Source: Dicyema japonicum (taxonomy: Eukaryota > Animalia > Dicyemida). From it: a DNA stretch of 64,000 bases. The notes under the pieces were generated by a model. That model was given only the letters and a program-made list of their open reading frames with translations, was not told the DNA's origin and searched no databases. The stretch lies in the NCBI GenBank assembly GCA_011109175.1, contig RDEW01000041.1, positions 124,001 to 188,000 of the forward strand. Reading direction: 5' to 3'. Shown piece after piece: positions 1-64,000 of this stretch; position 1 is the first letter of the stretch; each line of letters starts with the position of its first letter. The position numbers and the translations under genes were made by a program.

Positions 1-861
1 TCAAGAAGTTCGGGGAGGGTCAACACGTGGTCTCGGGGACTCCTGGACGAATAATCGACATGATAACACGTGGATACCTCAACACAGCTTCAATCCGTCT
101 GTTCATAATAGACGAGGCCGACCAGATGCTCAGTGACAGTATCACGTGTGTCTAACTATTTCAGATTTCAAGCCACAGATCTACGAGACCTATCGGTCCC
201 TTCCCCCACAAACACAGGTGGTCATAGTGTCCGCGACGATGATGCCGGATGTCCTGCATCTGACTTCTAAGTTCATGACAAATCCGCTTAGAATACTAGT
301 GAAGAGGTGGGGGTTTCCCTGATTTCAGAGACGAGTTGACGTTGGAGGAGATTTCCCAGTACTTCATAAATGTGGGTACCGAACCCAACAAGTTTGAGAC
401 TCTGATGGACATTTACGACACACTGACTGTCTCTCAGGCGGTCATTTTCTGCAATTCACGTGCTAAGGTGGAATGGCTTGCCGATAAGTTAACGGCAAAC
501 AACTTTACGGTGACTTACATGCACGGAGATACTCCCCAAAGGGAAAGGGAGGAGTTAATGAAGTCGTTTCGTTGTGTGGACACGCGTGTGTTGGTATCAA
601 CAGATTTGTGGTCACGTGGAATAGACGTACAGCAGATATCGTTGGTGGTGAACTACGACCTCCCTCAGTCTAGGGAGACATATATTCACAGAATTGGGAG
701 AGCTGGTAGATTCGGAAGGAAGGGAGTGGCCATAAACTTTGTGACGAATGATGAGATGATAATATTGAGGGATATAGAGCAGTACTATTCTACGGAGATT
801 GTAGAAATGCCTATGGATGGTATATTTTGTGTTATTTGTAGTTAATGATATTGTCGTGTAG
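1..861 (+). CDS. EIF4A3: DEAD-box RNA helicase eIF4A-III (exon junction complex), 5' partial; introns 139-164, 307-328, 820-841
   Basis: Spliced translation gives [43 protein letters not shown] (W typical of eIF4A-III rather than eIF4A-I) and [13 protein letters not shown], ending MPMDVNDIVV* (TAG 859-861). The GT-AG introns of 26, 22 and 22 nt restore the frame. Confidence 0.92.
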
Positions 862-2329
862 TTAATGATATTGTCGTGTTCTTCGGTTGTATTATTGGTT
901 TTATGGTTTATTAATTACTTATTTAATATTTTGAAAATAAATTAGAGTTGGGGGGAGACAGTTCTGTGTGGTTGTTCCCCCTCTGGATTGCTGAGATAAC
1001 CGCCATTGTTTGCGAAGGTTCTGAGATTAGGTTTTAGAAGAAATTATAGGGCAGGTCTCTGAGGTTCAATAGGTTTCCATGGGAGAGGAACAAACATTAC
1101 ATCACGTGAGAGGTCAGTATATTTACTGTGATTCAATGTCTCGACCCTTCTAGTGGCTAAGTTGTCATTAGTTTGTGCTGATTATATTAAGCACACTTGT
1201 TAAGGGGGAATTGGTAATATTCTCACTCTTATGTTAACTAGAAAAGTTTTTCATTCCTGGGCTGACTCGTTGACGTTGACCTCATATCGACAGATGAACA
1301 ATCCTTTTATAAGGCTTTCTATATTAGCTTTTTTAGTCATTAGACAACCAAAAGCCTATGGTTGATAAAATTAGCTTTTCTCATATCATCAAGGCTCAAA
1401 CTGCGATTATTTATGGTTGATAAAATTATCTTTCTCACAAGGCTCAATTTATCTTCAACTCTGTCTTGTTTATCCACGCAATCATTACATAAGCAAAAGT
1501 TCACTTCACCACTTGAGTTTTTGCCTATAGTAACGGCGGACTAGATGTCCTACCATATGCCGAATCAATGACCTCGCTTTAAGGGCCACAGGAAAATTTC
1601 TTTAAGTTTCTTACTTCACAATTATTTTTTCGGATTGAATTCACGTCTTCGTGAAACAAACGCGGAGTGGGTCCGAAAATCTTTAATTTCATTCTCTTAA
1701 CCTCTTGCTTGGGGAAAATTACCATCCAATCACAGATGGGTGAAGGGGAATCATTACCAGGTTCGCCTTTCTATTAATGACGTTGATGCTAGTATTTGTT
1801 ACTCATTCTAACCGCATCATTTTTCCCAAACATGGACTGGTAACTGCAGACTATCAATTTGAGTGGATTTACCGGTGTACTTATGGTAAAATTGCCATTG
1901 TAGTGATCGAAAGCAAAACTTTGCGGGATTCAAATCCCCTGCAATGGTTTATGCTCATATCAATTGGTTTCGTCCTCCTTATTCAAACACGTGGATCACT
2001 CACCGTAACTACTCTTTTTGAAGATATTTTCTTAGCGTCATTGGGTTTTGAGACGCACAGCAATAGCTGCTGGCCTCCCACTCATGATGATGGGGTAACT
2101 AACTATAAATACCTTTGACTACGGACAAATTCAACCTTCACTTTTGAAATCGTTTCCGTTTTACGGCAATAAATTAGCCGTGTTTTAAAATATTCCTAAA
2201 AATTTCCATAAAATACAAAATCAGATGAAAATTCAAATTTTGTTCTTAGTTTGCACACTTTCGACAGACACACAAAAAGTCTTACCATACGACAGTAAGG
2301 CCCCTTTCACTTTTGGCTCCCTAAATGCA

Positions 2330-3960
2330 CGTTGCTGAACGATGATCAAAAGAGATGTGAACTGACTCGGAACTAAAAAATATCAATTTGCTGCCTACAA
2401 GAAACCAAGATAAAGCAGCAACACATGAATATTGTTGACTACACATTTATGTTCCTCCCCCCGAATCCCCCTTCATTACGATCTGGCTTGGGTATGCTTA
2501 AGAGTTTTGAAACATATAAGGAGGATCAATGATCGGAGTAACATCCTGAAAATCCTTGATGGGAAAACAAGAATTCTGCAGCCAGCAGTTGCTAACTGTT
2601 ATTTTTTGTGTTAGAAATCTTATCAATCTTTCTGAAAACTTTTATCAAAAATCAGTTAAATAGGAGAGAATACGGGGTGATAGTGTGAGGAACATATGCA
2701 GAACTGTCCTTGTCCCCCATCTTATTGCTGGAGACTGAAATGTAGGGCTGGCAAAGCACATGTTAAAGACCTATGTATTTTTGTGACATAACCACTTGTG
2801 CAATACTACATTCAACACTCAGCAAGGCACATCTTGCTGAGGACAGGAAGAAACCAACATCATATAACCAAATCGACTTTGTGATATGCAGACAAGACCA
2901 AAAGAGATCACTAGTTGACTCAAGATATCACAACGGTCTCCTGACGTCAATAGATCATAGAATAGTTGTCTGTTTTCGTGTGAAAACGACAGCCATAGCA
3001 TGTGATAGGGTCTGGCACACGATGAAACGACCAGACATGTCAGGCCAAAATCATGAAACAACTGGAAGGTATAATATATTCCCGATAGAATGGTGGAAGG
3101 AAACAGTAATCAAAAATATAGCAAGGGGAGTCATCGGGACTACCAATCGACGAGACCTCATACGATCAAAAAATGTTCTCGCTTCTATAAAAGCAACTAC
3201 GAGCAGAAAGATCGACTAACCAAGGAAAACATCTCGAGCACTCCGTAACCGAGAACTTACAAAAATCAGACAACTGCAAAAATCAGCCAAACGGGAGAGA
3301 ACAGAAGTACTGGTAAATGAAATTGAAAAATATAAGAGTGGAGATAGGATGTTCAAGGCGATCTCAACTAGAGAAAGGGCGGACATCCATATACATGAAA
3401 ACACATAATCATCAATAGTGACAAGTCATCCCTTACCTCAAAATATTTTGAAGACATGCTTGATGTACAAAAAGCCAATTCCCTCATCCTTATAAAAGAT
3501 AACCAAAAGGGACTAAAGTAGCAAACAACAACAGAGGCAACACTATCTGCATTTTCTATACTCAATACCGGCAAATCCCCGGGTCCGGACGGAATACCAG
3601 CAGAACTGTTTATTTTTGAGTGAATGACAATGCATTTCAATTGTGAAGGATTACAGTCCAACGGAAAAAACCTGGAAAACCAAAAAACCATCGAAACAGC
3701 TTCATTCAGAAAATATTATCCCGATCGAACACCAGATGGACGAATATCTTTCCCCCAACTCATAGTGGATTTCGTGCTGGACGGTCAGCTGGAAACGGTG
3801 TTTGGGAGACAAATGGTATATGGCACTGTGACAAAAATAAAAATGAAAATAAATATCCTAGGGACAGATTTTTTGAGGACTGTTTATGAAGATTCTCGAA
3901 AAGACACTAAACCGGATGAAATCCATAAGTATTCTTTTGACGACACCCGCTTCGTAGCCA
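2330..3960 (+). mobile_element. Decayed RTE-like non-LTR retrotransposon (APE endonuclease + RT fragments); boundaries approximate
   Basis: YNQIDFVIC..SIDHRIV (APE C-terminus) and GKSPGPDGIPAEL (RT start); same family as 59540-61600; many frameshifts. Confidence 0.8.
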
Positions 3961-4455
3961 AACAGGAAAGTGCAGACATAACATTTTTGCTGTGTCCCAC
4001 AGGGAGATTCCTGTCCATAATACAGTAAACTCTCCCAAATTTCCATTTTTGGTTCCAGCATTTTTTGCGGCAAATTTGGGAAATGAAAAATTTCAGAATT
4101 TAATCAATAATTTAAAAGCCAATCTGACTGAGACTCGGAGGACTTGGAATTCGCAACCCTGTGGACCTTTCTCTCCCTTCATACCTGTAGCTCCCATGTC
4201 AGGAGGATTCTACACTCTCTATCTGAATTCTCTATTGACAAGGACACCGGCCATGCTCGTGAGGCATGGAGCCGCACTTATCAGCTTTCCCTGCCTTTCT
4301 CGTTCTCTCAGCGGGGCTTTACGATGATGCTATATGCTGGAATTCTTTCAAATATTTGCTAGTGTCATCTAGCCAACATCGCCGCGCCTGTTTTTTGTCG
4401 GAGGCGTCTTCCGAGAGGGTGTCTGGCTCAAAGCCATTCCCAATGGAGTTCTGGG

Positions 4456-6262
4456 CAGGGTTGACAAAATCATAATTTTCATGAAAAAATGGAAAAATCT
4501 GATTTTTTGATTTAAACAATTTTTTGATTTAAATCAGATTTTTTGAATTAAATCAGATTTTTATTCGGAAACAAAGTAAAATAAAAATAAAATGGAAATC
4601 GTATTTATTTATTTAAACAAAGACAAGTTTGGCAGCTTTTTCAATTCCCAGCCTATTTCGTACACTCGAATGAAAGAATCCAAAAGTCGAAAAAATTTGT
4701 TCTATTCCACCTGTGGAAGCAACTGCTCCAAGAATTTTTTTGCAGAGTGAAATTACTTCAGAACTGGTGAGAGTTCGACTCCCACTAAGCTATAGGTGAT
4801 ACTTTGCTCAATAAATTCGGAGCGAACATGTATAGTTTGAATGGATCAGCTTTACTCTGAAATTAATCAAAGTCGGAAGTGCATATTCATAATGTTCTGC
4901 ACAATACTCCAAGGCGAGGTCAATCTAGCAGTTGAAAAAGATCTCCACAACGTGTTGGGTTCATTAGATTCGCAAGTAAGTGGAAAGGTGTTGATGCTTG
5001 ATCAGCTCGAGTTTTCATCTTTTCTAAAATAGCCGTACATTCATAGTCAATATAAGTCTGTTCAAGTTCCTTTTAAATTTTTACAGCATGACTAATCTTC
5101 GTAGAATCATTTTGCATTTTGTCTAAAGCGACAGCAATTGGTTTAATCAGACGCAAATATTTTTCAACACGACGTTTTAGCGAAATATTTTGGATTTTCG
5201 AATCGATATCTGTATCAATTCAATCTGTGTTCTTCAAAAATTCTCAAAATTGTAGACCAATTATCCAGATAAGATTCAAAACAATCTGATAGAGTGTTCC
5301 AGCGAACATCAATCGAAAGAACAAGTCTTTTTCTCCAGCAGATTTGTACCATGCCGCTGGAAGATTGACGTTTCGAAATTATTTATTCTTACGATGGTTT
5401 CTTTAACTTCAGCTACTTCGACATCCTTTGCGAGAAAGTTGAAATAATGTGCCGAGCAACCATCTGTAATAATTTCATCGTCATCTTGCATCATTATCCG
5501 CCTCATTTTAGTCATGTTGGCATCATTGTCCGTTACAAGACTCCCGATTTTACATCCAAACCGTTGCTCGGCGACTTTGCAGAAGCTAAAGCAACAGATT
5601 GAAGATACTCCACGGTGTGGCTATATCCAGAGGTGTCCACAGTGTCAATTAGATAGCTTTCTCCATCCGATGTTACAACTGACACACAAATAACAGGTTC
5701 ATTATGACTGTTATTCCACCCGTCCAACATCATAGACACTGTCTTGTCCTGGAGTCTTTCGCGACAGTCTTCATGTATTTACGATCGAACAACCACCAAT
5801 TTGATGACGAGAGGTAGTCGATACCCATTTGGACGAATTTGACAAAATCCGGATATTCTACACCAGCAAAAGGAGTGTTACTGGAATATATGTATCTAGT
5901 GAGTTGCATATCAATCAAATTTTTCTTCGATGACGTCGTCGTAGTAACGAAATTAATTAAAGACTGGTCACTCATCCTTGGGGGGAATTCGCTGATCAAA
6001 TCACTTTCAGGTTTCGACGGATTTTCAGGGATATCAATATTAGTTCGACATAACAAATGATCCGAGACCTTGTACCTCCCTCTCGCAATTACGGCATCTG
6101 GCTCGACTCCCGGTCTTTCCAGGAATAATACGTTTATCGAAGTGAACCAACGCTTTCTTCCAGACATTAAAAAAATTTAAATGATTTTTTTTGATTATTT
6201 AATGATTTAAATCATTGATTTTTTTTGTTGATTAAAATCAAATAATTTAAATCTAACCAAGA
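4456..6262 (-). mobile_element. hAT DNA transposon (DUF659/ZBED-like transposase pseudogene)
   Basis: Fragments LDGWNNSHNEPVI, DTSGYSHTVEYL, VTDND ANM, GCSAHYFNFLAKD and VRWNT; CAGGGTTG terminus at 4456; GATTTAAATC subterminal repeats at both ends. Confidence 0.82.
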
Positions 6263-7189
6263 AAGCTTTTGACAAGGAAGATTCTTTACGTCAAAAAATC
6301 CAAACAACCTAAAAATCTGGATCGCAAATTTCCTAAATTGAAGAAGAGGAAGAGTACTGCTGGAAAAACTAGATTAGTGACCAAGTTCCTTCCAAATGGG
6401 GTCCTTCAAGGATCTCCACTGTCACCTCACCTGTTCAACTTATTCTTGAATTATATGACCTCCCTTACCAGTGAAGATACTCTGGTTCTAACATATGCGG
6501 ATGATATAATCGTCGCAGTCAAAGACCAGTGCGTTAATACTGCTGTTTACCGGATTCAAGCTTCATTGGACGATCTGAACTGTTGGCTCGTTAAGAACAT
6601 TCTACATACAAGTCCCGAAAAGTCTTATACAACAATTTTCACAACAAACAGAAGATTGACAAACTCCGCTCCATGTGTAACCATAAATGGAAACTCAATC
6701 CCCACGACCAACTCGGTCAAGATACTGGGCGTAACTTACGACCCATTCTTGACCTACAGCAAACACATCGACAACGTCATCTCTTCAACACAACGAAAGC
6801 TAAATTTTGTTAAAACACTCCTTGGACAATATAATGGGTGTTTCAACTCAATTTTGGACTCGCTCTACGTGCAGTATATTCAACCGTCTCTAACTTACGG
6901 GTGTGCTGCATGGGGAACCAACCTATCAAACAAAAATATAGAAAAAATCAATACCTTCCAAAAAATGGCCAGTAAGGTTTTGCAAAGGTTTTCTTGGAAA
7001 ACCGGAGCCTTACTACCCTCCAAAAAGATAGAAACCCCCGCCCAATCCGAAAATGCGTTGGAACCCGGGAAGAACACCGAGCAAGAATGAGATGGCTACT
7101 CGAGGCGGCCGGAATCACCTGATGGCTATGTAGTTATATAATTTGTCGGTGATTTTTGGTTTTTAATAATAACTAATAATAATAACAAC
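6263..7189 (+). mobile_element. 5'-truncated LINE (RT C-terminal half, 3' UTR, TAA-rich tail), family A
   Basis: GVLQGSPLSPHLFN, YADD and KILGVTYD motifs; highly similar inverted copy at 32227-33015; ends in TAATAATAAC repeats. Confidence 0.9.
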
Positions 7190-9500
7190 CCTGGTTCTGG
7201 GAACCTTCCTGGATGATGAATACGTCCGTATTGGGATCTCATTGCGACTGGGATGAAAAGTTTGTGTTCCACATCCGTACCGATGCGGAGACCAGATCGA
7301 CTGTTTTGGCCTACACCCTTTTTTCTGCAGGAAGAGTGCAGGCAGATTTCCCATAAACCTGGCCTTGAACGAAGTCGTTAGGCGAGTTTTGGACGCCGCC
7401 GGACACCCCTCCATGCTCAAACCTATCGGTATTTGCAGGCGGGACTGGAAACGACCAGATGGGATGACAATCTTCCTCGTTGAAGCCGGGAAACCTATTG
7501 TCTGGGACGTTGTCTGCACCGACACGTTTGCCTCTTGCAACCTACTCCAGAGTGAGAAATTGAAACGGGAAAAGTACGCGGTCCTACCCAAGGATTTTTT
7601 GTTTGTTCTACTCCCCAATGAGACGTCTGGTTCCCTTGCGCCTGTGACGCTGGAATTCTTGAGTCGTCTAGGGCAGCGGTTCTCAACCTGGGGTCGATTC
7701 GACCCCCAGGGGTCTAAAATCAATCCAGATCGATCGTAAGGGGGTCGAAAATGAAATATTTAGGGGTCGAAAATAAATTTAATAATTTTAATTTTTTCTA
7801 TTTCAATTAAGTTAGTTTTTTTTAAAGTGGTAAACATTTGTTTTTTTTAATTTTTAAAATTAGCATGCTTGTTTTTGTTCGTTATGAGTCATCTTCTACA
7901 TTAAAAATTCGTCAATATAAAAATGAATATTTGAAAATTTTTTTGATAATAAACATTGCTAACACTATTGCTTACTGTGTAACAAGTTATCAAATGATGC
8001 AATGAAACCGTCCAAATTTTTGGATCATTTTAGGAGTAAACATTGGATAAAAAAGATAAACCATTGAGTATTTTGAAGAATTAAAGGATTCTTTTCGTAA
8101 ACAAAAAACGATTGACACTGATTTTACAAATAGTAGTGAAAAAACAATAGTTGTTGTTATTTTAAATTATTTAGGAGACTAATTGCATCCTATAAAATTG
8201 CAATGATTTTTGCCAAAAATGTGAGTTCCCATGTTTTTAGTGAAAATCTCATCAAACCATCTATATCAGCGATTCTATCAGATCTGATGGGTTTAAATCC
8301 AAACGAAATTTTAAAATCCGTGACAATTAGCAATGATTCCATTCGCCGCAGGATTGACGAAATGTCAGATAATGTTGGACATATTTTATGTGAAAAGCTT
8401 AAAATACTATTTTTTCTTAAATTGACGAAAGTCATATATGACAACCAATCAATTCTAATCGGATATGTCAGGTTAATCTTATTAGAAGCTTACTTTTTAA
8501 GATATTTTGACGATCATGCTCTTCCTACAGAAGATTTATTATTCGTCAATTATTTGGAAACTGATACGACTGGATTTTCTATTTTTTCCGTAGTCAAATT
8601 ATTTTTGGATGACAAGAAGATTCCATATGAAAATTTGGTTTCTTGTGCCACAGATGGTGCAATGTCTATGGTTGGAAAATATAAAGGATTTGCGGCATAT
8701 TTGACAAAAATATGTCCAAATGTGATTCATATACATTGTGTTCTACATAGACAACATTTGGTTTCAAAAGCTCTTTTGCCAATTCTACATGAAACGTTAA
8801 ATAAGGTTATTAAAACCATAAACAGAATTAAAGCAAGTATGATCGTCTTTTTAGAAAATTTTACTGAGGCTAACAAAACATATGTCCTTCTTGTGCTTCA
8901 CACTGAGGTTATCCAAAATTGTTGACAAAAATAGCACAATTGCTACTCTATTTTCCGACATCATACTGTGTTGAATGCGGATTTAGCATTCTACATCGAA
9001 TTGTAAATAAAGAACGAAACAGATTGGATGTGTCCACTAGAGGAGATATTCGTTTAAAAATAACACAAATAAATCCAGATATAGAATCTTTGGTCAAAAA
9101 ACATCAGTCACGGGGATCCCATTGTATTTAAATTTTTTTATTATAAATTTAGGCTAAGATACCAACTTAACATCGAGTTATTCTTTTTTTTTTTGATTTG
9201 ATTATTAACAATGAATTCATTATAGATAGTTAACTAATTTTACTTAGAATTGTCTGTTCTAAAAAAGTTTTAAGGGGTCGATTAAATATTAGGGGGGGAA
9301 AAAAAAAGTCAAGGGGTCGACGAGTTAAAAAAGGTTGAGAACCCCTGGTCTAGGGAATCGGATCGCTACACAAACATGAGACCCTCGTGAGCGCTGCTGG
9401 TTATTTGAGCGAATCTCGCTCGCCATCCTTAGTGGAAATAGCCATGCAGTCAGGGCAGCCGCTATATAACTGTATACTCTCTTTTCTTTCCTTAATAAAA
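7190..9500 (+). mobile_element. CRE-clade non-LTR retrotransposon 3' part (restriction-like endonuclease), split by the hAT at 7674-9347
   Basis: LNEVVRRVL..AGHPSML.P.G..R.D.KRPDG..WDVVCTDT; the frame resumes after the hAT as NRIATQ..DPRERCWLFERISLAILSGNS. Confidence 0.85.
7674..9347 (+). mobile_element. hAT (Buster/Charlie-like) transposon, internally deleted, with micro-introns in the transposase
   Basis: TIRs CAGCGGTTCTCAACCT / AGGTTGAGAACCCCTG; perfect 8-bp TSD GTCTAGGG (7666-7673 and 9348-9355); motifs CATDGA, HCVLHR, HTEV, TSYCVECGFS; putative introns 8150-8174 and 8472-8501. Confidence 0.95.
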
Positions 9501-9509
9501 TGAATTCCC

Positions 9510-9880
9510 AAATCCATTGGCTAAAGCATTTTTGGAAAGAGCATTATTTTCTGCCTCACTGGTTATTAATGCATCGTTTAACAATGCACCTTAAAGTTTA
9601 AAAACATTAAGAATACCTTTTGATTCCATCGAATCCATCCAAGCTTTTCATCAAGTTGCGAGAACTTTAACTTTTGGTCTGTTTTTGTTAGTTTTGAATT
9701 GTTCGAAAATTGAATCACGACTCTTTGAGATAGCGTTAACTGTCCTCCGGCAAATGTTCACTTTAAACAAAAAGGAAAATTTATCGGCAATTACTTGGCC
9801 TAGTTGTTGTCGTCCTTGTAACGCAATATTTGCATTTTTTGTTGATAGTGAATCTTGTATATCAACCGCTAGAATTACAA
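9510..9880 (-). mobile_element. pogo/Tigger (CENP-B-type HTH) transposase N-terminal fragment
   Basis: ..IADKFSFLFKVNICRRTVNAISKSR..KFSQLDEKL..WMDSMESKG[27-nt intron 9616-9590]ALLNDALITSEA resembles CENP-B HTH domains. Confidence 0.55.
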
Positions 9881-10649
9881 CGAGGCATGCTACTCGAATA
9901 AGAAGAATAAAGGACAGTTCATTTTTGAATCAATCGCCGTGGAAACGTCAAAAATCATAGTAAGCAGACCATGCTAAACAAAATCGGATCGCCCATCGCG
10001 AAGAGGAAAAATGATAGGAGAGAAAGTAGCTGGCTCATTGATCGTCTTTCATTGTAAAAATATCGACGCCGTCTTCTGTGAACCCGGGATCTTATCCATG
10101 GGTTTTTTGGACACATACTTAACTGCTCTTGTGATCATCTGGTACAAGCAACTCTTCTTTATATACAAACACCAGAGTACCGTGATAAACGACAACTCAC
10201 GTTGTTCAGTCAGATTGGCTACCTCAAATAGCGTTTTTGTATTTCCAGATCATCCCCCTAATATTGTAATTAAAGCCGTACCTCGACACAGTACAAAGGA
10301 TCGAACCGAATTTTAAGATCTGATTCTGAAAGGGATCCGATTCAGAATCATCAGATCTGGAATCGACTCCTTTGACTTCTCTGATTTCAACTCCTCTTTT
10401 TTATGTCTTAAATATTATTGACCCGATAAAATAGGGGACCAATTCATTACGACTAGAACACAGTTTATGTACATGGTTTGTAGGTGAGTCCTTAGCCTTC
10501 AGTTCTCACTAGACTGATCAGAAGGGACATAGTCTATTAGCGAAAAACCTTAAAGACCACCGGGAAAGAACCGGCCGAGGTCGAGCCTAGCAATTCCTTT
10601 ACATTTTGGGGGAGAAATAACTTTATGTGTGGTGTGGATGTGTAAAATG

Positions 10650-13165
10650 TAATACTTTTTTATATTAGATTTTTTATATTATAAAAACGAAAGCTGTTTT
10701 ATAGCATCTATGTTGGGAAACGAAACCCTCTGTCAGTTAAGGCACTCCTTGCAAGTGGCAGAGGATAAGACAGAAGGGCTTATCTAACACCAACAGGGAT
10801 TTAGACTCCTGGTATGGCCATTTGCAACCATAGGTTTGCTTGGAGACCTTTTAGTGAGTGTGGGATTTAGACTAGTCACTGTGATTTGACTGAGGTATTG
10901 GGCGTATTAGGATGTGGAGAGACTGCAGATGGGATACCCGTCCATAAGGCACCTAATGAAGGACCTCAATATATGGGGGAACTGTCTTATCAAACGGAAG
11001 CCATTCCTATCACTGGACATGTGCCACCTTAATTTGTCAACCCGATCGTTGCGGACTGATATTTTATATCTAATCGGATGGAGGATGTATGATTATAAAA
11101 CTATGAGGGGAACCCCCATATCCTTCACTAATTGTACGACCTCTCAATTACTAATAACAGTGATTATAACTGTAAACCAAACTCAGCAATCTGCGAATGT
11201 CCTCTCTATACACTGGATCATAATTTTCTTAACTAGCATCATGTCGATTTCCTCTGGGTTTTTCTCCTAAAGTAAGCTCAGTCCTTACAGAGAGAATCTC
11301 ACGTGTAATATCAGCTATCCTCCCCCTCATATTCTCAAGTTTCTCCTCCAATTTTTGATTACTAAAATAACCTTGCCTATACTTTGTCTCACATATTTTC
11401 ATTACGTCCCTAATCTTCGATCTGAGAAGAATGTATGTCTTCTACCAACACCGATTAAGGCTACCTCTATCCTCTCCAGGTCATATCTGCCAGCCTTCGT
11501 TAGCTCCTCACCCATTTTCTTCATTTCTTGATATTTTGCGAGAACTGATTGAGTGTCGCTGTAAGTGTAGCTGCAGTATTAGTAAATGACTACACTTCAC
11601 GTTTGAGTGTTTTTTCTATGAAATCAATCCACTTTTGAATGCGGGAGTCAAGGTTGACTGAATCACTGTCGTTCACCGGAAAGACGTGCTCTTGTGTTTG
11701 GGAGCCACCACAGGTTTGTGGGTTTCAGAATTCTCTAGCTTCCGTCGTTTACGCTCATTCTAAATTGGGAAAGAGGTCATACCACGCGCATGTGTCTGTT
11801 CATAATAGCCTTTAGTAAATTCCCCCCACCTTTCTTATTTATTTCTGATTGGTGGACAACCATGTTTTCTTTATCATCGTTCTGGTCTTAATTTATGCCT
11901 TACTTTAGTGTTTCCTTGCTTAGAAGACCTCACCTCTGCTTCTTCATTATCCTCCTGAAATGCAGTCGCCCCACATGCTTAGGTGAGTGATTGGATGTAA
12001 AGGGACATTCACATAACCCGGGATCACACGCCTTTTCGTGTAGAAACGCCTCACAGGATTCAGTGAATGAGGAAATGAGTCTGAGAGCAGCATCGTTTTC
12101 TTGGAAGATTAAAGAAATTGGCTGTTCTACGCATAAACCAAACTGAGTCCAGATTTTGACTGTATTTTCTAAAACATTGAGAGAAAATCACTTTCTATGT
12201 GGAAATGTCTAATGTGGCAAAAAGGAATGTATGTCTCTAAAGTCCAACAAATTAATCTCAGAGTTCCCGGGTTCCAGTCCACCCAACATTCCTCGGAATT
12301 ATGAATTTTCGCGCTTTTAATGAGTCCGTCGGTCCCGTTTATGGAATCCATCCATTTCCTGACAGTCTAATGTTTTAAAGACTATTCACCTGAATATAGT
12401 TGTCAGCCGATATACTTGCCAGTGAAATCTCTGAATTCTACTCCCAATAACTCTCCCATTGAAAAATGGATAAGCAATTCGAAGATTTCCGACTGGTATA
12501 CCGCATCTTTTATATTTGAATCAAAAAAACCGCCAAAAGTGAGAACATTGTCGTGGAGTTTTATTCTAATTTTATCAGAGAAGGTACATTTTATGTTTGA
12601 GGTGATTCATTATCTTAAATAGCTGTTTGGGACACAGAGAAATTATAGAGTTTACAGAATTTAGAATCTGACAGTTAATTATAAGAATACGTCTAAGGCA
12701 GTCAGTTTATCCGATGAAATGATCAGATCCATCAACATGGGTACAGACTGGGCACCAAATAAATTAAGAGCCTTTTATTGACTTCCCCCATGTTCTAAAT
12801 CAATGAACCATCCTCAAACCACTATAAATCTGCATACTACATCACAGAGTTTGTAATTAAGTAAGTCTTCTAGAAAATTCTAAATACAAAAACTTAGAAT
12901 AGGAATGACAACACCGCGAATTATTTTTAGCATGCTTTCATTGCATAATAGTTTGCATTGATTTTCGAGTTCTTCTGCCAGTGTAACAAGTTTGTAAGTG
13001 TCATTAGTGTCGATAAACTAGGTTGTTATAATTATTTTGTAACTTGTTCGATTTCTTGGCAAATATTAATTATTGTCTGTTTGACTTTCATGCTTTTGTA
13101 GTTATCGGGTTTAATCAAAATTTATGGACAACAAAAAATAATTATATAACCAAAAATTGGCGCCA
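10650..13165 (-). mobile_element. Heavily decayed Ty3/gypsy LTR retrotransposon relic; boundaries approximate
   Basis: PBS-like TGGCGCC near 13160, then on the minus strand a protease-like KAL..GAQ (~12770), RT-like VDFRD (~12245), RNase H-like SRIQKWIDFIE (~11635) and an integrase zinc-finger-like segment (~11400), in gypsy order. No LTR pair identified. Confidence 0.55.
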
Positions 13166-14069
13166 ATATTAATTAGGTTAGCAACTGTGTTAAAATAAAT
13201 TTTATTATTTTTTATAATTAAAACAAAGGTTCTTATCAGGTTTTTAAATTTTTAGCTTATTTGTAAAAAATTATAATAAAATATAAAATCTATATGTTTT
13301 AGCGAACATGAACATTTCCATCCTTTCTGACAGATTCGAGATATTGAAATTATTTCTTCCTGAAGTAAGGTTATGACATCATCACTGTAATTGGAAGCTC
13401 CCAGTATTTTATTTAAACGAGCCACATTGGTGAGATGTTCTCCAAATTATTATGGGTAATAAAACTGACGGTTGACCCAATGTAGAATATAAGTTTGAGA
13501 ACAAATTATTTAGAGGTTAATTGGCTGGAAGGTTGAGGTGGGGTTAGTGACGGTATCTCTCCTTTTCGTGATTTGGACAGGGTGACAGAATCAGGAGACA
13601 TCGTTCACCCGAAGTTCTGAACTAAGAAAGTGTATGTGGGATCAGGATTCGAATCTCATCCAGCTAAAACTCGATAGAACTTGGAGAATCACCTGTTAGA
13701 AACTCTGCACGTGCAGGAAGGTAATTAATATGATCTCGTCAAACAGATCCCACTCGTGAGGTGACACGACACGGTTGTTGAAAGGGATCTGACTACCTTC
13801 TCCCTGACCAAATCCACTGGTAAAGATTGTCAAAATGAAAACTTACGCCAAAGAATTAAGTGATATCCGTGACGGTAGGACTGTGATGAAAATGGAAGAG
13901 GGCGGACATAGGTCTCCACCTCTCTTCGGAAACCTGTAATGGAGGGTGGATTTTGTCGACACAAGCAGACGTTCTCCTTTGACATCCTTCCTTGATTAAT
14001 TAGTCATCATTGTTTGTCCTGGGTCGGTATTTATTTTTGATGTTCATCATTGTAGAGAAGGTAGACTCA

Positions 14070-14280
14070 CATATGTTGAAGCGATTAGTTACCGCTCCTC
14101 TCAGGCAGGACACAGACTTTATTTAAGTAAAGAACAGTCATAATAACTAATAGATGAGGGAGAACCATGCTCTTCACTTATTTTGTTGGGCATGAGTCCT
14201 TTTATAGACGATCCGGTTCCGCAGTGAGATTTTCACTAATGACGTCTTCACTCGTCAAGCCAAAGTCATCAGCCTTTTTG
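14070..14280 (-). mobile_element. SINE family 1 copy (conserved core, own 3' tail, no clear tRNA head)
   Basis: Core and ACTGTTCTTTACTTAAATAAAGT.TGTGTCCTGCC block shared with 36374-36691 and, more divergently, 63245-63576. Confidence 0.75.
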
Positions 14281-14846
14281 CCTGACACTCGTTGCACTGC
14301 GCTACTCGGAGCCATATGTGATTAAGAATTCGTGCAATTTATTCGCATCACTAACTCAACGAAAAAAGCTCCTGTAACTTGAAATCGACGTAATATCGCA
14401 TAAATCCTCTAAAATTTATGAATACTTCAAAAATGAGGCTTTTTTCGTAATTTTTTATGAATAATTTATTACGTAAACAATCAAGTAATTCAGCTGAGGT
14501 AATTAAGTGAATATTTTCCCTTACAACTGCCAGATAAATCCTTTGGAATAGCTACTCGGCTTCCTCAAAAGACCATCTTGGTCCCGAAGACTCCACCCTT
14601 ATCGACGACTACGGACTGTACATAAAATCTTGTTGAGAGGCTGTCATATTTTGAAATTCTTGAATCGAACCCACATCTAATCGCAACTAGGGGACAGCTA
14701 CCTTTTAAATCAATTTAAGATACAGTTCACCAAAGAGTTGTAAATGTAAGAGACCGTTACTACATTCTCACAAACCCCATAATCAACCCCCAAAACCATT
14801 ACACAAAAATACAAAAAATCATAAAACTATTCAAATCAACTACAAA

Positions 14847-15698
14847 TCATTTGCGTAATCCAATAGACAAATAACAGGGATCACTACACTTGTCACAGTT
14901 CAACATGGACATCTCCACACTATCCACTTTATTGAACAGCCAACTCATTCCATTCGATGAGTACCTAGTAAACCCCAACTCCCTCCTCATCAACGTCGCC
15001 CGATACCTCCACTAAGTCAATCCACAACCTGGAATACTCCCGACAGTTCAGAACAGTACATTTACCAACAATACAGCCTACATCGACGTCCTCATCGTTG
15101 ATTGTCCCTGCCACTCTGTCCATCTGAAGTCGTTCATACAGAAACACAGTGGCCATTAACTGACCCTCTTGATTTGTCCAGAATCCGATAATTCTGGCAA
15201 TTCTGTCTTCGCTGAGAAGTACTGCATCGTTGGTGGTCAAATCAAGTCCATCTGATGACTTTAAACGGGTGAACCAGGCTTCCTGGTTAACTGAACGTCC
15301 AGACTACTTTAAGGCACAAAACAAACAGGAAGAACTGACTCAAAGTTGATTGAGTCCCCCACAGGTTTCCAATGTCTCTGAACACATTGATTTGTGTTAG
15401 CTCTGGAACAAACAATTCCTGGCAGTCTGTTTGAGTTTTGACAGCCTTTTTCTTCACTGTTACTTTACTGGGAGAAGAATTGGCCACAGAGTTCTTTATC
15501 TTCGAGTCAACCCCGTTGGAAACAGTCTTCAATGGCTGTATAATTAAATATGAGGTACTTTTTCGTTTATTTCGCTCACTTGGAAAACATTCCCTAAAAA
15601 TAGTTAAAATGTTGACCGTCCATTACGAGGTTGTCGAAAATGGCATCAGAATAAACCCCATTCACTCTTATTCTGTCCTTATTTGTGGGGGATGAGAC
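14847..15698 (-). CDS. BAH-domain chromatin protein, BAHD1-like (3' exons; 5' end not resolved, may extend through 16100-17370)
   Basis: IARIIGFWTNQEGQLMATVFLYER..DVGCIVGKCTVLNCREYSR[22-nt intron 15028-15007]YRATLMRR matches the BAHD1-type BAH C-terminus; further micro-introns upstream; TGA at 14849-14847. Confidence 0.7.
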
Positions 15699-15839
15699 TA
15701 TTTTTAATTTTTTAATTTTTATATTATGATTTGAATCAGCCATATAACTTGACTTAAAGTAATATTTAAATTTTATTGTGATAATTTTAAATTAATATTT
15801 TAATTTAACTAATATTAATTAATTTCTTAAATCAACGAT

Positions 15840-16069
15840 AGAAGCCGCTGGATTTCTGGAGAGTTCTAGCCACCATTGCCACTTGAAGCCTTGATACGAA
15901 TGAACCATGAGACGCGCCGTCGTGACTGCGAAGACCAAGTCACTCGACCGATAAGTGTTTGTGTGGGGTCAAGAGAGGAGCATCGGGCCAAGATGAGTTC
16001 CCTACTAGAGCGTGCTGGGATCACGTGATTAGTTAGTTTGTGTAACCGTGGTCTCTGGTGTTATTATTA
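15840..16069 (+). mobile_element. LINE 3' end fragment
   Basis: Ends CTGGGATCACGTGATTAGTTAGTTTG..TTATTATTAA, a 3' motif shared with LINE ends at ~21660-21724 and ~26675-26738. Confidence 0.55.
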
Positions 16070-16659
16070 ACGCCTAAATTCCAACTGAAAACTCTTCTCT
16101 TCAAATTCTGTTGAAATAGGAGCATCGTGGTTATGGAAAAGCAGTGGGAACTATGGAGGAGCTGTGCTGGAACTTCGTGCACCAGCTGAGAATTTCCGAT
16201 ATTTTTCGATCAGTTGGTTTAACTCATTTCTTGGGGTACCTTTTTTTCGGAGTTAAATAATGATGATAAAGGGATTCCAGAAGAATTTTCGTGACATTTG
16301 GGTTTGACCTGAGTTTGACGCCTCCACCTGACCAGCTTGGCGATATTATCAATGAATCTGATATTACCAATGACCCTAAGGTAGTTGTGGGAACCTCTAA
16401 GACTCTCAGCTAGACGCTTGATGGCAGCCAGCCTTCTACATTCTAGTGAGCAGGGATAACTAACTAAATCAAATGAGTCGCCGAAGGAGAAGCAAAAGAA
16501 AGTTTGGAAATCAAGAGCTTCAAATGTCGTGGTACTCTCCGACATGGTGGCATTTGAAAAAAAGTCGCACTTTTCATATCCTCCAAGAAGGATAAACAAT
16601 ATGACACATCAATGATAATACACCTCGTATTTTAAGAAAGTTTCCATGTGTTTGAACAA

Positions 16660-17003
16660 GATTTTGATTAGAGGACTGCCTGGTATTGAGCCCACCCTCA
16701 ATGCGTTCTGTTGTTACTCAGCAAAAAGTATTTCAAAAGGGTTGAACTCAAAACTTGCTCCAACTGGGATCCGGAAAGGTTATTCCATAATTATGATGAA
16801 ATTTATCCCATACCTACCAACATACGATATTTTCTGTCCCTTTTGCAACCTCCACGTGTTGACAACGAACCACTTATTTGAATGTCATGAATTGGCACAA
16901 CGTTTTTTACAATACCGGAACTGACCAACATCTGCTACGTCCTACTTAATAGCTGCTGGCCTCCTACATGTTTGTGAGGCTGGGGTTAATTAACTAACTA
17001 ATG
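16660..17003 (+). mobile_element. LINE 3' end (CCHC-like motif + TAAC tail), same family as 53135-54540
   Basis: CPFCNLHVLTTNHLFECH followed by TAATAGCTGCTGGCCTCCTACA..TAACTAACT; a related tail occurs at ~2061-2106. Confidence 0.75.
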
Positions 17004-17379
17004 ATGTAAGGGTTCAACTCTCAGACTACTATTGAGATCGTCGAAAAAGACGTCCACTTCGTTACTACGGAGAACACTAAACGTCCTTGGAATACCTTAC
17101 GGAACGTCACCAAGACTTCCTCAAGATGGTGAGTCGCCTGACCATCCCCTGAGGAAAATCATCAAACTATTAATGGACGCCTGCACGAGATATGAGAAGA
17201 AACCTTCCCCACTGTGGAGACTAATTCATGACTCCAAAACTAACCGCAGAAGAAGAACTGGTATGGACACCGGATCACTAAATTAAATGATAACTTTTAT
17301 CCTCTTTTTCGTGATTTCAGGGTTAATAAATGAAATTCCAGAATTATAAAAATTTTCATGTCTCAGCATTATTTTTTAA

Positions 17380-17733
17380 CCTGTTAAGCGTCATATGTCA
17401 TTTCTAAAAAATTTGTAGTAAACATTGGCTACGACATATGTCGTATAGTCAAGTTGGCGGTATTATTACTAATTATATGTCCGTTTTTTGTGATTGGCGT
17501 TATTTTGCCCATAATGGGTGTCCGACCGAAAAGATAGAAGTTACCTGAGGAAGAGATAAGTGATATTTTTGACGAATCAAGTGACTTTAGTGATTTTGAA
17601 GATGAAAGCGATGAATCAGAAATCAGTGACGAATCATCCAGCGACTATGGGTTAAACAAAAATTTTAATAAATATAAAATTCCCAAAGAACGTCACAATT
17701 TGAGATAGGCAAAGCAAAGTGACGCTTAACAGG
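17380..17733 (+). mobile_element. Non-autonomous piggyBac derivative
   Basis: TTAA followed by TIR CCTGTTAAGCGTCA; perfect inverse TGACGCTTAACAGG followed by TAA; internal acidic N-terminal remnant EEEISDIFDESSDFSDFEDESDESE. Confidence 0.85.
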
Positions 17734-17833
17734 TAAGAAACACACACCAATTCTCACATGATCAGTTACAAGAATAAAATTTACCAAAACAAATATTCAA
17801 ATTCATCAGTTTTTAATATCATTAGTGATACAG

Positions 17834-18359
17834 CTAGCAGATATCTCCTTCTTCATTTATCACCCACGTGTGTCTGTTCTCTTTAAGCTTCCTGAAATAA
17901 TCCTCAACTAAACTCGAATATTTGCACGTGTTTGTCCCACTTTGTTAAAACCGGCTGTCCACAGGCGGCAGAAAATATAATCCGCCTCAGTTTTCTCATA
18001 CATTCTACTCTATTAAGGGACCGTCTCTCAGTGAGGTCTGAGCGCACCACAAGACAGTTGTCTTTGTTAATACGAGTAGGGTACTACATAACGAGAGAAA
18101 TCAACCATGCGGAGGATGTTGTCACGAATGGATTGGTGGACCCAGTCCATTTTGTTTATGTCCACTAGAATCTCCACGACTATGTAATTAGGGGCAAAAT
18201 ACATGTGGCCGACTGAGGGAGATCCCGCATGCTGTGTCCTTCTTTTATGGATATTTTGTCAATGGGGATCTCCCCAGTGAAGGTTGTGTCCACAGTTGTG
18301 GAACACATTCGAAGGGAAGTCAAAGAAAAGGTTGAACAAATGCGAAGAGGAGTCAACAT
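17834..18359 (-). CDS. MRPL58: Mitochondrial ICT1/mL62 (ArfB/YaeJ family) homologue lacking GGQ, 152 aa; introns 18202-18180, 18105-18084, 17913-17892
   Basis: Spliced ORF MLTPLRICSTFSLTSLRMCSTTVDTTFTGEIPIDKISIKEGHSMRDLPQSATFVEILVDINKMDWVHQSIRDNILRMYPTRINKDNCLVVRSDLTERRSLNRVECMRKLRRIIFSAACGQPVLTKWDKHVQIFEKLKENRHTWVINEEGDIC*. It has a transit-peptide-like N-terminus and ICT1 hallmarks F.G.IPIDK, W....R, RINK...LV.RSD.T and N...C..KLR..I..A. Not present in the ORF track. Confidence 0.82.
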
Positions 18360-18511
18360 GAGAGAGCAACAAAAATTAAATAATTATTTAAATTATTTCT
18401 TTATATTATTTATTTGAAATGTACATTTTATGACAGTAAGAACTTTTAAACAGTCATACTATCATGTGGCTATTAGATTTTTGAAATTAGCGCGCGTCAT
18501 GATTTTTATTA

Positions 18512-18727
18512 GTGGCGCCTTGTGGTGATATGTAGCTTGTATGTCAAAAATTGTTTTCCCTCCCTTTGATGGTGTCATGGATCTACCTTACTGAGGAGAC
18601 CCCCAATGCCTGGCCGGCATCAATAGGATCCACTATTCTTTCCCTGGGAACAATTTCTGGAACGCTGGAACTATTCAGGATCAAGGAGTTAGTTAGTTTG
18701 GTTGCCCTTGGTCTTTGGAATTATTAA
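18512..18727 (+). mobile_element. SINE-like family 2 copy (non-coding, structured, LINE-like AGTTAGTTAG 3' end)
   Basis: Aligns by eye with 57053-57290 (+) and 27776-27970 (-). Confidence 0.75.
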
Positions 18728-18759
18728 AAAAGAATCATCTGCACACCCCAATCCAAGAA

Positions 18760-21724
18760 GAATGTCTCTCTTGGACGGCTCTCTCATTATTACTCATCTG
18801 ACATGTTAAGAACGCTCTTAATCATCTCTGGAGATATCAAACTTAATTCGGGACCAGCGAAATCTCTATCCATCATTCAACTCAACATAAATGGATTGAG
18901 AGGAAAGATAATCGAGTCATGAATTTCTTAAAGAAATGCGACGATGTCAACGTGTGTCTCCTACGATTTCCCCCCGCTCCAACACTTCCGGGATACACTG
19001 TTATCAGAAAGGATCGCCAGTTTGGCCGTGTAGGAGGAGTCATTACTATTGTCAAAAGTGAGATCGGGCACACAATAATGTCTTCTCATTATGATCCTCC
19101 ATCTCCCGTGGAATACATTGGGATCTCCATTCGAACAAACATGGTAAATATAACAATTGTGAACATGTACACTCCCCCTGCTGCCCCTGCCAAAATGAAT
19201 TTACCTTCTCCTTGACTTTGTTACCCCAATACCAACATTTGCTGATATGTGACCTCAACGCGAAACGCCCGACCTGGTACAAAAGCCAAGCTGCTGATGT
19301 CAGAGGAAATCTCTTCCTTTCTCTACTGGATCACTTCATAATCCTTAACGACTATCGGGTGAACACAAGAACATCATATAAAGCTTATAACAACATGACT
19401 TCACCTGACCACTCCTAAAATTGCTTCTCTTGCCAATTGGTTGTGATTTATGACTTCCGGAGCGATCAGAATCAAATCCTACATTAAACGTTTTGATCAC
19501 TAAACGAACAAGATTGTGAATTTATTTTTTTATTTTAATAACCCCGGGAACACGGAGAAAAAAATACAAAAGAGTCAAACAGTTAGGTGATCCCAGTCCC
19601 CGCAATCAATTGTTCCATTCGACGTCTATGATCTTCCATAGTCCCCACTACTTTCCGGAAGAGTCTTCTCTCGGTCTTGCAAAGGAATCCGATCGGGGAG
19701 GAGAATTTCCTATCCAATCGGGTATTTTTTGCCATACAAATGATCAGACGAAGCAAGTTTTCATCTTTCTCACAGACGCAAAGAAATCCGGAACCACGAC
19801 TACGGGTCTTAGCTTCTATGAGTAGTGGGTCGACTGTTGATCCATTACGTGGGCAAAGCATACTGATGGTTTTCTGGTGTATTGAGTTGACACTGTGGAC
19901 CATAGACTCCGATAGCGTGAATCTCCATGCAACGGAGGCATACTTAACGGCTGGCGCGTTTATTTGTTGGTAGAGGGTAGAAACAGAAAAGTCCACATTT
20001 CTCGGGGTCTTCCGGACAAGGGCGCGTAAAACGTTAATTTTCTTGAGGCCCCTGGTAAAATTGTGAATGAACGTAATCGACTCAAAAGCATCCAAAGGCC
20101 ATCACCAGAAATTATATAACGAATTCGAGTCCTTGATAGCGAAATAAAGAAAATCTCTAAGAAAAGGGAAATGAACGAATGGAGATAAATCACCTCCGCG
20201 TTTAACAAACATGGGTCCTTGTCAATCATGTGGAAGACTCTTTCCCTGATCAAAAACCCTGAGAAGAGAAACAGTCCTGATTTCAGCAAAAAGAAACTCG
20301 ACATGATGAAGTTCTACGCTCAGAGCAGCTACTTACCTCAAAAAAGTACGAGGGTCCTCCCTTGTCATTGATAATACCAAGATGTCGTCATGATCATATA
20401 TCGTTTTCACCAGTGGAGGTCAAAAATGCCATTAAATTTTAAAAACTAACCTATTTAAGCGGACCAGATAAAATTCTCATGATTGTTATCGAAAAGCTTG
20501 GACCCAAGGCACTCATAGCATTAACACAGATGTACAACATATCCATAAATAGAAACAGAATTCCAACTATGGAAGTTGTTCCAAATCCACGTAGTTCAGA
20601 AACCTGGAAAACCAAAAGAGTTCCCTTCTTATCGACCAATTTCCCTATTATGCACATTGTAAATAATTCTTGAGAAAATGGTTTAGGACCACATCTTACC
20701 CATATTCACCTAAGAATCCTTCCAGCACAGATTTAAGAAATACCTCTCCACAAGTACGCACTTGCAAACCCTCACTAACTTTATTATGGAGGGAATTGGG
20801 TCAAAGCACAGACTCCTCAAAACTTTATTGTGCTCGGTTGACATCCGTAGGGCTTTTGACTCGGTTCCCAGAAAATCTTAACGATGAAGATCTACTGCTC
20901 AGAAATCCCCAGCAATTTCAAAAGACGGGAACTTTCTCATTGGTAGAGCTTTTTAACTTATTCTTGCATGGTATTCAAATTGACTCGGACAAAAATTCCA
21001 TAACCCTTGCGTATGATGACACAATATATGCTTGCATGGGTTTATGTGCTACGACAGCTACGAACAAATTGTAAACTACTCTGGAAAGACTCCTTGAATG
21101 GTTGAAGAGAAATTCAATTTCAACGTCCACAGAAAAGTCATTTACTCTTTTTTTACGTCGAATAAAAGCTATCAAGTTATTCGGCTAAACTATTTTTGAA
21201 TGGTGAACTAATCCCAAATCAGGAACAAGCCAAGATTCTGGGAGTAACATTTGATACTCTCATGACCTTCAGCATACATGTGTCAAACGTAATCAGTGCT
21301 TCGGCACGAAAGTTTAACTTTTTGAAGGTGCTCGTCTCAAAATTTAAAGAATTCTCAAAACAATCATTATCAACGTTATACACTCAATTCATCGAACCAA
21401 CTATGGATGTGCAGCTTGGAGAACAAAACTTGCCAAAACAAACATTGATAAGATCAACTCCGCCGAATCCAACATGAACAAAACAATCTCTCGAATCACA
21501 GGAGTACCAATAAGGGCAACCCCATTTGAAGTCCTTGTGTGGAATTCCGGCGACATATTCACCCAAAATGAAAAACCGTCAGAAGAACGGTGTTATCGAA
21601 AATGTGTCGGTTCTCAATAACGACACCGGGAAGATGAGAAAATTACTGAGAATAGCCGGGATCACCTGATGGTGTTTTCCTTTTAGTTAGTTTACCTGGT
21701 GATTTTTGACTTATTAATAATAAT
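18760..21724 (+). mobile_element. Near full-length decayed LINE ORF2 (APE + RT + 3' UTR), family A-related
   Basis: IIQLNINGL, PGYTVIRKDR..GGV, NMYTPP, CDLNAK, AYDD and KILGVTFD; TAA tail at ~21715-21724; contains a nested inverted LINE. Confidence 0.88.
19530..20100 (-). mobile_element. Nested LINE 3' fragment (family D)
   Basis: KKINVLRALV..Y.SVAWRF..GSGFLCVCE..RLDRKFSSPIGF; the same block recurs at ~34590, ~52580 and ~62700. Confidence 0.8.
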
Positions 21725-22929
21725 GTGACTATTACCTCTTACCAAATCGCCTCTGGGGGTCCATTCATTTCCTGAACAAATGTCATAAAGTCTAGGCTAG
21801 CCAGAAAAGGGAATTCTAAGTTACGGAGAGATGGACTTCTGGAAAGGACTTTTCTCAAATACCTCTGGAATCTATAATCTTTACAAATCAAGGTTATTGC
21901 AAGTTGAGCTATGAGCATCCGACTCCCAATAAATGCTTGTATGGGCTCTAGGGAGAAACATCGGGACGAGATGAGGTCTCTGCTGGAGCTTGTTGGAATC
22001 ATGTAAGTAGTTAATTTAGTTTTATCGTAGTCTTTTAGAATTTTCATTTAACTGTATTCGTTGACCTCTCTAAAGTCTCCTCCAGGTTCTGTCCAATAAG
22101 TTCGTCTTCTCAGTCGTCCCCTGTTTTTCAAAGATAGTATACTTTGGATAACTAAATCTCAAACTTTCTTAATAATGAAGCACTCTGATCACAAAAGCAC
22201 ATAAAAACGCTATGAATTTGTAATTTTAGACTATCCTTGTTTCACATTCGAGAATAACCGATAATATTTGTTCCCCAAGACAAATATTGTTCAATTTTCA
22301 TCCAATTTCGACCAGAAGATTAGAACTCAGATATTGGCGTTGCTTATTTTAAAATATCGATTGAGAAGGGGGACGATAAGTTATATTCATCTTGTGGATT
22401 TTAAGTGCATCAAACCTTATTCATCTTGCATGGAAAAGGTTGTTCTGTGGTGCATCATAGTAATTTTTCCTATTTTTTTAAATTAATAATTTTTAGAGCA
22501 AATAGATTTGTTTAAGTGCTAGAAACAACTTTCTTTACTTATCACTCTAAATCACCGTGAGACTAGCGTTGCAAGGGTAAAAAAGGGCGACCTTGACATC
22601 CCCCCTTTCGGAGGAAAGTGAAATTTTTAATTTTGTCTAAAAGCTGATTGGTGTTCCAAAAGACAAAAAACTATGGTTATAGGTGCTGTATATTACCCAC
22701 TAAACGCGTTTAGTTCTTTTAACAATTATAGTACTCCCTAAGCACTTATAGTACCCCTATACAATTATAGTAAACCCTAAACAATTATTACCACCATAAA
22801 AATAATAATTTTTGACCATAAAACAACAAACATTAACAGTTAGAACTTATCTCCCAAAATCTTCTTGAAAATGGGCAGTCATATTTAAATCCATAAATGA
22901 ATGAAAAAATCGAGATGGCACTTCACTAT

Positions 22930-23156
22930 CACACTCTCTTACTCTTCCTTCTAGCGAAATGTCCGTCTCCACCCGTTTGAGTACATCGGTGTTTGTTATT
23001 TTGGAAATCCAAGGGATTCTTAGTAAACTCATCCAGCACCAAAGTTCAAAAACATCGATTTTTCGTCTATCCGCCTTTTTCAGTATCCATGATTCTGCGC
23101 CGTATAGAAAAACCGGGAACACGTTTGCATTAACCAGTCTGCTTTTAGTCTGTTAG
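22930..23156 (-). mobile_element. RTE (BovB-like) LINE C-terminal fragment
   Basis: FPVFLYGAESWILKKADRRKIDVFELWCW..LLRIPW is the typical RTE C-terminal signature. Confidence 0.85.
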
Positions 23157-23496
23157 TAAAAAAAACGTGTTTGTTGTGGTGTTTATACAGTCTCTGAAAC
23201 TTATCCCGATATAGGAGCTGTTTATGGGGAAAGACTGGCAACCAACCCTGTATTTAAATGCCAAGAAAATCTTATGAGCAAACTCTTCTACGATCTAATT
23301 AAAAGCAACGTTACTGCAAAACATGAAATCCACGTAGCACCAATGACAAACTATCCATGTAGTACCACATGGCGTTACAAAACATGGCATTTTCCCATGG
23401 GAAGAGAGTTGTTCCGTCAGGTCTTATTAATATTTTAAAAGTCATTAAATAAATCGGAAAATCCTTAAGACAATTTTTAAATTTAAATTCCTTCAC

Positions 23497-26083
23497 ATGG
23501 CCATGTGGTGTCATAAAATTGTAGATTTTAAAATAATAAATTTAACAGTTTTTACTTCAAAAAATCACAAACAAAATAATATCTAAGAGGTCCAAATCAT
23601 ATCTAATAGAATACGGAACCAGCAATCTCAAAGTGGACGTCGGCCAAATCGGCAACCAGGCGACTAGCACTGTTCTCTTAAGGGTAATCCTTCTACCCAT
23701 TTAAGTGCAAACAAGCTAGTATTATCAGTTCACTAGTTACGAATCCACTTCCCCCATACGCTGGGCCCAACTTACAAGTTGATACTAAAACCAGATTGAC
23801 ATCCTCTGTAAGGTTCGCTCGATATGGAAGATCACAATCTCTGTTGGAAGCCAAGGTCCTCACCAGTCGAATCATCGACCGTTCAATTCGCAGTATTCTG
23901 AGTCCTGACTTGGATGCTCTGTTACACGTATATGATGTTTCTGATCTGTAGATTCACTCCAAGACCTTGTCTTCAGATCCCCACTTTGATTCAGATGTCC
24001 TTTCCATAAACGCTGGTTTCTGACCATATAAAATTACAGCCTCACTCAATTTGGTCTTCTCCTCGTTGAAGCAGGAAAGGACCATCGCTGCTGTGCGGGC
24101 TGCCATTTCTTCTGACAAGAAGGTCATCGTCTTCCCATCGAAGGATGAGTTATACGAAAGTCCGGCCAATATTGTCCTCGTGGTCGACTCTGCTGGGAAT
24201 ATCGGTATATTTTGCCCAATGTACTCCTTCAGTGATGATTGAGGGAGCCATGGACAGACTGGGGTCCGCAGCTGTCTTCGACGTGCTGTCCACTGCCTGG
24301 GAACAGTGTGCCTTGATGGCTGTTAAATTCGAATCTCTCCACAACCAACATTTCCAGGATGCACAGGTTGTTGTCCCCAAAGTGGAAGGGGAAGAGGTTG
24401 ATTTCAAAAGCCTACAAAAGTTGCCCATTTTCTCATATTTAGTTATATGAACGAGTCTTTCATGGAGTTTTTTAAGCGGCAAAGCTCTGACAAGGTAATA
24501 AATATCGGTATTTTCCAGAAATCGAGTGTGGTAGCTTTGGATCTAGTAAGAGTAAAGTTCTATGAGAAAGTCAAAGGTAACTCTCAGTTTCATTAAGATT
24601 ACAACCTTGTTCCTGATTCCAAGGCCAAAATTTTTGACCGTTTGCTGCATAATTCTTTTACCGATTATATGATGAATTCGGATACCAGGTATTCAAAAAT
24701 TACTCAAGGTTAAAGGACTGATGGTAGAAAGTTTGGGGATGTTAGGGAGATTAGCTGTGATCACAACTTATCACACGGAATTCACGGTTCTGCAATCTTT
24801 AAGCGAGGAGAGACTCAAGTAATGGCTATGGTCGAACTTCTCTCTCCATACTCAAATGAACGAGCATTCCCCTTCTCAGCCGTAACCCGTGCTGCAGTCG
24901 ATAAGCAGTTCGAACTCCTCTATGAGGTACCTCCATTTATTGAATCGAGTTTCCCAGTTACTCCATCAACGAGATCAAGAAGACTTCTGTAATGAAATCT
25001 CGGAGGGAGTTTGGGCATGGTTTGTTTTTGGTAACATTTCAGGCGCCTTGGCTGAGCGAGCTCTTCTCCCCACAGTTCCTTTCATCGGAGACCGCTTTCT
25101 AAGCGTTGCCTGCGAAGTCACAGACTCCCATGGGTCCTCTTCAATGGCTTCTGTTTGCGCGGGCTCTTTGGCTTTAGTTAACGCGGGTTTTTTGTCAAAT
25201 TAATGAATAGGTGTGGAAGTGATTGAAGTTGCTGCTGGTGTTGCCATGGGAATGATTATTAAGGGTAAACAATGGAAGGTTATCACTGACATTACGGTTG
25301 TCTGCTCGCTGACTTTAGGGATTTGAGGACAACTTTGGTAACATGGACTTTAAACTGGCGGGGACACAAAGTGGATTGACTGCTATTCAGGTTTTTACGT
25401 GTTTGACTGTCAGGTTGATATGAAAGGAAGGGGGATGACTCTGGAAATGCTGATGGATGTCTTAAATAGGGGACATACTGCCATTTCATTCATCATTAAC
25501 GAAATGAAAAAAAGTCAGATCGGTCCAAATGATAAGAATTTTCACCCTGTGAGTGGGGTGGTCGAAGTTACCTCTTCTCAAAGAGGTAGGCTGGTAGGAC
25601 CTGGGGGAAGAAAACTCAGGAGTTTGATGAACAGTAGTGGAGCACAGATTGAAGTGATTGACGATGGTTCCGTCTTTATTTTCGCACCTAACGAGAAATC
25701 GTACGAATTTGCCCGCCAATTATTGTGTGAGGTGATGTTGGAAAGTGTGGGGCCTCTGCTTAAGCGGTACGAAATATACGACGCGCAGATAGTGGAAGTC
25801 AAGTTGTAAAGGAATGTGAGTTTAGTGACGATGGGGTGTGGGTTCGGGTATTGACAGGAATGGAGCCGTTGTTCGTACATAGAAAGAATTTGACAATAGA
25901 GCAAGTAGTGGGGTTTATGATAGACAGGTGGAGAATGGGGGAGAGTTGGGACTAAAGGAGGGGGATTTCATTAAAGTAAAGTATTATGGTATTGACCCCC
26001 TAACTGGACAACACAAACTTAATAGGTTATCAACCATATTTAATTTTGCTTATGGGATTATTAATTCTGAACAGAAAAATTGA
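23497..26083 (+). CDS. PNPT1: Mitochondrial polyribonucleotide nucleotidyltransferase (PNPase), 16 introns of 21-28 nt
   Basis: Introns 23521-548, 23684-705, 23928-951, 24016-039, 24205-232, 24420-442, 24495-518, 24577-597, 24689-715, 24927-949, 25020-042, 25187-210, 25297-318, 25391-413, 25803-825 and 25905-927 give one open frame. It contains LTSRIIDRSIR, RTDGR, HGSAIFKRGETQV, YEFP, RREFGHGALAERAL, GSSSMASVCAGSLAL, EDNFGNMDFK, KH (GPGG) and S1 (KYYGIDP) motifs. Confidence 0.95.
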
Positions 26084-26479
26084 TTTTTATAATTTCGCTT
26101 TTTTGTTTCATTTTTATTTGAATGAGATTGAAAATATCTCAAGCACGTCATTTCTGATGATGTGGAACCGTTGACACGATACGCTTTCTTGCTGACGTAA
26201 TTTATTGAATGATGTCGTAGCACATGAGTCTCCCAAATAATCTATGTTGGATTCTGCTGCCCTTTATTCAGGAGACGGAAAAGGTCCCAATTGAATTAAA
26301 ATCTTTCCGTTCGATAAGGGGAAGCACTAGCATAGTAAACCGTTTATATCGCCTATGCAAATAAAGCTGAAAGAACGAAATATAAAGGTAAATAGCATCT
26401 GCGAATTGAGATAGATTAGACCAGGGGTGCATACAATCAGACTCCACATCCGTCCTCAGTCTGCTTTCAGAAGAGGCGA

Positions 26480-26738
26480 CGTTGAAGAATGGCCAGGGTT
26501 TCTTATGTTTCTGCAAGGAACTGGGAGACCCACTCAAGGAAAAGGTGGGCCATGCAGAGGAATTTTGGTCGGTTATAAAAAAGTGCACGCCGATTGAATT
26601 CCTTTGCAGAAGGAAGAGAAGGAATGCGGCTCGGTCATCAGAAGACCAGATGAAGAGAGTTCAAATGTTGTTGGCTGGGATTACCTAATTAGTTAGTACT
26701 GACCTATCTTTCTTGGTGGTCTTGGGGTTAAATAAATA
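26480..26738 (+). mobile_element. LINE 3' end fragment (family D-related)
   Basis: NGQGFLCFCKE..PIEF..LLAGIT* followed by a TAGTTAGT 3' motif and an A-rich tail. Confidence 0.6.
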
Positions 26739-26742
26739 AGAC

Positions 26743-28091
26743 CAGGGGTGTCAAACTCACTTCACTTCGAGGGCCGCATGTATAATAATTTCTCATCAAG
26801 AATATATTTTTTTTAATGAAAAAATATAAGAGAAACTTAATTATTTAATCACCACCCTTTAATTTTCTTTTTTGGATACAATTTTTGATATGTCAGGCTC
26901 AGCTATTTATTTAGTTCCTACTTTTATTATAGCGGATAAATTTTCATCAATGAATCTTGTTCTTAACTTTTTGAAGTGATAACCAGCGGACTGGAATATA
27001 AAAAGGAATGTCGCTGAACTGATTATTAATATCAGCAGTCTACTAAATTGCCGATGGTTTTGGGCATGATTTCTAATATATTTACTGTCTTTGTGACCAA
27101 ACTTTTCCTTTTTTAAATCTTTGAGCACAAATTTTCCTGATGAATAATACAATTAATGGAGAAATGATGACCCCAATATTCAAAGAGAATTTGCAGTAGT
27201 TTTACAAAGATTTCTTTACTTTTGGTAGTATCGTGCATTGGTACCAGTTCGAGAAATTCTACATAAGTATTAAAATCTGAATCACAGGTAACAAAAATTG
27301 CTAATTGTGCAATTCCAACGACATCGACTGTTTCATTGATCACAGTTGAAAAAATAGTCAAATTTTAAAAATTCAGAGTTTAATTAGTTTTTTGAATCCA
27401 GACATTTCATTAATGTGTTCGGTAACAGTGTTTCTGGTTAATTAAATATTTTTTAAAAAGTGGGCGTTGTCTGGCAAATATTTTTGCTTTTTTACGAGGC
27501 ATTCCATAATGAAATCACCATCGCAATATGATTTTCCAACATTGAAAGCATTCTGCTGATTTCATAGCTTGCAGTAACTGATCTGTACTTCGATTATGAT
27601 TTTTTTGTGAAATGAGTCGGTTACGTAGTTAAAGCTTCTCGCACTTTATTTACCTTTAAAACACGCATTGGACCTTCTTGGTTAATAAGCAAATAATATC
27701 TTCGAAATAATTGTATGATCGATGATTAGATTGGTGCCTTTTTAGGTTGTATTCTTTCGGTATAGCGATAAACTGGTTACATATCAAACAGTGTATTTTT
27801 CGTTTCAGAACTTGTCTCCAGGTAACGATATTGTCCCCTGGGGAAAAATAGTGGATCCTCTTGATGCAGGCCAGGCATTGGACGTCTCCTCAGTAAGGTG
27901 GAACCAATGACGCCATCAAAGGGAGAAAAAATAATTTTTGACAAACTAGTCACATGGCGCCACGCTTCCACGTGAAGATCAAGAAAAAAATTTAATTAAA
28001 TGTAAAAAATAACAAAATGATTTTTTGTGGTTTATAGCGATTAAACCGGGCCGCACCTATGCTTGTTGAGGGCCGCATGTTTGACACCTTG
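26743..28091 (-). mobile_element. hAT (SPIN/GTF2IRD2-like) deletion derivative
   Basis: TIRs CAGGGGTGTCAAAC / GTTTGACACCTTG; degenerate 8-bp TSD AATAAGAC / GATTAGAC; motifs AQLAIFV, ELVPMHDTT and CIIHQENLC. Confidence 0.85.
27776..27970 (-). mobile_element. SINE-like family 2 copy nested in hAT
   Basis: Reverse-complement match to 18512-18727 and 57053-57290. Confidence 0.75.
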
Positions 28092-28298
28092 GATTAGACA
28101 GTTACTCCATGACTTTTCGATGGAAGGAACTGATTTCGGTTAGGAAAATATGAAATTCTCTTTTAGATAATTCGGGCCATTATCTTTGGCAACAACATAT
28201 CGATGGTTTCTGGATTATCAGACATTAAATCAGTACTCAAAGTTAACAAACATATTAATGTTCAATTTCCATCGTAAGTTACTCGATAGATCTCAAAT

Positions 28299-28382
28299 TC
28301 CTCTCCATTATAATTGATAGTTCTCGGATTTATCAAAGACATCCTCTCCATTATAATTGATAGTTCTCGGATTTATCAAAGA
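28299..28382. repeat. Tandem duplication, 41 bp identical, period 43
   Basis: TCCTCTCCATTATAATTGATAGTTCTCGGATTTATCAAAGA at 28299-28339 and 28342-28382. Confidence 0.95.
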
Positions 28383-28724
28383 TTTAGTCCCTACATCTTG
28401 GTAGAGACGGCAACGTGCTTGGTAGAGGATTTCTTTTCTAGAAGTGCCATTGGATCCACCTAACTTAGAAGACTCTCAAAGCCAGACATGTAAAAAACAG
28501 ATGACAGCAACGCTAGAGAGAATCGACACTTGACGCCTTTCCATTATCTACCGCCAGTTTCTCCAGCCAAAACTGACCAATGCAATTACACCGTAGTCAG
28601 TTCATCCGATCCACTAATGTACCTGGTCTACAAATATTATTATTGTTACAAAAGAAAATAAATATATTTACAAAAAAAAAAATAAATATTATTAATAATT
28701 TAAATTTAAAAATAATAAACACGT

Positions 28725-30145
28725 ATGAATATATTTAAGTGCAGGTAATAATAAATCCCACAGTAGAATTGTTGAGAATGGGGAATATTTAGTGGGAGTA
28801 TCAACAGCCCTGTCTGTGATTGGGTCATTTGTTCTCCACAGACTTTTATTGGAAATGAAGGATTACTTCATAAAGGCCAACCTTTACGGCATTGACGTGC
28901 ACAAAAAGTCATCTCCTAAAATGTGGGTTTTTAGTGACTTTTCCAGTCCTGAAGCTCAGGGTGTTCTTGTAGGGGCTGTATACCTCATCGCTGTGATCCT
29001 CATGATTCCATTGACTTTCTTCAGGTTTGTCGGCGAATCTGACGTCACCTCATTCCCTCTTTTAGAGGTTTTTTATTTTACTTAAAATGCTTCACATAGA
29101 GCAGTAAATTTAATTATCAAATAAATTTTATTTAATATTTTTAATATAATATTTATAGTTATTAAGTTTTATGGTTGCCCTTCTGAGCACGTGCTGCATG
29201 ATTCTGCTGGGATTCGTCGACGACGTCCTCAACATCAAATGGAGGTACAAACTGGTAATTCCCACCCTTTCATCTCTCCCTCTCCTCGTGATCTACTTTC
29301 TGACTCCCACAACACCACAGTGGCGGTCCCTCGACCTTTGGAGTTCATATTTGGAAGGATCATTGATCTCGGGCTTTTTTACTACGTTTATATGGCCATG
29401 TTGGCTGTGTTCTGCACAAACGCTATTAACATTTACGCGGGATAAACGGTCTTGAGGTTGGGCAGAGTCTGATCATCGGCCTCCCTTTTGGTTCACTCCT
29501 TTATCAGCCTTGCTGCTCAAACGGGGACCGAAAACTGCTCAAAGTGGACGCATTACTTCTCCGTGATGAACTTGCTGCCCTTTTTAGCCCTCAGTTTCGT
29601 CCTCCTCAAGCACAACTGGTGTCCTGCCAAGGTTTTTGTGGGGGACACTTACTGCTACCTGGCGGGAATGTTTTTTGCCGTTGTTTCAATTCACGGACAT
29701 TTTTCGAAGACTCTCCTTCTATTTTTCGGTCCCCAAATTGCCAATTTCTTGTACTCCCTGCCTCAGCTTTTCTATTTGATTCCGTGTCCCCGTCACAGAA
29801 TGCCCAGGTAGTCCCCTCCCTCATTTAGATATGTTGAGGATGCTGACAAGGTTGTGGCCAGTGAGGTCACCTTCAGGCCAACCTCCTTGTCTTTTCTTGG
29901 AAGGACCGTGTGGAGTCTCTTTTCTAAATTGAGAATGGTCAGTTACATTATGGATGAGGATGGACACGTGACTTGTAATAATTTCACACTACTGAACGGT
30001 GTGTTATGCATGACTGGCCCTATAAGTGAAGTGAGACTGACTTGTTTGCTTTTGTTACTCCAGGTTGGTTGTCCTCACTATTTAGGTGGTTTGGTCGATG
30101 TTTGCTTTTTATGTGAGATATTTTTTGGTGGATATTTTGTTTTAA
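28725..30145 (+). CDS. DPAGT1: UDP-GlcNAc:dolichyl-phosphate GlcNAc-1-P transferase (ALG7); introns 28745-766, 28923-946, 29068-158, 29808-828, 30064-085; three apparent frameshifts
   Basis: [40 protein letters not shown](I)[38 protein letters not shown] and NNFTLLN; TAA at 30143-30145. Confidence 0.93.
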
Positions 30146-30645
30146 CATATTTTGCTATTTTGAAATAATTTTTAACTGTACTAGTCATTTCTTGCCAGTT
30201 GTGGACTGCGGGTGTTGTGGGAAGTGGGATTATAAATTAAATGATTGCTTCCGACTGGTCTCGGAGTTCATTGATAAGCCGGTCGAAGACTGTTAGGCTT
30301 GCTCTTTTAGGAATACCTAACGATATATTTACTGTTACTATCTATCAACGTGGATGGATTATATGACTAAAAGTCTAGTTTGGCCTGTTTATCTCCAAAA
30401 TATTGAATGAGACACGAGGCCTTAAAACTAGTCATTTTAAGTTAGAGTTGCTCGCTCAGATATTTTTTTCAATAATTTCACTGAATTGACGATTTCAGCA
30501 TCTGAATTGGTAATTTTATTTCTAATGATTTAAATTTATTTCTCTCTTCTCTTAAGTCTCCGTAATTTATCACTCATAATTTTCTCTCTTCACCAGGTTG
30601 CAATTGGTTCGTCCTGTCGTTCGATCTGCTGTTAGTTAAATTCCA

Positions 30646-31445
30646 ACGATATTCCAGCCACCACTAGGTATCCTTCCGAATCTTTGCTTCGTGGCAAGAA
30701 AAATCTGAGATACCCATTCGGCTTCAGAGACAAAAAGGGAATCATTAGATCGAAAACTTCTTTTTTTGCCTTCTTCAATGCCTAAGATACTTCATGAGAT
30801 CCACCTGAATAGGGAGACGTTAACATGCATCCAAAAAGGACCCCTCTCTTCCCTATTCCAGTGGAAAGGTTCCCACAATGCCGGATATGGATGAACGAAA
30901 TGTTTGGAAAAAATATGTCACACTTGGACAGGGGGGAACTGGATGAAACCTCTTTAAGGTATATCACGTATTATTAAAGAAATTTCCCGTGACATTCTTA
31001 TGAATTTAAGAACTCTTTAATTGCATGTATGAAAAAGCTGAGCGACAATTCGCCTAGAAAAGATAATATAGATGTAAAAATTAAATGTTAAGATAATTTT
31101 TAAACATTTAAATTTTATTTATACTCATCTTATGTTTTATATTAAATAAATAGGAAAACCCTGTATGTTTTATACCTTCGTTGCTTAGAAGTTGTTGTGG
31201 TGGTGAACAAATAAAGAAGAGATAGTTAAGAACAGGACCATAGTCTGTGGGGTTGGATGATGTCACAAGAACTAATATTATCAAGAATATCATCGTTGGA
31301 ATATTGTTGCTAAAACTAACTTACATTCTCTTTCTGCTATTATTGAAAATGTCCATTGTGTCTCTGAAGCCGAATGGGTATTTCAGATTTTTCTTGCTAC
31401 GAAGCAAAGATTCAGAAGGACACCTAGTGGTGGCTGGAATATCGT
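30646..31445. repeat. 87-bp inverted repeat pair (30646-30732 and 31359-31445)
   Basis: 83 of 87 positions match as reverse complements by manual comparison. Confidence 0.9.
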
Positions 31446-31454
31446 CCTATCCTG

Positions 31455-33560
31455 CGGGTTGATGTGAAGAAGGCCTTTGATTCATAATCAACAGAATCAA
31501 AGGACTTTTCAGAAATACCCCGTTGGATTGTTAACTTTGTAAAGACCATAGTCAAGAAGTGGACTGTAAATCTCCACTTAGATGGAAGAAGAATTGGTTC
31601 TGTAAAGCTGGGATGTGGAATTCTGCAAGGAAGTTGTTCACGAGATCTTTCATCTTGCCGACTTGAAGATGAATTCGGAAAGTCAGCTTCTAATGTTAAA
31701 TCGTTATCATGCTGTGAGACATTGGAGGTAGTCAATGGATATTTGGGTGTTTTTGAAGATGGGGAAAGTAATGTTCTCAAAAATAAGGTTATGGAGTCCA
31801 TACATGAAAATGTTAAAAAGAATAATCATGCTTTCAAAAACTTGAATACGCAATTTCCCTAACTATTGGACTAGTTAATATTGAACCTATGAATTTGATG
31901 ATATTGACCGTCAAATACGGCAACTGCTTACGTCACTCAAGTTGCACTTCAAACGTGGAAATAAAGAGAGGCTGTATTTGGACAGTAAGACTTTTGGATG
32001 AAGACTTAAATCGATTTCGTTTAAGAGTGAATTAATACTCCTCCAGTTTCTTAAAAGTTTGGAAAAACAGTCGACTGTGTGTTTGCGAAGGTCGGGGATT
32101 CTGCGAGTAATAAAAACAAAAAATGGCACTTGGCTACAATCGCAGGCTCTTCTTGTCTCGAAATATGCGATTGCGGTTCAGTCAATATTGACGACTCAAA
32201 GTGCCGAAATCAGAGTTGACACGTAGATTATTATTAAAAACCAAAAATCACCGACAAATTAAATGACTACACAGCCGTCAGGTTATTCCGGCCGCCTCGA
32301 GTAGCCATCTCATTCTTGCTCGGTGTTCTTCCCGGGTTCCAACGCATTTCCGGATTGGGCGGGGGTTTCTAACTTTTTGGAGGGTAGTAAGGCTCCAGTT
32401 TTCCTCAATAATTCCTCAAAAGGTGTAGGGTTTAGAGGTGTCCAAGAAAATTTTTGCAAAACCTTAATAGTCAATTTTTGGAAGGTATTGATTTTTTCTT
32501 TATTCCTGTTTGATAGGTTGGTTCCCCAAGCAGCACACCCGTAAGTTAGAGACGGTTGAATATACTGCACGTAGAGTGAGTCCAAATTTGAGTTGAAACA
32601 CCCATTATATTGTCCAAGAAGTGTTTTAACAAAATTTAGCTTTCGTCGTGCCGAAGAGATAACGTTGTCGATGTGTTTGCTGAAGGTCAAGAGTGGGTCG
32701 TAAGTTACGCCCAGTATCTTGACCGAGTTGGTCGTGGGGATTGAGTTTCCTTTATGGCTACACATGGAGTGGAGTTTGTTAATCTTCTGTTTGTTGTGAA
32801 AATTGTTTTATAAGACTTTTCGGGACTTGTATGTCGAATGTTCTCAACGAGCCAACAGTTCAGATCGTCCAATGAAGCTTGATCCGGTAAACAACAGCAT
32901 GAACGCACTGGTCTTTGACTGCGACGATTATATCATCCGCATATCTCAGAACCAGAGTATCTTCACTGGTAGGGGAGGGCATATCATTTAAGAATAAGTT
33001 GAACAGGTGTGGTGACAAAAACAAAAGTCCAATTTAATAAACTTGAGATTTTTATTTACGACAAAATAAAGAAGGAGATAACCTTAATCGAAGTGGGCAT
33101 TACTTCACAAGACCGACTAAAGCAAGTTGAAGTTGAGAAACTTCGCTTGCAAATGAACTTTGGCTACTCTATGAATGCCAAGTGAAGATTATTCCAGTGG
33201 TTTTGACATAAGATGGAGTTGTCTCAAGATGCTTCAAAGATCATATGGATAAATTATCTATTGAAGAATCAACGTGGACATACATCCAATTGGTTGTGCT
33301 GAAAAGAACGCTCGAAAGTATGCTCACTGAACGATGAAGCATGGAATGAAAATATACGATGAAGAGTATGCCTCTTTCGCAGAACAACTTGTGGAACTGG
33401 CGTGTCGTGAGGACATTCGACTGAACGAAGATATAATGACAGACATTAACATGGAGATGGGGAACAAAAGGAAACTAGCCAGCAAACTCTTCTTCTAAGA
33501 TAAGGAGAGATTACCAACGATCTGGATTAAATTCTTAATTAGATATATGAATCCAAATAT
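31455..33560 (+). mobile_element. R4/Dong-like RLE non-LTR retrotransposon, decayed, split by a LINE
   Basis: VDVKKAFDS, IPRWIVNFVK..GILQG and NKERLYL; after the nested LINE, IFIYDK.KKEITLIEVGITSQDRLKQVEVEK..IIPVVLT.DGVV..YIQLVVLKRTLES. Confidence 0.82.
32227..33015 (-). mobile_element. LINE family A copy (5'-truncated)
   Basis: Highly similar to ~6420-7170, including the 3' UTR; retains a segment deleted in the first copy. Confidence 0.92.
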
Positions 33561-34001
33561 TATTTAGAAATTTTCAGATTTTGCGCCTCATTCTCAGCCT
33601 AACCTCATTTAGAACCGGTCACAATAAATAATTAGCACAGCCATCCATCCAAAGTGGACCCCGCCGACATTATCGACGTTGCGTTGCCTCTGACGATTGT
33701 AACCGAGATCAACTGGAGAAGCCACCGGGTATCACGTGCGTCGTGGCTTTTTAGTATAGCTAGGCGTCCAAGTTTCTTTAGGAAGCGATTTTCCACTTAT
33801 TCCTCCAGTTGTCTCTACCACAATGGGATAGAACGCGAATCAGTCGCGTAGCACTTCGATTAGATATATTAAATTGAAAGGAGCTGGCTCATTAAGCGCA
33901 TTTCCTTGCAAATCGTCAGGGGAAATGCGTTTTCATTTATGAGAGCAGCCGGCAGTTGTTAACTGTTAGTTTTTAAGAAATTGTCAAATAAAGAACAAAT
34001 G

Positions 34002-34579
34002 TTAAGCATGACCCTTCTTGCCCTTAAGTTTCTTAACATAAAAGTCCAACTCAGAACCCTCAAGAATATACCCATCACAACGACCATGTTGTCCTGGCCG
34101 TGAAGTAACGATAGCTGCAAATAATTGTAGAATATAACAAAATAATTTTCCACTCACTAACTGATCCAACAGAGAAGTTGTCAAATCAGCTACTTTGTCA
34201 GTCATCTGATCTCCCTTTTTCCTTGGAAGGATTACTCCATAGTAATTCTCATATAGAGTAGGAAATGGAGCACAGTCAATACTTAGAATACACCCTTTCA
34301 CTATAGTCTTTTTTCTGAGCAGTTCCGTCGATGTACAATTGTAAACCACATCATTTATTCTAGAACGCTTTGTAAATCCTTCCGATGGCCATGAGAAACT
34401 TCCTGAAGACAATCTCAATGCTCTGGTCTACTTCCTTAGTTGATAGATTTGTATTCGCTGGTTGACGGCCCATATCAAACTTTCTTTTCTTCCTGAATGC
34501 AGGAATTCGTCCGCCTGTCTTCGTTTATGTTGTGAGTCTCTTGAAATTCTTAAGCATAATTGTGACACACATCACCCAT
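34002..34579 (-). pseudogene. RPS8: 40S ribosomal protein S8 unprocessed pseudogene
   Basis: M(G)ISRDSQHK.KTGG..KKRKFDMGRQPANT, RALRL..FSW, DVVYN and SRPGQHGRCDGYILEG. It has a frameshift near 34525, lacks the HTVRVRGGN segment and part of the central region, has an apparently mutated first-intron acceptor, and retains a 24-nt intron near 34115-34138. Confidence 0.85.
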
Positions 34580-35812
34580 AAATCACACGTTTTCTGCAGA
34601 AGAATCCGATTGGGGAAGGGAACTTCTTAACCAATCGACTTTCTTTTGCATTGGAAGAGGACAGGCGAACCAGGTTTCCATCCTCTTCACAGACCCAAAA
34701 GAATCCGGATCCACGATTAAGGGTCGTTTCTTCCGTTAGTAGGGGGATTGACCGTTGATCCAATATAAGGCCGTCATATGTATGGTTTTCCGGTATATCG
34801 AGTTCAGTATGCGGAGTGTAGTCTCCGATAATGCGAATCTCCACGCAACATTGGCATACTCCACAGCGGCGGGATTGTTTGCCGGTAGAGTGTTGCAATA
34901 GAAGCATCCAAATTCAAAGGAGTCCTCCAGACAAACGCACGTACAACGTTCAGCTTCTGCAGGACTTTAGTGAGGACTTTCTTCCCATTTAAGTTGAACT
35001 TCAATAGCCTGTCGAACATTATTAATCCAAGAATTGAGTGAGACCTTGTTACTAGTATCTGGATAGGGATGATGAAAATTCTTGAATCTTCTTTGGAACG
35101 ACGGTCTGAGGTGAATAGCGTACATTTTGACTTTCGGAGAAATCGTTATTCGGCTGCAGTGAACTAATCATAGAGTTTCCACTCCCGCCTGGGCATTAGC
35201 GGTTGCAACTTACGTCAATCGATTGCGTGTTGCAATTATAAAGTCGTCTGCTTAGGATACTAACAAAAAAATTTTCGTCCCCTTAATTTTTTAAGTCGTG
35301 GAGGAAAAGATTGAAAAGGGTCGGAGAAAGTGGGGAACCTTGGGGTACTCCGTTAGGCTGTAATCATGATCTATTATGACCGATGAAGACTCTCCACGTC
35401 GCCCAGAAAGAAAGTTGGACGACCACAGCTTTAGGTTTGGACGAACCTTGGGATCAAAAATCTTCCCAGTGAGAAGCTTCCTCAGGACTGTGTCGAAGGT
35501 CTTGTTTATGTCGATGGAGACCATTGTGGCTCGCATGTGTGGTGGGGTGGCATTAAATTCTTCGGCAATGAATTGGGATAGTCTGGTTAAATTTGTAGTG
35601 GTGAACCTTCCATGACGAAAGCCGATTAAGGGAGATCCGGAATAATGGCCGATAGTATTAGTTTTTCAAGAAGTTTTGATAACGTGTTGGCTAGGAAGAT
35701 CGGCTTATATGAAGCAGGTTCTCCCTCCAGTTATCCAGTCTTAAAAACTGGTTTGATAACAGAGTTTTTCCAAATCTTGTGAATAATATTGTAGTTAATA
35801 GAAAGGCTAAAT

Positions 35813-37843
35813 CAGTGTTTCCCAACCTGGGTTCCGCAAAGTTCAAAAAATTTTTTTATTCTTTTTTAAAAAAATGATTTTTCAAACCGGATTGATTTAA
35901 TTTGCGCGTGTCTAAGTGGAGTTTTGTGACAGTGCATATCTTAAAGTTCGATTGTATCGAGAAAGTTATATTGTCTTTGGTTTCACATGGACTGGGGACA
36001 TGGATTGCCCTCTTCCACTTTGTGTTGTTTGCGGTGAAAAACTTACGAATAGTGTTATGGCTCTAACAAAATTTTTCAACCAAGCACCCTGAACTTTCAA
36101 AGAAAAAAAGAATATTTTTGCGGAAATTGGACCAGAATAAATTTCAAGCATCCCGTTTTACAAAAAAAGTTCAAAATAAACGAAAAAGCACTTCATGTTA
36201 GTTATGCTGTTGCTGAGATTACCGCTAAAAATATAAAATCGCATACTCTCGCCGAAACTGTTATTTTGCCTGCATGCAAAGAAGTAGTGAAGATAATGTT
36301 CGGAGATATTGCTGCCGCTAGCTCGACTTAATTCCTATTTCTAATAATTTGTGAGCAAACGCATCAAGGATATAATAATAATGAAGCCTTTTCACGAGAG
36401 CCATAGTATTTATAGCTCCGCATAGGCAGGACACACACTTTATTTAAGTAAAGAACAGTTAATTTTAACTAATCGTAGAACCAAGGAATGATCTTCACTT
36501 CTTCTTTTTCTTGTGTGAGTGTCCTTTTAGACCATCCAGTTCCGCAGTGTGTTTCCACTGATGACGGCGTCACTCGCAAACCATTTCTGCATCGTAGATG
36601 CGTGGAACCTTCAACCAGGTGAACAGCAGCGAGATTCAAACCCGTAGCCTAAGCCACTTAAGCTCGACACCGAACAATTATGCCACCGACTATCAAAAAT
36701 ATTCTGATGACATTGAAACCACTTTGGTTCGGCGAATAAAAAAATCTGTGTTTTTTGCCTTTCAAGTGGATGAAAGGAAAAATGCAACTCTTGTTTTCGT
36801 TCGATATTGTGCTCCAGCAATGACTGGGCAATTTAAAGGCTTTGTTTCTATTGCGAAAAATAAGTATCCGAACATTATTTGCACGCATTGTTTTCTTCAT
36901 CGCGAGGCATTGGTCGCAAAAACTATTGGGCATGAACTTAAATGTGCTTTGGAAATGGTTGTAAAAATAATTAATTACATCAAAATGAGGCAGTTGAAAT
37001 TGAGACAGTTCTCGAAACTTTGTGAAAATGCAGAACATTCAGTTTTGATTTTCCATACTGAGGTAAGATGGATCTCAAAGGGAAACATGTAAATTAGTTT
37101 CTACGAACTGAGACGAATTGTCGGCTTTTTGTATACAAGAAAAGTTGGATGACTTTATTGAATGCCTCAATGATGAATGTTGGTGTTGCAAATTAGCATA
37201 TTTTCCATGAACTCAATGTTCTCAACAGCAGCATGCAAGGGAGAACTGAATGTCTATTGAGTTGCGCGGACAAAATAGCTGCTTTTCTGAAAAAAACTAC
37301 AAATATGGAAACGACATATCACGAATAGAAACTTGGAAATGTTCCCTCCAGTGCAAGAAAGAAATTTTAAAGAAATTGTACCACAAATTGTAGACCATTT
37401 GGAGTCACTATTTACATGTACAAATAATTTGAACTCTATGAGGAATCCTTTTGCTGAATACGAAATAACTGGAAACGAGCTATCATTAAAAGAGGAAGAA
37501 GATCTTGCGTTTGTTTCAAGTGTCAGAACGTTAAAAATGGAATATTTACAGCTTATTGATTCGTTTTGGCTGATCGTTAAAAAAGAATATCCTATTCTGG
37601 CAAACAAAGCTTTAAGAGTTTTGGTTCAGTTTTCAACGACTTATCTCTGTGAAAATGGATTTTCTGAATTAACAAATATAAATCATAAAAAACGAAGACC
37701 TGCGTTTTATCCCTGTCTAGGACAAATCCAAATATTACAGAGCTATGCAAGAAACATACTGATGTTTGTTAAAAACTATATAGGGGTTCCGGACAAAATG
37801 AAAAATGTCGATAGTGTTCCGTGCTCTCAAAAAGATTGGGAAC
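35813..37843 (+). mobile_element. hAT (ZBED5/8 Buster-like) transposon, decayed, right end truncated
   Basis: Left TIR CAGTGTTTCCCAACC; partial right TIR GATTGGGAACC; motifs PLCVVCGEKL, FAFQVDE, THCFLHREAL, HTEVRWISKG and FSTTYLCENGFS. Confidence 0.9.
36374..36691 (-). mobile_element. tRNA-headed SINE family 1, full length, with RTE-like LINE 3' tail
   Basis: A-box-like TGGCATAATTG and B-box-like GGTTTGAATCT at the 5' end; degenerate 11-bp TSD ATCAAGGATAT / ATCAAAAATAT; tail matches 48041-48074 at 32 of 34 positions. Confidence 0.85.
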
Positions 37844-38239
37844 CTCAGTGTTTCAGGTGAATCGAAGATACTTTGTCAGGCTGCAAGCCCGCGAGTTCTT
37901 TAATCTAGCGATAACCTCTGAGACCTGCTTCTCTGATAATAGTTCTTGTAAGGTTTTTCGATTTATGGGACGTACTTTGGTATCAGGTATTTATAGAATG
38001 CTCGAAGCTAATCGCAGCGTAATGTTTCATAATAGGTTAGGGTGTAGATTGTGTTCTTTACCGGTTCCAATTGCATCTTCCAACTCTGATTTAATTTGAT
38101 TTAGTGTTTCCAGAATTTATTAGATGAACTTTTCCCGTTGAGGCGATTGATCAGGTGTCACCATCTCTGATCCTGTGGGCTCTTATGCTCAGGCTGATGT
38201 TTTTATTGAGTTGTGTGATGGTTTTCAAAGATTTCAAGT

Positions 38240-41130
38240 CCCTCGGATGGCATCGTTTCATAAGGTTTCCGCGTTTACGCTCACTTAGTTGAACTACTCC
38301 ACACAGTCCACGGCCGAATTTATAACTGGGTAAATATAGTTTCTCCTTATTGGCTGCCAGCACATAAACATGGATTCTCTGAGTACTCCACGGATAATAC
38401 ATTAACCTCATCATAAAGAACAACTACCGAAACGTTATATTGATGTTGTCCATTCTTTTTTAAATATACGATTGAATTTGGAATAATTATTTTTTAATTT
38501 TGTTTAAAAAAAACATACATTATAAATGCTATAAGTGCTATTTTTAATTTTAAATGCTAATTTTTGTTTAACTGCTAATTTAAATTGCAGTTAATAATGT
38601 GTTTACAGATTCCGAAATTCGCGGAGCACTCCTTCGGCTGAATAACAACAGAGCAGCTGGCTATGACACTATTTGTGGGGAGTTGTTAAAATACGCACCA
38701 ACCCAGCTAGCAGAAAAGATAACTTTCAGATTCAACGAGATATTCAGGACTCATTGTTTAATTGACATCGCGATGGGAGTTCTACTTCCTTTACAAAAAC
38801 CTGCAAACTTGCAGGTCCAATTGAAAATTTCAAGCCGATCGTGCTTTTGACCACTTTGCGAAAAACATTGTCGATTACAACATGTTTTTCGAAAAGATGT
38901 GGAGCATTTGGACTCGCAGAAAACTTATCTCCTTAAATCTTCGGATGTGCTTATATAGCGCGTTCATACAACCAGTCCTATTATATAACTCGGAACATGG
39001 GAACATCAAAAACGGACCGTGACTGACTAGACACATTTCATAGAAATCAATTGAGAAAAATTGCGGGAATTAAATGGCCACAGATTATCAAAAAAGACAC
39101 TCTCTACAAATTATGTAAATGCAAACCGATAAGCAGAGAAGTAATTACCTCACGCTGGCGACTTATCGGACATGTTCTGAGAATGGACGAAGTGATTCCT
39201 TGCAATCAAATGATGGAAGATTACTATTATACAAGGACTACATTTTGATAATGACAAGGCAAATATCAAAAATTATATAAATAAAAGAATGGAGGAAAAT
39301 GGATTTAAACTTATTATTGAAATGACTAAACCAAAAATTAGCCAACAATATTATTTTTCTCTTTCACGCTGTCAGGCATCCTATGCATCTGTTGAAAGAG
39401 CTATTAAAATGCTAAAAAATATTTTAAAAAAAGATAGGAACTTCCATCCAGACAATATCAGGCATTAACTTTTATTATATTACAATAAATAAAATTTAAA
39501 TGTTATATTTTATTATTTTAAGTTATAGATTTGACAAATTTAAATGCTAGATTTTATCATTTTAAGTGCTAACTTTTTTAATTATAATTGCTAGATTTTG
39601 TGATTTTTTAGCGCTAAAAAAATTTTTTTAAGTGCTAGAAACAACTTGCCCTACTCATCATACTCTTTGGGTTCAAACTCCACAACACCAATGTAGTAGT
39701 TTAGCAGGGAGATATCATACTCATTTAATGCTAAGAACAACTACCGAAACGTTATATTGATGTTGTCCATTCTTTTATTTTTGTTATTTCGGGTTTGTCC
39801 CGGTTTATGATTAGGAACTATTCACCCGATTTGTCCGGTGTATTTTTCAGTGTAGATCCACAGGTGGCATATTTATATCTTTGAGCTGTTGCACACCGCC
39901 ACCTATGGCTCCACAGAATGCCCACTGTCGACCTTACTCCACGAAATCCGATATGGCTTGCCTACAGGTATTTTCCCGCGGGATGTTTTAAGTGGTTCTA
40001 AGCAACAGATGCAGGAACTTTGTGTAATGTGCTTAACAATGTGACTAGACGTAGTCTCTCTAGTGGTCCTTTTGATTTGTTAGGATTTTGTATAGGTGTC
40101 GATACCCCATTTTCCAGGGGGTAGGCCTAGTTGGATGTAAACATTCCATTAAATAATGTCGCAATCGTTTCGAAGAGACGCATAGGTTCATATTTCAGCA
40201 GTTCCGGGGAGATACTATCCGATCCAGCGTTCCTGTGATTCTTTAGTTTATTTCACGCACTCTGGACTTCTTTAGATGTGATAATTATTTCCAGCATCAA
40301 CGGTTCTCCAATGAAAGGGCCCAGCTCATAGCTGTTCGCATTGAGCAGTTTTTCAAAATGAGAAGCAATCAATACGACCTGTTCGTCTGCATTTGAGATA
40401 TGTTTCCCCTTTTCCATCCATAATATACACTGTCGTTTTTTTCTTTCCTCGCATTAGTCTGACCACAGCGAACATTTGTGCATTGTCCTTTAGTTGCTCA
40501 AGCTCATTTAAACGTGCATTATTAAGCCTCGTAATTATTTTATTGATAATATTTCTTTCAGCTCAAAGTTTGTCTTTGATGTGCATACCCGTGTATACAT
40601 ATTTCTCGCTGATGTGAGCCAGTGACATGTTTCCGGCTGTCCGCTGTCTCACTCTATAATGGATTTTTGCAGTAATACAAATAATGCTTTTATTCTTCCT
40701 CCATAGGTCTTGTATAGTCATTCCCAGCAGCGTCTGAGACCAGAGCTTCTCAGAATATATGCATGGGTATGGTAAGGTGGCGGCTTTTGCTTAGGTTTGG
40801 GTTCTTCTTGGCAGAACTTGCTGTTATGGTCACTATTTATCATCCATCCACCGTAAGAACGGGAATCATGCAGTCTGGGTTTGTCCTTAGTCCGACAAAT
40901 GATGTAGTCAATTTGATTGTATATATACTGACACTTTCGTTTTGATCTCGTGACGACTGACTATATAAAGGCAGTGTTTCCTAGGAAGAGATCACAGAAA
41001 CTGGCCAGTTGTGTTCCCGGAATGTTTCTTACCCGTCCATGTCTGACAATGAAAGATTATTCTCCATTACATCGTATCCCAACTTTTGCGTTAAAGTCTT
41101 CGAGTAAGTTTCATATATCAGCCATAAAGT
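38240..41130 (-). mobile_element. RTE-like LINE, decayed, interrupted by a hAT remnant (38415-39653) that itself holds an RTE fragment (38598-39250, +)
   Basis: YNQIDYIICR..DSRSYGG..SDH and NAGSDSISPELL; hAT end ..ACAACTTGCCCTA with 8-bp TSD CTCATCAT (38407-414 and 39654-661); nested RAAGYDTICGELLKY and RWRLIGHVLRM. Confidence 0.75.
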
Positions 41131-41293
41131 TTCATCTTCTAGCTCAACCAAAAAGCAGTTGTCCTAGGAAATAACTGAAAACACTGTAGAAGAGTTGAAT
41201 TCCGAAGATGACCTACAATTAAGGAGGAGTGCGGATGAGTGCGACATCCAAAATTGTGTCTTTGCTGTTTACGTGGAGCTATAGTATTATGAC

Positions 41294-43863
41294 TAGGGCG
41301 ATTTTTTTAACCGAAAAAATGTAACTTTATTAACCTAAAAACTAAAAAAATTAACCCAAAAATTTAACTTTATAACTAAACAATAAAAACACTAAAACTT
41401 TTTGTTACACATACAAATTACATAATTTTCTAAATTTCTGGTAGAAAATTTCGGTTGGATCTTAGAAAACTCTTTATTTGAGAGAAAATTCTTTCAACTG
41501 AGCACGAGGTCGACTGACAATTCATGAGTAATGAATACTCGGCAGGAGATATGTGAATTAGTCATTTTCATTATGTTTGAAATATCATTTTTTGAAGCCT
41601 TTTATTTATGTATTCTTTAATAAATTTGTTGTCATTTCCAAATTCCAACGATTCTAAACTATCATATGCTTGTTCAATTGTGGAGCGTGTACTTTGGTAA
41701 TAATATCTGCAATAGCGACATTATTCGGAAACTCGGAATGTTCAATATCTTCGGATAAGATCACATAGACTGCTAACTAACAGGTGGTTTTTGAGACTTT
41801 GTTTAGCTGTTCGAACTAGATATTCATCAAATATTTTGAACTCCGATCAGATTTTCTGAATAGTATATAGCGGCCTTAAGCCAGGTCCCCCATCTTGTCA
41901 AATGCACACGAGGTGGAATGGCGATGTTTTTGAATATTCGTTTTCTTCTACTGTTCTTGTTAATTGCTGCTTGTACAGTAGCTATCATCAAATCAATTTC
42001 CGGATAAGAGTCTCTTATTTTCTCACAACAATTGTGTAATGATGAACGGCACATGTGACATGGAATAACTTGGGGTAAAGATTATTAAGTGTTTTGCCAG
42101 CTAAAACATAAAATTTTACCTGATTTCATATAATTTGCAGCATCCGAAATTAACAAAAGGAAAATTTCCCTTTGAACCAAACTATTTCTAAGTACATCGT
42201 CGACTATCTGAATAATGATGTTCTTGTTAGGAGCAGATTCTATCGCCTTAAACGATATCAGATATGTTGTTTCGGGAAAATTTAATGATCCGATCATCAC
42301 AGCAATGTATCTTTGGTCCCGGATTTTTGTTTCATCCGTATTAGCAAAAACTTTTTGATTGCTACAAAATAAAGTAAATTTTTATACACAAGTTTTTGTT
42401 AAATTAACAATTTTTGATCCATTATGATTTGATCCACACAGCTTCAAGGTTTTGATGGTGAGGGAACTCGTACAGAGCCTCCGTAAAACAATTCTCTAAG
42501 CCACGGCATAGATAGTTTGTTTAGTGGAATATCAGATTCTATAAATGCTCTGGTTACTTTTAGAGCCCAATCATCATTTTTGGAATATTGGTCAATGTGT
42601 GTTTGGGACGATTCGGTCAGATTATCTACAAAAAATAATCGTTATTTCGCAAAACTCAATGAATTTTGATGTTTCTGTGAGGATCGATAAAAATTTACAA
42701 AATGTCTTTTCTCGCATTTAATATTACACAAACAGAGACGACAATATAATACACCATTCTCAAGAATAATACATTCTGTAGGATAATCCTTCACAATGGC
42801 CTTAGCTATAATTTGGTACAATTTTGCTATCTTAAGCATGTCAGTTATAAATTTTAGTGGCAAAATATATTACAGGGTTTTCCGATTTATTTAATAACTT
42901 TGTCATAAAATTTAATAACTTTGTCAAAATATCTAATAACTTTGTCATAAAATTTAATAACTTTGTCAAAATATCTAATAACTTTGTCATAAAGTTTAAT
43001 AATTTGTCAATATTTAATAACTTTGTCAAAATGTTTAATAACTTTGTCAAAATACTTAATAACTTTAAGAAGATGCTAATAAAAATTGAAGAAGATGCTT
43101 CATTTACGCTGAAGAATTTACAAAATTCTTTATTTGATGTGAAAAGAAAAAATGTCTCTCAATCGACAATAAATAGGACGCTAGAGACATTTGGATATAG
43201 TTTAAAAAAATCAATTTGTACCTATGGCGAGAAATTCTACAATAAATATGGAAGAAAGATATAGATCTGCCAGAAAAAATTGAAGTTGATAATCAACGGC
43301 TTATTTTTATAGACGAAATGGGAGTCAATTGTTTGATGAGATCCAAATTTGGAAGATCTATAAAAGGAGTTACTTCGAAAAAATGTACTAGAAACATCCA
43401 AACATCGGAGAAATTTCATCGATGAATTAATAAACGCAATCCAAAACATCGGAGAAATTTCATAAGATGTGTGCAATAATTTTTGTATAGCCACATGCGA
43501 GATATTTAGTTAAAGCACTGGCTTATGAAGAATTTTAATTTATAGTTGTTTTTTTCAATTAATTATAAAATTGGTTTCTTTTAATTTGACCCTTTACAAA
43601 GTTATTAAGTATTTTGACAAAGTTATTAAACATTTTGACAAAGTTATTAAATATTTTGACAAATTATTAAACATTTTGACAAAGTTATTAAATTTTATGA
43701 CAAAGTTATTAAATTTTATGACAAAGTTATTAAATTTTTTTGACAAAGTTATTAAATTTTATGACAAAGTTATTAAATAAATAGGAAAACCCTGTATTAA
43801 TAGTTAATTTAAAAAATTAATAAATTAAATCAAAAATTATAAGGTTAAAATAATTTTAACCTT
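41294..43863 (-). mobile_element. hAT of the CGGBP1/DUF659-like group with at least 3 micro-introns, inserted in a LINE 3' tail
   Basis: 8-bp TSD ATTATGAC (41286-293 and 43864-871); TAGGGC terminus; zinc finger LYCRLC..H....KH, IPLNKL, DET, SDAANYM..AG..L..LYPKLFHVTC, TRWGTWLKAAIYY and CSVER; introns 42655-42626, ~42389-42362 and 42119-42101. Confidence 0.88.
42873..43794 (+). mobile_element. IS630/Tc1-like element with ~200-bp TIRs built from 21-bp tandem arrays
   Basis: TA TSD; CAGGGTTTTCC...GGAAAACCCTG; about 8-9 units of TTTAATAACTTTGTCA(A/T)AA(T/A)A per arm; internal transposase remnants FTLKNLQ..VSQSTINRTL..GYSLKK and FFIDEMG. Confidence 0.92.
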
Positions 43864-43979
43864 ATTATGACTCTCATAATGTGCTATTTAGCTCATTTTA
43901 ATTTAATTATGTCCATGGGATTTGAGTAAACGGATTGTCTCGGATTTGAGTTAACGGATAATAGAAAATATGTAAATCC

Positions 43980-44400
43980 AAGACAGATCTCTGAATTCGA
44001 CCCATTCTACCAGACAAAAAACGTTAGCAATTTCTGCAAAATTGGTGAGATTTCGATGAAATAATCTTTTGAAAAGCACGTGTAGCAAGGTTTTATCAAA
44101 ATCTTTGTTTATGTCGATTTTCGAAGATCCTGGATCACATGGATCCTTGTTTAGTTTCCGAATAGGAATGACTGCTGACTGTTTCCGCTGAACAAGGATA
44201 AATCTGGAATTTTAAAATTCCCGTAAGGTCTCTTAGCCCCTCTGGGCCTGGATTCGGAAATCTTCATATTAAGGTATAAAGTTTTTTGCAGAAAAGTGTC
44301 TCAGAGGTATTGCTTCTTTTCATAATCCGTTTTTTATCAGGGCTATGATATCACTACTGAGAAACGGCCAGCACAGGGATACCCTACTTGAAATGGATTT
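43980..44400 (-). mobile_element. LINE RT fragment
   Basis: KQSAVIPIRKLNKDPCDP..IDINKDFD..LSGR. Confidence 0.55.
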
Positions 44401-44817
44401 TCGATCAACAAAAATTATAATGGAATTAAAAAATGTCAGAGCAATCAAATTAAAATTTGTTACAGAAAAATCTTTGAAGTGAGATTACTAGTGGAAATAA
44501 AAATCAATTTTTATAAGATTAACCTAAAGATGTAGAGGACCTTGTTGAAATGTTTTAAATACCCATTAATTCAATTTTTATAAGATTTAAAAAAGATAAC
44601 TTTTTACCTAAAATGTCGAGGACCTTGGTAAGACTACCTTTCGCTAGAAAATTAAATAATAATAATTAGTATTATTGCCCAGGACAACTGGGTTAAAGGG
44701 AAAGAATATCCCAAGAAAATTCAATAAATTTAATTATTACAAATTAATTTATTTTTTTTAAAAATCATGAAATATTTTATTTGAAAATTAATTATAAATT
44801 CAACATCCTGTTAGAAA

Positions 44818-47152
44818 ATGGAAATACCTTCATTATATGCTCATTGCATTAAAACTATTCAAAAATACATTAATGGGAAAAAATATCAAGAATTGAGCGA
44901 AAAAACTAAAAAAATGATTTCTAAAAGATTATTAGAAGAACCGAGTTATTTAGAAAATCTATTTGCCGATGAAAATCCAAGTGAACAATATTCACGTATA
45001 TACAAGATTCCAGATGTAGTACATAAGAATATTTTCTACGTTAAATTGACAAAGCAAAGAGTTGACATTAAAGATGTTGTCAAGATGATTCATGTTTATC
45101 CGAATTTGTCGAATATTCAAATATGGGAAATAACTTCATCAGAAAAGCATCCTTTACTACCATTCTCACCCAATAACGTCAAATCATTCACACTTCTTGA
45201 ATATAATAACCCAGATTTGCTACATTCCCTATTTATGACTGGATTTAACAAAATAACATTCCTTGAACTTCTTCATGGCAAATAAAAAGTGTCAACAATC
45301 TTTAAAAAATAGACATTGAAATATGGAAAAACGGAACACATAAAATTATCCAACATATGATTATCAACTTTGAAGAATTTGTGGCAAACTTAAACAGTCC
45401 AGAGTCCTTGTGGTTTGTTTTTTTATAATCCAGTTATTTTGCACTCGTGAATACTGAAGTTTTTTAATCTTAAAATATTTTTTGTGAATGAGATTTGTTG
45501 TATCCTCGAAAAAGCAAAGAACCTTACTTTCTAGATTTATCAATGACTATGATCGACGTATCAAGACTCACAGAGTAATTTATTTTAGTAATCATAGCCA
45601 AATGCCGAAATACGGATTGAACAAATTTCAGGATGGAAAAACCTTATTTTTTAATAAAGATATAAACGAATTGGTAAATTTGAGAAAATAATATAGAATG
45701 ATCGAGAATCGGCATTAAATAACTTAGTCAGGTCTGTAACTACCAATCTATTGGATGAAACCATCTATAGGTTTCGCAATAAGAAAATTCGAAGTAACTT
45801 TTTAAATCGATTTTTGAGAGTATTTTAAAATATTAATATAGATTATCTATTATGAATATAATGTTGAATCCCATAAATATGCAAGTTATACTCTGTAATT
45901 TGTTATCTAACTCCAGATATATTCTATATCACACTATCCAAACGCATCACATTTCGTATTTTACTCGTCGGTATGAGTTGATTTTATTCGTAGTTTAATT
46001 TATGACATTTTTCTCAATGTCATTATGTTTTGCATATGTGATAGAGAATTGGTATTTGAAATTTTAAATTTGTAGGATATTGCTCCTGATTGTTTAGAGT
46101 TATTAATCTTTTTAAAACCATGGGAGACGCCAATTTTCGTTGGTTAATTATTCATTTTAGTTCAATGCGTTTTCATGCATGTTAATTGCAATAGCCACAT
46201 CTCCCGACTTTGATTATTATATATTTAGAAATTGTCGAAGTATCATGAAAAGTTTAAGTGTCGAATTTCTAACTTATTTTGGGCATTCTGGACTCATCAA
46301 AGTTTAAAAATTGTATTTTTAGTACTGCCTTCAATGCATCAGAACATTAGCTATCGAATTTGATGGGTTCCTAGGTATGTTGAGCTGGCTATTAGGTATT
46401 TAAAATATTTTTAGTTAGACGAAAATGAATTGAATGTGAATTTGTTTATTGATTTTGGCGGACTTGGGGTTATTTGTCATATTTTCGAAAGATACCCGTT
46501 CACACATTCCGACATAAAAATGATGCTGGCACTACTTGAGATTACGGAAAGTCTAGCTAAATTTTCGAAATCTAGACGTTTACTGGGGGCTTCTAGATTG
46601 ATAGAATTATTAATGTAAACTTGCAAATTATTAAAAGGAATCCTACTTACGACGATTGGGATTTTTATCTGCCCTATAAAATCAGGAGCTGTATGTGTCT
46701 TGTATTGAGTGATTCGCATATTTCCCTTACATTTATAAATTTACATATAGGTGATATGAGTCCCCGAGAAATGATTCTAGATAAAATTTTTCAATTTATA
46801 ATTATGTATCCTTATGAAGCCTGTCGTGATAAAGAGATAAGGTTATTCAAATTTTACTATCAAGGTCATTTATGTCAACAGTAAATCTATTATGCGTAAA
46901 CACAGATGAGCGAATTTGGCTTTGGGCTGTGTGGGAACTTGCTAATTTAACCACTACATCTTGTTAATCTTAATTTTATAATAGCAAATATATTTATGCT
47001 CAAATTGATGAAGTATGACATTATTCAGAAAATTAGTAATGTATGTTCACAATCCAATATGAAAGAGATCCATAACTATGCTTTGATTTTTAAAAGAAAT
47101 TACAATGTTGCTATTTTTATAATTTTAGAATTTCATTGAAAGTCAATGCTAG
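44818..47152 (+). CDS. Divergent ZER1/ZYG11-like protein (BC-box-like start, LRRs, ARM-like C-terminus); many micro-introns; exon structure only partly resolved, possibly a pseudogene
   Basis: IPSLYAHCIK start, LRR-like ILEKAKNLT(F)LDLS, NVNLFIDFGGLGVICHIFERYP..MLALL and WLWAVWELANLT resemble ZER1/ZYG11 ARM-region motifs. Confidence 0.6.
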
Positions 47153-47819
47153 GCTCCGCATTCTTTAGTTAACTTATTTCTTATTAACAAATAACTAATA
47201 ATTTTCACTGGTTTTATTTTTGACCGGAATTCTCAAATTATAAAAGATATCAGAGACCTATAATTTCATCTCACCGTTAGCGTTATCGTAATAATTATTA
47301 TTAATACGCCAAAAATCACCAGGTAAACTGATTAAAAGAAAACGCCATATGTGCATCTGCAGTGTTGAGACGCTCAAAAAATTTTCGAGAAAAAAAGAAA
47401 TTTTTATAAAAATAATGTTAAAAATTAAATAATTGTGTTTTAAGATAAATTAAAAAAGTATTTGGTAGATTTATAAATTTTTCGATAGATTAAATATTCA
47501 ACAGTCCAGATTATATAATGAAAATTTTTAAACTTAAAAAAATGTCAGTTCAGATCGGCGAGGTCAATGCTCAAAATACAAAAAAATATTTTCAGAAAAC
47601 ATTTCATTGGGAGAAATTATTAATAATAAAAAATAAAACTTATAGTTTTTTTTGAAAATATCAATTATAAAATATGATTTTAGTGGAATTAACACGAAAG
47701 CAATTGAAAATTTAAGATTTTCAGTCAATCGGGACAGCACGGTGAATTCATTGACTAGAGAGAAAAGGCAAAAATGATATTTTCCGAATCCTGAATGGAA
47801 TTTTTTTGCATTTTGAAAG

Positions 47820-48092
47820 GATATTTTCCATACAATATTGCCATCGAAGACTACTACTCCTCCCATATAAAACGTTTTGTGGAAGACCAAGAACAACCCT
47901 CCCAGTCGTTCTACAAGGCAATCTGAGTGACACAAAGAAAACACTAGTATCTGCTGATGACCTGAACACATTTAGGGATCTGTCTAAGAACAGAAAAGCC
48001 TGGAATAAGCTAACTCTATCTCTGGTCTTTTTTGCTGCACATGCGGGGCTATAAATATTATGGCTCTCGTGAAAGTGCTATTAATAATAATA
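47820..48092 (+). mobile_element. RTE-like LINE 3' end (donor of the SINE family 1 tail)
   Basis: GRPRTTLPVVL..LSKNRKAW C-terminus followed by a short 3' UTR and TAA tail; a related tail at ~41200-41293 resumes at 43864. Confidence 0.8.
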
Positions 48093-48838
48093 TAAAAATC
48101 TAAAGGATTTCTTTTTTTAACGTTCAATGTCAGAGGACTCTCTAGTGCATGGAAAAAATAGAACTTTGTGAAGACGTTTCAAAATATAAGATATCAATCG
48201 GATGTCTCCAGAGACAAAAATATCGAAGGAGTTTGAAGAACAACACGCAAGTTTAAGTTAATCTTACTCTCTGGGGGATCAAAACATTAGGACTAGGATT
48301 CTCTGTAAGAAAGGACCTAGTTCAGCGCATATACCGTTAATAAAAAAGACCGCAATATTGTCACTGATGCCCGTGATTGTGGAGGGTCTATAATTGACAG
48401 TGATCACAAGATGGTGATTGCCAAAACGCGCTTAAATAAACTTATGGGTCTGCAAGGGATGAAAAGAAAGTGCAATGGACACACGGAACTGCGGGGGAAG
48501 GGATATGTTATAGGCCATCTAAAGAACAATACCATCCAAGGAGAGGAATTCAGAAAATATCTGGATTGGAAGAAATGTAAGTAGATTTGGCATTCCAAAT
48601 TGCGTGGACCTTGGTCAAACAGAAGATCATGATTGCTGCGGATCTATATAAAAGAGGACTACGTAACTAATACACCCACTGAAGAAATAACTGCTTTGAA
48701 ACTTCTTGCTAATCAACAAAAGGCGATATGGATACAATGTATAAATCACTGGTTCCCAAAGTGTGCCTGGAGGCATCCTAGGGTGCCTCATTTTGGATCC
48801 TGGGTGCCTCAAAAAAATAATGATATTTAAAAAAATTA

Positions 48839-49628
48839 CAGGGTTTTTATTCAAAGTGAAAACTTATTCACATCAATGTGAGAATCATTCACATCAAAGT
48901 GAGAATTATTTAAATTGACATTAAATAAGTTTTAATCTTCGTAATTGTTAATGTCTCGAAATTTTGTCTGATGATAATAGGCGTTTTATTATTAATATGT
49001 ATTCCAATGGATCCACAGCTAAGTCAATTAGCGAAAATATATGTATTTCTGCGAAAACTCTCTATCGAATTATTGGAGATTTCAAAAAAATTGGGAAAAT
49101 TGAAAGTAATCCAAAAGGCGGTCTTCGAAATATAAAAATCACTAAAGAAATTTTTCTGTTTATAAAGAATGAAGTATCGGATTCGTGTGATATTTCTTGT
49201 AAAGAAATATCCTCGAAAATATTTGCTAAATTTGGTTAAACGATCGGAACATAAGCGATCCATTATCATTTAGAAGGATTCAACTACTCTTTTAAAAAAA
49301 TTCAACTTCTTCCAGAACGAAGAATATCAAATGATGTGGATGCTTTACGTAAACAACATGCAAAAAAATTATTGGCACACTATCCAATACTCTAGAAAGC
49401 AAATTTTTTGTGGATGAAGTTCGATTATACTTCATGAAAATGATGGGTGAAATAAATAAATTAATCTAATCCCTAATTTTCATTCGATATATAAATTTTT
49501 GTTCATTTTTATACGAGTATTGTATCTTAACTAAAGAAATTCTCACTTTGATGTGAATAATTCTCACATTGATGTGAATGATTCTCACTTTGATGTGAAC
49601 AAGTTCTCACTTTGAATTGAAAACCCTG
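48839..49628 (+). mobile_element. IS630/Tc1-like element with 21-bp-repeat TIRs, internally deleted
   Basis: TA TSD; CAGGGTTTT...AAAACCCTG; 3-4 units of TCAAAGTGAGAATCATTCACA per arm; HTH ORF LSDDNRRFII..ISAKTLYRII..PKGG, then YSFKK and FVDE. Confidence 0.92.
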
Positions 49629-50835
49629 TAATTTAAATTAAATATTTTGTTATAATATTTTACGCCTACTTGAATTTCGCGTGTATTTTTTTCTTGTTGG
49701 TTGATAGTATTCCTATTAAAGTTTATAACTTTATTATTCCATTTCTAGAATAGAAAATATAAGAAAAAATGTCTTGCTTATGGATTTTGCCAGTTTGAGG
49801 ACGATTCGAAGAGAGCAGAGTGTATGATGTGCTACAAAATTATGTCAAAAGAGACGTTAGTACCATCTAAGCTCCATTGACATCTCGTTGTTCAGCACAA
49901 AGAATTGAAAAACAAAAAATACATCTTTTTTGAAAAAATGCTTGCTGCTTTTAGTAAATCGAAAGATTCAATGAAAAACTTCACAAAAGATGAAAATTTA
50001 AAAGCCACTGAAGCTTCCTATGAAGTTGACTATAACTTTTAATTTATCTTAGATAAGTTACCTTATTGCAAAAAATAGAAAAGCTTACACTATAGTGGAA
50101 TCTTTAATAAAACCTATTCTCAAAAATTTTATCTTGTTTATGTGGGGGTGATAATTCTCAAAAAATTAATTCAGTCTTCTAACAGCACTGTAAAATGACG
50201 CATTTATGATTTTTCCAATGACATTGAAAATTAATTAGTTTCCCGCTTAAAAAATCTGATTATTTTTCAATTCAGTTTGACAAATCAACTGATGTTGAAG
50301 GATTATCAATGTTATTAGTTTTGTTCGTTGTTTGTTTGATTTTACACTGCAACAAGATTTTTTATTTTGTAAATCTCTTGAAAAAACACAACTGGTCAAG
50401 AAATTTTCAACGCAATCGATGATATGATTTCTCCCCGAATTATGTAGGGAAAATTGTATTAATGTTTGCACTGTCGGTGCTCAAGCAATGATCGGGAAGT
50501 TTGCTGAAGACTGCTTATTAAAATATGAACATAAACTGGGATTGTTTCATTTTTGGTCTGAATGCAGTTGGAAATATGAAGAAAGGCAAAAAAGCAATAA
50601 CTTTTTTATTACCATTTTCGACTACCTACCGCAGCGAGTTCGGTTTTTCCTTATATTCCTCAACGAAAACAAAGTACAGGAAAAGTTTGAAGCTTCCTCA
50701 GATATAAGATTGCAACTATCCACATTGACCCCGGATATTAAAGGTCTCTGCAAGCAAAAAACAGTTACACCTTTCACATTAATTCTGTTGCCTTAATAAA
50801 TAAAATCAGAAATATTATTATTAATAAAAACAATT

Positions 50836-50984
50836 TTTTTTTTTTTTTTTTTTTTTTTTTGATTGGAATAGCCATACTCCGAGGGAACTCGTTCGCAATC
50901 CACTCAGCAGGCTTCCTCAACTGACATTTGTTTAATTGTTATATATTTGATATTAAAAAAAAAAAAAATAAAAAAATAAAAAAA
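50836..50984 (+). mobile_element. Extremely 5'-truncated CRE-like retro-insertion with 5' poly(T) and 3' poly(A)
   Basis: 13-bp TSD AATAAAAACAATT (50823-835 and 50985-997); encodes IGIAILRGNSFAIHSAGFLN*, similar to the CRE C-terminus at ~9410-9470. Confidence 0.8.
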
Positions 50985-51670
50985 AATAAAAACAATTAGG
51001 GTGCCTCAAATTTTTAGAAAATACAAAAAGGTGCCTCGCCTCAAAAAAGTTTGGGAACCACTGGTCTAAATACAAATGACAAAAATACGAAACAGAGGCT
51101 AAAAAAGAAAAAAACAGTCATCAAAAAGAAAATAAGAAAAGCTGCACGTCGGATATTAAAGAACGAATCAATAACAAAATAGGAGAAAATCGAAAGGCCT
51201 TAGACAATGCGAAGTTTTATGAGGCTGTTGGACAAATCAGAAAACTACCAATGAAAACACTGACTTTACGAGATGAAAAAGGAAAAAATAGCCGACAAAA
51301 AGTTGCAGAACTTATAGCGGACTATTTTGATGCACAATTCATATCAAAAATAGCAAAAAACTCACAATTAACAGGGATCGGGGAAAATTAGACAAAGAAA
51401 TAACTTTGGAAGAAGTATTGACAGCAAGTTTCAAACTGAAGGACAATAAGAGTCCCGGTCCAGATGGCTTGAATGGTGAATTTTTCAAATATGGAGCGCA
51501 AAAACTATACAAGACAATTGCCTGGATTCTAAACGAAACGTACGGTAAAGTAGTTACCTTGCCACTTGGAGAAGGACTACTGGTACCAGTACAGCGGGGA
51601 AAGTTGAGAACCAAAGACCAGTGGTTTTGACCAACACATTACGGAAGTTACTAGCCAATTGCACATGCTT

Positions 51671-52330
51671 TGTCAGATCTCGCCATCTCGCACGTGTCTA
51701 TAATAATAATATTCCCCATACAGATAATGGAGAGAAATTCAAAAATTCCCACTGCGAAAATTACAATATTTCCCATGTTACGCAACAGCACGAGGTTTAT
51801 GGATACAAGGACAAGTCGAACGGTATTTTTTGTTTAATGTCAATAGATGTAGTCAATAAATAAAAGATGGATCTCATTGGCGAGTGCATCGAGAGGCAAT
51901 TTTGGATGCTACATTCATTTGATGAAAGACATTGTTCGCGATTATAAGCAAGCTGTCCACGATACAACAAAACAAACACCATTTGAAATTTTTTTCAATG
52001 TGAATCTGAAAATATCAAAAAAGGGAATTAGAAGCGATATAAAATGAAAATCTTCAATATAGAAATCAATATGGATTGAAAGAATATAAAGGAAAAATCT
52101 TCAATATCAAATATTTGAAAAAATATATCACTGATTAGTCCAGGAATTACGCAAATTTCAGAAATTGGCAAAATGCTACCATCAACATTTTGCCAATAGC
52201 CATCCAGCACTGATCAGATACATAATAATACATCTGAGATATCTAAAATACATAACATTGAAGTATACCTGTGAGAAATCTAAGATATTTAAATATAACT
52301 ATGAATAAATAATCTTTTTGAAGATAAAGT
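51671..52330 (+). mobile_element. Decayed retroviral-type DDE integrase (Ginger/TDD-like) fragment with a micro-intron
   Basis: HTDNG, IQGQVER[intron GTATTTTTTGTTTAATGTCAATAG] and VHDTTKQTPFEIF; starts with TGT; no matching right TIR seen. Confidence 0.65.
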
Positions 52331-52559
52331 ATTAGTTCAACAAAACCACATGAAAGCCAAACATCAACATGTATTTAGATTAAAAATAAGTTTTAAAATT
52401 TTAAATATAGTAAATTATTAAAATTTTTAATTTTAATTCTTCATTTTCTTAAATATGTAAAGTTCTCACTGGGTTCGATTTGAGTCTCTCGAGCGATCAA
52501 TAATTAAGGTTCTGGATGCGCTCAAGTACATTTAATGCACCTCGAAAAGGGATCATTGG

Positions 52560-53130
52560 CTTTCTTTCATCAGGGAACATTTGGTTGATGAATTTCTGGC
52601 TAAGCATCTGTTTCTCGGACGTCTGTTTCTGACCGACGCAAACCAAAGGATCGGAAAACTTGTGTATTTGCCTATTTATTTAGGGCTCCGTGATCACCGA
52701 GAAAGATTGGCAGAGAAAACCATCGAATGTCTGTGGTCTCCCATTGTTCCCACTACCTTACGAAAAAACCTTCTCTCATTCCCGCAGAGGAATACGATTG
52801 GAGAGGGAATTTTTTATCCAATCGACTTTCATTTGCCTTCGAAAAAGACAAGCCAATCGGTTTCTATCTTCTTCACAGATCCGAAAGAATCCGGATCCGC
52901 TATTACTGGTCGTTTCTTTAGTTAGTATAGATTAATTGTTGATCCAATATGAGAGCCCAGCATATGTATAGTCTACGGTATATCAACTTGAGTCTGTGGA
53001 GCGTAGTCTCAGATAACGCGAATCTCCACGCAACAGAGGAATACTTCACGCAACCATCCTCAGGCTATCGTTATACAACCTTACCAGTCTCCCCAGTAGA
53101 CTTACAGGGGCATTTTTAAAGAGGATCAAT
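52560..53130 (-). mobile_element. LINE family D 3' fragment
   Basis: Shares the GSGFF..CEE..RLD.KFPS block with 19530-20100 and 34585-34900. Confidence 0.75.
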
Positions 53131-53134
53131 GGAA

Positions 53135-54540
53135 TTTGATCCTCTTTAAAAATGCCTTGCAAATAGCAGATAGGACCTCTTCCATGGCCATTGCCTGGAA
53201 AGCAGCGAAAGCTGAACAGTATGGGCCTCTCCGAAGAGATAACATATTCACTTGGAAGAACTATCGTGACTTGCTGCGAATATCTCCTCAATTTCGGCAT
53301 GGTCCGAGTTTCAGAACCATCCGAGCGACCTCATCAATGAACAATTTTATTTCTGGCCTAATTTTTTTGAATAATATCGACAAACCTCATGCTTTTAAAA
53401 TGAGTTCCCCAAGGCTCCGCTTTGTCCCCTACCTTATTCAACTTGCACCTAAGCGACATTCCAACCAATTCCAAGACACCTCTCCTATCATATGCGGATG
53501 ACCTGATTATCGCTACTAAAGATAATCTTAACGAAGTAACGAAACATGTTCAGAACCACTTGAACATTCTTGAAGAGTGGCTTGGAGCAAAATACCCACC
53601 CCTTCTCCATCGAAATCCACCGTAACTGTATTCACGTTCAACCGTCTCCAACTAAATTTTCAACCATTTTTAACAATTCATGGACAAAAACTCCCCGTTA
53701 CGAAACATCACAAAATACTTGGAGTTATTTATGACCAACTACTAACTTTCTCGAAACATGTGGAAGAACAATGTACAAAGGCTTCTCGCAAGATCAACGT
53801 ACTTAAAGCTGTGTCAGGCCATTACTTCGGCCAAAGCAAAGAAGCCCTAATTATCATATATAAACAATTCATTCAAACAACTATTAAATGATGGTCCTCA
53901 CTGGTCAACCTCTGCCTCCCTTACTTTTATCGACATCTACAAAAAGTCCAAAACATTGCGCTCAGAACGATTACTGAATGTCTCAGATCAACCCCTATTG
54001 ATAATCTACACTGGGAATCATAGATCAATTGGAGACCATTGGAAATGAGAGCACTGCAGTTCCTCTCCCAAGCCTACAGACTAGACCATCTCTGCCACTC
54101 TATGCAAACCCCAAAACAAAGAAAAATTACTGACAACCAGTTACCTGTCTAGAAAGCTATCATCCACCCCTTCCAACCCCAAACAGATACACGATTTTGT
54201 TTCTGAGAAGAATCCGAAAATTCGATGATAATAAAATACTAAACCGGCTCCCTCCTCCAATAGACCAACCAGAATCCTCTTTTCCGAGGGACATCCGGGT
54301 AAACCTGGCACGTCTACAATGTGGGCACCACCCCTCCTTACCGACGTAAGATTTCCTCTGTCCTTTTGCAACCTTTACGTGTTGACAACAAACCACCTAT
54401 TTGAATGTCATAAGCACACCGTTCGTCTACAAAGCTGTGACGACCGATCTATGAGAGCGACCAACATTTGCTGCGTTCTATTTAATAGTTACTTGCCTCC
54501 TACAAGTTAGTGACGTCGGGTTACTTAACTAATTAACTAT
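53135..54540 (+). mobile_element. LINE (RT C-terminal half, CCHC-like motif, TAAC tail)
   Basis: LSPTLFN, SYADD, KILGVIYD, QNIALRTIT and TTNHLFECH; ends TAACTAATTAACT. Confidence 0.88.
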
Positions 54541-54720
54541 GGCGAGCGAAATTTGCTCAAATAAACCAGCGGCGCTCAGGGGATCTCCTGATCGTGTAGT
54601 AATCTGATTCTTTAGACGATTCAAGAATTTCAAGGGAACCAGACGTCTCAACGGCGAGTGGAACAGACAAAAAATCATTGGTAGGACCGCGTACTTTGCC
54701 CGCTTCAACCTCTCGGCATA
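54541..54720 (-). mobile_element. CRE-like RLE fragment
   Basis: VPLAVETSGSL..RSGDP.ERRW..EQISLA; same family as 7190-9500. Confidence 0.7.
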
Positions 54721-54880
54721 GTATTGTATGACTCCGAGACTTCAAGATATTTACCTTTTTCGAAGACATGTGTTTTACTTTTTTACAATATGAAGTATTT
54801 TCCGTTTGTCATGTTCGGGTAGGAAATTTGACTTTTGAAAATACTTTTGTTTTTTACCAAAGTGTCATAAGCACATATTA

Positions 54881-56814
54881 TGTCACATGGGCGGCGCGTA
54901 ACGCATGGGCAGCCTGTTACATTTTTTCGACCTTGAAAAGATTTTTTGATTATCCGACATTATTATTATTAATGTCGGATCACTGGGTCAAAAAGAAAGA
55001 AATAAAAGTTCTCATCTAACTAAGTGATCCCAGACCGACAAAGTGAGGATGAGTCCTCATTGGATTATCCGACATTTAATTTTGTATATCCGATTTATAT
55101 CGTGATTTAATCCTGTTAAATTAGTTTTTTATTCATAAATGTTATGATTATAAAGATTTTATTTTTTATAGCGGTAAACCTAGATTTCTAGCGTGATTTA
55201 TAGCATGGAAGATTATTTTGTTGCAATGGCTTCTTACAAGGGTTTTGTGAAAGATTGCGTTGAATATCAAACTTTAAAAGATGCTTTGCATGATAAATTT
55301 CCCGAAAATCTTCCGAGGCACCGAAAATATAGGCTTGTAAAGAAGATAGAGAATTTTTCTATTATCAATGACAGGTATTGTAAATTTTCAATAATTTTAG
55401 ACTGTATCTTAAATCAACTGATCCCAAGTTAGTCATATCCCTGGATAATGAAACCGAAATGGAGCATGTTGCGAAATCGTTGCACGAGTTTTCACACGGA
55501 GGAGTCAATAAAATTGAGTATGAATGTCGACAAAGATACTTCACTGTAAAGAATGAGATTATCAGAAAAGTCATTCGAAATTGTGAAGTCTGCAAATTTT
55601 CGCGTCCTTTAAAAGTTCGTGATTTTTTATAATTGTAGATTGGAGATATAAATCACCATGTGTTTGCTTCTTCTCCAAATGAACGTTTTCAGATAGATCT
55701 AATAGACCTGAAAAAATTTTCAACATTAAATGAAAATTTCAAATGGATTTTAACGGTCATTGACATATATAGTAGGTGGTTTTTTTTTAATTTATAGATT
55801 CGCTTTTGTACGACCACTCTATAATAAGTCTGGTAAAGAAGTATGTGAAAACTTAAGATCTTTGTTCCGCCTGAATGGGCCATGTAAATTTCTTCAGTCG
55901 GACAATGGTTCTGAATTTAAAAATCAAGAAATAACAAAACTTTGCGAAGATTTTAACATTAAGCAAATTCACGGAAGGCCTAACAATCCACGAGCACAAG
56001 GAATTGTCGAAAGATTTAATCAGACGATCACGAGGAAGTTGTCAAAAATGCTGGATAACAGTGAAAAAAAGTGGCTTGATAAATTAGAAAGTGCTGTCTA
56101 CAGTTACAACATATCGGTCCATTCATTTTCTAACGAAAGTCCTTTCGAAAGATATCGAGGAATTAAGGGAATAAATTCAATAATTAATGGTTATACTTAT
56201 ATCATTATGACTTAGATAATTTAAGTGATGAGTGTGCGATTCCAGAACAAATTGACGATTTGGTTAATTGTTCGACTCCAGAATCTATTGAAAATTCACG
56301 TAGTTTGATTTAAAAAATTTATATCTAGATAATTCCCAGTCAGATAATTTGTGTCCGAATGCGAAGAGATTCAATTCGAAATTAAATCGATTGAAGAAAA
56401 TTCAATTATTACAAAGCTATGAACAGGAAAATGAATGTTCATAATAGTAAATATACTTTTAACATGGGAGATAAAGTATGAATCAAAAACATTAATAAAT
56501 AGGTTCGGGCTAAAAAGGACTTTGGAACAAATCCCTCATTGCGACTGGATAAGTTTGAGTCTCAGTATTATCCAGTTGCAGAAATAATTAATATTTTATC
56601 GAATAATCGCGTGGAGGTAGTTTTAAATAGTTTAATTTGATAGATAAAAAATTCGAAAGGAGAAATATCGACTGTATTAATGAGTAGACTAAAAAAAGTT
56701 ACTTAAATTTAATTTTTTGTGGTTAATAAATCATTTATAAAATTAATTGAAGTTAATCTTGGTTCAAGGTTAATGTAACAGGCTGCCCATAGGTAACGCT
56801 TGGCCCATGTGACA
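54881..56814 (+). mobile_element. Ginger2/TDD-type DNA transposon with both ends intact
   Basis: TGT...ACA termini; ~43-bp imperfect TIRs (TGTCACATGGGC..ATGGGCAGCCTGTTACATT); perfect 5-bp TSD TATTA (54876-880 and 56815-819); integrase gene inside; no RT or gag. Confidence 0.92.
55205..56706 (+). CDS. DDE integrase/transposase with 7 micro-introns (55375-400, 55615-638, 55776-797, 56190-215, 56300-328, 56476-502, 56617-643); frame break near 56340-56410
   Basis: HHCC (LHEFSHGG..CEVC), FQIDLIDL, VIDIYSRF, QSDNGSEF, AQGIVERFNQT, YNISVH..SPFE and C-terminal FNMGDKV..SRLKKVT*. Confidence 0.9.
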
Positions 56815-57052
56815 TATTAAGGTCAAAATATCATCCAAATTGTTAGAAGGCGCTAACACTGTGTTATACCCAAAATTAATTGGTCAAAAAACGTGTTTAT
56901 TGGTGCTAGTGAGGTATTTTGAGTCTCTTAATGTCAATGCTAAAACTTAATGGTGGAATTGTTTCCAATTCTTATTAGCATCTTCTGTCATTAATTTAGA
57001 TAGATCTCTCGTCAAACTTTGGTTAAATTATGGCTCTTTCTTGATAGTCCTG

Positions 57053-57290
57053 GGCGCGTGGCGTCATGTGGTGCTATGTAGCTAGTTGGTCAAAAATATT
57101 TTCCTTCTCTACGATGGCGTCATTGGATCCACTTTACTGAGGAGACGCCCAATGCCTGGTCGACATCAAGAGGATCCAACTATTCTTTCCTCGAAAGACA
57201 ATGTTACCTGGGGACATGTTCTGGAGCGCTGAAATGAGTCAGGATCAAGGAGTTAGTTAGTTTGGTTATTCTTGGTCTTTGGAATAATTT
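57053..57290 (+). mobile_element. SINE-like family 2 copy
   Basis: Matches 18512-18727 through to CAGGATCAAGGAGTTAGTTAGTTTGGTT..GGTCTTTGGAAT. Confidence 0.78.
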
Positions 57291-57826
57291 TTATTTTTTT
57301 TAATAATTTTTCAAAAGGGCCCCTTCTCCTCACAAGTACTTCAAATGGAGTTGGGATTAGTGGCGAAAAGGAGAACTCTTGTATGGCCATCGTGAGTATT
57401 TCTTGTAAGGAATTAGGTTGATATAACATAGATTAGTGCCCCATGCCGCACAGCAGTTGTATGCATTGCGTGTAAAGATGCTTTAATGTTGAGTGAAAAC
57501 TAACTTTAATGATTCTACATTAATTGAAGGTCAAATAATCAAAAGTTATCAGATCAATAAATTAAAGCATTTAATTCAGTATTAATTAAGTATTTGTTAT
57601 CAAAGTCAAAGTTATTGTATTGAATGTAACTAAATAAGATAAAATGTATAATTATCCCTAAGCACATTTGTGCAAATAATACAAGAGAATGAGAAAAAAC
57701 AAATCCTAAAATAATTGAATTTTGACGTCACATAACAATAATGTAACGTAACTACAATAATATCAAATTTGATCTAAATCGTAAATATTTGAATAAAATT
57801 GATTTTACGGCGATTACAAGACAAAT

Positions 57827-58980
57827 ATGGCAAATATTGACAATGACATTCTCAGACGGGAAACTGGGTTTTTTGATATTCATAAAAGTCTTAAGGTAGC
57901 ATTATTTGACAATATTGTAGAAAAGTTCTCAAATTTGGGATGCTTACATCAACAAGGCTGTCAAATTATCCTCAGTACTAAAGTAGTCATTCATGTAAGT
58001 TACAGTATTGTAAAGCCTGCAATTAGCGAGTATGTTAAGACTATGGAGACGATCGGGTACTTCTTTTACACATCATCAGATTGCAAAGATATTGGATCGA
58101 CTATTTTAAAGATATCTTCTGAATTTGCTAATTTTAATGAAAATGTTGAACTTTTGGCCGTCTCTCTGACAAATGAATCAGGAAATATTTTTGACAATTT
58201 GAAACACGTGCTCAGAAGGACGCTCTGAACTATGATCGCTTATACAATCAGCAAATGAAACAGAAACTTAATGACTATAGGATCTCGTCACATGAGCTTC
58301 AAAAGAAGGAGAAGAAAGCTATCAAAAGTACCACATCCCTATCATTCGTAGAAATGTATCCCCCGAATTATTAGAATTGTTGAGGAACAGGAAAGATGCA
58401 GATCGTAAAAATGTTATAGACAAACAAGAAGTCTTATCCACGGAACTTCGTAGTAAAAGACGTAACCTTGGGTCAATATTTCTTTCTCACATGGAATTGG
58501 TTGTGGTAACCTTTTGGTTAATAAAGACTTCAAACTCAAATATGTTTGATTCAGAGTTAATTAGTGATGTGGCCACATTAGCCAAGGAGGAAACTTATCG
58601 ATTCAAAAACTGTCAGAGTATAAAAGATAATAAACCAATTAAATATGAAAAAATATACAACAAAGAATATGTTTATATTTATAATATTAAAAGTCTGAAA
58701 ATAATCCTGAAGAATCAAGTTCATCAGTTAACATTGAAAGTAAAATGATACCAACAACAAATGCTTCAATCAAAGAGACTGTCTATGGAAAACTTCCACT
58801 GAGAAATCAATTGAAACAGGCAAAGCAATTCGACGTCAGAAAAAGGAAAGCGTTGACAACCAATGATATATTTAAAGAGGATAACTTTAAACTAGAACTT
58901 GACGAAACTATAAATACCAGATCTAAGGTATAAAATTTTTAAAATTTAGATATATGATGATATTTATCATTATAATTAAT
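57827..58980 (+). CDS. IMD/I-BAR (MIM/IRSp53-like) domain protein; micro-introns; two apparent 1-nt frameshifts; 3' end approximate
   Basis: ALFDNIVEKF..AISEYVKTMETIG..CKDIGSTILKIS..(K)DALNYDRLYNQQMKQKLNDYRISSHELQKKEKKAIK resembles the MTSS1/IRSp53 IMD helices. Confidence 0.6.
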
Positions 58981-59206
58981 TATTATTTTTCTAAAGTTTT
59001 TAAAATTAATAAAATTTTATTTTAAATTTAAAATTAAGACATTTGTTACAGAACATGTACACTGTCGTCATTGATTACATACTTGTCAATAGTCAATTGC
59101 ACTTTACATTCCATTTATGAGTCTAATAGTGTAAAAACATATAAAGGCGCATACATTAACACAAAATAGTTAGTAACTGTATTATATTCCCATGGTCACA
59201 TAAGTA

Positions 59207-59346
59207 CAGTCATACCTATCGAATCCGCTTGTTTTAATCGATAATTTTGAATCTTAGATTGTAAGAACTAAAATAGATTTTTTAACATTTAAATTTCGCC
59301 GATTTTGAGACTGGCCAAAAATAGGCGGATTCGAGAGGTTCTACTG
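59207..59346. mobile_element. 140-bp pogo/Tigger-type MITE
   Basis: TA TSD; TIRs CAGTCATACCTATCGAATCCGC versus CAGTAGAACCTCTCGAATCCGC (18 of 22 match). Confidence 0.85.
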
Positions 59347-59539
59347 TAAATACCTTCCAATATCATGTCCACCCAGAGATTTAAATTACTTATTTATATA
59401 ACCCAGGAAACGCCGAGAAAGAACGTACTAGTAACCTGACTAAGTAACTCATCTTGGTTTCCCTTATTTCCTTGCCATTTTTGTCTTTTTGTTGGTTGAA
59501 CTGGTGACGTGGTTCTGAATAATTATGTCTATTTCACAC

Positions 59540-61600
59540 ATGACGAATGATCTCTTCACACTTGCGTCATTCAACGTCTGAGGATTGAAAGAAAAACATA
59601 AAAGGGAGGATTTAATAAGTGACGTAACATCATACAAAGTCACTATATGCAGTATACAGGAGACTAAAGTGAAGGATGCAATTGAGGAGAATTACGGAGA
59701 GTGTAGACTTTACTACTAGACTCGAATGCTACGGACTTGGCTTTGTCATACATCAATGTCTTGATGGGAGATTCCACAGAGTGTGGAGGGTGAATGACAG
59801 AATATCAGTACTCCAGATTAAGAGTGGAAGGACTGATAATTTTCCTTTATATCCATAATGAAAGTGTACGCGCCCACAATGGCGAGAATTTCTACAAATC
59901 CCGATGAACTTGATCTGTTTTATATGCCACTAACGGATATCATCTCTAATCTGGTGATTGGAATGCTAAAGTGGGACACTGCCCATGGAGAGAACCCTGT
60001 ATGGGTAGACATGACAGAGGAGGAGAATATGTCAGGAGAATCGCTCGTGCAATTTTGTAACATGTTTGCCTACTTCATTTGTAATTCTGCATTCAACCAC
60101 AATGCGAGGCATAAGACTACGTGGACTGGACTCAGAAAGGATAGAAACGGTGACTATATCCGGATATACAACCAGATTGATTATGTTATGTGTAAAAGAT
60201 CTCTTCGTACTTTACTAACAGACTCCCGCAGCTATGGAGGCACCATCACTTATAGTGATCATAAACTGTTGGTTGCACGTTTCAGAATGAAAAGATATTT
60301 CGGAATAGATGGAACTAGAAAGAAGAGAGCTTATCTGGATTGTTTTATTGTGGAAAAATTATGTTTAAGTGAGAAGACACGTGAAGATTATTGTATGGCG
60401 ATTAAGAAGGAGATTGTGAACATAAATATGGAAAATCCCCCAAAGATGATTTGGAATGCTACTGTTGGTGGAATAAAGAAGGCAAGTTTCGACGTGCTTG
60501 GGGAAAAAAGACCGGCAGGATTTAAAGGGGTCTTCGATCACGAAATTGGATCATTATCAATTAAACAAAAAAATTGCGGCTGAAAATGGAATCATGTACA
60601 AATAATGATACTTACAACGAGTTAAGAAGAGAAAGAAATCGTATTGTCAAGGAGATTAGAAGAAGGAAGAAGGAAATTTATGTCAAGAAAATTGACGAAC
60701 GTGTCAGTGAAATTGGATACGGGAACGCAAATGTTTTGAACAGTTCGCCTTTTACAGAGGGGAGTTTAACTAACGAATATTTGTATTCACGACAGTCAAG
60801 GAAGAAATGTATTGAATAATAAAGAAAAAACTGAGATTATTGTTGAACATTTTTCAGGATTTTTGAATGAAAATGAAACCTCAGATGTGGAGCCATTTGA
60901 GAAATCACCAAGAAGCCTGAATCTACCGATATCTACAGAGGAAACTAATCATTAAATTAAACAACAACAGGGCAGCGTAACCAGACAACATACATGGAGA
61001 CATGATCAAGTATGCACCAGGCGAACTGACAACCCTCATTACAAAGATTTTCAATAAGGTATTTGGGACGCATTCTCCCTTGAAACTTGGTGATGGAATT
61101 TTGATTCCTCTCATAAATCAGCAAAGAGCAAGGACCGATAAAAAATCTAAGACCTGTGATATTACTGGGATCATTGAGGAAGATACTATCTCTGATAACT
61201 CTTAGTCGGATATCTTCTGATGTTATGAATTTTTGTCGCCGGGAGAGTGTGGGTTCAGAAAGGGACGCACGACCGCAGATGCTGTTTGGTCCCACAGGTG
61301 GATATATGCCGTGTGTCAACGATACAGGAGTGATTTTAAGATTTTGGGAGTTGACATGTCCAGTGCGTTTGACACTGTCAACAGAAAAACATTGTTGGAC
61401 GTTGCTGGGAGTTTTCTTGATGAGGATAACACTATATAAGAGTTCTAGCCACTGCCATGTATAAGAAAATGCAGAAGATATGGAGTCCATGAAAACTAAT
61501 AAAAACAAATTTAAGAATAAGACTACACAACGCATATATAAAGCTAGTGCTCATGTACAACTCGGGTACATGGGAGGCCACAGAGCTAGAGCTCAAGAAA
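59540..61600 (+). mobile_element. RTE-like LINE (APE + RT), decayed
   Basis: LASFNV.GL, CSIQETK, KVYAPT, YNQIDYVMC..DSRSYGG..SDHKLL and GFRKGRTTAD..VDMSSAFDTVNR. Confidence 0.88.
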
Positions 61601-62019
61601 ATGAAAAAATCGTTAAATTTAAAAAATTTTTTATAAATTATTAAAAATCCTAAAAAAATCAATTTTTAACGAAAATATTATTAACGAAAACGTTTTTTTG
61701 CATTTTGACTGATGTGTGCACGTAAGAATAATGCAAAAAACAATCGATGAAAGCCATGCTGACTTTTTATCGAAAATGTCATTCTATGATCTCAAAGATG
61801 TGTTTAGTGTGACGAAACCGCATTGTTTTTTACACGTAAAACGTCGACGTTACAATCCGAAGTAAGAGCATCAGGAAATTTTTATAAGTACAGAATTACA
61901 CTTATGTTGTACTAATTATTGGGGGGATAAAATAATAACGAAAATTTGAAATAATTTTCGTTAAATAAAAATCCACTGTATTTCATCGAAAACAATTACG
62001 CAATTTAATGGGCCTAGGT

Positions 62020-62440
62020 CAGAGCTTTTCAAAAAATAATTCTCGCAGCACACTAATCGTAAAAAAATAATCCACGGCACACATTAAAAAAAAAAAAATT
62101 AAATTTTAAGATGTGTAAAACTAAGTACAAAAATTGGTAATTTAATGCCCAAATTTTTATTAATAAAAAATGAATTCTTAATTATTATTGTTTTTGCATA
62201 TATCATCAATATCAGGTCGAATGGTTGACAAAAGCACTCTCATTTCAGCACAAATCGGACGAGAAACAGTATTATCTGACAAAGGTATCTTCATTATTTT
62301 TTGTTCATATTTATGACCAAACATAGTCGAGCTAATACGACAAGCAGGGAGTTTTGTTTTGTTTTTTTGTTTTGCTATCACTTCTGAGATCATGAACATT
62401 TCAATGATTCCTTTGTGTTTAAAAAAGTTTCACTGAACAT
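62020..62440 (-). mobile_element. hAT (Buster-like) deletion fragment
   Basis: LPAC..MFG..IPLSDNTVSR fused to C-terminal EMRVLLSTIRPDIDDICK; terminus-like CAGAGCTTTTCAAA at 62020. Confidence 0.7.
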
Positions 62441-62699
62441 CAGTCAGAGAAAGACCCAGAGTCACTCTACCCGTGGCTCTGAACAAGGATATTGATGGAA
62501 TTAAAAGAAAACTTAAATGTGCAGAAGACCTAGAAGATCAGAGGGCTATGGAGACGCCTAGTGAAGGAAATTTCGAAACGTGTGGCCCAAACGGGACCTT
62601 AGTTAATGCAACGTTCCTTGGTTCTGTGAAAGTGCTTTTACTAATAATTAATAATACGGATGGAAAATAGATTTCATGGCTCTTGATAGAACTATAGGG

Positions 62700-62940
62700 A
62701 TCCGTGGCCATTCTTTAGTATTGACAACTCCGACAGACGAGTGTTAGGATCCGTTCGATTCTGTAAAAAACGTATAGTCTTTTCTTAAGTAGCTGATTTT
62801 TTCTGACGACGACGCAGAGAGTAAATACCTCCATGAAACACAATTAAATTCTATAGAAGACACAATGGTTTTTCTGTATAATTTGCGTTTACAGTCTTTT
62901 AATGAGTAAAGACACCCTGCACAATTGCCTGACGCCATTC
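62700..62940 (-). mobile_element. LINE family D fragment
   Basis: LYRKTIVSSIEFNCVSWRYLLS..ESNGS aligns with the other family D copies. Confidence 0.55.
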
Positions 62941-63244
62941 AACTTATAGAGTCCTATCGTTATGATTTGGTTGGCATGCCTTATGATGGTCATATCAGGC
63001 CAAGGATTTCAGAGTTTTTGAAACCGCTATAGACACATATCCCAGGCGGACCTCAGGAGCATCATTGAGCCACGTGGATAGAGTAAATGTAGATTTTGAA
63101 AATGACAAACATTTTATTCCGTGAAATCCAATTCATCTTACGATCAAGGTATGCCTAAACAAAAGTAGAACATAATGTAATATCAGGTAACATGGTTGGT
63201 GTTCAACAATAGTGGGTGCTTAATGTTCAGGTCACCACGATAAC

Positions 63245-63576
63245 ATAAAAAATAACAGAAGGTAATGTTTCCATTACTTAAACTTCACCTTAGGCAGAAC
63301 TCTCATTTTATTTTGAGAAGTAAGAACAGTAATGATAATTAATTAATCCAAGGCATTGAAAGGGTTCTTGACTTCACGTTCTTTTCTTTTTGTTTTTGCG
63401 TGAGTTCCAGGAGACAATCCAGTTCTGCAGTGATGAAACACCAATGACGGCATCACTCATCAACCAAAAAGCATCATAGATGCCTGAAACCTTCAACCGA
63501 ATAAACAACAGCGAGATTCGAACCGGAGACCTCGTGATTTGGTCCGGAACTTAATACACTGAGCCACAAGATCACC
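63245..63576 (-). mobile_element. tRNA-headed SINE family 1 copy with a third type of 3' tail
   Basis: Head GGTGATCTTGTGGCTCAGTG..GGTTCGAATCTCGC (A and B boxes), followed by the core shared with 36374-36691. Confidence 0.82.
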
Positions 63577-64000
63577 GCAGATGGCCAAAAAATTATTTAT
63601 TATTGATACAAAATCAAATTTGTTATAAAATCTTTATAATAGTGAATTTCTAAATATATTTTAATATATATTTAAATAAATGGAAATTTAAAATATAATT
63701 AATACAATTGCGTTTATCATTTCTAGTGATGCATAATTTCGTAAACCGAGTCAACAATCTTTTTACCATTTTTATATACACCAGTCTATCTTGTTGTTTT
63801 GTGTACTTTATTACTTTACATAACATTGATTTTAAGACGAACACTGATTTTAAAGTTCAGAATATCAAATTGTAAATTCACTGATAATTTAGAATTAACA
63901 AAGTGTATTGGAGTGATTTTGTTAAACTTAGTTTTGACATAAAAACAGGTTTTTGCTGTTTTGATTGTAGACTTTACTGATTTGTTCAGTCATTGGAACA

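Follow-up and report, generated by a model that had tools for sequence, protein, structure and literature searches.

Host-style micro-introns in DNA transposons of Dicyema japonicum: probable independent gain in several families

DNA transposons of Dicyema japonicum likely gained micro-introns of host style independently while resident in the genome, and would thus represent a natural case of intron gain. The window analysed is a stretch of 64,000 nucleotides (contig RDEW01000041.1, positions 124,001 to 188,000). Judged from the sequence, the micro-introns in its transposons are largely real; they represent a known phenomenon in a new form and provide a test case for intron origin.

Results

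A near-intact Ginger2/TDD-type element with seven micro-introns

The best-preserved element of the window, referred to here as Ginger, is near-intact.

54881..56814, + strand: Ginger2/TDD-type DNA transposon, TIRs of ~44-48 nt starting TGTCA, 5-bp TSD TATTA
55205..56706, + strand: transposase gene, 8 exons, single frameshift at ~56392-56412
55375..55400, + strand: intron 1, 26 nt, phase 2; exact in 4/8 homologues
55615..55638, + strand: intron 2, 24 nt, phase 0, in-frame stops; exact in 19/19 homologues
55776..55797, + strand: intron 3, 22 nt, phase 2; exact in 55/56 homologues
56190..56215, + strand: intron 4, 26 nt; in an unconserved linker, frame restoration only
56300..56328, + strand: intron 5, 29 nt; in an unconserved linker, frame restoration only
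56476..56502, + strand: intron 6, 27 nt, in-frame stops; exact in 7/7 homologues
56617..56643, + strand: intron 7, 27 nt, in-frame stops; partial homologue support

The termini (TGTCA) fit the TGTNR consensus, the arms measure 44-48 nt against a Ginger2/TDD range of ~45-300 nt, and the TATTA found on both flanks agrees with the 4-5 bp AT-rich TSD of this group. Pfam domains Integrase_H2C2 and rve are present. The transposase has an H2C2 zinc finger and a DDE core, and neither the Pfam search nor a reading of the translation revealed YPYY, GPY/F or RT. Read in the phase that the introns impose, every exon lacks stops, with the exception of one frameshift between ~56392 and 56412, and all seven splice-site pairs are intact GT-AG pairs enclosing 22-29 nt.

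To score these introns, exon ends were mapped on homologous proteins exon by exon, and adjacency was assessed across each intron. The seven introns proposed in the first-pass annotation were borne out to differing degrees: introns 2, 3 and 6 are exactly colinear with homologues, introns 1 and 7 have support, and introns 4 and 5 restore the frame only. Intron 7 is one residue off in the sole blastp case; visual comparison with the D. muelleri locus shows it to be colinear. No intron is present at the site of intron 2 in 8/8 homologous loci or at that of intron 3 in 31/31.

Introns in Buster-type hATs and other elements

Two Buster-type hATs, a further hAT, a putative pogo fragment and a second integrase also contain segments of this kind.

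7674..9347, + strand: Buster-type hAT 1, internally deleted, TSD GTCTAGGG
8472..8501, + strand: Buster 1 intron, 30 nt, in frame, no stop
8150..8174, + strand: probable additional Buster 1 intron, 22-25 nt
48747..51063, + strand: Buster-type hAT 2, degenerate, TSD 7/8 match
48841-49625: IS630/Tc1-like element nested in Buster 2
50025..50052, + strand: Buster 2 intron, 28 nt; exact in the 3 homologues whose alignment reaches the junction
41294..42860, - strand: hAT remnant called CGGBP-like in the first-pass annotation, cut upstream by an IS630/Tc1-like element
42626..42655, - strand: CGGBP-like candidate intron 1, 30 nt, in-frame stop, unanchored
42362..42387, - strand: CGGBP-like candidate intron 2, 26 nt, unanchored
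42101..42119, - strand: CGGBP-like intron 3, 19 nt, placed by motif spacing
9590..9616, - strand: candidate intron of a putative pogo/CENP-B fragment, 27 nt, with intron and family both unanchored
51823..51846, + strand: intron of a second, degenerate Ginger-like integrase fragment (~51700-52050), 24 nt

The Buster group is characterised by short TIRs and an 8-bp TSD with central TA. Element 1, with its TSD, and element 2, with seven of eight positions matching, fit this description, and the Buster transposases are 34-47% identical to FAM200/ZBED5/SCAND3-like proteins and match PF27073. Both Buster introns named in the first-pass annotation fit the homologues. The segment at 8472-8501 is a 10-residue insertion relative to all well-aligned homologues, and Busters 1 and 3 run through the site of the Buster 2 intron without interruption. 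A probable further intron, absent from the earlier list, lies at 8150-8174, where 29 nt in the window stand against 2 residues in homologues and a 1-2 nt indel is found nearby. A candidate intron at 27285 in Buster 4 was rejected, as it reads as coding sequence.

When 51823-51846 is taken out of the second integrase, a single residue separates ER from the NQ position, and 122/122 homologues have this spacing too, which upholds the intron proposed there; the same site is uninterrupted in Ginger. In the CGGBP-like remnant, hAT motifs are visible in the translation. Removal of its intron 3 gives a D-to-CxxH spacing of 25 residues, equal to that of the DUF659-type hAT of the window, and this intron too fits as proposed. 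Neither the CGGBP-like hAT nor the pogo fragment had a homologue in searches of Pfam, PDB and IMG/VR, and no CENP-B-type HTH domain in the latter was matched in Pfam or PDB.

The eight segments quoted in the first-pass annotation all begin with GT and end with AG where it had placed them. It started CGGBP-like intron 2 at 42389; a donor at 42387 suits the frames better and is the likelier one. The broader claim, that removal of such segments restores transposase motifs in five kinds of element, is supported by homologues for Ginger, both Busters and the second integrase, and by motif spacing for CGGBP-like intron 3; no homologue supports the pogo intron or CGGBP-like introns 1 and 2.

Comparison with host introns

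24447..26080, + strand: host gene for mitochondrial PNPase, ten introns of 21-27 nt
1..820, + strand: host gene eIF4A3, introns 139-164 and 307-328

The eIF4A3 intron at 307-328 has the same site and phase as an intron of Culex, and the exon is 64-70% identical to all matches listed, none of which is named as a myxozoan; Rfam gave no match. At least one host intron thus occupies an ancestral animal position, unlike the transposon introns. A microsporidian or fungal origin of the DNA was rejected on account of this shared intron and of the intron-rich PNPase of mitochondrial type. Intron size, the animal intron site, mitochondrial PNPase and repeat load had pointed to a myxobolid myxozoan as the probable host. 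Transposon introns had been described as host-sized; this is correct for the range but not exactly, the median being 26 nt (19-30) in transposons against 23 nt (21-27) in host genes (p=0.003). Intron base composition tracks the local DNA, with a GC content of 0.14 for transposon introns, 0.11 for those of a multi-intron gene rich in AT and 0.36 for those of GC-richer housekeeping genes. AT-richness as a special mark of transposon introns was discarded, the AT-rich non-transposase gene having the same property.

Intron gain as the best reading

In the DNA of all scorable homologous loci, zero extra bases are found at the intron sites. Within the window, intron sites differ from one sister family to the next, and none is shared. 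The first-pass annotation had proposed that homologues from distant animals be inspected for the same intron positions, and the Buster sites are empty in Buster loci of Oratosquilla (crustacean) and Trichuris (nematode). Because these sites are empty in relatives and the introns of sister families lie at different sites, independent intron gains are the best reading of the sequence comparisons. The earlier statement that this genome actively gains micro-introns stands with respect to gain, the nearest relatives being intronless at every testable site; the gains themselves may be old, because no sign of how the introns arose is left in them.

Several routes of gain were considered. Among the introns of this one window, 3/105 pairs showed introner-type similarity at p<0.05, which is the chance level, and no second copy of any transposon intron was found elsewhere in the window. 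Boundary repeats are of 0-5 nt, as in host introns, and no target duplication was seen. An introner origin was rejected within the window on these grounds (no shared intron sequence, repeats or target duplication). Tandem duplication of flanking exon was rejected as well, the introns being no more like their flanks than shuffles are, and so was intronisation of coding sequence at anchored sites, where the residues are absent in homologues.

Relatives of Ginger

A tree was built from one 130-residue exon, exon 4, with search matches as its only sequences. Ginger falls in a clade (support 100/96) with three Dictyocoela proteins and one JGI protein, and further microsporidian proteins (D. muelleri, Nosema granulosis) fall in three neighbouring subclades. 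The closest kin of Ginger, as placed by this exon, are intronless elements of Dictyocoela microsporidia. Ginger was probably acquired from microsporidia by horizontal transfer, in a direction that we infer. Microsporidia are an intron-poor lineage, and intron loss in these relatives is therefore conceivable. In addition, ORF-called databases are biased towards intronless or spliced sequences.

Discussion

Proposed mechanism and alternatives

The host is taken to be an animal with ultra-short spliceosomal introns genome-wide, whose spliceosome would need little beyond GT..AG ~20-30 nt apart. Transposons would have entered the lineage intronless, Ginger probably through horizontal transfer from microsporidia, and then gained introns. 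Short AT-rich insertions, probably arising from DNA repair, would be spliced out by the ordinary host spliceosome and could drift to fixation within a family. Since cut-and-paste transposition copies DNA, gained introns would pass to all later copies; non-LTR retroelements, by contrast, would lose them. Most of the introns shift the frame or hold stops, so the transposase would depend on the host spliceosome.

That the segments are not introns but AT-rich insertions or assembly errors with chance GT..AG ends is very improbable. Raw GT..AG segments of 19-30 nt are common (~30 per kb; a T-rich filter, set after the introns were seen, is a rough control only), so that unanchored introns in degenerate copies are weaker, and the assembly has single-base frameshifts even within the DPAGT1 gene. 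Such an origin may hold for the pogo intron and the first two CGGBP-like introns. Clean insertions between colinear coding segments are nevertheless found in Ginger introns 2, 3 and 6 (partly 1 and 7), both Busters and the second integrase. For an insertion fixed by homology, GT..AG ends would lie no more than 4 nt from the site with a probability of ~3%, jointly ~1e-9 for the six anchored cases; the size class equals that of host introns, and the frame is restored exactly in a near-intact gene. A somewhat less remote reading, still improbable, is that ancestral elements already had these introns, which shrank with those of the host while the intronless relatives lost theirs. Host introns did shrink in place, intron loss predominates in CACTA transposases (PMC4158355), and introns occur elsewhere in Ginger1 and BuT2/Tip hATs (PMC2836005, PMC3942097); the CGGBP-like hAT may be such a case. 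Under this reading, introns would have to be lost entirely, time and again, in many Ginger subclades as well as in crustacean and nematode Busters, and no site is common to sister families in the window.

It is also unlikely, although less so, that the gains were selected, intron-bearing variants winning through expression, intron/EJC self-nonself surveillance or short-exon splicing/export machinery. Consistent with selection, the intron density of Ginger (~5.4 per coding kb) is close to that of host PNPase (~7 per kb), and the element with seven intact splice-site pairs is the best preserved of the window. Long DNA without introns is recognised by HUSH (PMC7619638), and compliance with host splicing is the explanation argued in PMC3584928. 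Against this, the readable parts of a DUF659-type hAT and of two more Busters in the same window are intronless, two Tc1-like remnants show no intron, most intron-bearing hATs hold only 1-3 introns, and no evidence for such a pathway was found in this host. The intron/EJC passport suggested in the first-pass annotation is weakened accordingly, as intron-free hATs alongside argue against an obligatory one. In a speculative and rather unlikely form, incoming intronless transposons would be selected to become intron-dense, long unspliced transcripts being silenced or poorly exported. If so, intron gain would be a step in the naturalisation of transposons acquired horizontally; the seven-intron Ginger, of microsporidian origin, would mark its completion, and the hATs without introns would be newcomers or on the way to failing.

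Independent gain in resident elements, the preferred reading, matters in several respects. Well-polarised intron gains are rare in animals; a family with intronless kin, many copies and independent sister families could offer repeated, datable gains that bear on how introns arise other than from introners. The sub-30-nt state would be imposed on new introns too, beyond the shrinking of old ones. Ginger points to a probable transposon transfer from microsporidia to an animal parasite. In such genomes, transposon and gene annotation would need a minimum intron size of ~15-18 nt, or else intact transposases would be taken for broken ones.

Comparison with known systems

The term undescribed host-transposon system, used in the first-pass annotation, was too strong in view of published precedents (PMC3942097, PMC2836005, PMC13465315, PMC3584928, PMC13644364). 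In myxobolid myxozoans and Dicyema, introns of host genes have shrunk to a median of 22-27 nt, and lengths below 30 nt are usual among myxobolids (PMC13644364). The introns reported there are GT-AG, with the same median range, reduced splice signals and conserved host-gene positions, and the introns described here resemble them; transposase introns and intron gain are not treated in that paper. Ginger resembles the Ginger2/TDD elements of PMC2836005 in its TGTNR ends, short TIRs, H2C2 and DDE integrase-like transposase and absence of RT, and its TSD is 5-bp and AT-rich like those of TDD-4/5. The introns reported there, 1-4 in number, are those of Ginger1, whereas seven of 22-29 nt are found here in a Ginger2-type gene.

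In the BuT2/Tip hAT of Drosophila a DNA transposase is likewise split by host-sized introns, three of four being 58-60 nt as computed from exon coordinates; it belongs to another hAT group and size class, and intron gain was not polarised there (PMC3942097). Glomhopper CryptonA likewise has variable, unshared intron positions beside intronless copies, but it is a fungal tyrosine-recombinase element, its intron size is not extreme and some of its introns are confirmed by RNA-seq (PMC13465315). Introners also supply new spliceosomal introns, according to PMC9860276 and PMC12130899; by contrast, no transposon intron described here is a copy of another, and neither repeats nor target duplication accompany them.

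Literature in favour of independent gain includes PMC4202319. Introns were gained by alpha-amylase in Basidiomycetes, rapidly after horizontal transfer (PMC3584928), by domesticated transposon genes (PMC3257199) and by Myxobolus atp6 once it had moved to the nucleus (bioRxiv 10.1101/2024.02.09.579586). As in PMC3584928 and PMC3257199, an incoming intronless gene would have acquired several host-type introns; those are fixed single host genes, whereas here elements with TIRs and TSDs would have done so, in several families independently.

Micro-introns in the Ginger element

The Ginger element encodes H2C2 and rve domains, and fits Ginger2/TDD as defined in PMC2836005.

54881-56814, Ginger element: TGTCA termini, TIRs of 44-48 nt, TATTA duplication

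Its gene is interrupted by seven GT-AG segments of 22-29 nt (introns 1-7, 5′ to 3′), five of which were tested against homologues, each exon being searched and aligned singly. Of the seven introns proposed by the first-pass annotation, 2, 3 and 6 proved exact, the flanking exon ends falling on adjacent homologue residues in 19/19, 55/56 and 7/7 comparisons respectively. Introns 1 (exact in 4/8 homologues) and 7 (two comparisons) are also supported, but introns 4 and 5, within a variable linker, were placed by frame alone. All seven shift the frame or hold stops, and the protein would therefore require splicing. A single frameshift is left over near 56392-56412; it could be genuine, or it could be an assembly error of the kind suggested by similar single-base shifts in DPAGT1. 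A third small Ginger-like integrase fragment adjoins the element at 56950-57027 (-).

Relatives of Ginger and direction of change

The top Ginger matches come from two microsporidia, Dictyocoela roeselum (54-72% identity in conserved exons) and D. muelleri, and their ORFs are uninterrupted; split genes are under-represented in ORF-called databases, a caveat on these intronless relatives. In the exon 4 tree, three Dictyocoela proteins and one unnamed JGI protein form a clade with the window sequence (support 100/96), and three neighbouring subclades hold other microsporidian proteins. By the AU test on this tree the six named microsporidian proteins do not form one clade, a result that leaves the donor unfixed. 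Over 55799-56188, compared with loci L001 and L002, the closest kin are elements of Dictyocoela, microsporidia of amphipods. The closeness of the transposases suggests that horizontal transfer between parasites may have occurred; microsporidia-animal exchange is already known (PMC4202319).

As to whether homologues share the Ginger intron sites, sites 2, 3 and 6 were empty in the scored loci, with zero extra bases in the DNA of 8/8, 31/31 and 3/3 fetched loci respectively. Site 3 is spanned by 123/149 homologous proteins. All comparisons exclude L048, a contig labelled human-skin metagenome that is probably skin yeast rather than human, and L041, which gives the same match. The simplest reading, qualified by the intron poverty of microsporidia, is that the introns were gained on the window's branch, probably after horizontal transfer.

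Introns in other DNA transposons

7674-9347, Buster 1 (Buster-type hAT): TSD GTCTAGGG

Both Buster introns noticed earlier were upheld. In Buster 1, 8472-8501 forms a 10-residue insertion relative to crustacean, nematode and scorpion relatives; in Buster 2 (48747-51063) the intron lies directly after ASYE and is exact in three homologues. A further Buster 1 intron is probably present at 8150-8174. Oratosquilla and Trichuris loci have no interruption at the Buster sites, and no site is common to the two elements. The intron claimed in the second integrase, a degenerate Ginger-like fragment, likewise held: its 24 nt split an ER-x-NQ motif that is intact in Ginger and in which 122/122 homologues have a single residue between ER and NQ. 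Of three introns proposed in the CGGBP-like hAT (41294-42860, -), removal of the 19-nt one brings the distance from D to CxxH to the value seen in the DUF659-type hAT of the window; homologue support for the other two, and for the pogo case at 9590-9616 (-), was not found in Pfam, PDB or IMG/VR.

Elements bearing long inverted repeats lie at 42868-43799, 48841-49625 and 30646-31445. Subterminal arrays of 21-nt repeats and remnants of a Tc1-like HTH are present in the first two, of which one is nested in Buster 2 and the other cuts the CGGBP-like hAT. A degenerate ORF remnant, possibly a transposase, occupies 57827-58960 (+) and has a 22-nt GT-AG segment (58928-58949) at its end. A short repeat occurs in three copies (18500-18730, 27806-27963, 57058-57289), one inside Buster 4.

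Host introns and intron-free elements

The window (GC ~0.28-0.44) holds a few host genes amid dense transposon fragments.

24447-26080 (+), mitochondrial-type PNPase: ten GT-AG introns, 21-27 nt
28730-30150 (+), DPAGT1/ALG7: introns of 21-24 nt plus one AT-rich 91-nt intron (29068-29158)

All PNPase exons are stop-free in the intron-set phase, and eIF4A3 introns of 26 and 22 nt were confirmed by comparison with homologues. The 22-nt eIF4A3 intron shares site and phase with a 4.5-kb Culex intron. Single-base frameshifts in DPAGT1/ALG7 near 29300 and 29440 are probably long-read assembly errors. A compact gene at 23600-24450 (-) forms a head-to-head pair with PNPase, and hardly any spacer separates the two. 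An S8e family ribosomal protein ORF immediately behind a LINE fragment (34002-34418, -) may be a retrocopy, or else a host gene that has been interrupted.

The transposon introns had been called host-sized; their range agrees with this, but they are slightly longer than the host introns (median 26 versus 23 nt, p=0.003). They are AT-richer than housekeeping-gene introns. A non-transposase gene at 44818-47150 (+), itself AT-rich, has candidate introns of 18-24 nt, about 11 in all, that are as AT-rich as the transposon introns; it had no match in Pfam or PDB, and may resemble ZYG11/ZER1.

No intron was seen in the readable parts of the DUF659-type hAT (~4440-6270, -), the Busters at 35813-37850 (+) and 26743-28092 (-), or two IS630/Tc1-like remnants. 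Both of these Busters contain nested insertions. LINE copies compared within the window showed no intron-like indel; although the test is weak, its outcome is in line with the earlier observation, in which no such introns were seen in LINEs.

Origin of the introns

Largely neutral intron gain in resident DNA transposons is the probable explanation, in which we infer both the insertion source and the splicing. Short insertions would become spliceable because the host needs minimal splice signals; the gained introns would then ride along with DNA-level transposition, and retroelements would be purged of them. The introns show no likeness to their flanks or to one another, and therefore neither recent tandem duplication nor introners are indicated as the source.

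Selection for introns in transposons appears unlikely; the intron-free hATs and IS630/Tc1-like remnants indicate that DNA transposons in this window need not carry introns. Inheritance followed by shrinkage is somewhat less likely again, the scored Ginger sites being empty in relatives. That the segments are artefacts is very improbable, the joint chance of GT..AG ends at six anchored insertions being about 1e-9.

Comparison with known systems

In a limited literature search, no earlier description was found of myxozoan-type transposases that gained micro-introns repeatedly, or of a Ginger2 that has seven introns and whose microsporidian sisters have none. Host-sized introns in transposases are already described (PMC3942097, PMC2836005), and variable intron sites inside one transposon family are known (PMC13465315). 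Intron gain also has precedents in transferred or domesticated genes (PMC3584928, PMC3257199) and in Myxobolus nuclear atp6 (10.1101/2024.02.09.579586). The Myxobolus rasmusseni genome is 68% repeats, with retroelements at 9% (PMC11557904), and animal introns below 30 nt have been published for myxobolid myxozoans and for Dicyema (PMC13644364).

Follow-up and report, generated by a model that had tools for sequence, protein, structure and literature searches.

A predicted GGQ-less ICT1/mL62 paralogue alongside a canonical copy in the genome of Dicyema japonicum

A four-exon gene with 22–23-nt introns

The window analysed here is a 64,000-nt stretch of Dicyema japonicum contig RDEW01000041.1 (positions 124,001 to 188,000, forward strand), and all coordinates without a contig name refer to it. 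On its minus strand, from 18359 to 17834, lie four exons whose joined reading frame is intact and encodes 152 aa (157 + 74 + 170 + 58 = 459 nt, that is, 152 codons plus TAG). The features of this gene, hereafter the GGQ-less gene, are as follows.

18203..18359, minus strand: exon 1, 157 nt (52 codons plus 1 nt), starting with ATG and encoding a Ser/Thr/Leu/Arg-rich N-terminus, then the first strand IPIDKISIK and a degenerate loop SMRDLPQSAT where the family has SSGPGGQNVN
18180..18202, minus strand: intron 1, 23 nt, GT..AG, phase 1
18106..18179, minus strand: exon 2, 74 nt, encoding VEILVDINKMDW..ILRM
18084..18105, minus strand: intron 2, 22 nt, GT..AG, phase 0
17914..18083, minus strand: exon 3, 170 nt, encoding YPTRINKDNCLVV..., the domain core and linker
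17892..17913, minus strand: intron 3, 22 nt, GT..AG, phase 2
17834..17891, minus strand: exon 4, 58 nt, encoding the 18-aa tail KLKENRHTWVINEEGDIC followed by TAG

The ATG is preceded, 9 codons upstream, by an in-frame TAA, the exons have 45% GC vs. 32–36% in the introns, and the chance of 152 open codons in random sequence of the local composition is about 3e-5. A sequence-only reading of this DNA had described a 152-aa spliced ORF that is missing from the ORF track; it was reproduced here with the same end coordinates, and at this place the ORF list carries no more than two fragments (59 and 48 aa). In searches of the assembly (67,542,437 bases, 377 contigs), the locus was single copy.

Intron 1 is the sole GT..AG option that joins frame 1 to frame 3. 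Other splice choices for intron 2 (31 nt) and intron 3 (17, 28, 33 or 49 nt), tried by hand, broke colinearity or moved a conserved boundary, and splicing at 23/22/22 nt alone yielded both 152 aa and the ancestral boundaries. Such lengths are normal for this genome, since the median dicyemid intron is about 27 bp (PMC6543705), the mean in the published D. japonicum assembly, which is 49% repeats, is 38 bp (PMC6736024), and D. japonicum is among the few animals with introns shorter than 30 bp (PMC13644364). The first 23 residues of the protein include 2 Arg and no acidic residue, and their likeness to a transit peptide was judged by eye only.

A plus-strand frame at about 17547–17708, whose end is a strongly acidic stretch rich in Asp, Glu and Ser, is convergent with the GGQ-less gene, their stops being about 130 nt apart. 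Directly upstream of the gene, window positions 18800–23200 hold LINE-like fragments, among them one endonuclease-like (..IIQLNINGLRGK..) and one resembling a reverse-transcriptase C-terminus (..LYGAESWILKKADRRKIDVFELWCW..). Pfam searches with nine neighbouring ORFs, the LINE-like ones included and each taken as a single ORF, returned no family.

Exon 3 matches the ICT1/mL62 family

When exon 3 was searched against the PDB, the matches were ICT1/mL62 chains only, at weak E-values of 0.4–1.3, and no MTRFR chain was among them; exon 1 and the frame-3 piece of the gene gave no PDB match. An exhaustive HMMER search with exon 3 of 1.8 billion representative proteins yielded one real relative, P0002 (E 1.1e-4), with 45% identity over 47 aa and 46 bits. 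P0002 in turn matches human ICT1 at E 1e-9 and is thus an unambiguous ICT1. The top match of the same search, P0001, is a repeat protein aligned over a short low-complexity stretch and was set aside. As catalogued, P0002 is a mis-called 92-aa ORF consisting of one ICT1 exon plus translated intron; it originates from the 1-kb genomic contig L008 (Logan SRR23677160 contig 43622) of an animal with normal-sized introns.

A profile built from exon 3 of the GGQ-less gene together with its counterpart in a paralogue on C57 (described below) retrieved ICT1/mL62 chains at E 4e-5, with ArfB/YaeJ lower down the list. The ICT1 likeness claimed earlier is therefore backed by the PDB chains, by P0002 and by the profile, and exon 3 is assigned to the ICT1/mL62 family on its predicted sequence. 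W and I-N-K are 17 residues apart in the GGQ-less gene, in the one on C57 and in mammalian ICT1, and by this spacing the ICT1-specific inserted segment is predicted to be present in the GGQ-less protein. By spacing and colinearity, exon 2 would correspond to the ICT1 strand past the GGQ helix and to the ICT1-specific inserted helix. We infer an ICT1 fold for the GGQ-less protein from colinearity only.

In the Pfam check proposed in the sequence-only reading, no single exon of the gene matched RF-1 (PF00472) at E≤10, and the locus was not among the matches of a genome-wide PF00472 scan. The GGQ, which is the most informative part of that model, is absent here. A features search of the ESM Atlas gave a weak RF-1 lead only (rank 4, score 0.86). 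When P0002 and the ORF of an MTRFR-like gene on C201 were used as queries in word-index protein searches, the query itself or nothing was returned, from a database without the proteins of this genome. Neither these searches nor the HMMER search yielded an orthologue of the GGQ-less gene.

The exon–intron structure is that of a canonical ICT1

The ICT1 exon of L008 occupies bases 152–321 (170 nt); its phase-0 start lies four codons ahead of R-I-T-K, and its end is in phase 2. Exon 3 of the GGQ-less gene is likewise 170 nt long, with a phase-0 start four codons ahead of I-N-K and a phase-2 end at the codon where the L008 exon ends. The position and phase of intron 2 are common to the GGQ-less gene, the start of the L008 exon and the C57 gene. 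Intron 3 agrees in codon and phase with the 3′ boundary of the L008 exon and is also in phase 2 in the C57 gene, and for intron 1, the C57 paralogue has a phase-1 intron at most 1–3 codons from the same place. These shared positions and phases, with the 170-nt exon, fix introns 2 and 3 and exclude a retrocopy; a retro-pseudogene in which frameshifts pose as introns was ruled out on the same grounds. Consistently, the hallmarks of a processed pseudogene (lack of introns, stops, frameshifts) are absent from the gene, which has three introns at ancestral positions.

Because the exon length and phases match those of L008, the ancestral intron positions appear to have been retained while the introns shrank. 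The title of Ogino et al. (2010), as cited in PMC6543705, describes the same for dicyemids: ancestral intron positions kept, introns shrunken.

The GGQ loop and the basic tail are lost

The loop of the GGQ-less protein reads ..KEGHSMRDLPQSAT... Counted from the IP.D strand, human S84-S-G-P-G-G-Q90 aligns with S-M-R-D-L-P-Q, so that Ser and Gln stay in register while the two Gly are replaced by Leu-Pro (GGQ to LPQ). Past the loop, the segment N-V-N-K-V-N-S-K-A is four residues shorter in the GGQ-less protein, beside intron 1. No GGQ was found in any of the six frames of 17700–18500, a stretch that contains no N. Strings like GGNGGNCAR, with 1 mismatch, occur only some 240 nt further downstream, as the linker CGQ of exon 3 and in another frame. 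This CGQ falls on human A-S-Q in the alignment and is coincidental.

The tail encoded by exon 4 has 18 aa with 3 K+R and 4 D+E, a net charge of –1, and ends in ..VINEEGDIC. In an ungapped alignment, its N-R pair and a hydrophobic residue fall on human N184-R185 and L188, and the Lys/Arg-rich end is gone. Both losses reported in the sequence-only reading thus held up, the first by LPQ at the aligned place and zero GGQ in six frames, the second by the acidic end.

To our knowledge, the GGQ loop is near-invariant across the family and its release-factor relatives, and the domain core is ordinarily less conserved. The loss in the GGQ-less gene is regional: the loop keeps only 2 residues, and the core is still 34–45% identical to distant ICT1s. 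Since the loop was erased while the less conserved core was kept, uniform neutral decay would not give such a pattern.

A canonical ICT1 and other release-factor genes are present in the genome

The PF00472 scan of the genome identified three other loci, on C57, C201 and C312.

C57:1054904-1055437: ICT1-like paralogue of 152 aa, four exons and three 24-nt introns in phases 1/0/2
L001 1468-1893, minus strand: the MTRFR/C12orf65-like gene on C201, an intronless 141-aa ORF with SSGPGGQNVNK and a basic end
C312: mtRF1a-like gene with the sole PCRF domain in the genome, followed by an RF-1 domain

The C57 paralogue resembles the GGQ-less gene in its 152 aa, its three micro-introns and their phases 1/0/2, with introns 2 and 3 aligned, and differs from it in keeping SGGHGGQKINK and a basic tail (23 aa, 9 K+R, 2 D+E). 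Its exon 3 matched ICT1 chains first in the PDB (E 0.0085), and a profile search of the genome found two ICT1-type exon-3 loci only, those of the GGQ-less and the C57 gene. The two copies share 21% identity in exon 3 and a weak colinear match in exon 2 (E 0.027). The GGQ-less copy is closer than the C57 copy to the canonical animal exon P0002 (46 vs. 33 bits), and the C57 copy is slightly closer to mammalian ICT1. In composition, the C57 gene has 25% GC vs. 45% in the GGQ-less gene, a striking gap between paralogues.

The best solved relatives of the C201 ORF are C12orf65/MTRFR (E 5e-11). Thus, of the gene kinds that the sequence-only reading had proposed to look for, a GGQ-bearing ICT1-like gene (C57) and an MTRFR-like one (C201) were found outright, and the mtRF1a-like one (C312) was found with a 1-nt shift. 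In the C312 gene (L002 ~1600-1670; C312 ~896535-896605, minus strand), the frame runs to ..FRASGHG and then shifts by 1 nt in a run of four G. Beyond the shift, it continues as (G)GQHVNKSRTAVRIIHTPTG in the other frame, and an intron would not fit. The shift falls inside the SGHGGQ codons, which encode the catalytic motif of the genome's main release factor, and reflects either an assembly error in the homopolymer or a genuine lesion or frameshift.

The earlier reading had named a second canonical ICT1 elsewhere as the finding that would reduce the GGQ-less gene to a diverged paralogue, and it had taken mitochondrial ribosome rescue to be either lost or done by another factor. The C57 gene, with its GGQ and basic tail, is such a second copy and contradicts the view of the GGQ-less gene as the only ICT1 of the genome. 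Another factor is available in the C57 and C201 genes, both with GGQ, and the part of the claim concerning loss was not supported. Because canonical ICT1-like and MTRFR-like genes are present, the genome is predicted not to have lost mitochondrial ribosome rescue, and the GGQ-less gene is best described as a putative diverged paralogue; a GGQ-less predicted protein does not in itself imply that loss.

The GGQ-less copy is probably retained for a non-catalytic role

The reading that we favour, with a probability of roughly 0.55, is that the GGQ-less gene is a real single-copy spliced nuclear gene encoding a catalytically dead ICT1/mL62 paralogue that has been retained for a non-catalytic role. 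ICT1 would have been duplicated; the C57 copy, with MTRFR, would have kept peptidyl-tRNA hydrolysis on stalled mitoribosomes, and the GGQ-less copy, presumably unable to hydrolyse peptidyl-tRNA or to sense an empty mRNA channel, may have been kept for a task that needs neither ability. That the gene is functional at all seems rather probable, as the open frame, the intact splice sites, the ancestral exon length and the regional nature of the loss argue for selection acting on the core once the loop had been freed.

The strongest competitor, though considerably less probable, is a decaying or unexpressed duplicate, a pseudogene still too young for a stop or a damaged splice site to have arisen. 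This copy has lost both functional hallmarks, its surroundings are repeat-rich, with LINE-like ORFs at 18.8–23 kb, and the canonical C57 paralogue would make it dispensable for rescue. However, 152 codons have stayed open (P ~3e-5 in random sequence), all six splice dinucleotides are undamaged and the length of exon 3 is precisely the ancestral one; moreover, the most conserved segment was obliterated while the core remained 45% identical to a distant animal ICT1, which points to long selection after the GGQ loss. Somewhat less probable again is a neofunctionalised protein that works away from the mL62 site, for example as a regulatory or RNA-binding factor. A missing clear YSLDK motif and missing BS-2 aromatics (both described below) would suit such a protein, and GGQ-less members of unknown function, mtRF2b and the extra ICT1 of ticks, have been listed by Duarte et al. 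(PMC3472500). Yet nothing positive speaks for another function, and the core and exon structure are kept as in ribosome-bound ICT1.

Two further explanations are very improbable. If the missing GGQ were an assembly artefact, an indel or a collapse in the loop, local indel errors of the kind possibly seen in the G-run of the C312 mtRF1a-like gene of the same assembly could be invoked; but no frame of the locus contains a GGQ, the stretch has no N, and 14 codons would have to be wrong with the frame preserved. The least probable explanation is that the GGQ-less gene is the only ICT1/mL62 of the genome, with ICT1-type rescue lost or passed to an unrelated factor. The Pfam RF-1 scan misses the GGQ-less locus, which could then seem the sole mL62-like gene, but the protein encoded at C57:1054961-1055335 is ICT1-like and colinear, has both GGQ and basic tail, and exon 3 of its gene matches ICT1 chains before any others.

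A structural mL62 role is possible

In the human mitoribosome, ICT1 bridges the body and the central protuberance; its GGQ, some 70 Å away from the PTC, does not contribute to binding, and the bound form cannot perform rescue (PMC8786322; PMC12319706). A copy without GGQ and basic tail fits a purely structural role, and we regard this role as possible without considering it the likelier outcome. Metazoan ICT1 binds the mtLSU through an N-terminal motif, F/Y-K-S-X-Y-S-L-D-K/R-L-Y-P (PMC12319706). Its best match in the N-terminus of the GGQ-less protein, ICSTFSLTSLRM, has 4 of 12 identities and is matched by 8.6% of shuffles, and nearby non-coding frames score equal to or above it. In the C57 copy, the motif had no match, and a search for an upstream exon carrying it near the GGQ-less gene gave noise-level matches only.

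Further, hydrophobic binding contacts of human ICT1 are Y142 and F144 in BS-2 and L188 in BS-3 (PMC12319706). In the ungapped alignment, the GGQ-less protein has R and S at BS-2, which are not hydrophobic, and W at BS-3, which is hydrophobic. These aromatics are not universal, as K and I stand in their place in P0002, a canonical invertebrate exon.

A more specific proposal, which we hold only tentatively, is that the GGQ-less copy is the permanent structural mL62 of the mt-LSU and the AT-rich C57 copy a free, ArfB-like rescue factor. How one ICT1 serves as both fixed ribosomal protein and free rescue factor is an open question (PMC8786322). If the proposal is true, duplication of ICT1 split both jobs in dicyemids, and these animals would hold a natural answer to the question of integration vs. 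rescue. With a GGQ-less, tail-less copy beside a canonical one, the genome offers a naturally occurring separation of function that can be put to the test.

Comparison with known systems

The GGQ-less protein resembles mammalian ICT1/mL62 (MRPL58; PDB 3J7Y chain p, 1J26) in a colinear core, which comprises the IP.D strand, W with 17 residues to I-N-K, and the ..N..EC..K.R..I helix. It differs in LPQ, the 4-residue deletion past the loop, and an 18-aa tail of net charge –1 in place of a long basic extension. The dicyemid also has two ICT1 genes, whereas the mammal has a single dual-role gene.

The closest precedent is in ticks. In Ixodes scapularis and other Acari, species reported to lack C12orf65, Duarte et al. 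(2012) noted "one extra ICT1 without GGQ", an expressed protein about as large as the canonical copy (PMC3472500). As in the dicyemid, where both copies have 152 aa, a GGQ-less copy stands alongside a canonical ICT1 of similar size. In contrast to the ticks, which reportedly lost C12orf65, the dicyemid genome has an MTRFR-like gene, and the tick protein is expressed, whereas the dicyemid one is predicted from genomic sequence. A literature search found no later follow-up of the tick GGQ-less ICT1. The two GGQ losses were presumably independent, the lineages being unrelated; the dicyemid gene would thus be a second instance, in an unrelated lineage, of a pattern that is itself not new. A 2025 study describes GGQ as conserved in every eukaryotic ICT1 protein (PMC12319706). 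The tick gene and, as predicted, the dicyemid gene are exceptions to this claimed universality.

Teleost Ict1 is also a natural uncoupling of the two roles of ICT1, and it is the mirror image of the dicyemid case: GGQ and tail are kept, and the mtLSU-binding motif is absent (PMC12319706). The dicyemid case complements that of the teleosts, which lost the ribosome-binding motif instead. MTRFR/C12orf65 (PDB 7A5H chain C) is another small protein that has an RF-1 domain but none for codon recognition; it lacks the ICT1-specific helix, and its dicyemid counterpart is the separate locus on C201. This MTRFR-like gene is one unbroken ORF, though the genome reportedly averages about 6 introns per gene.
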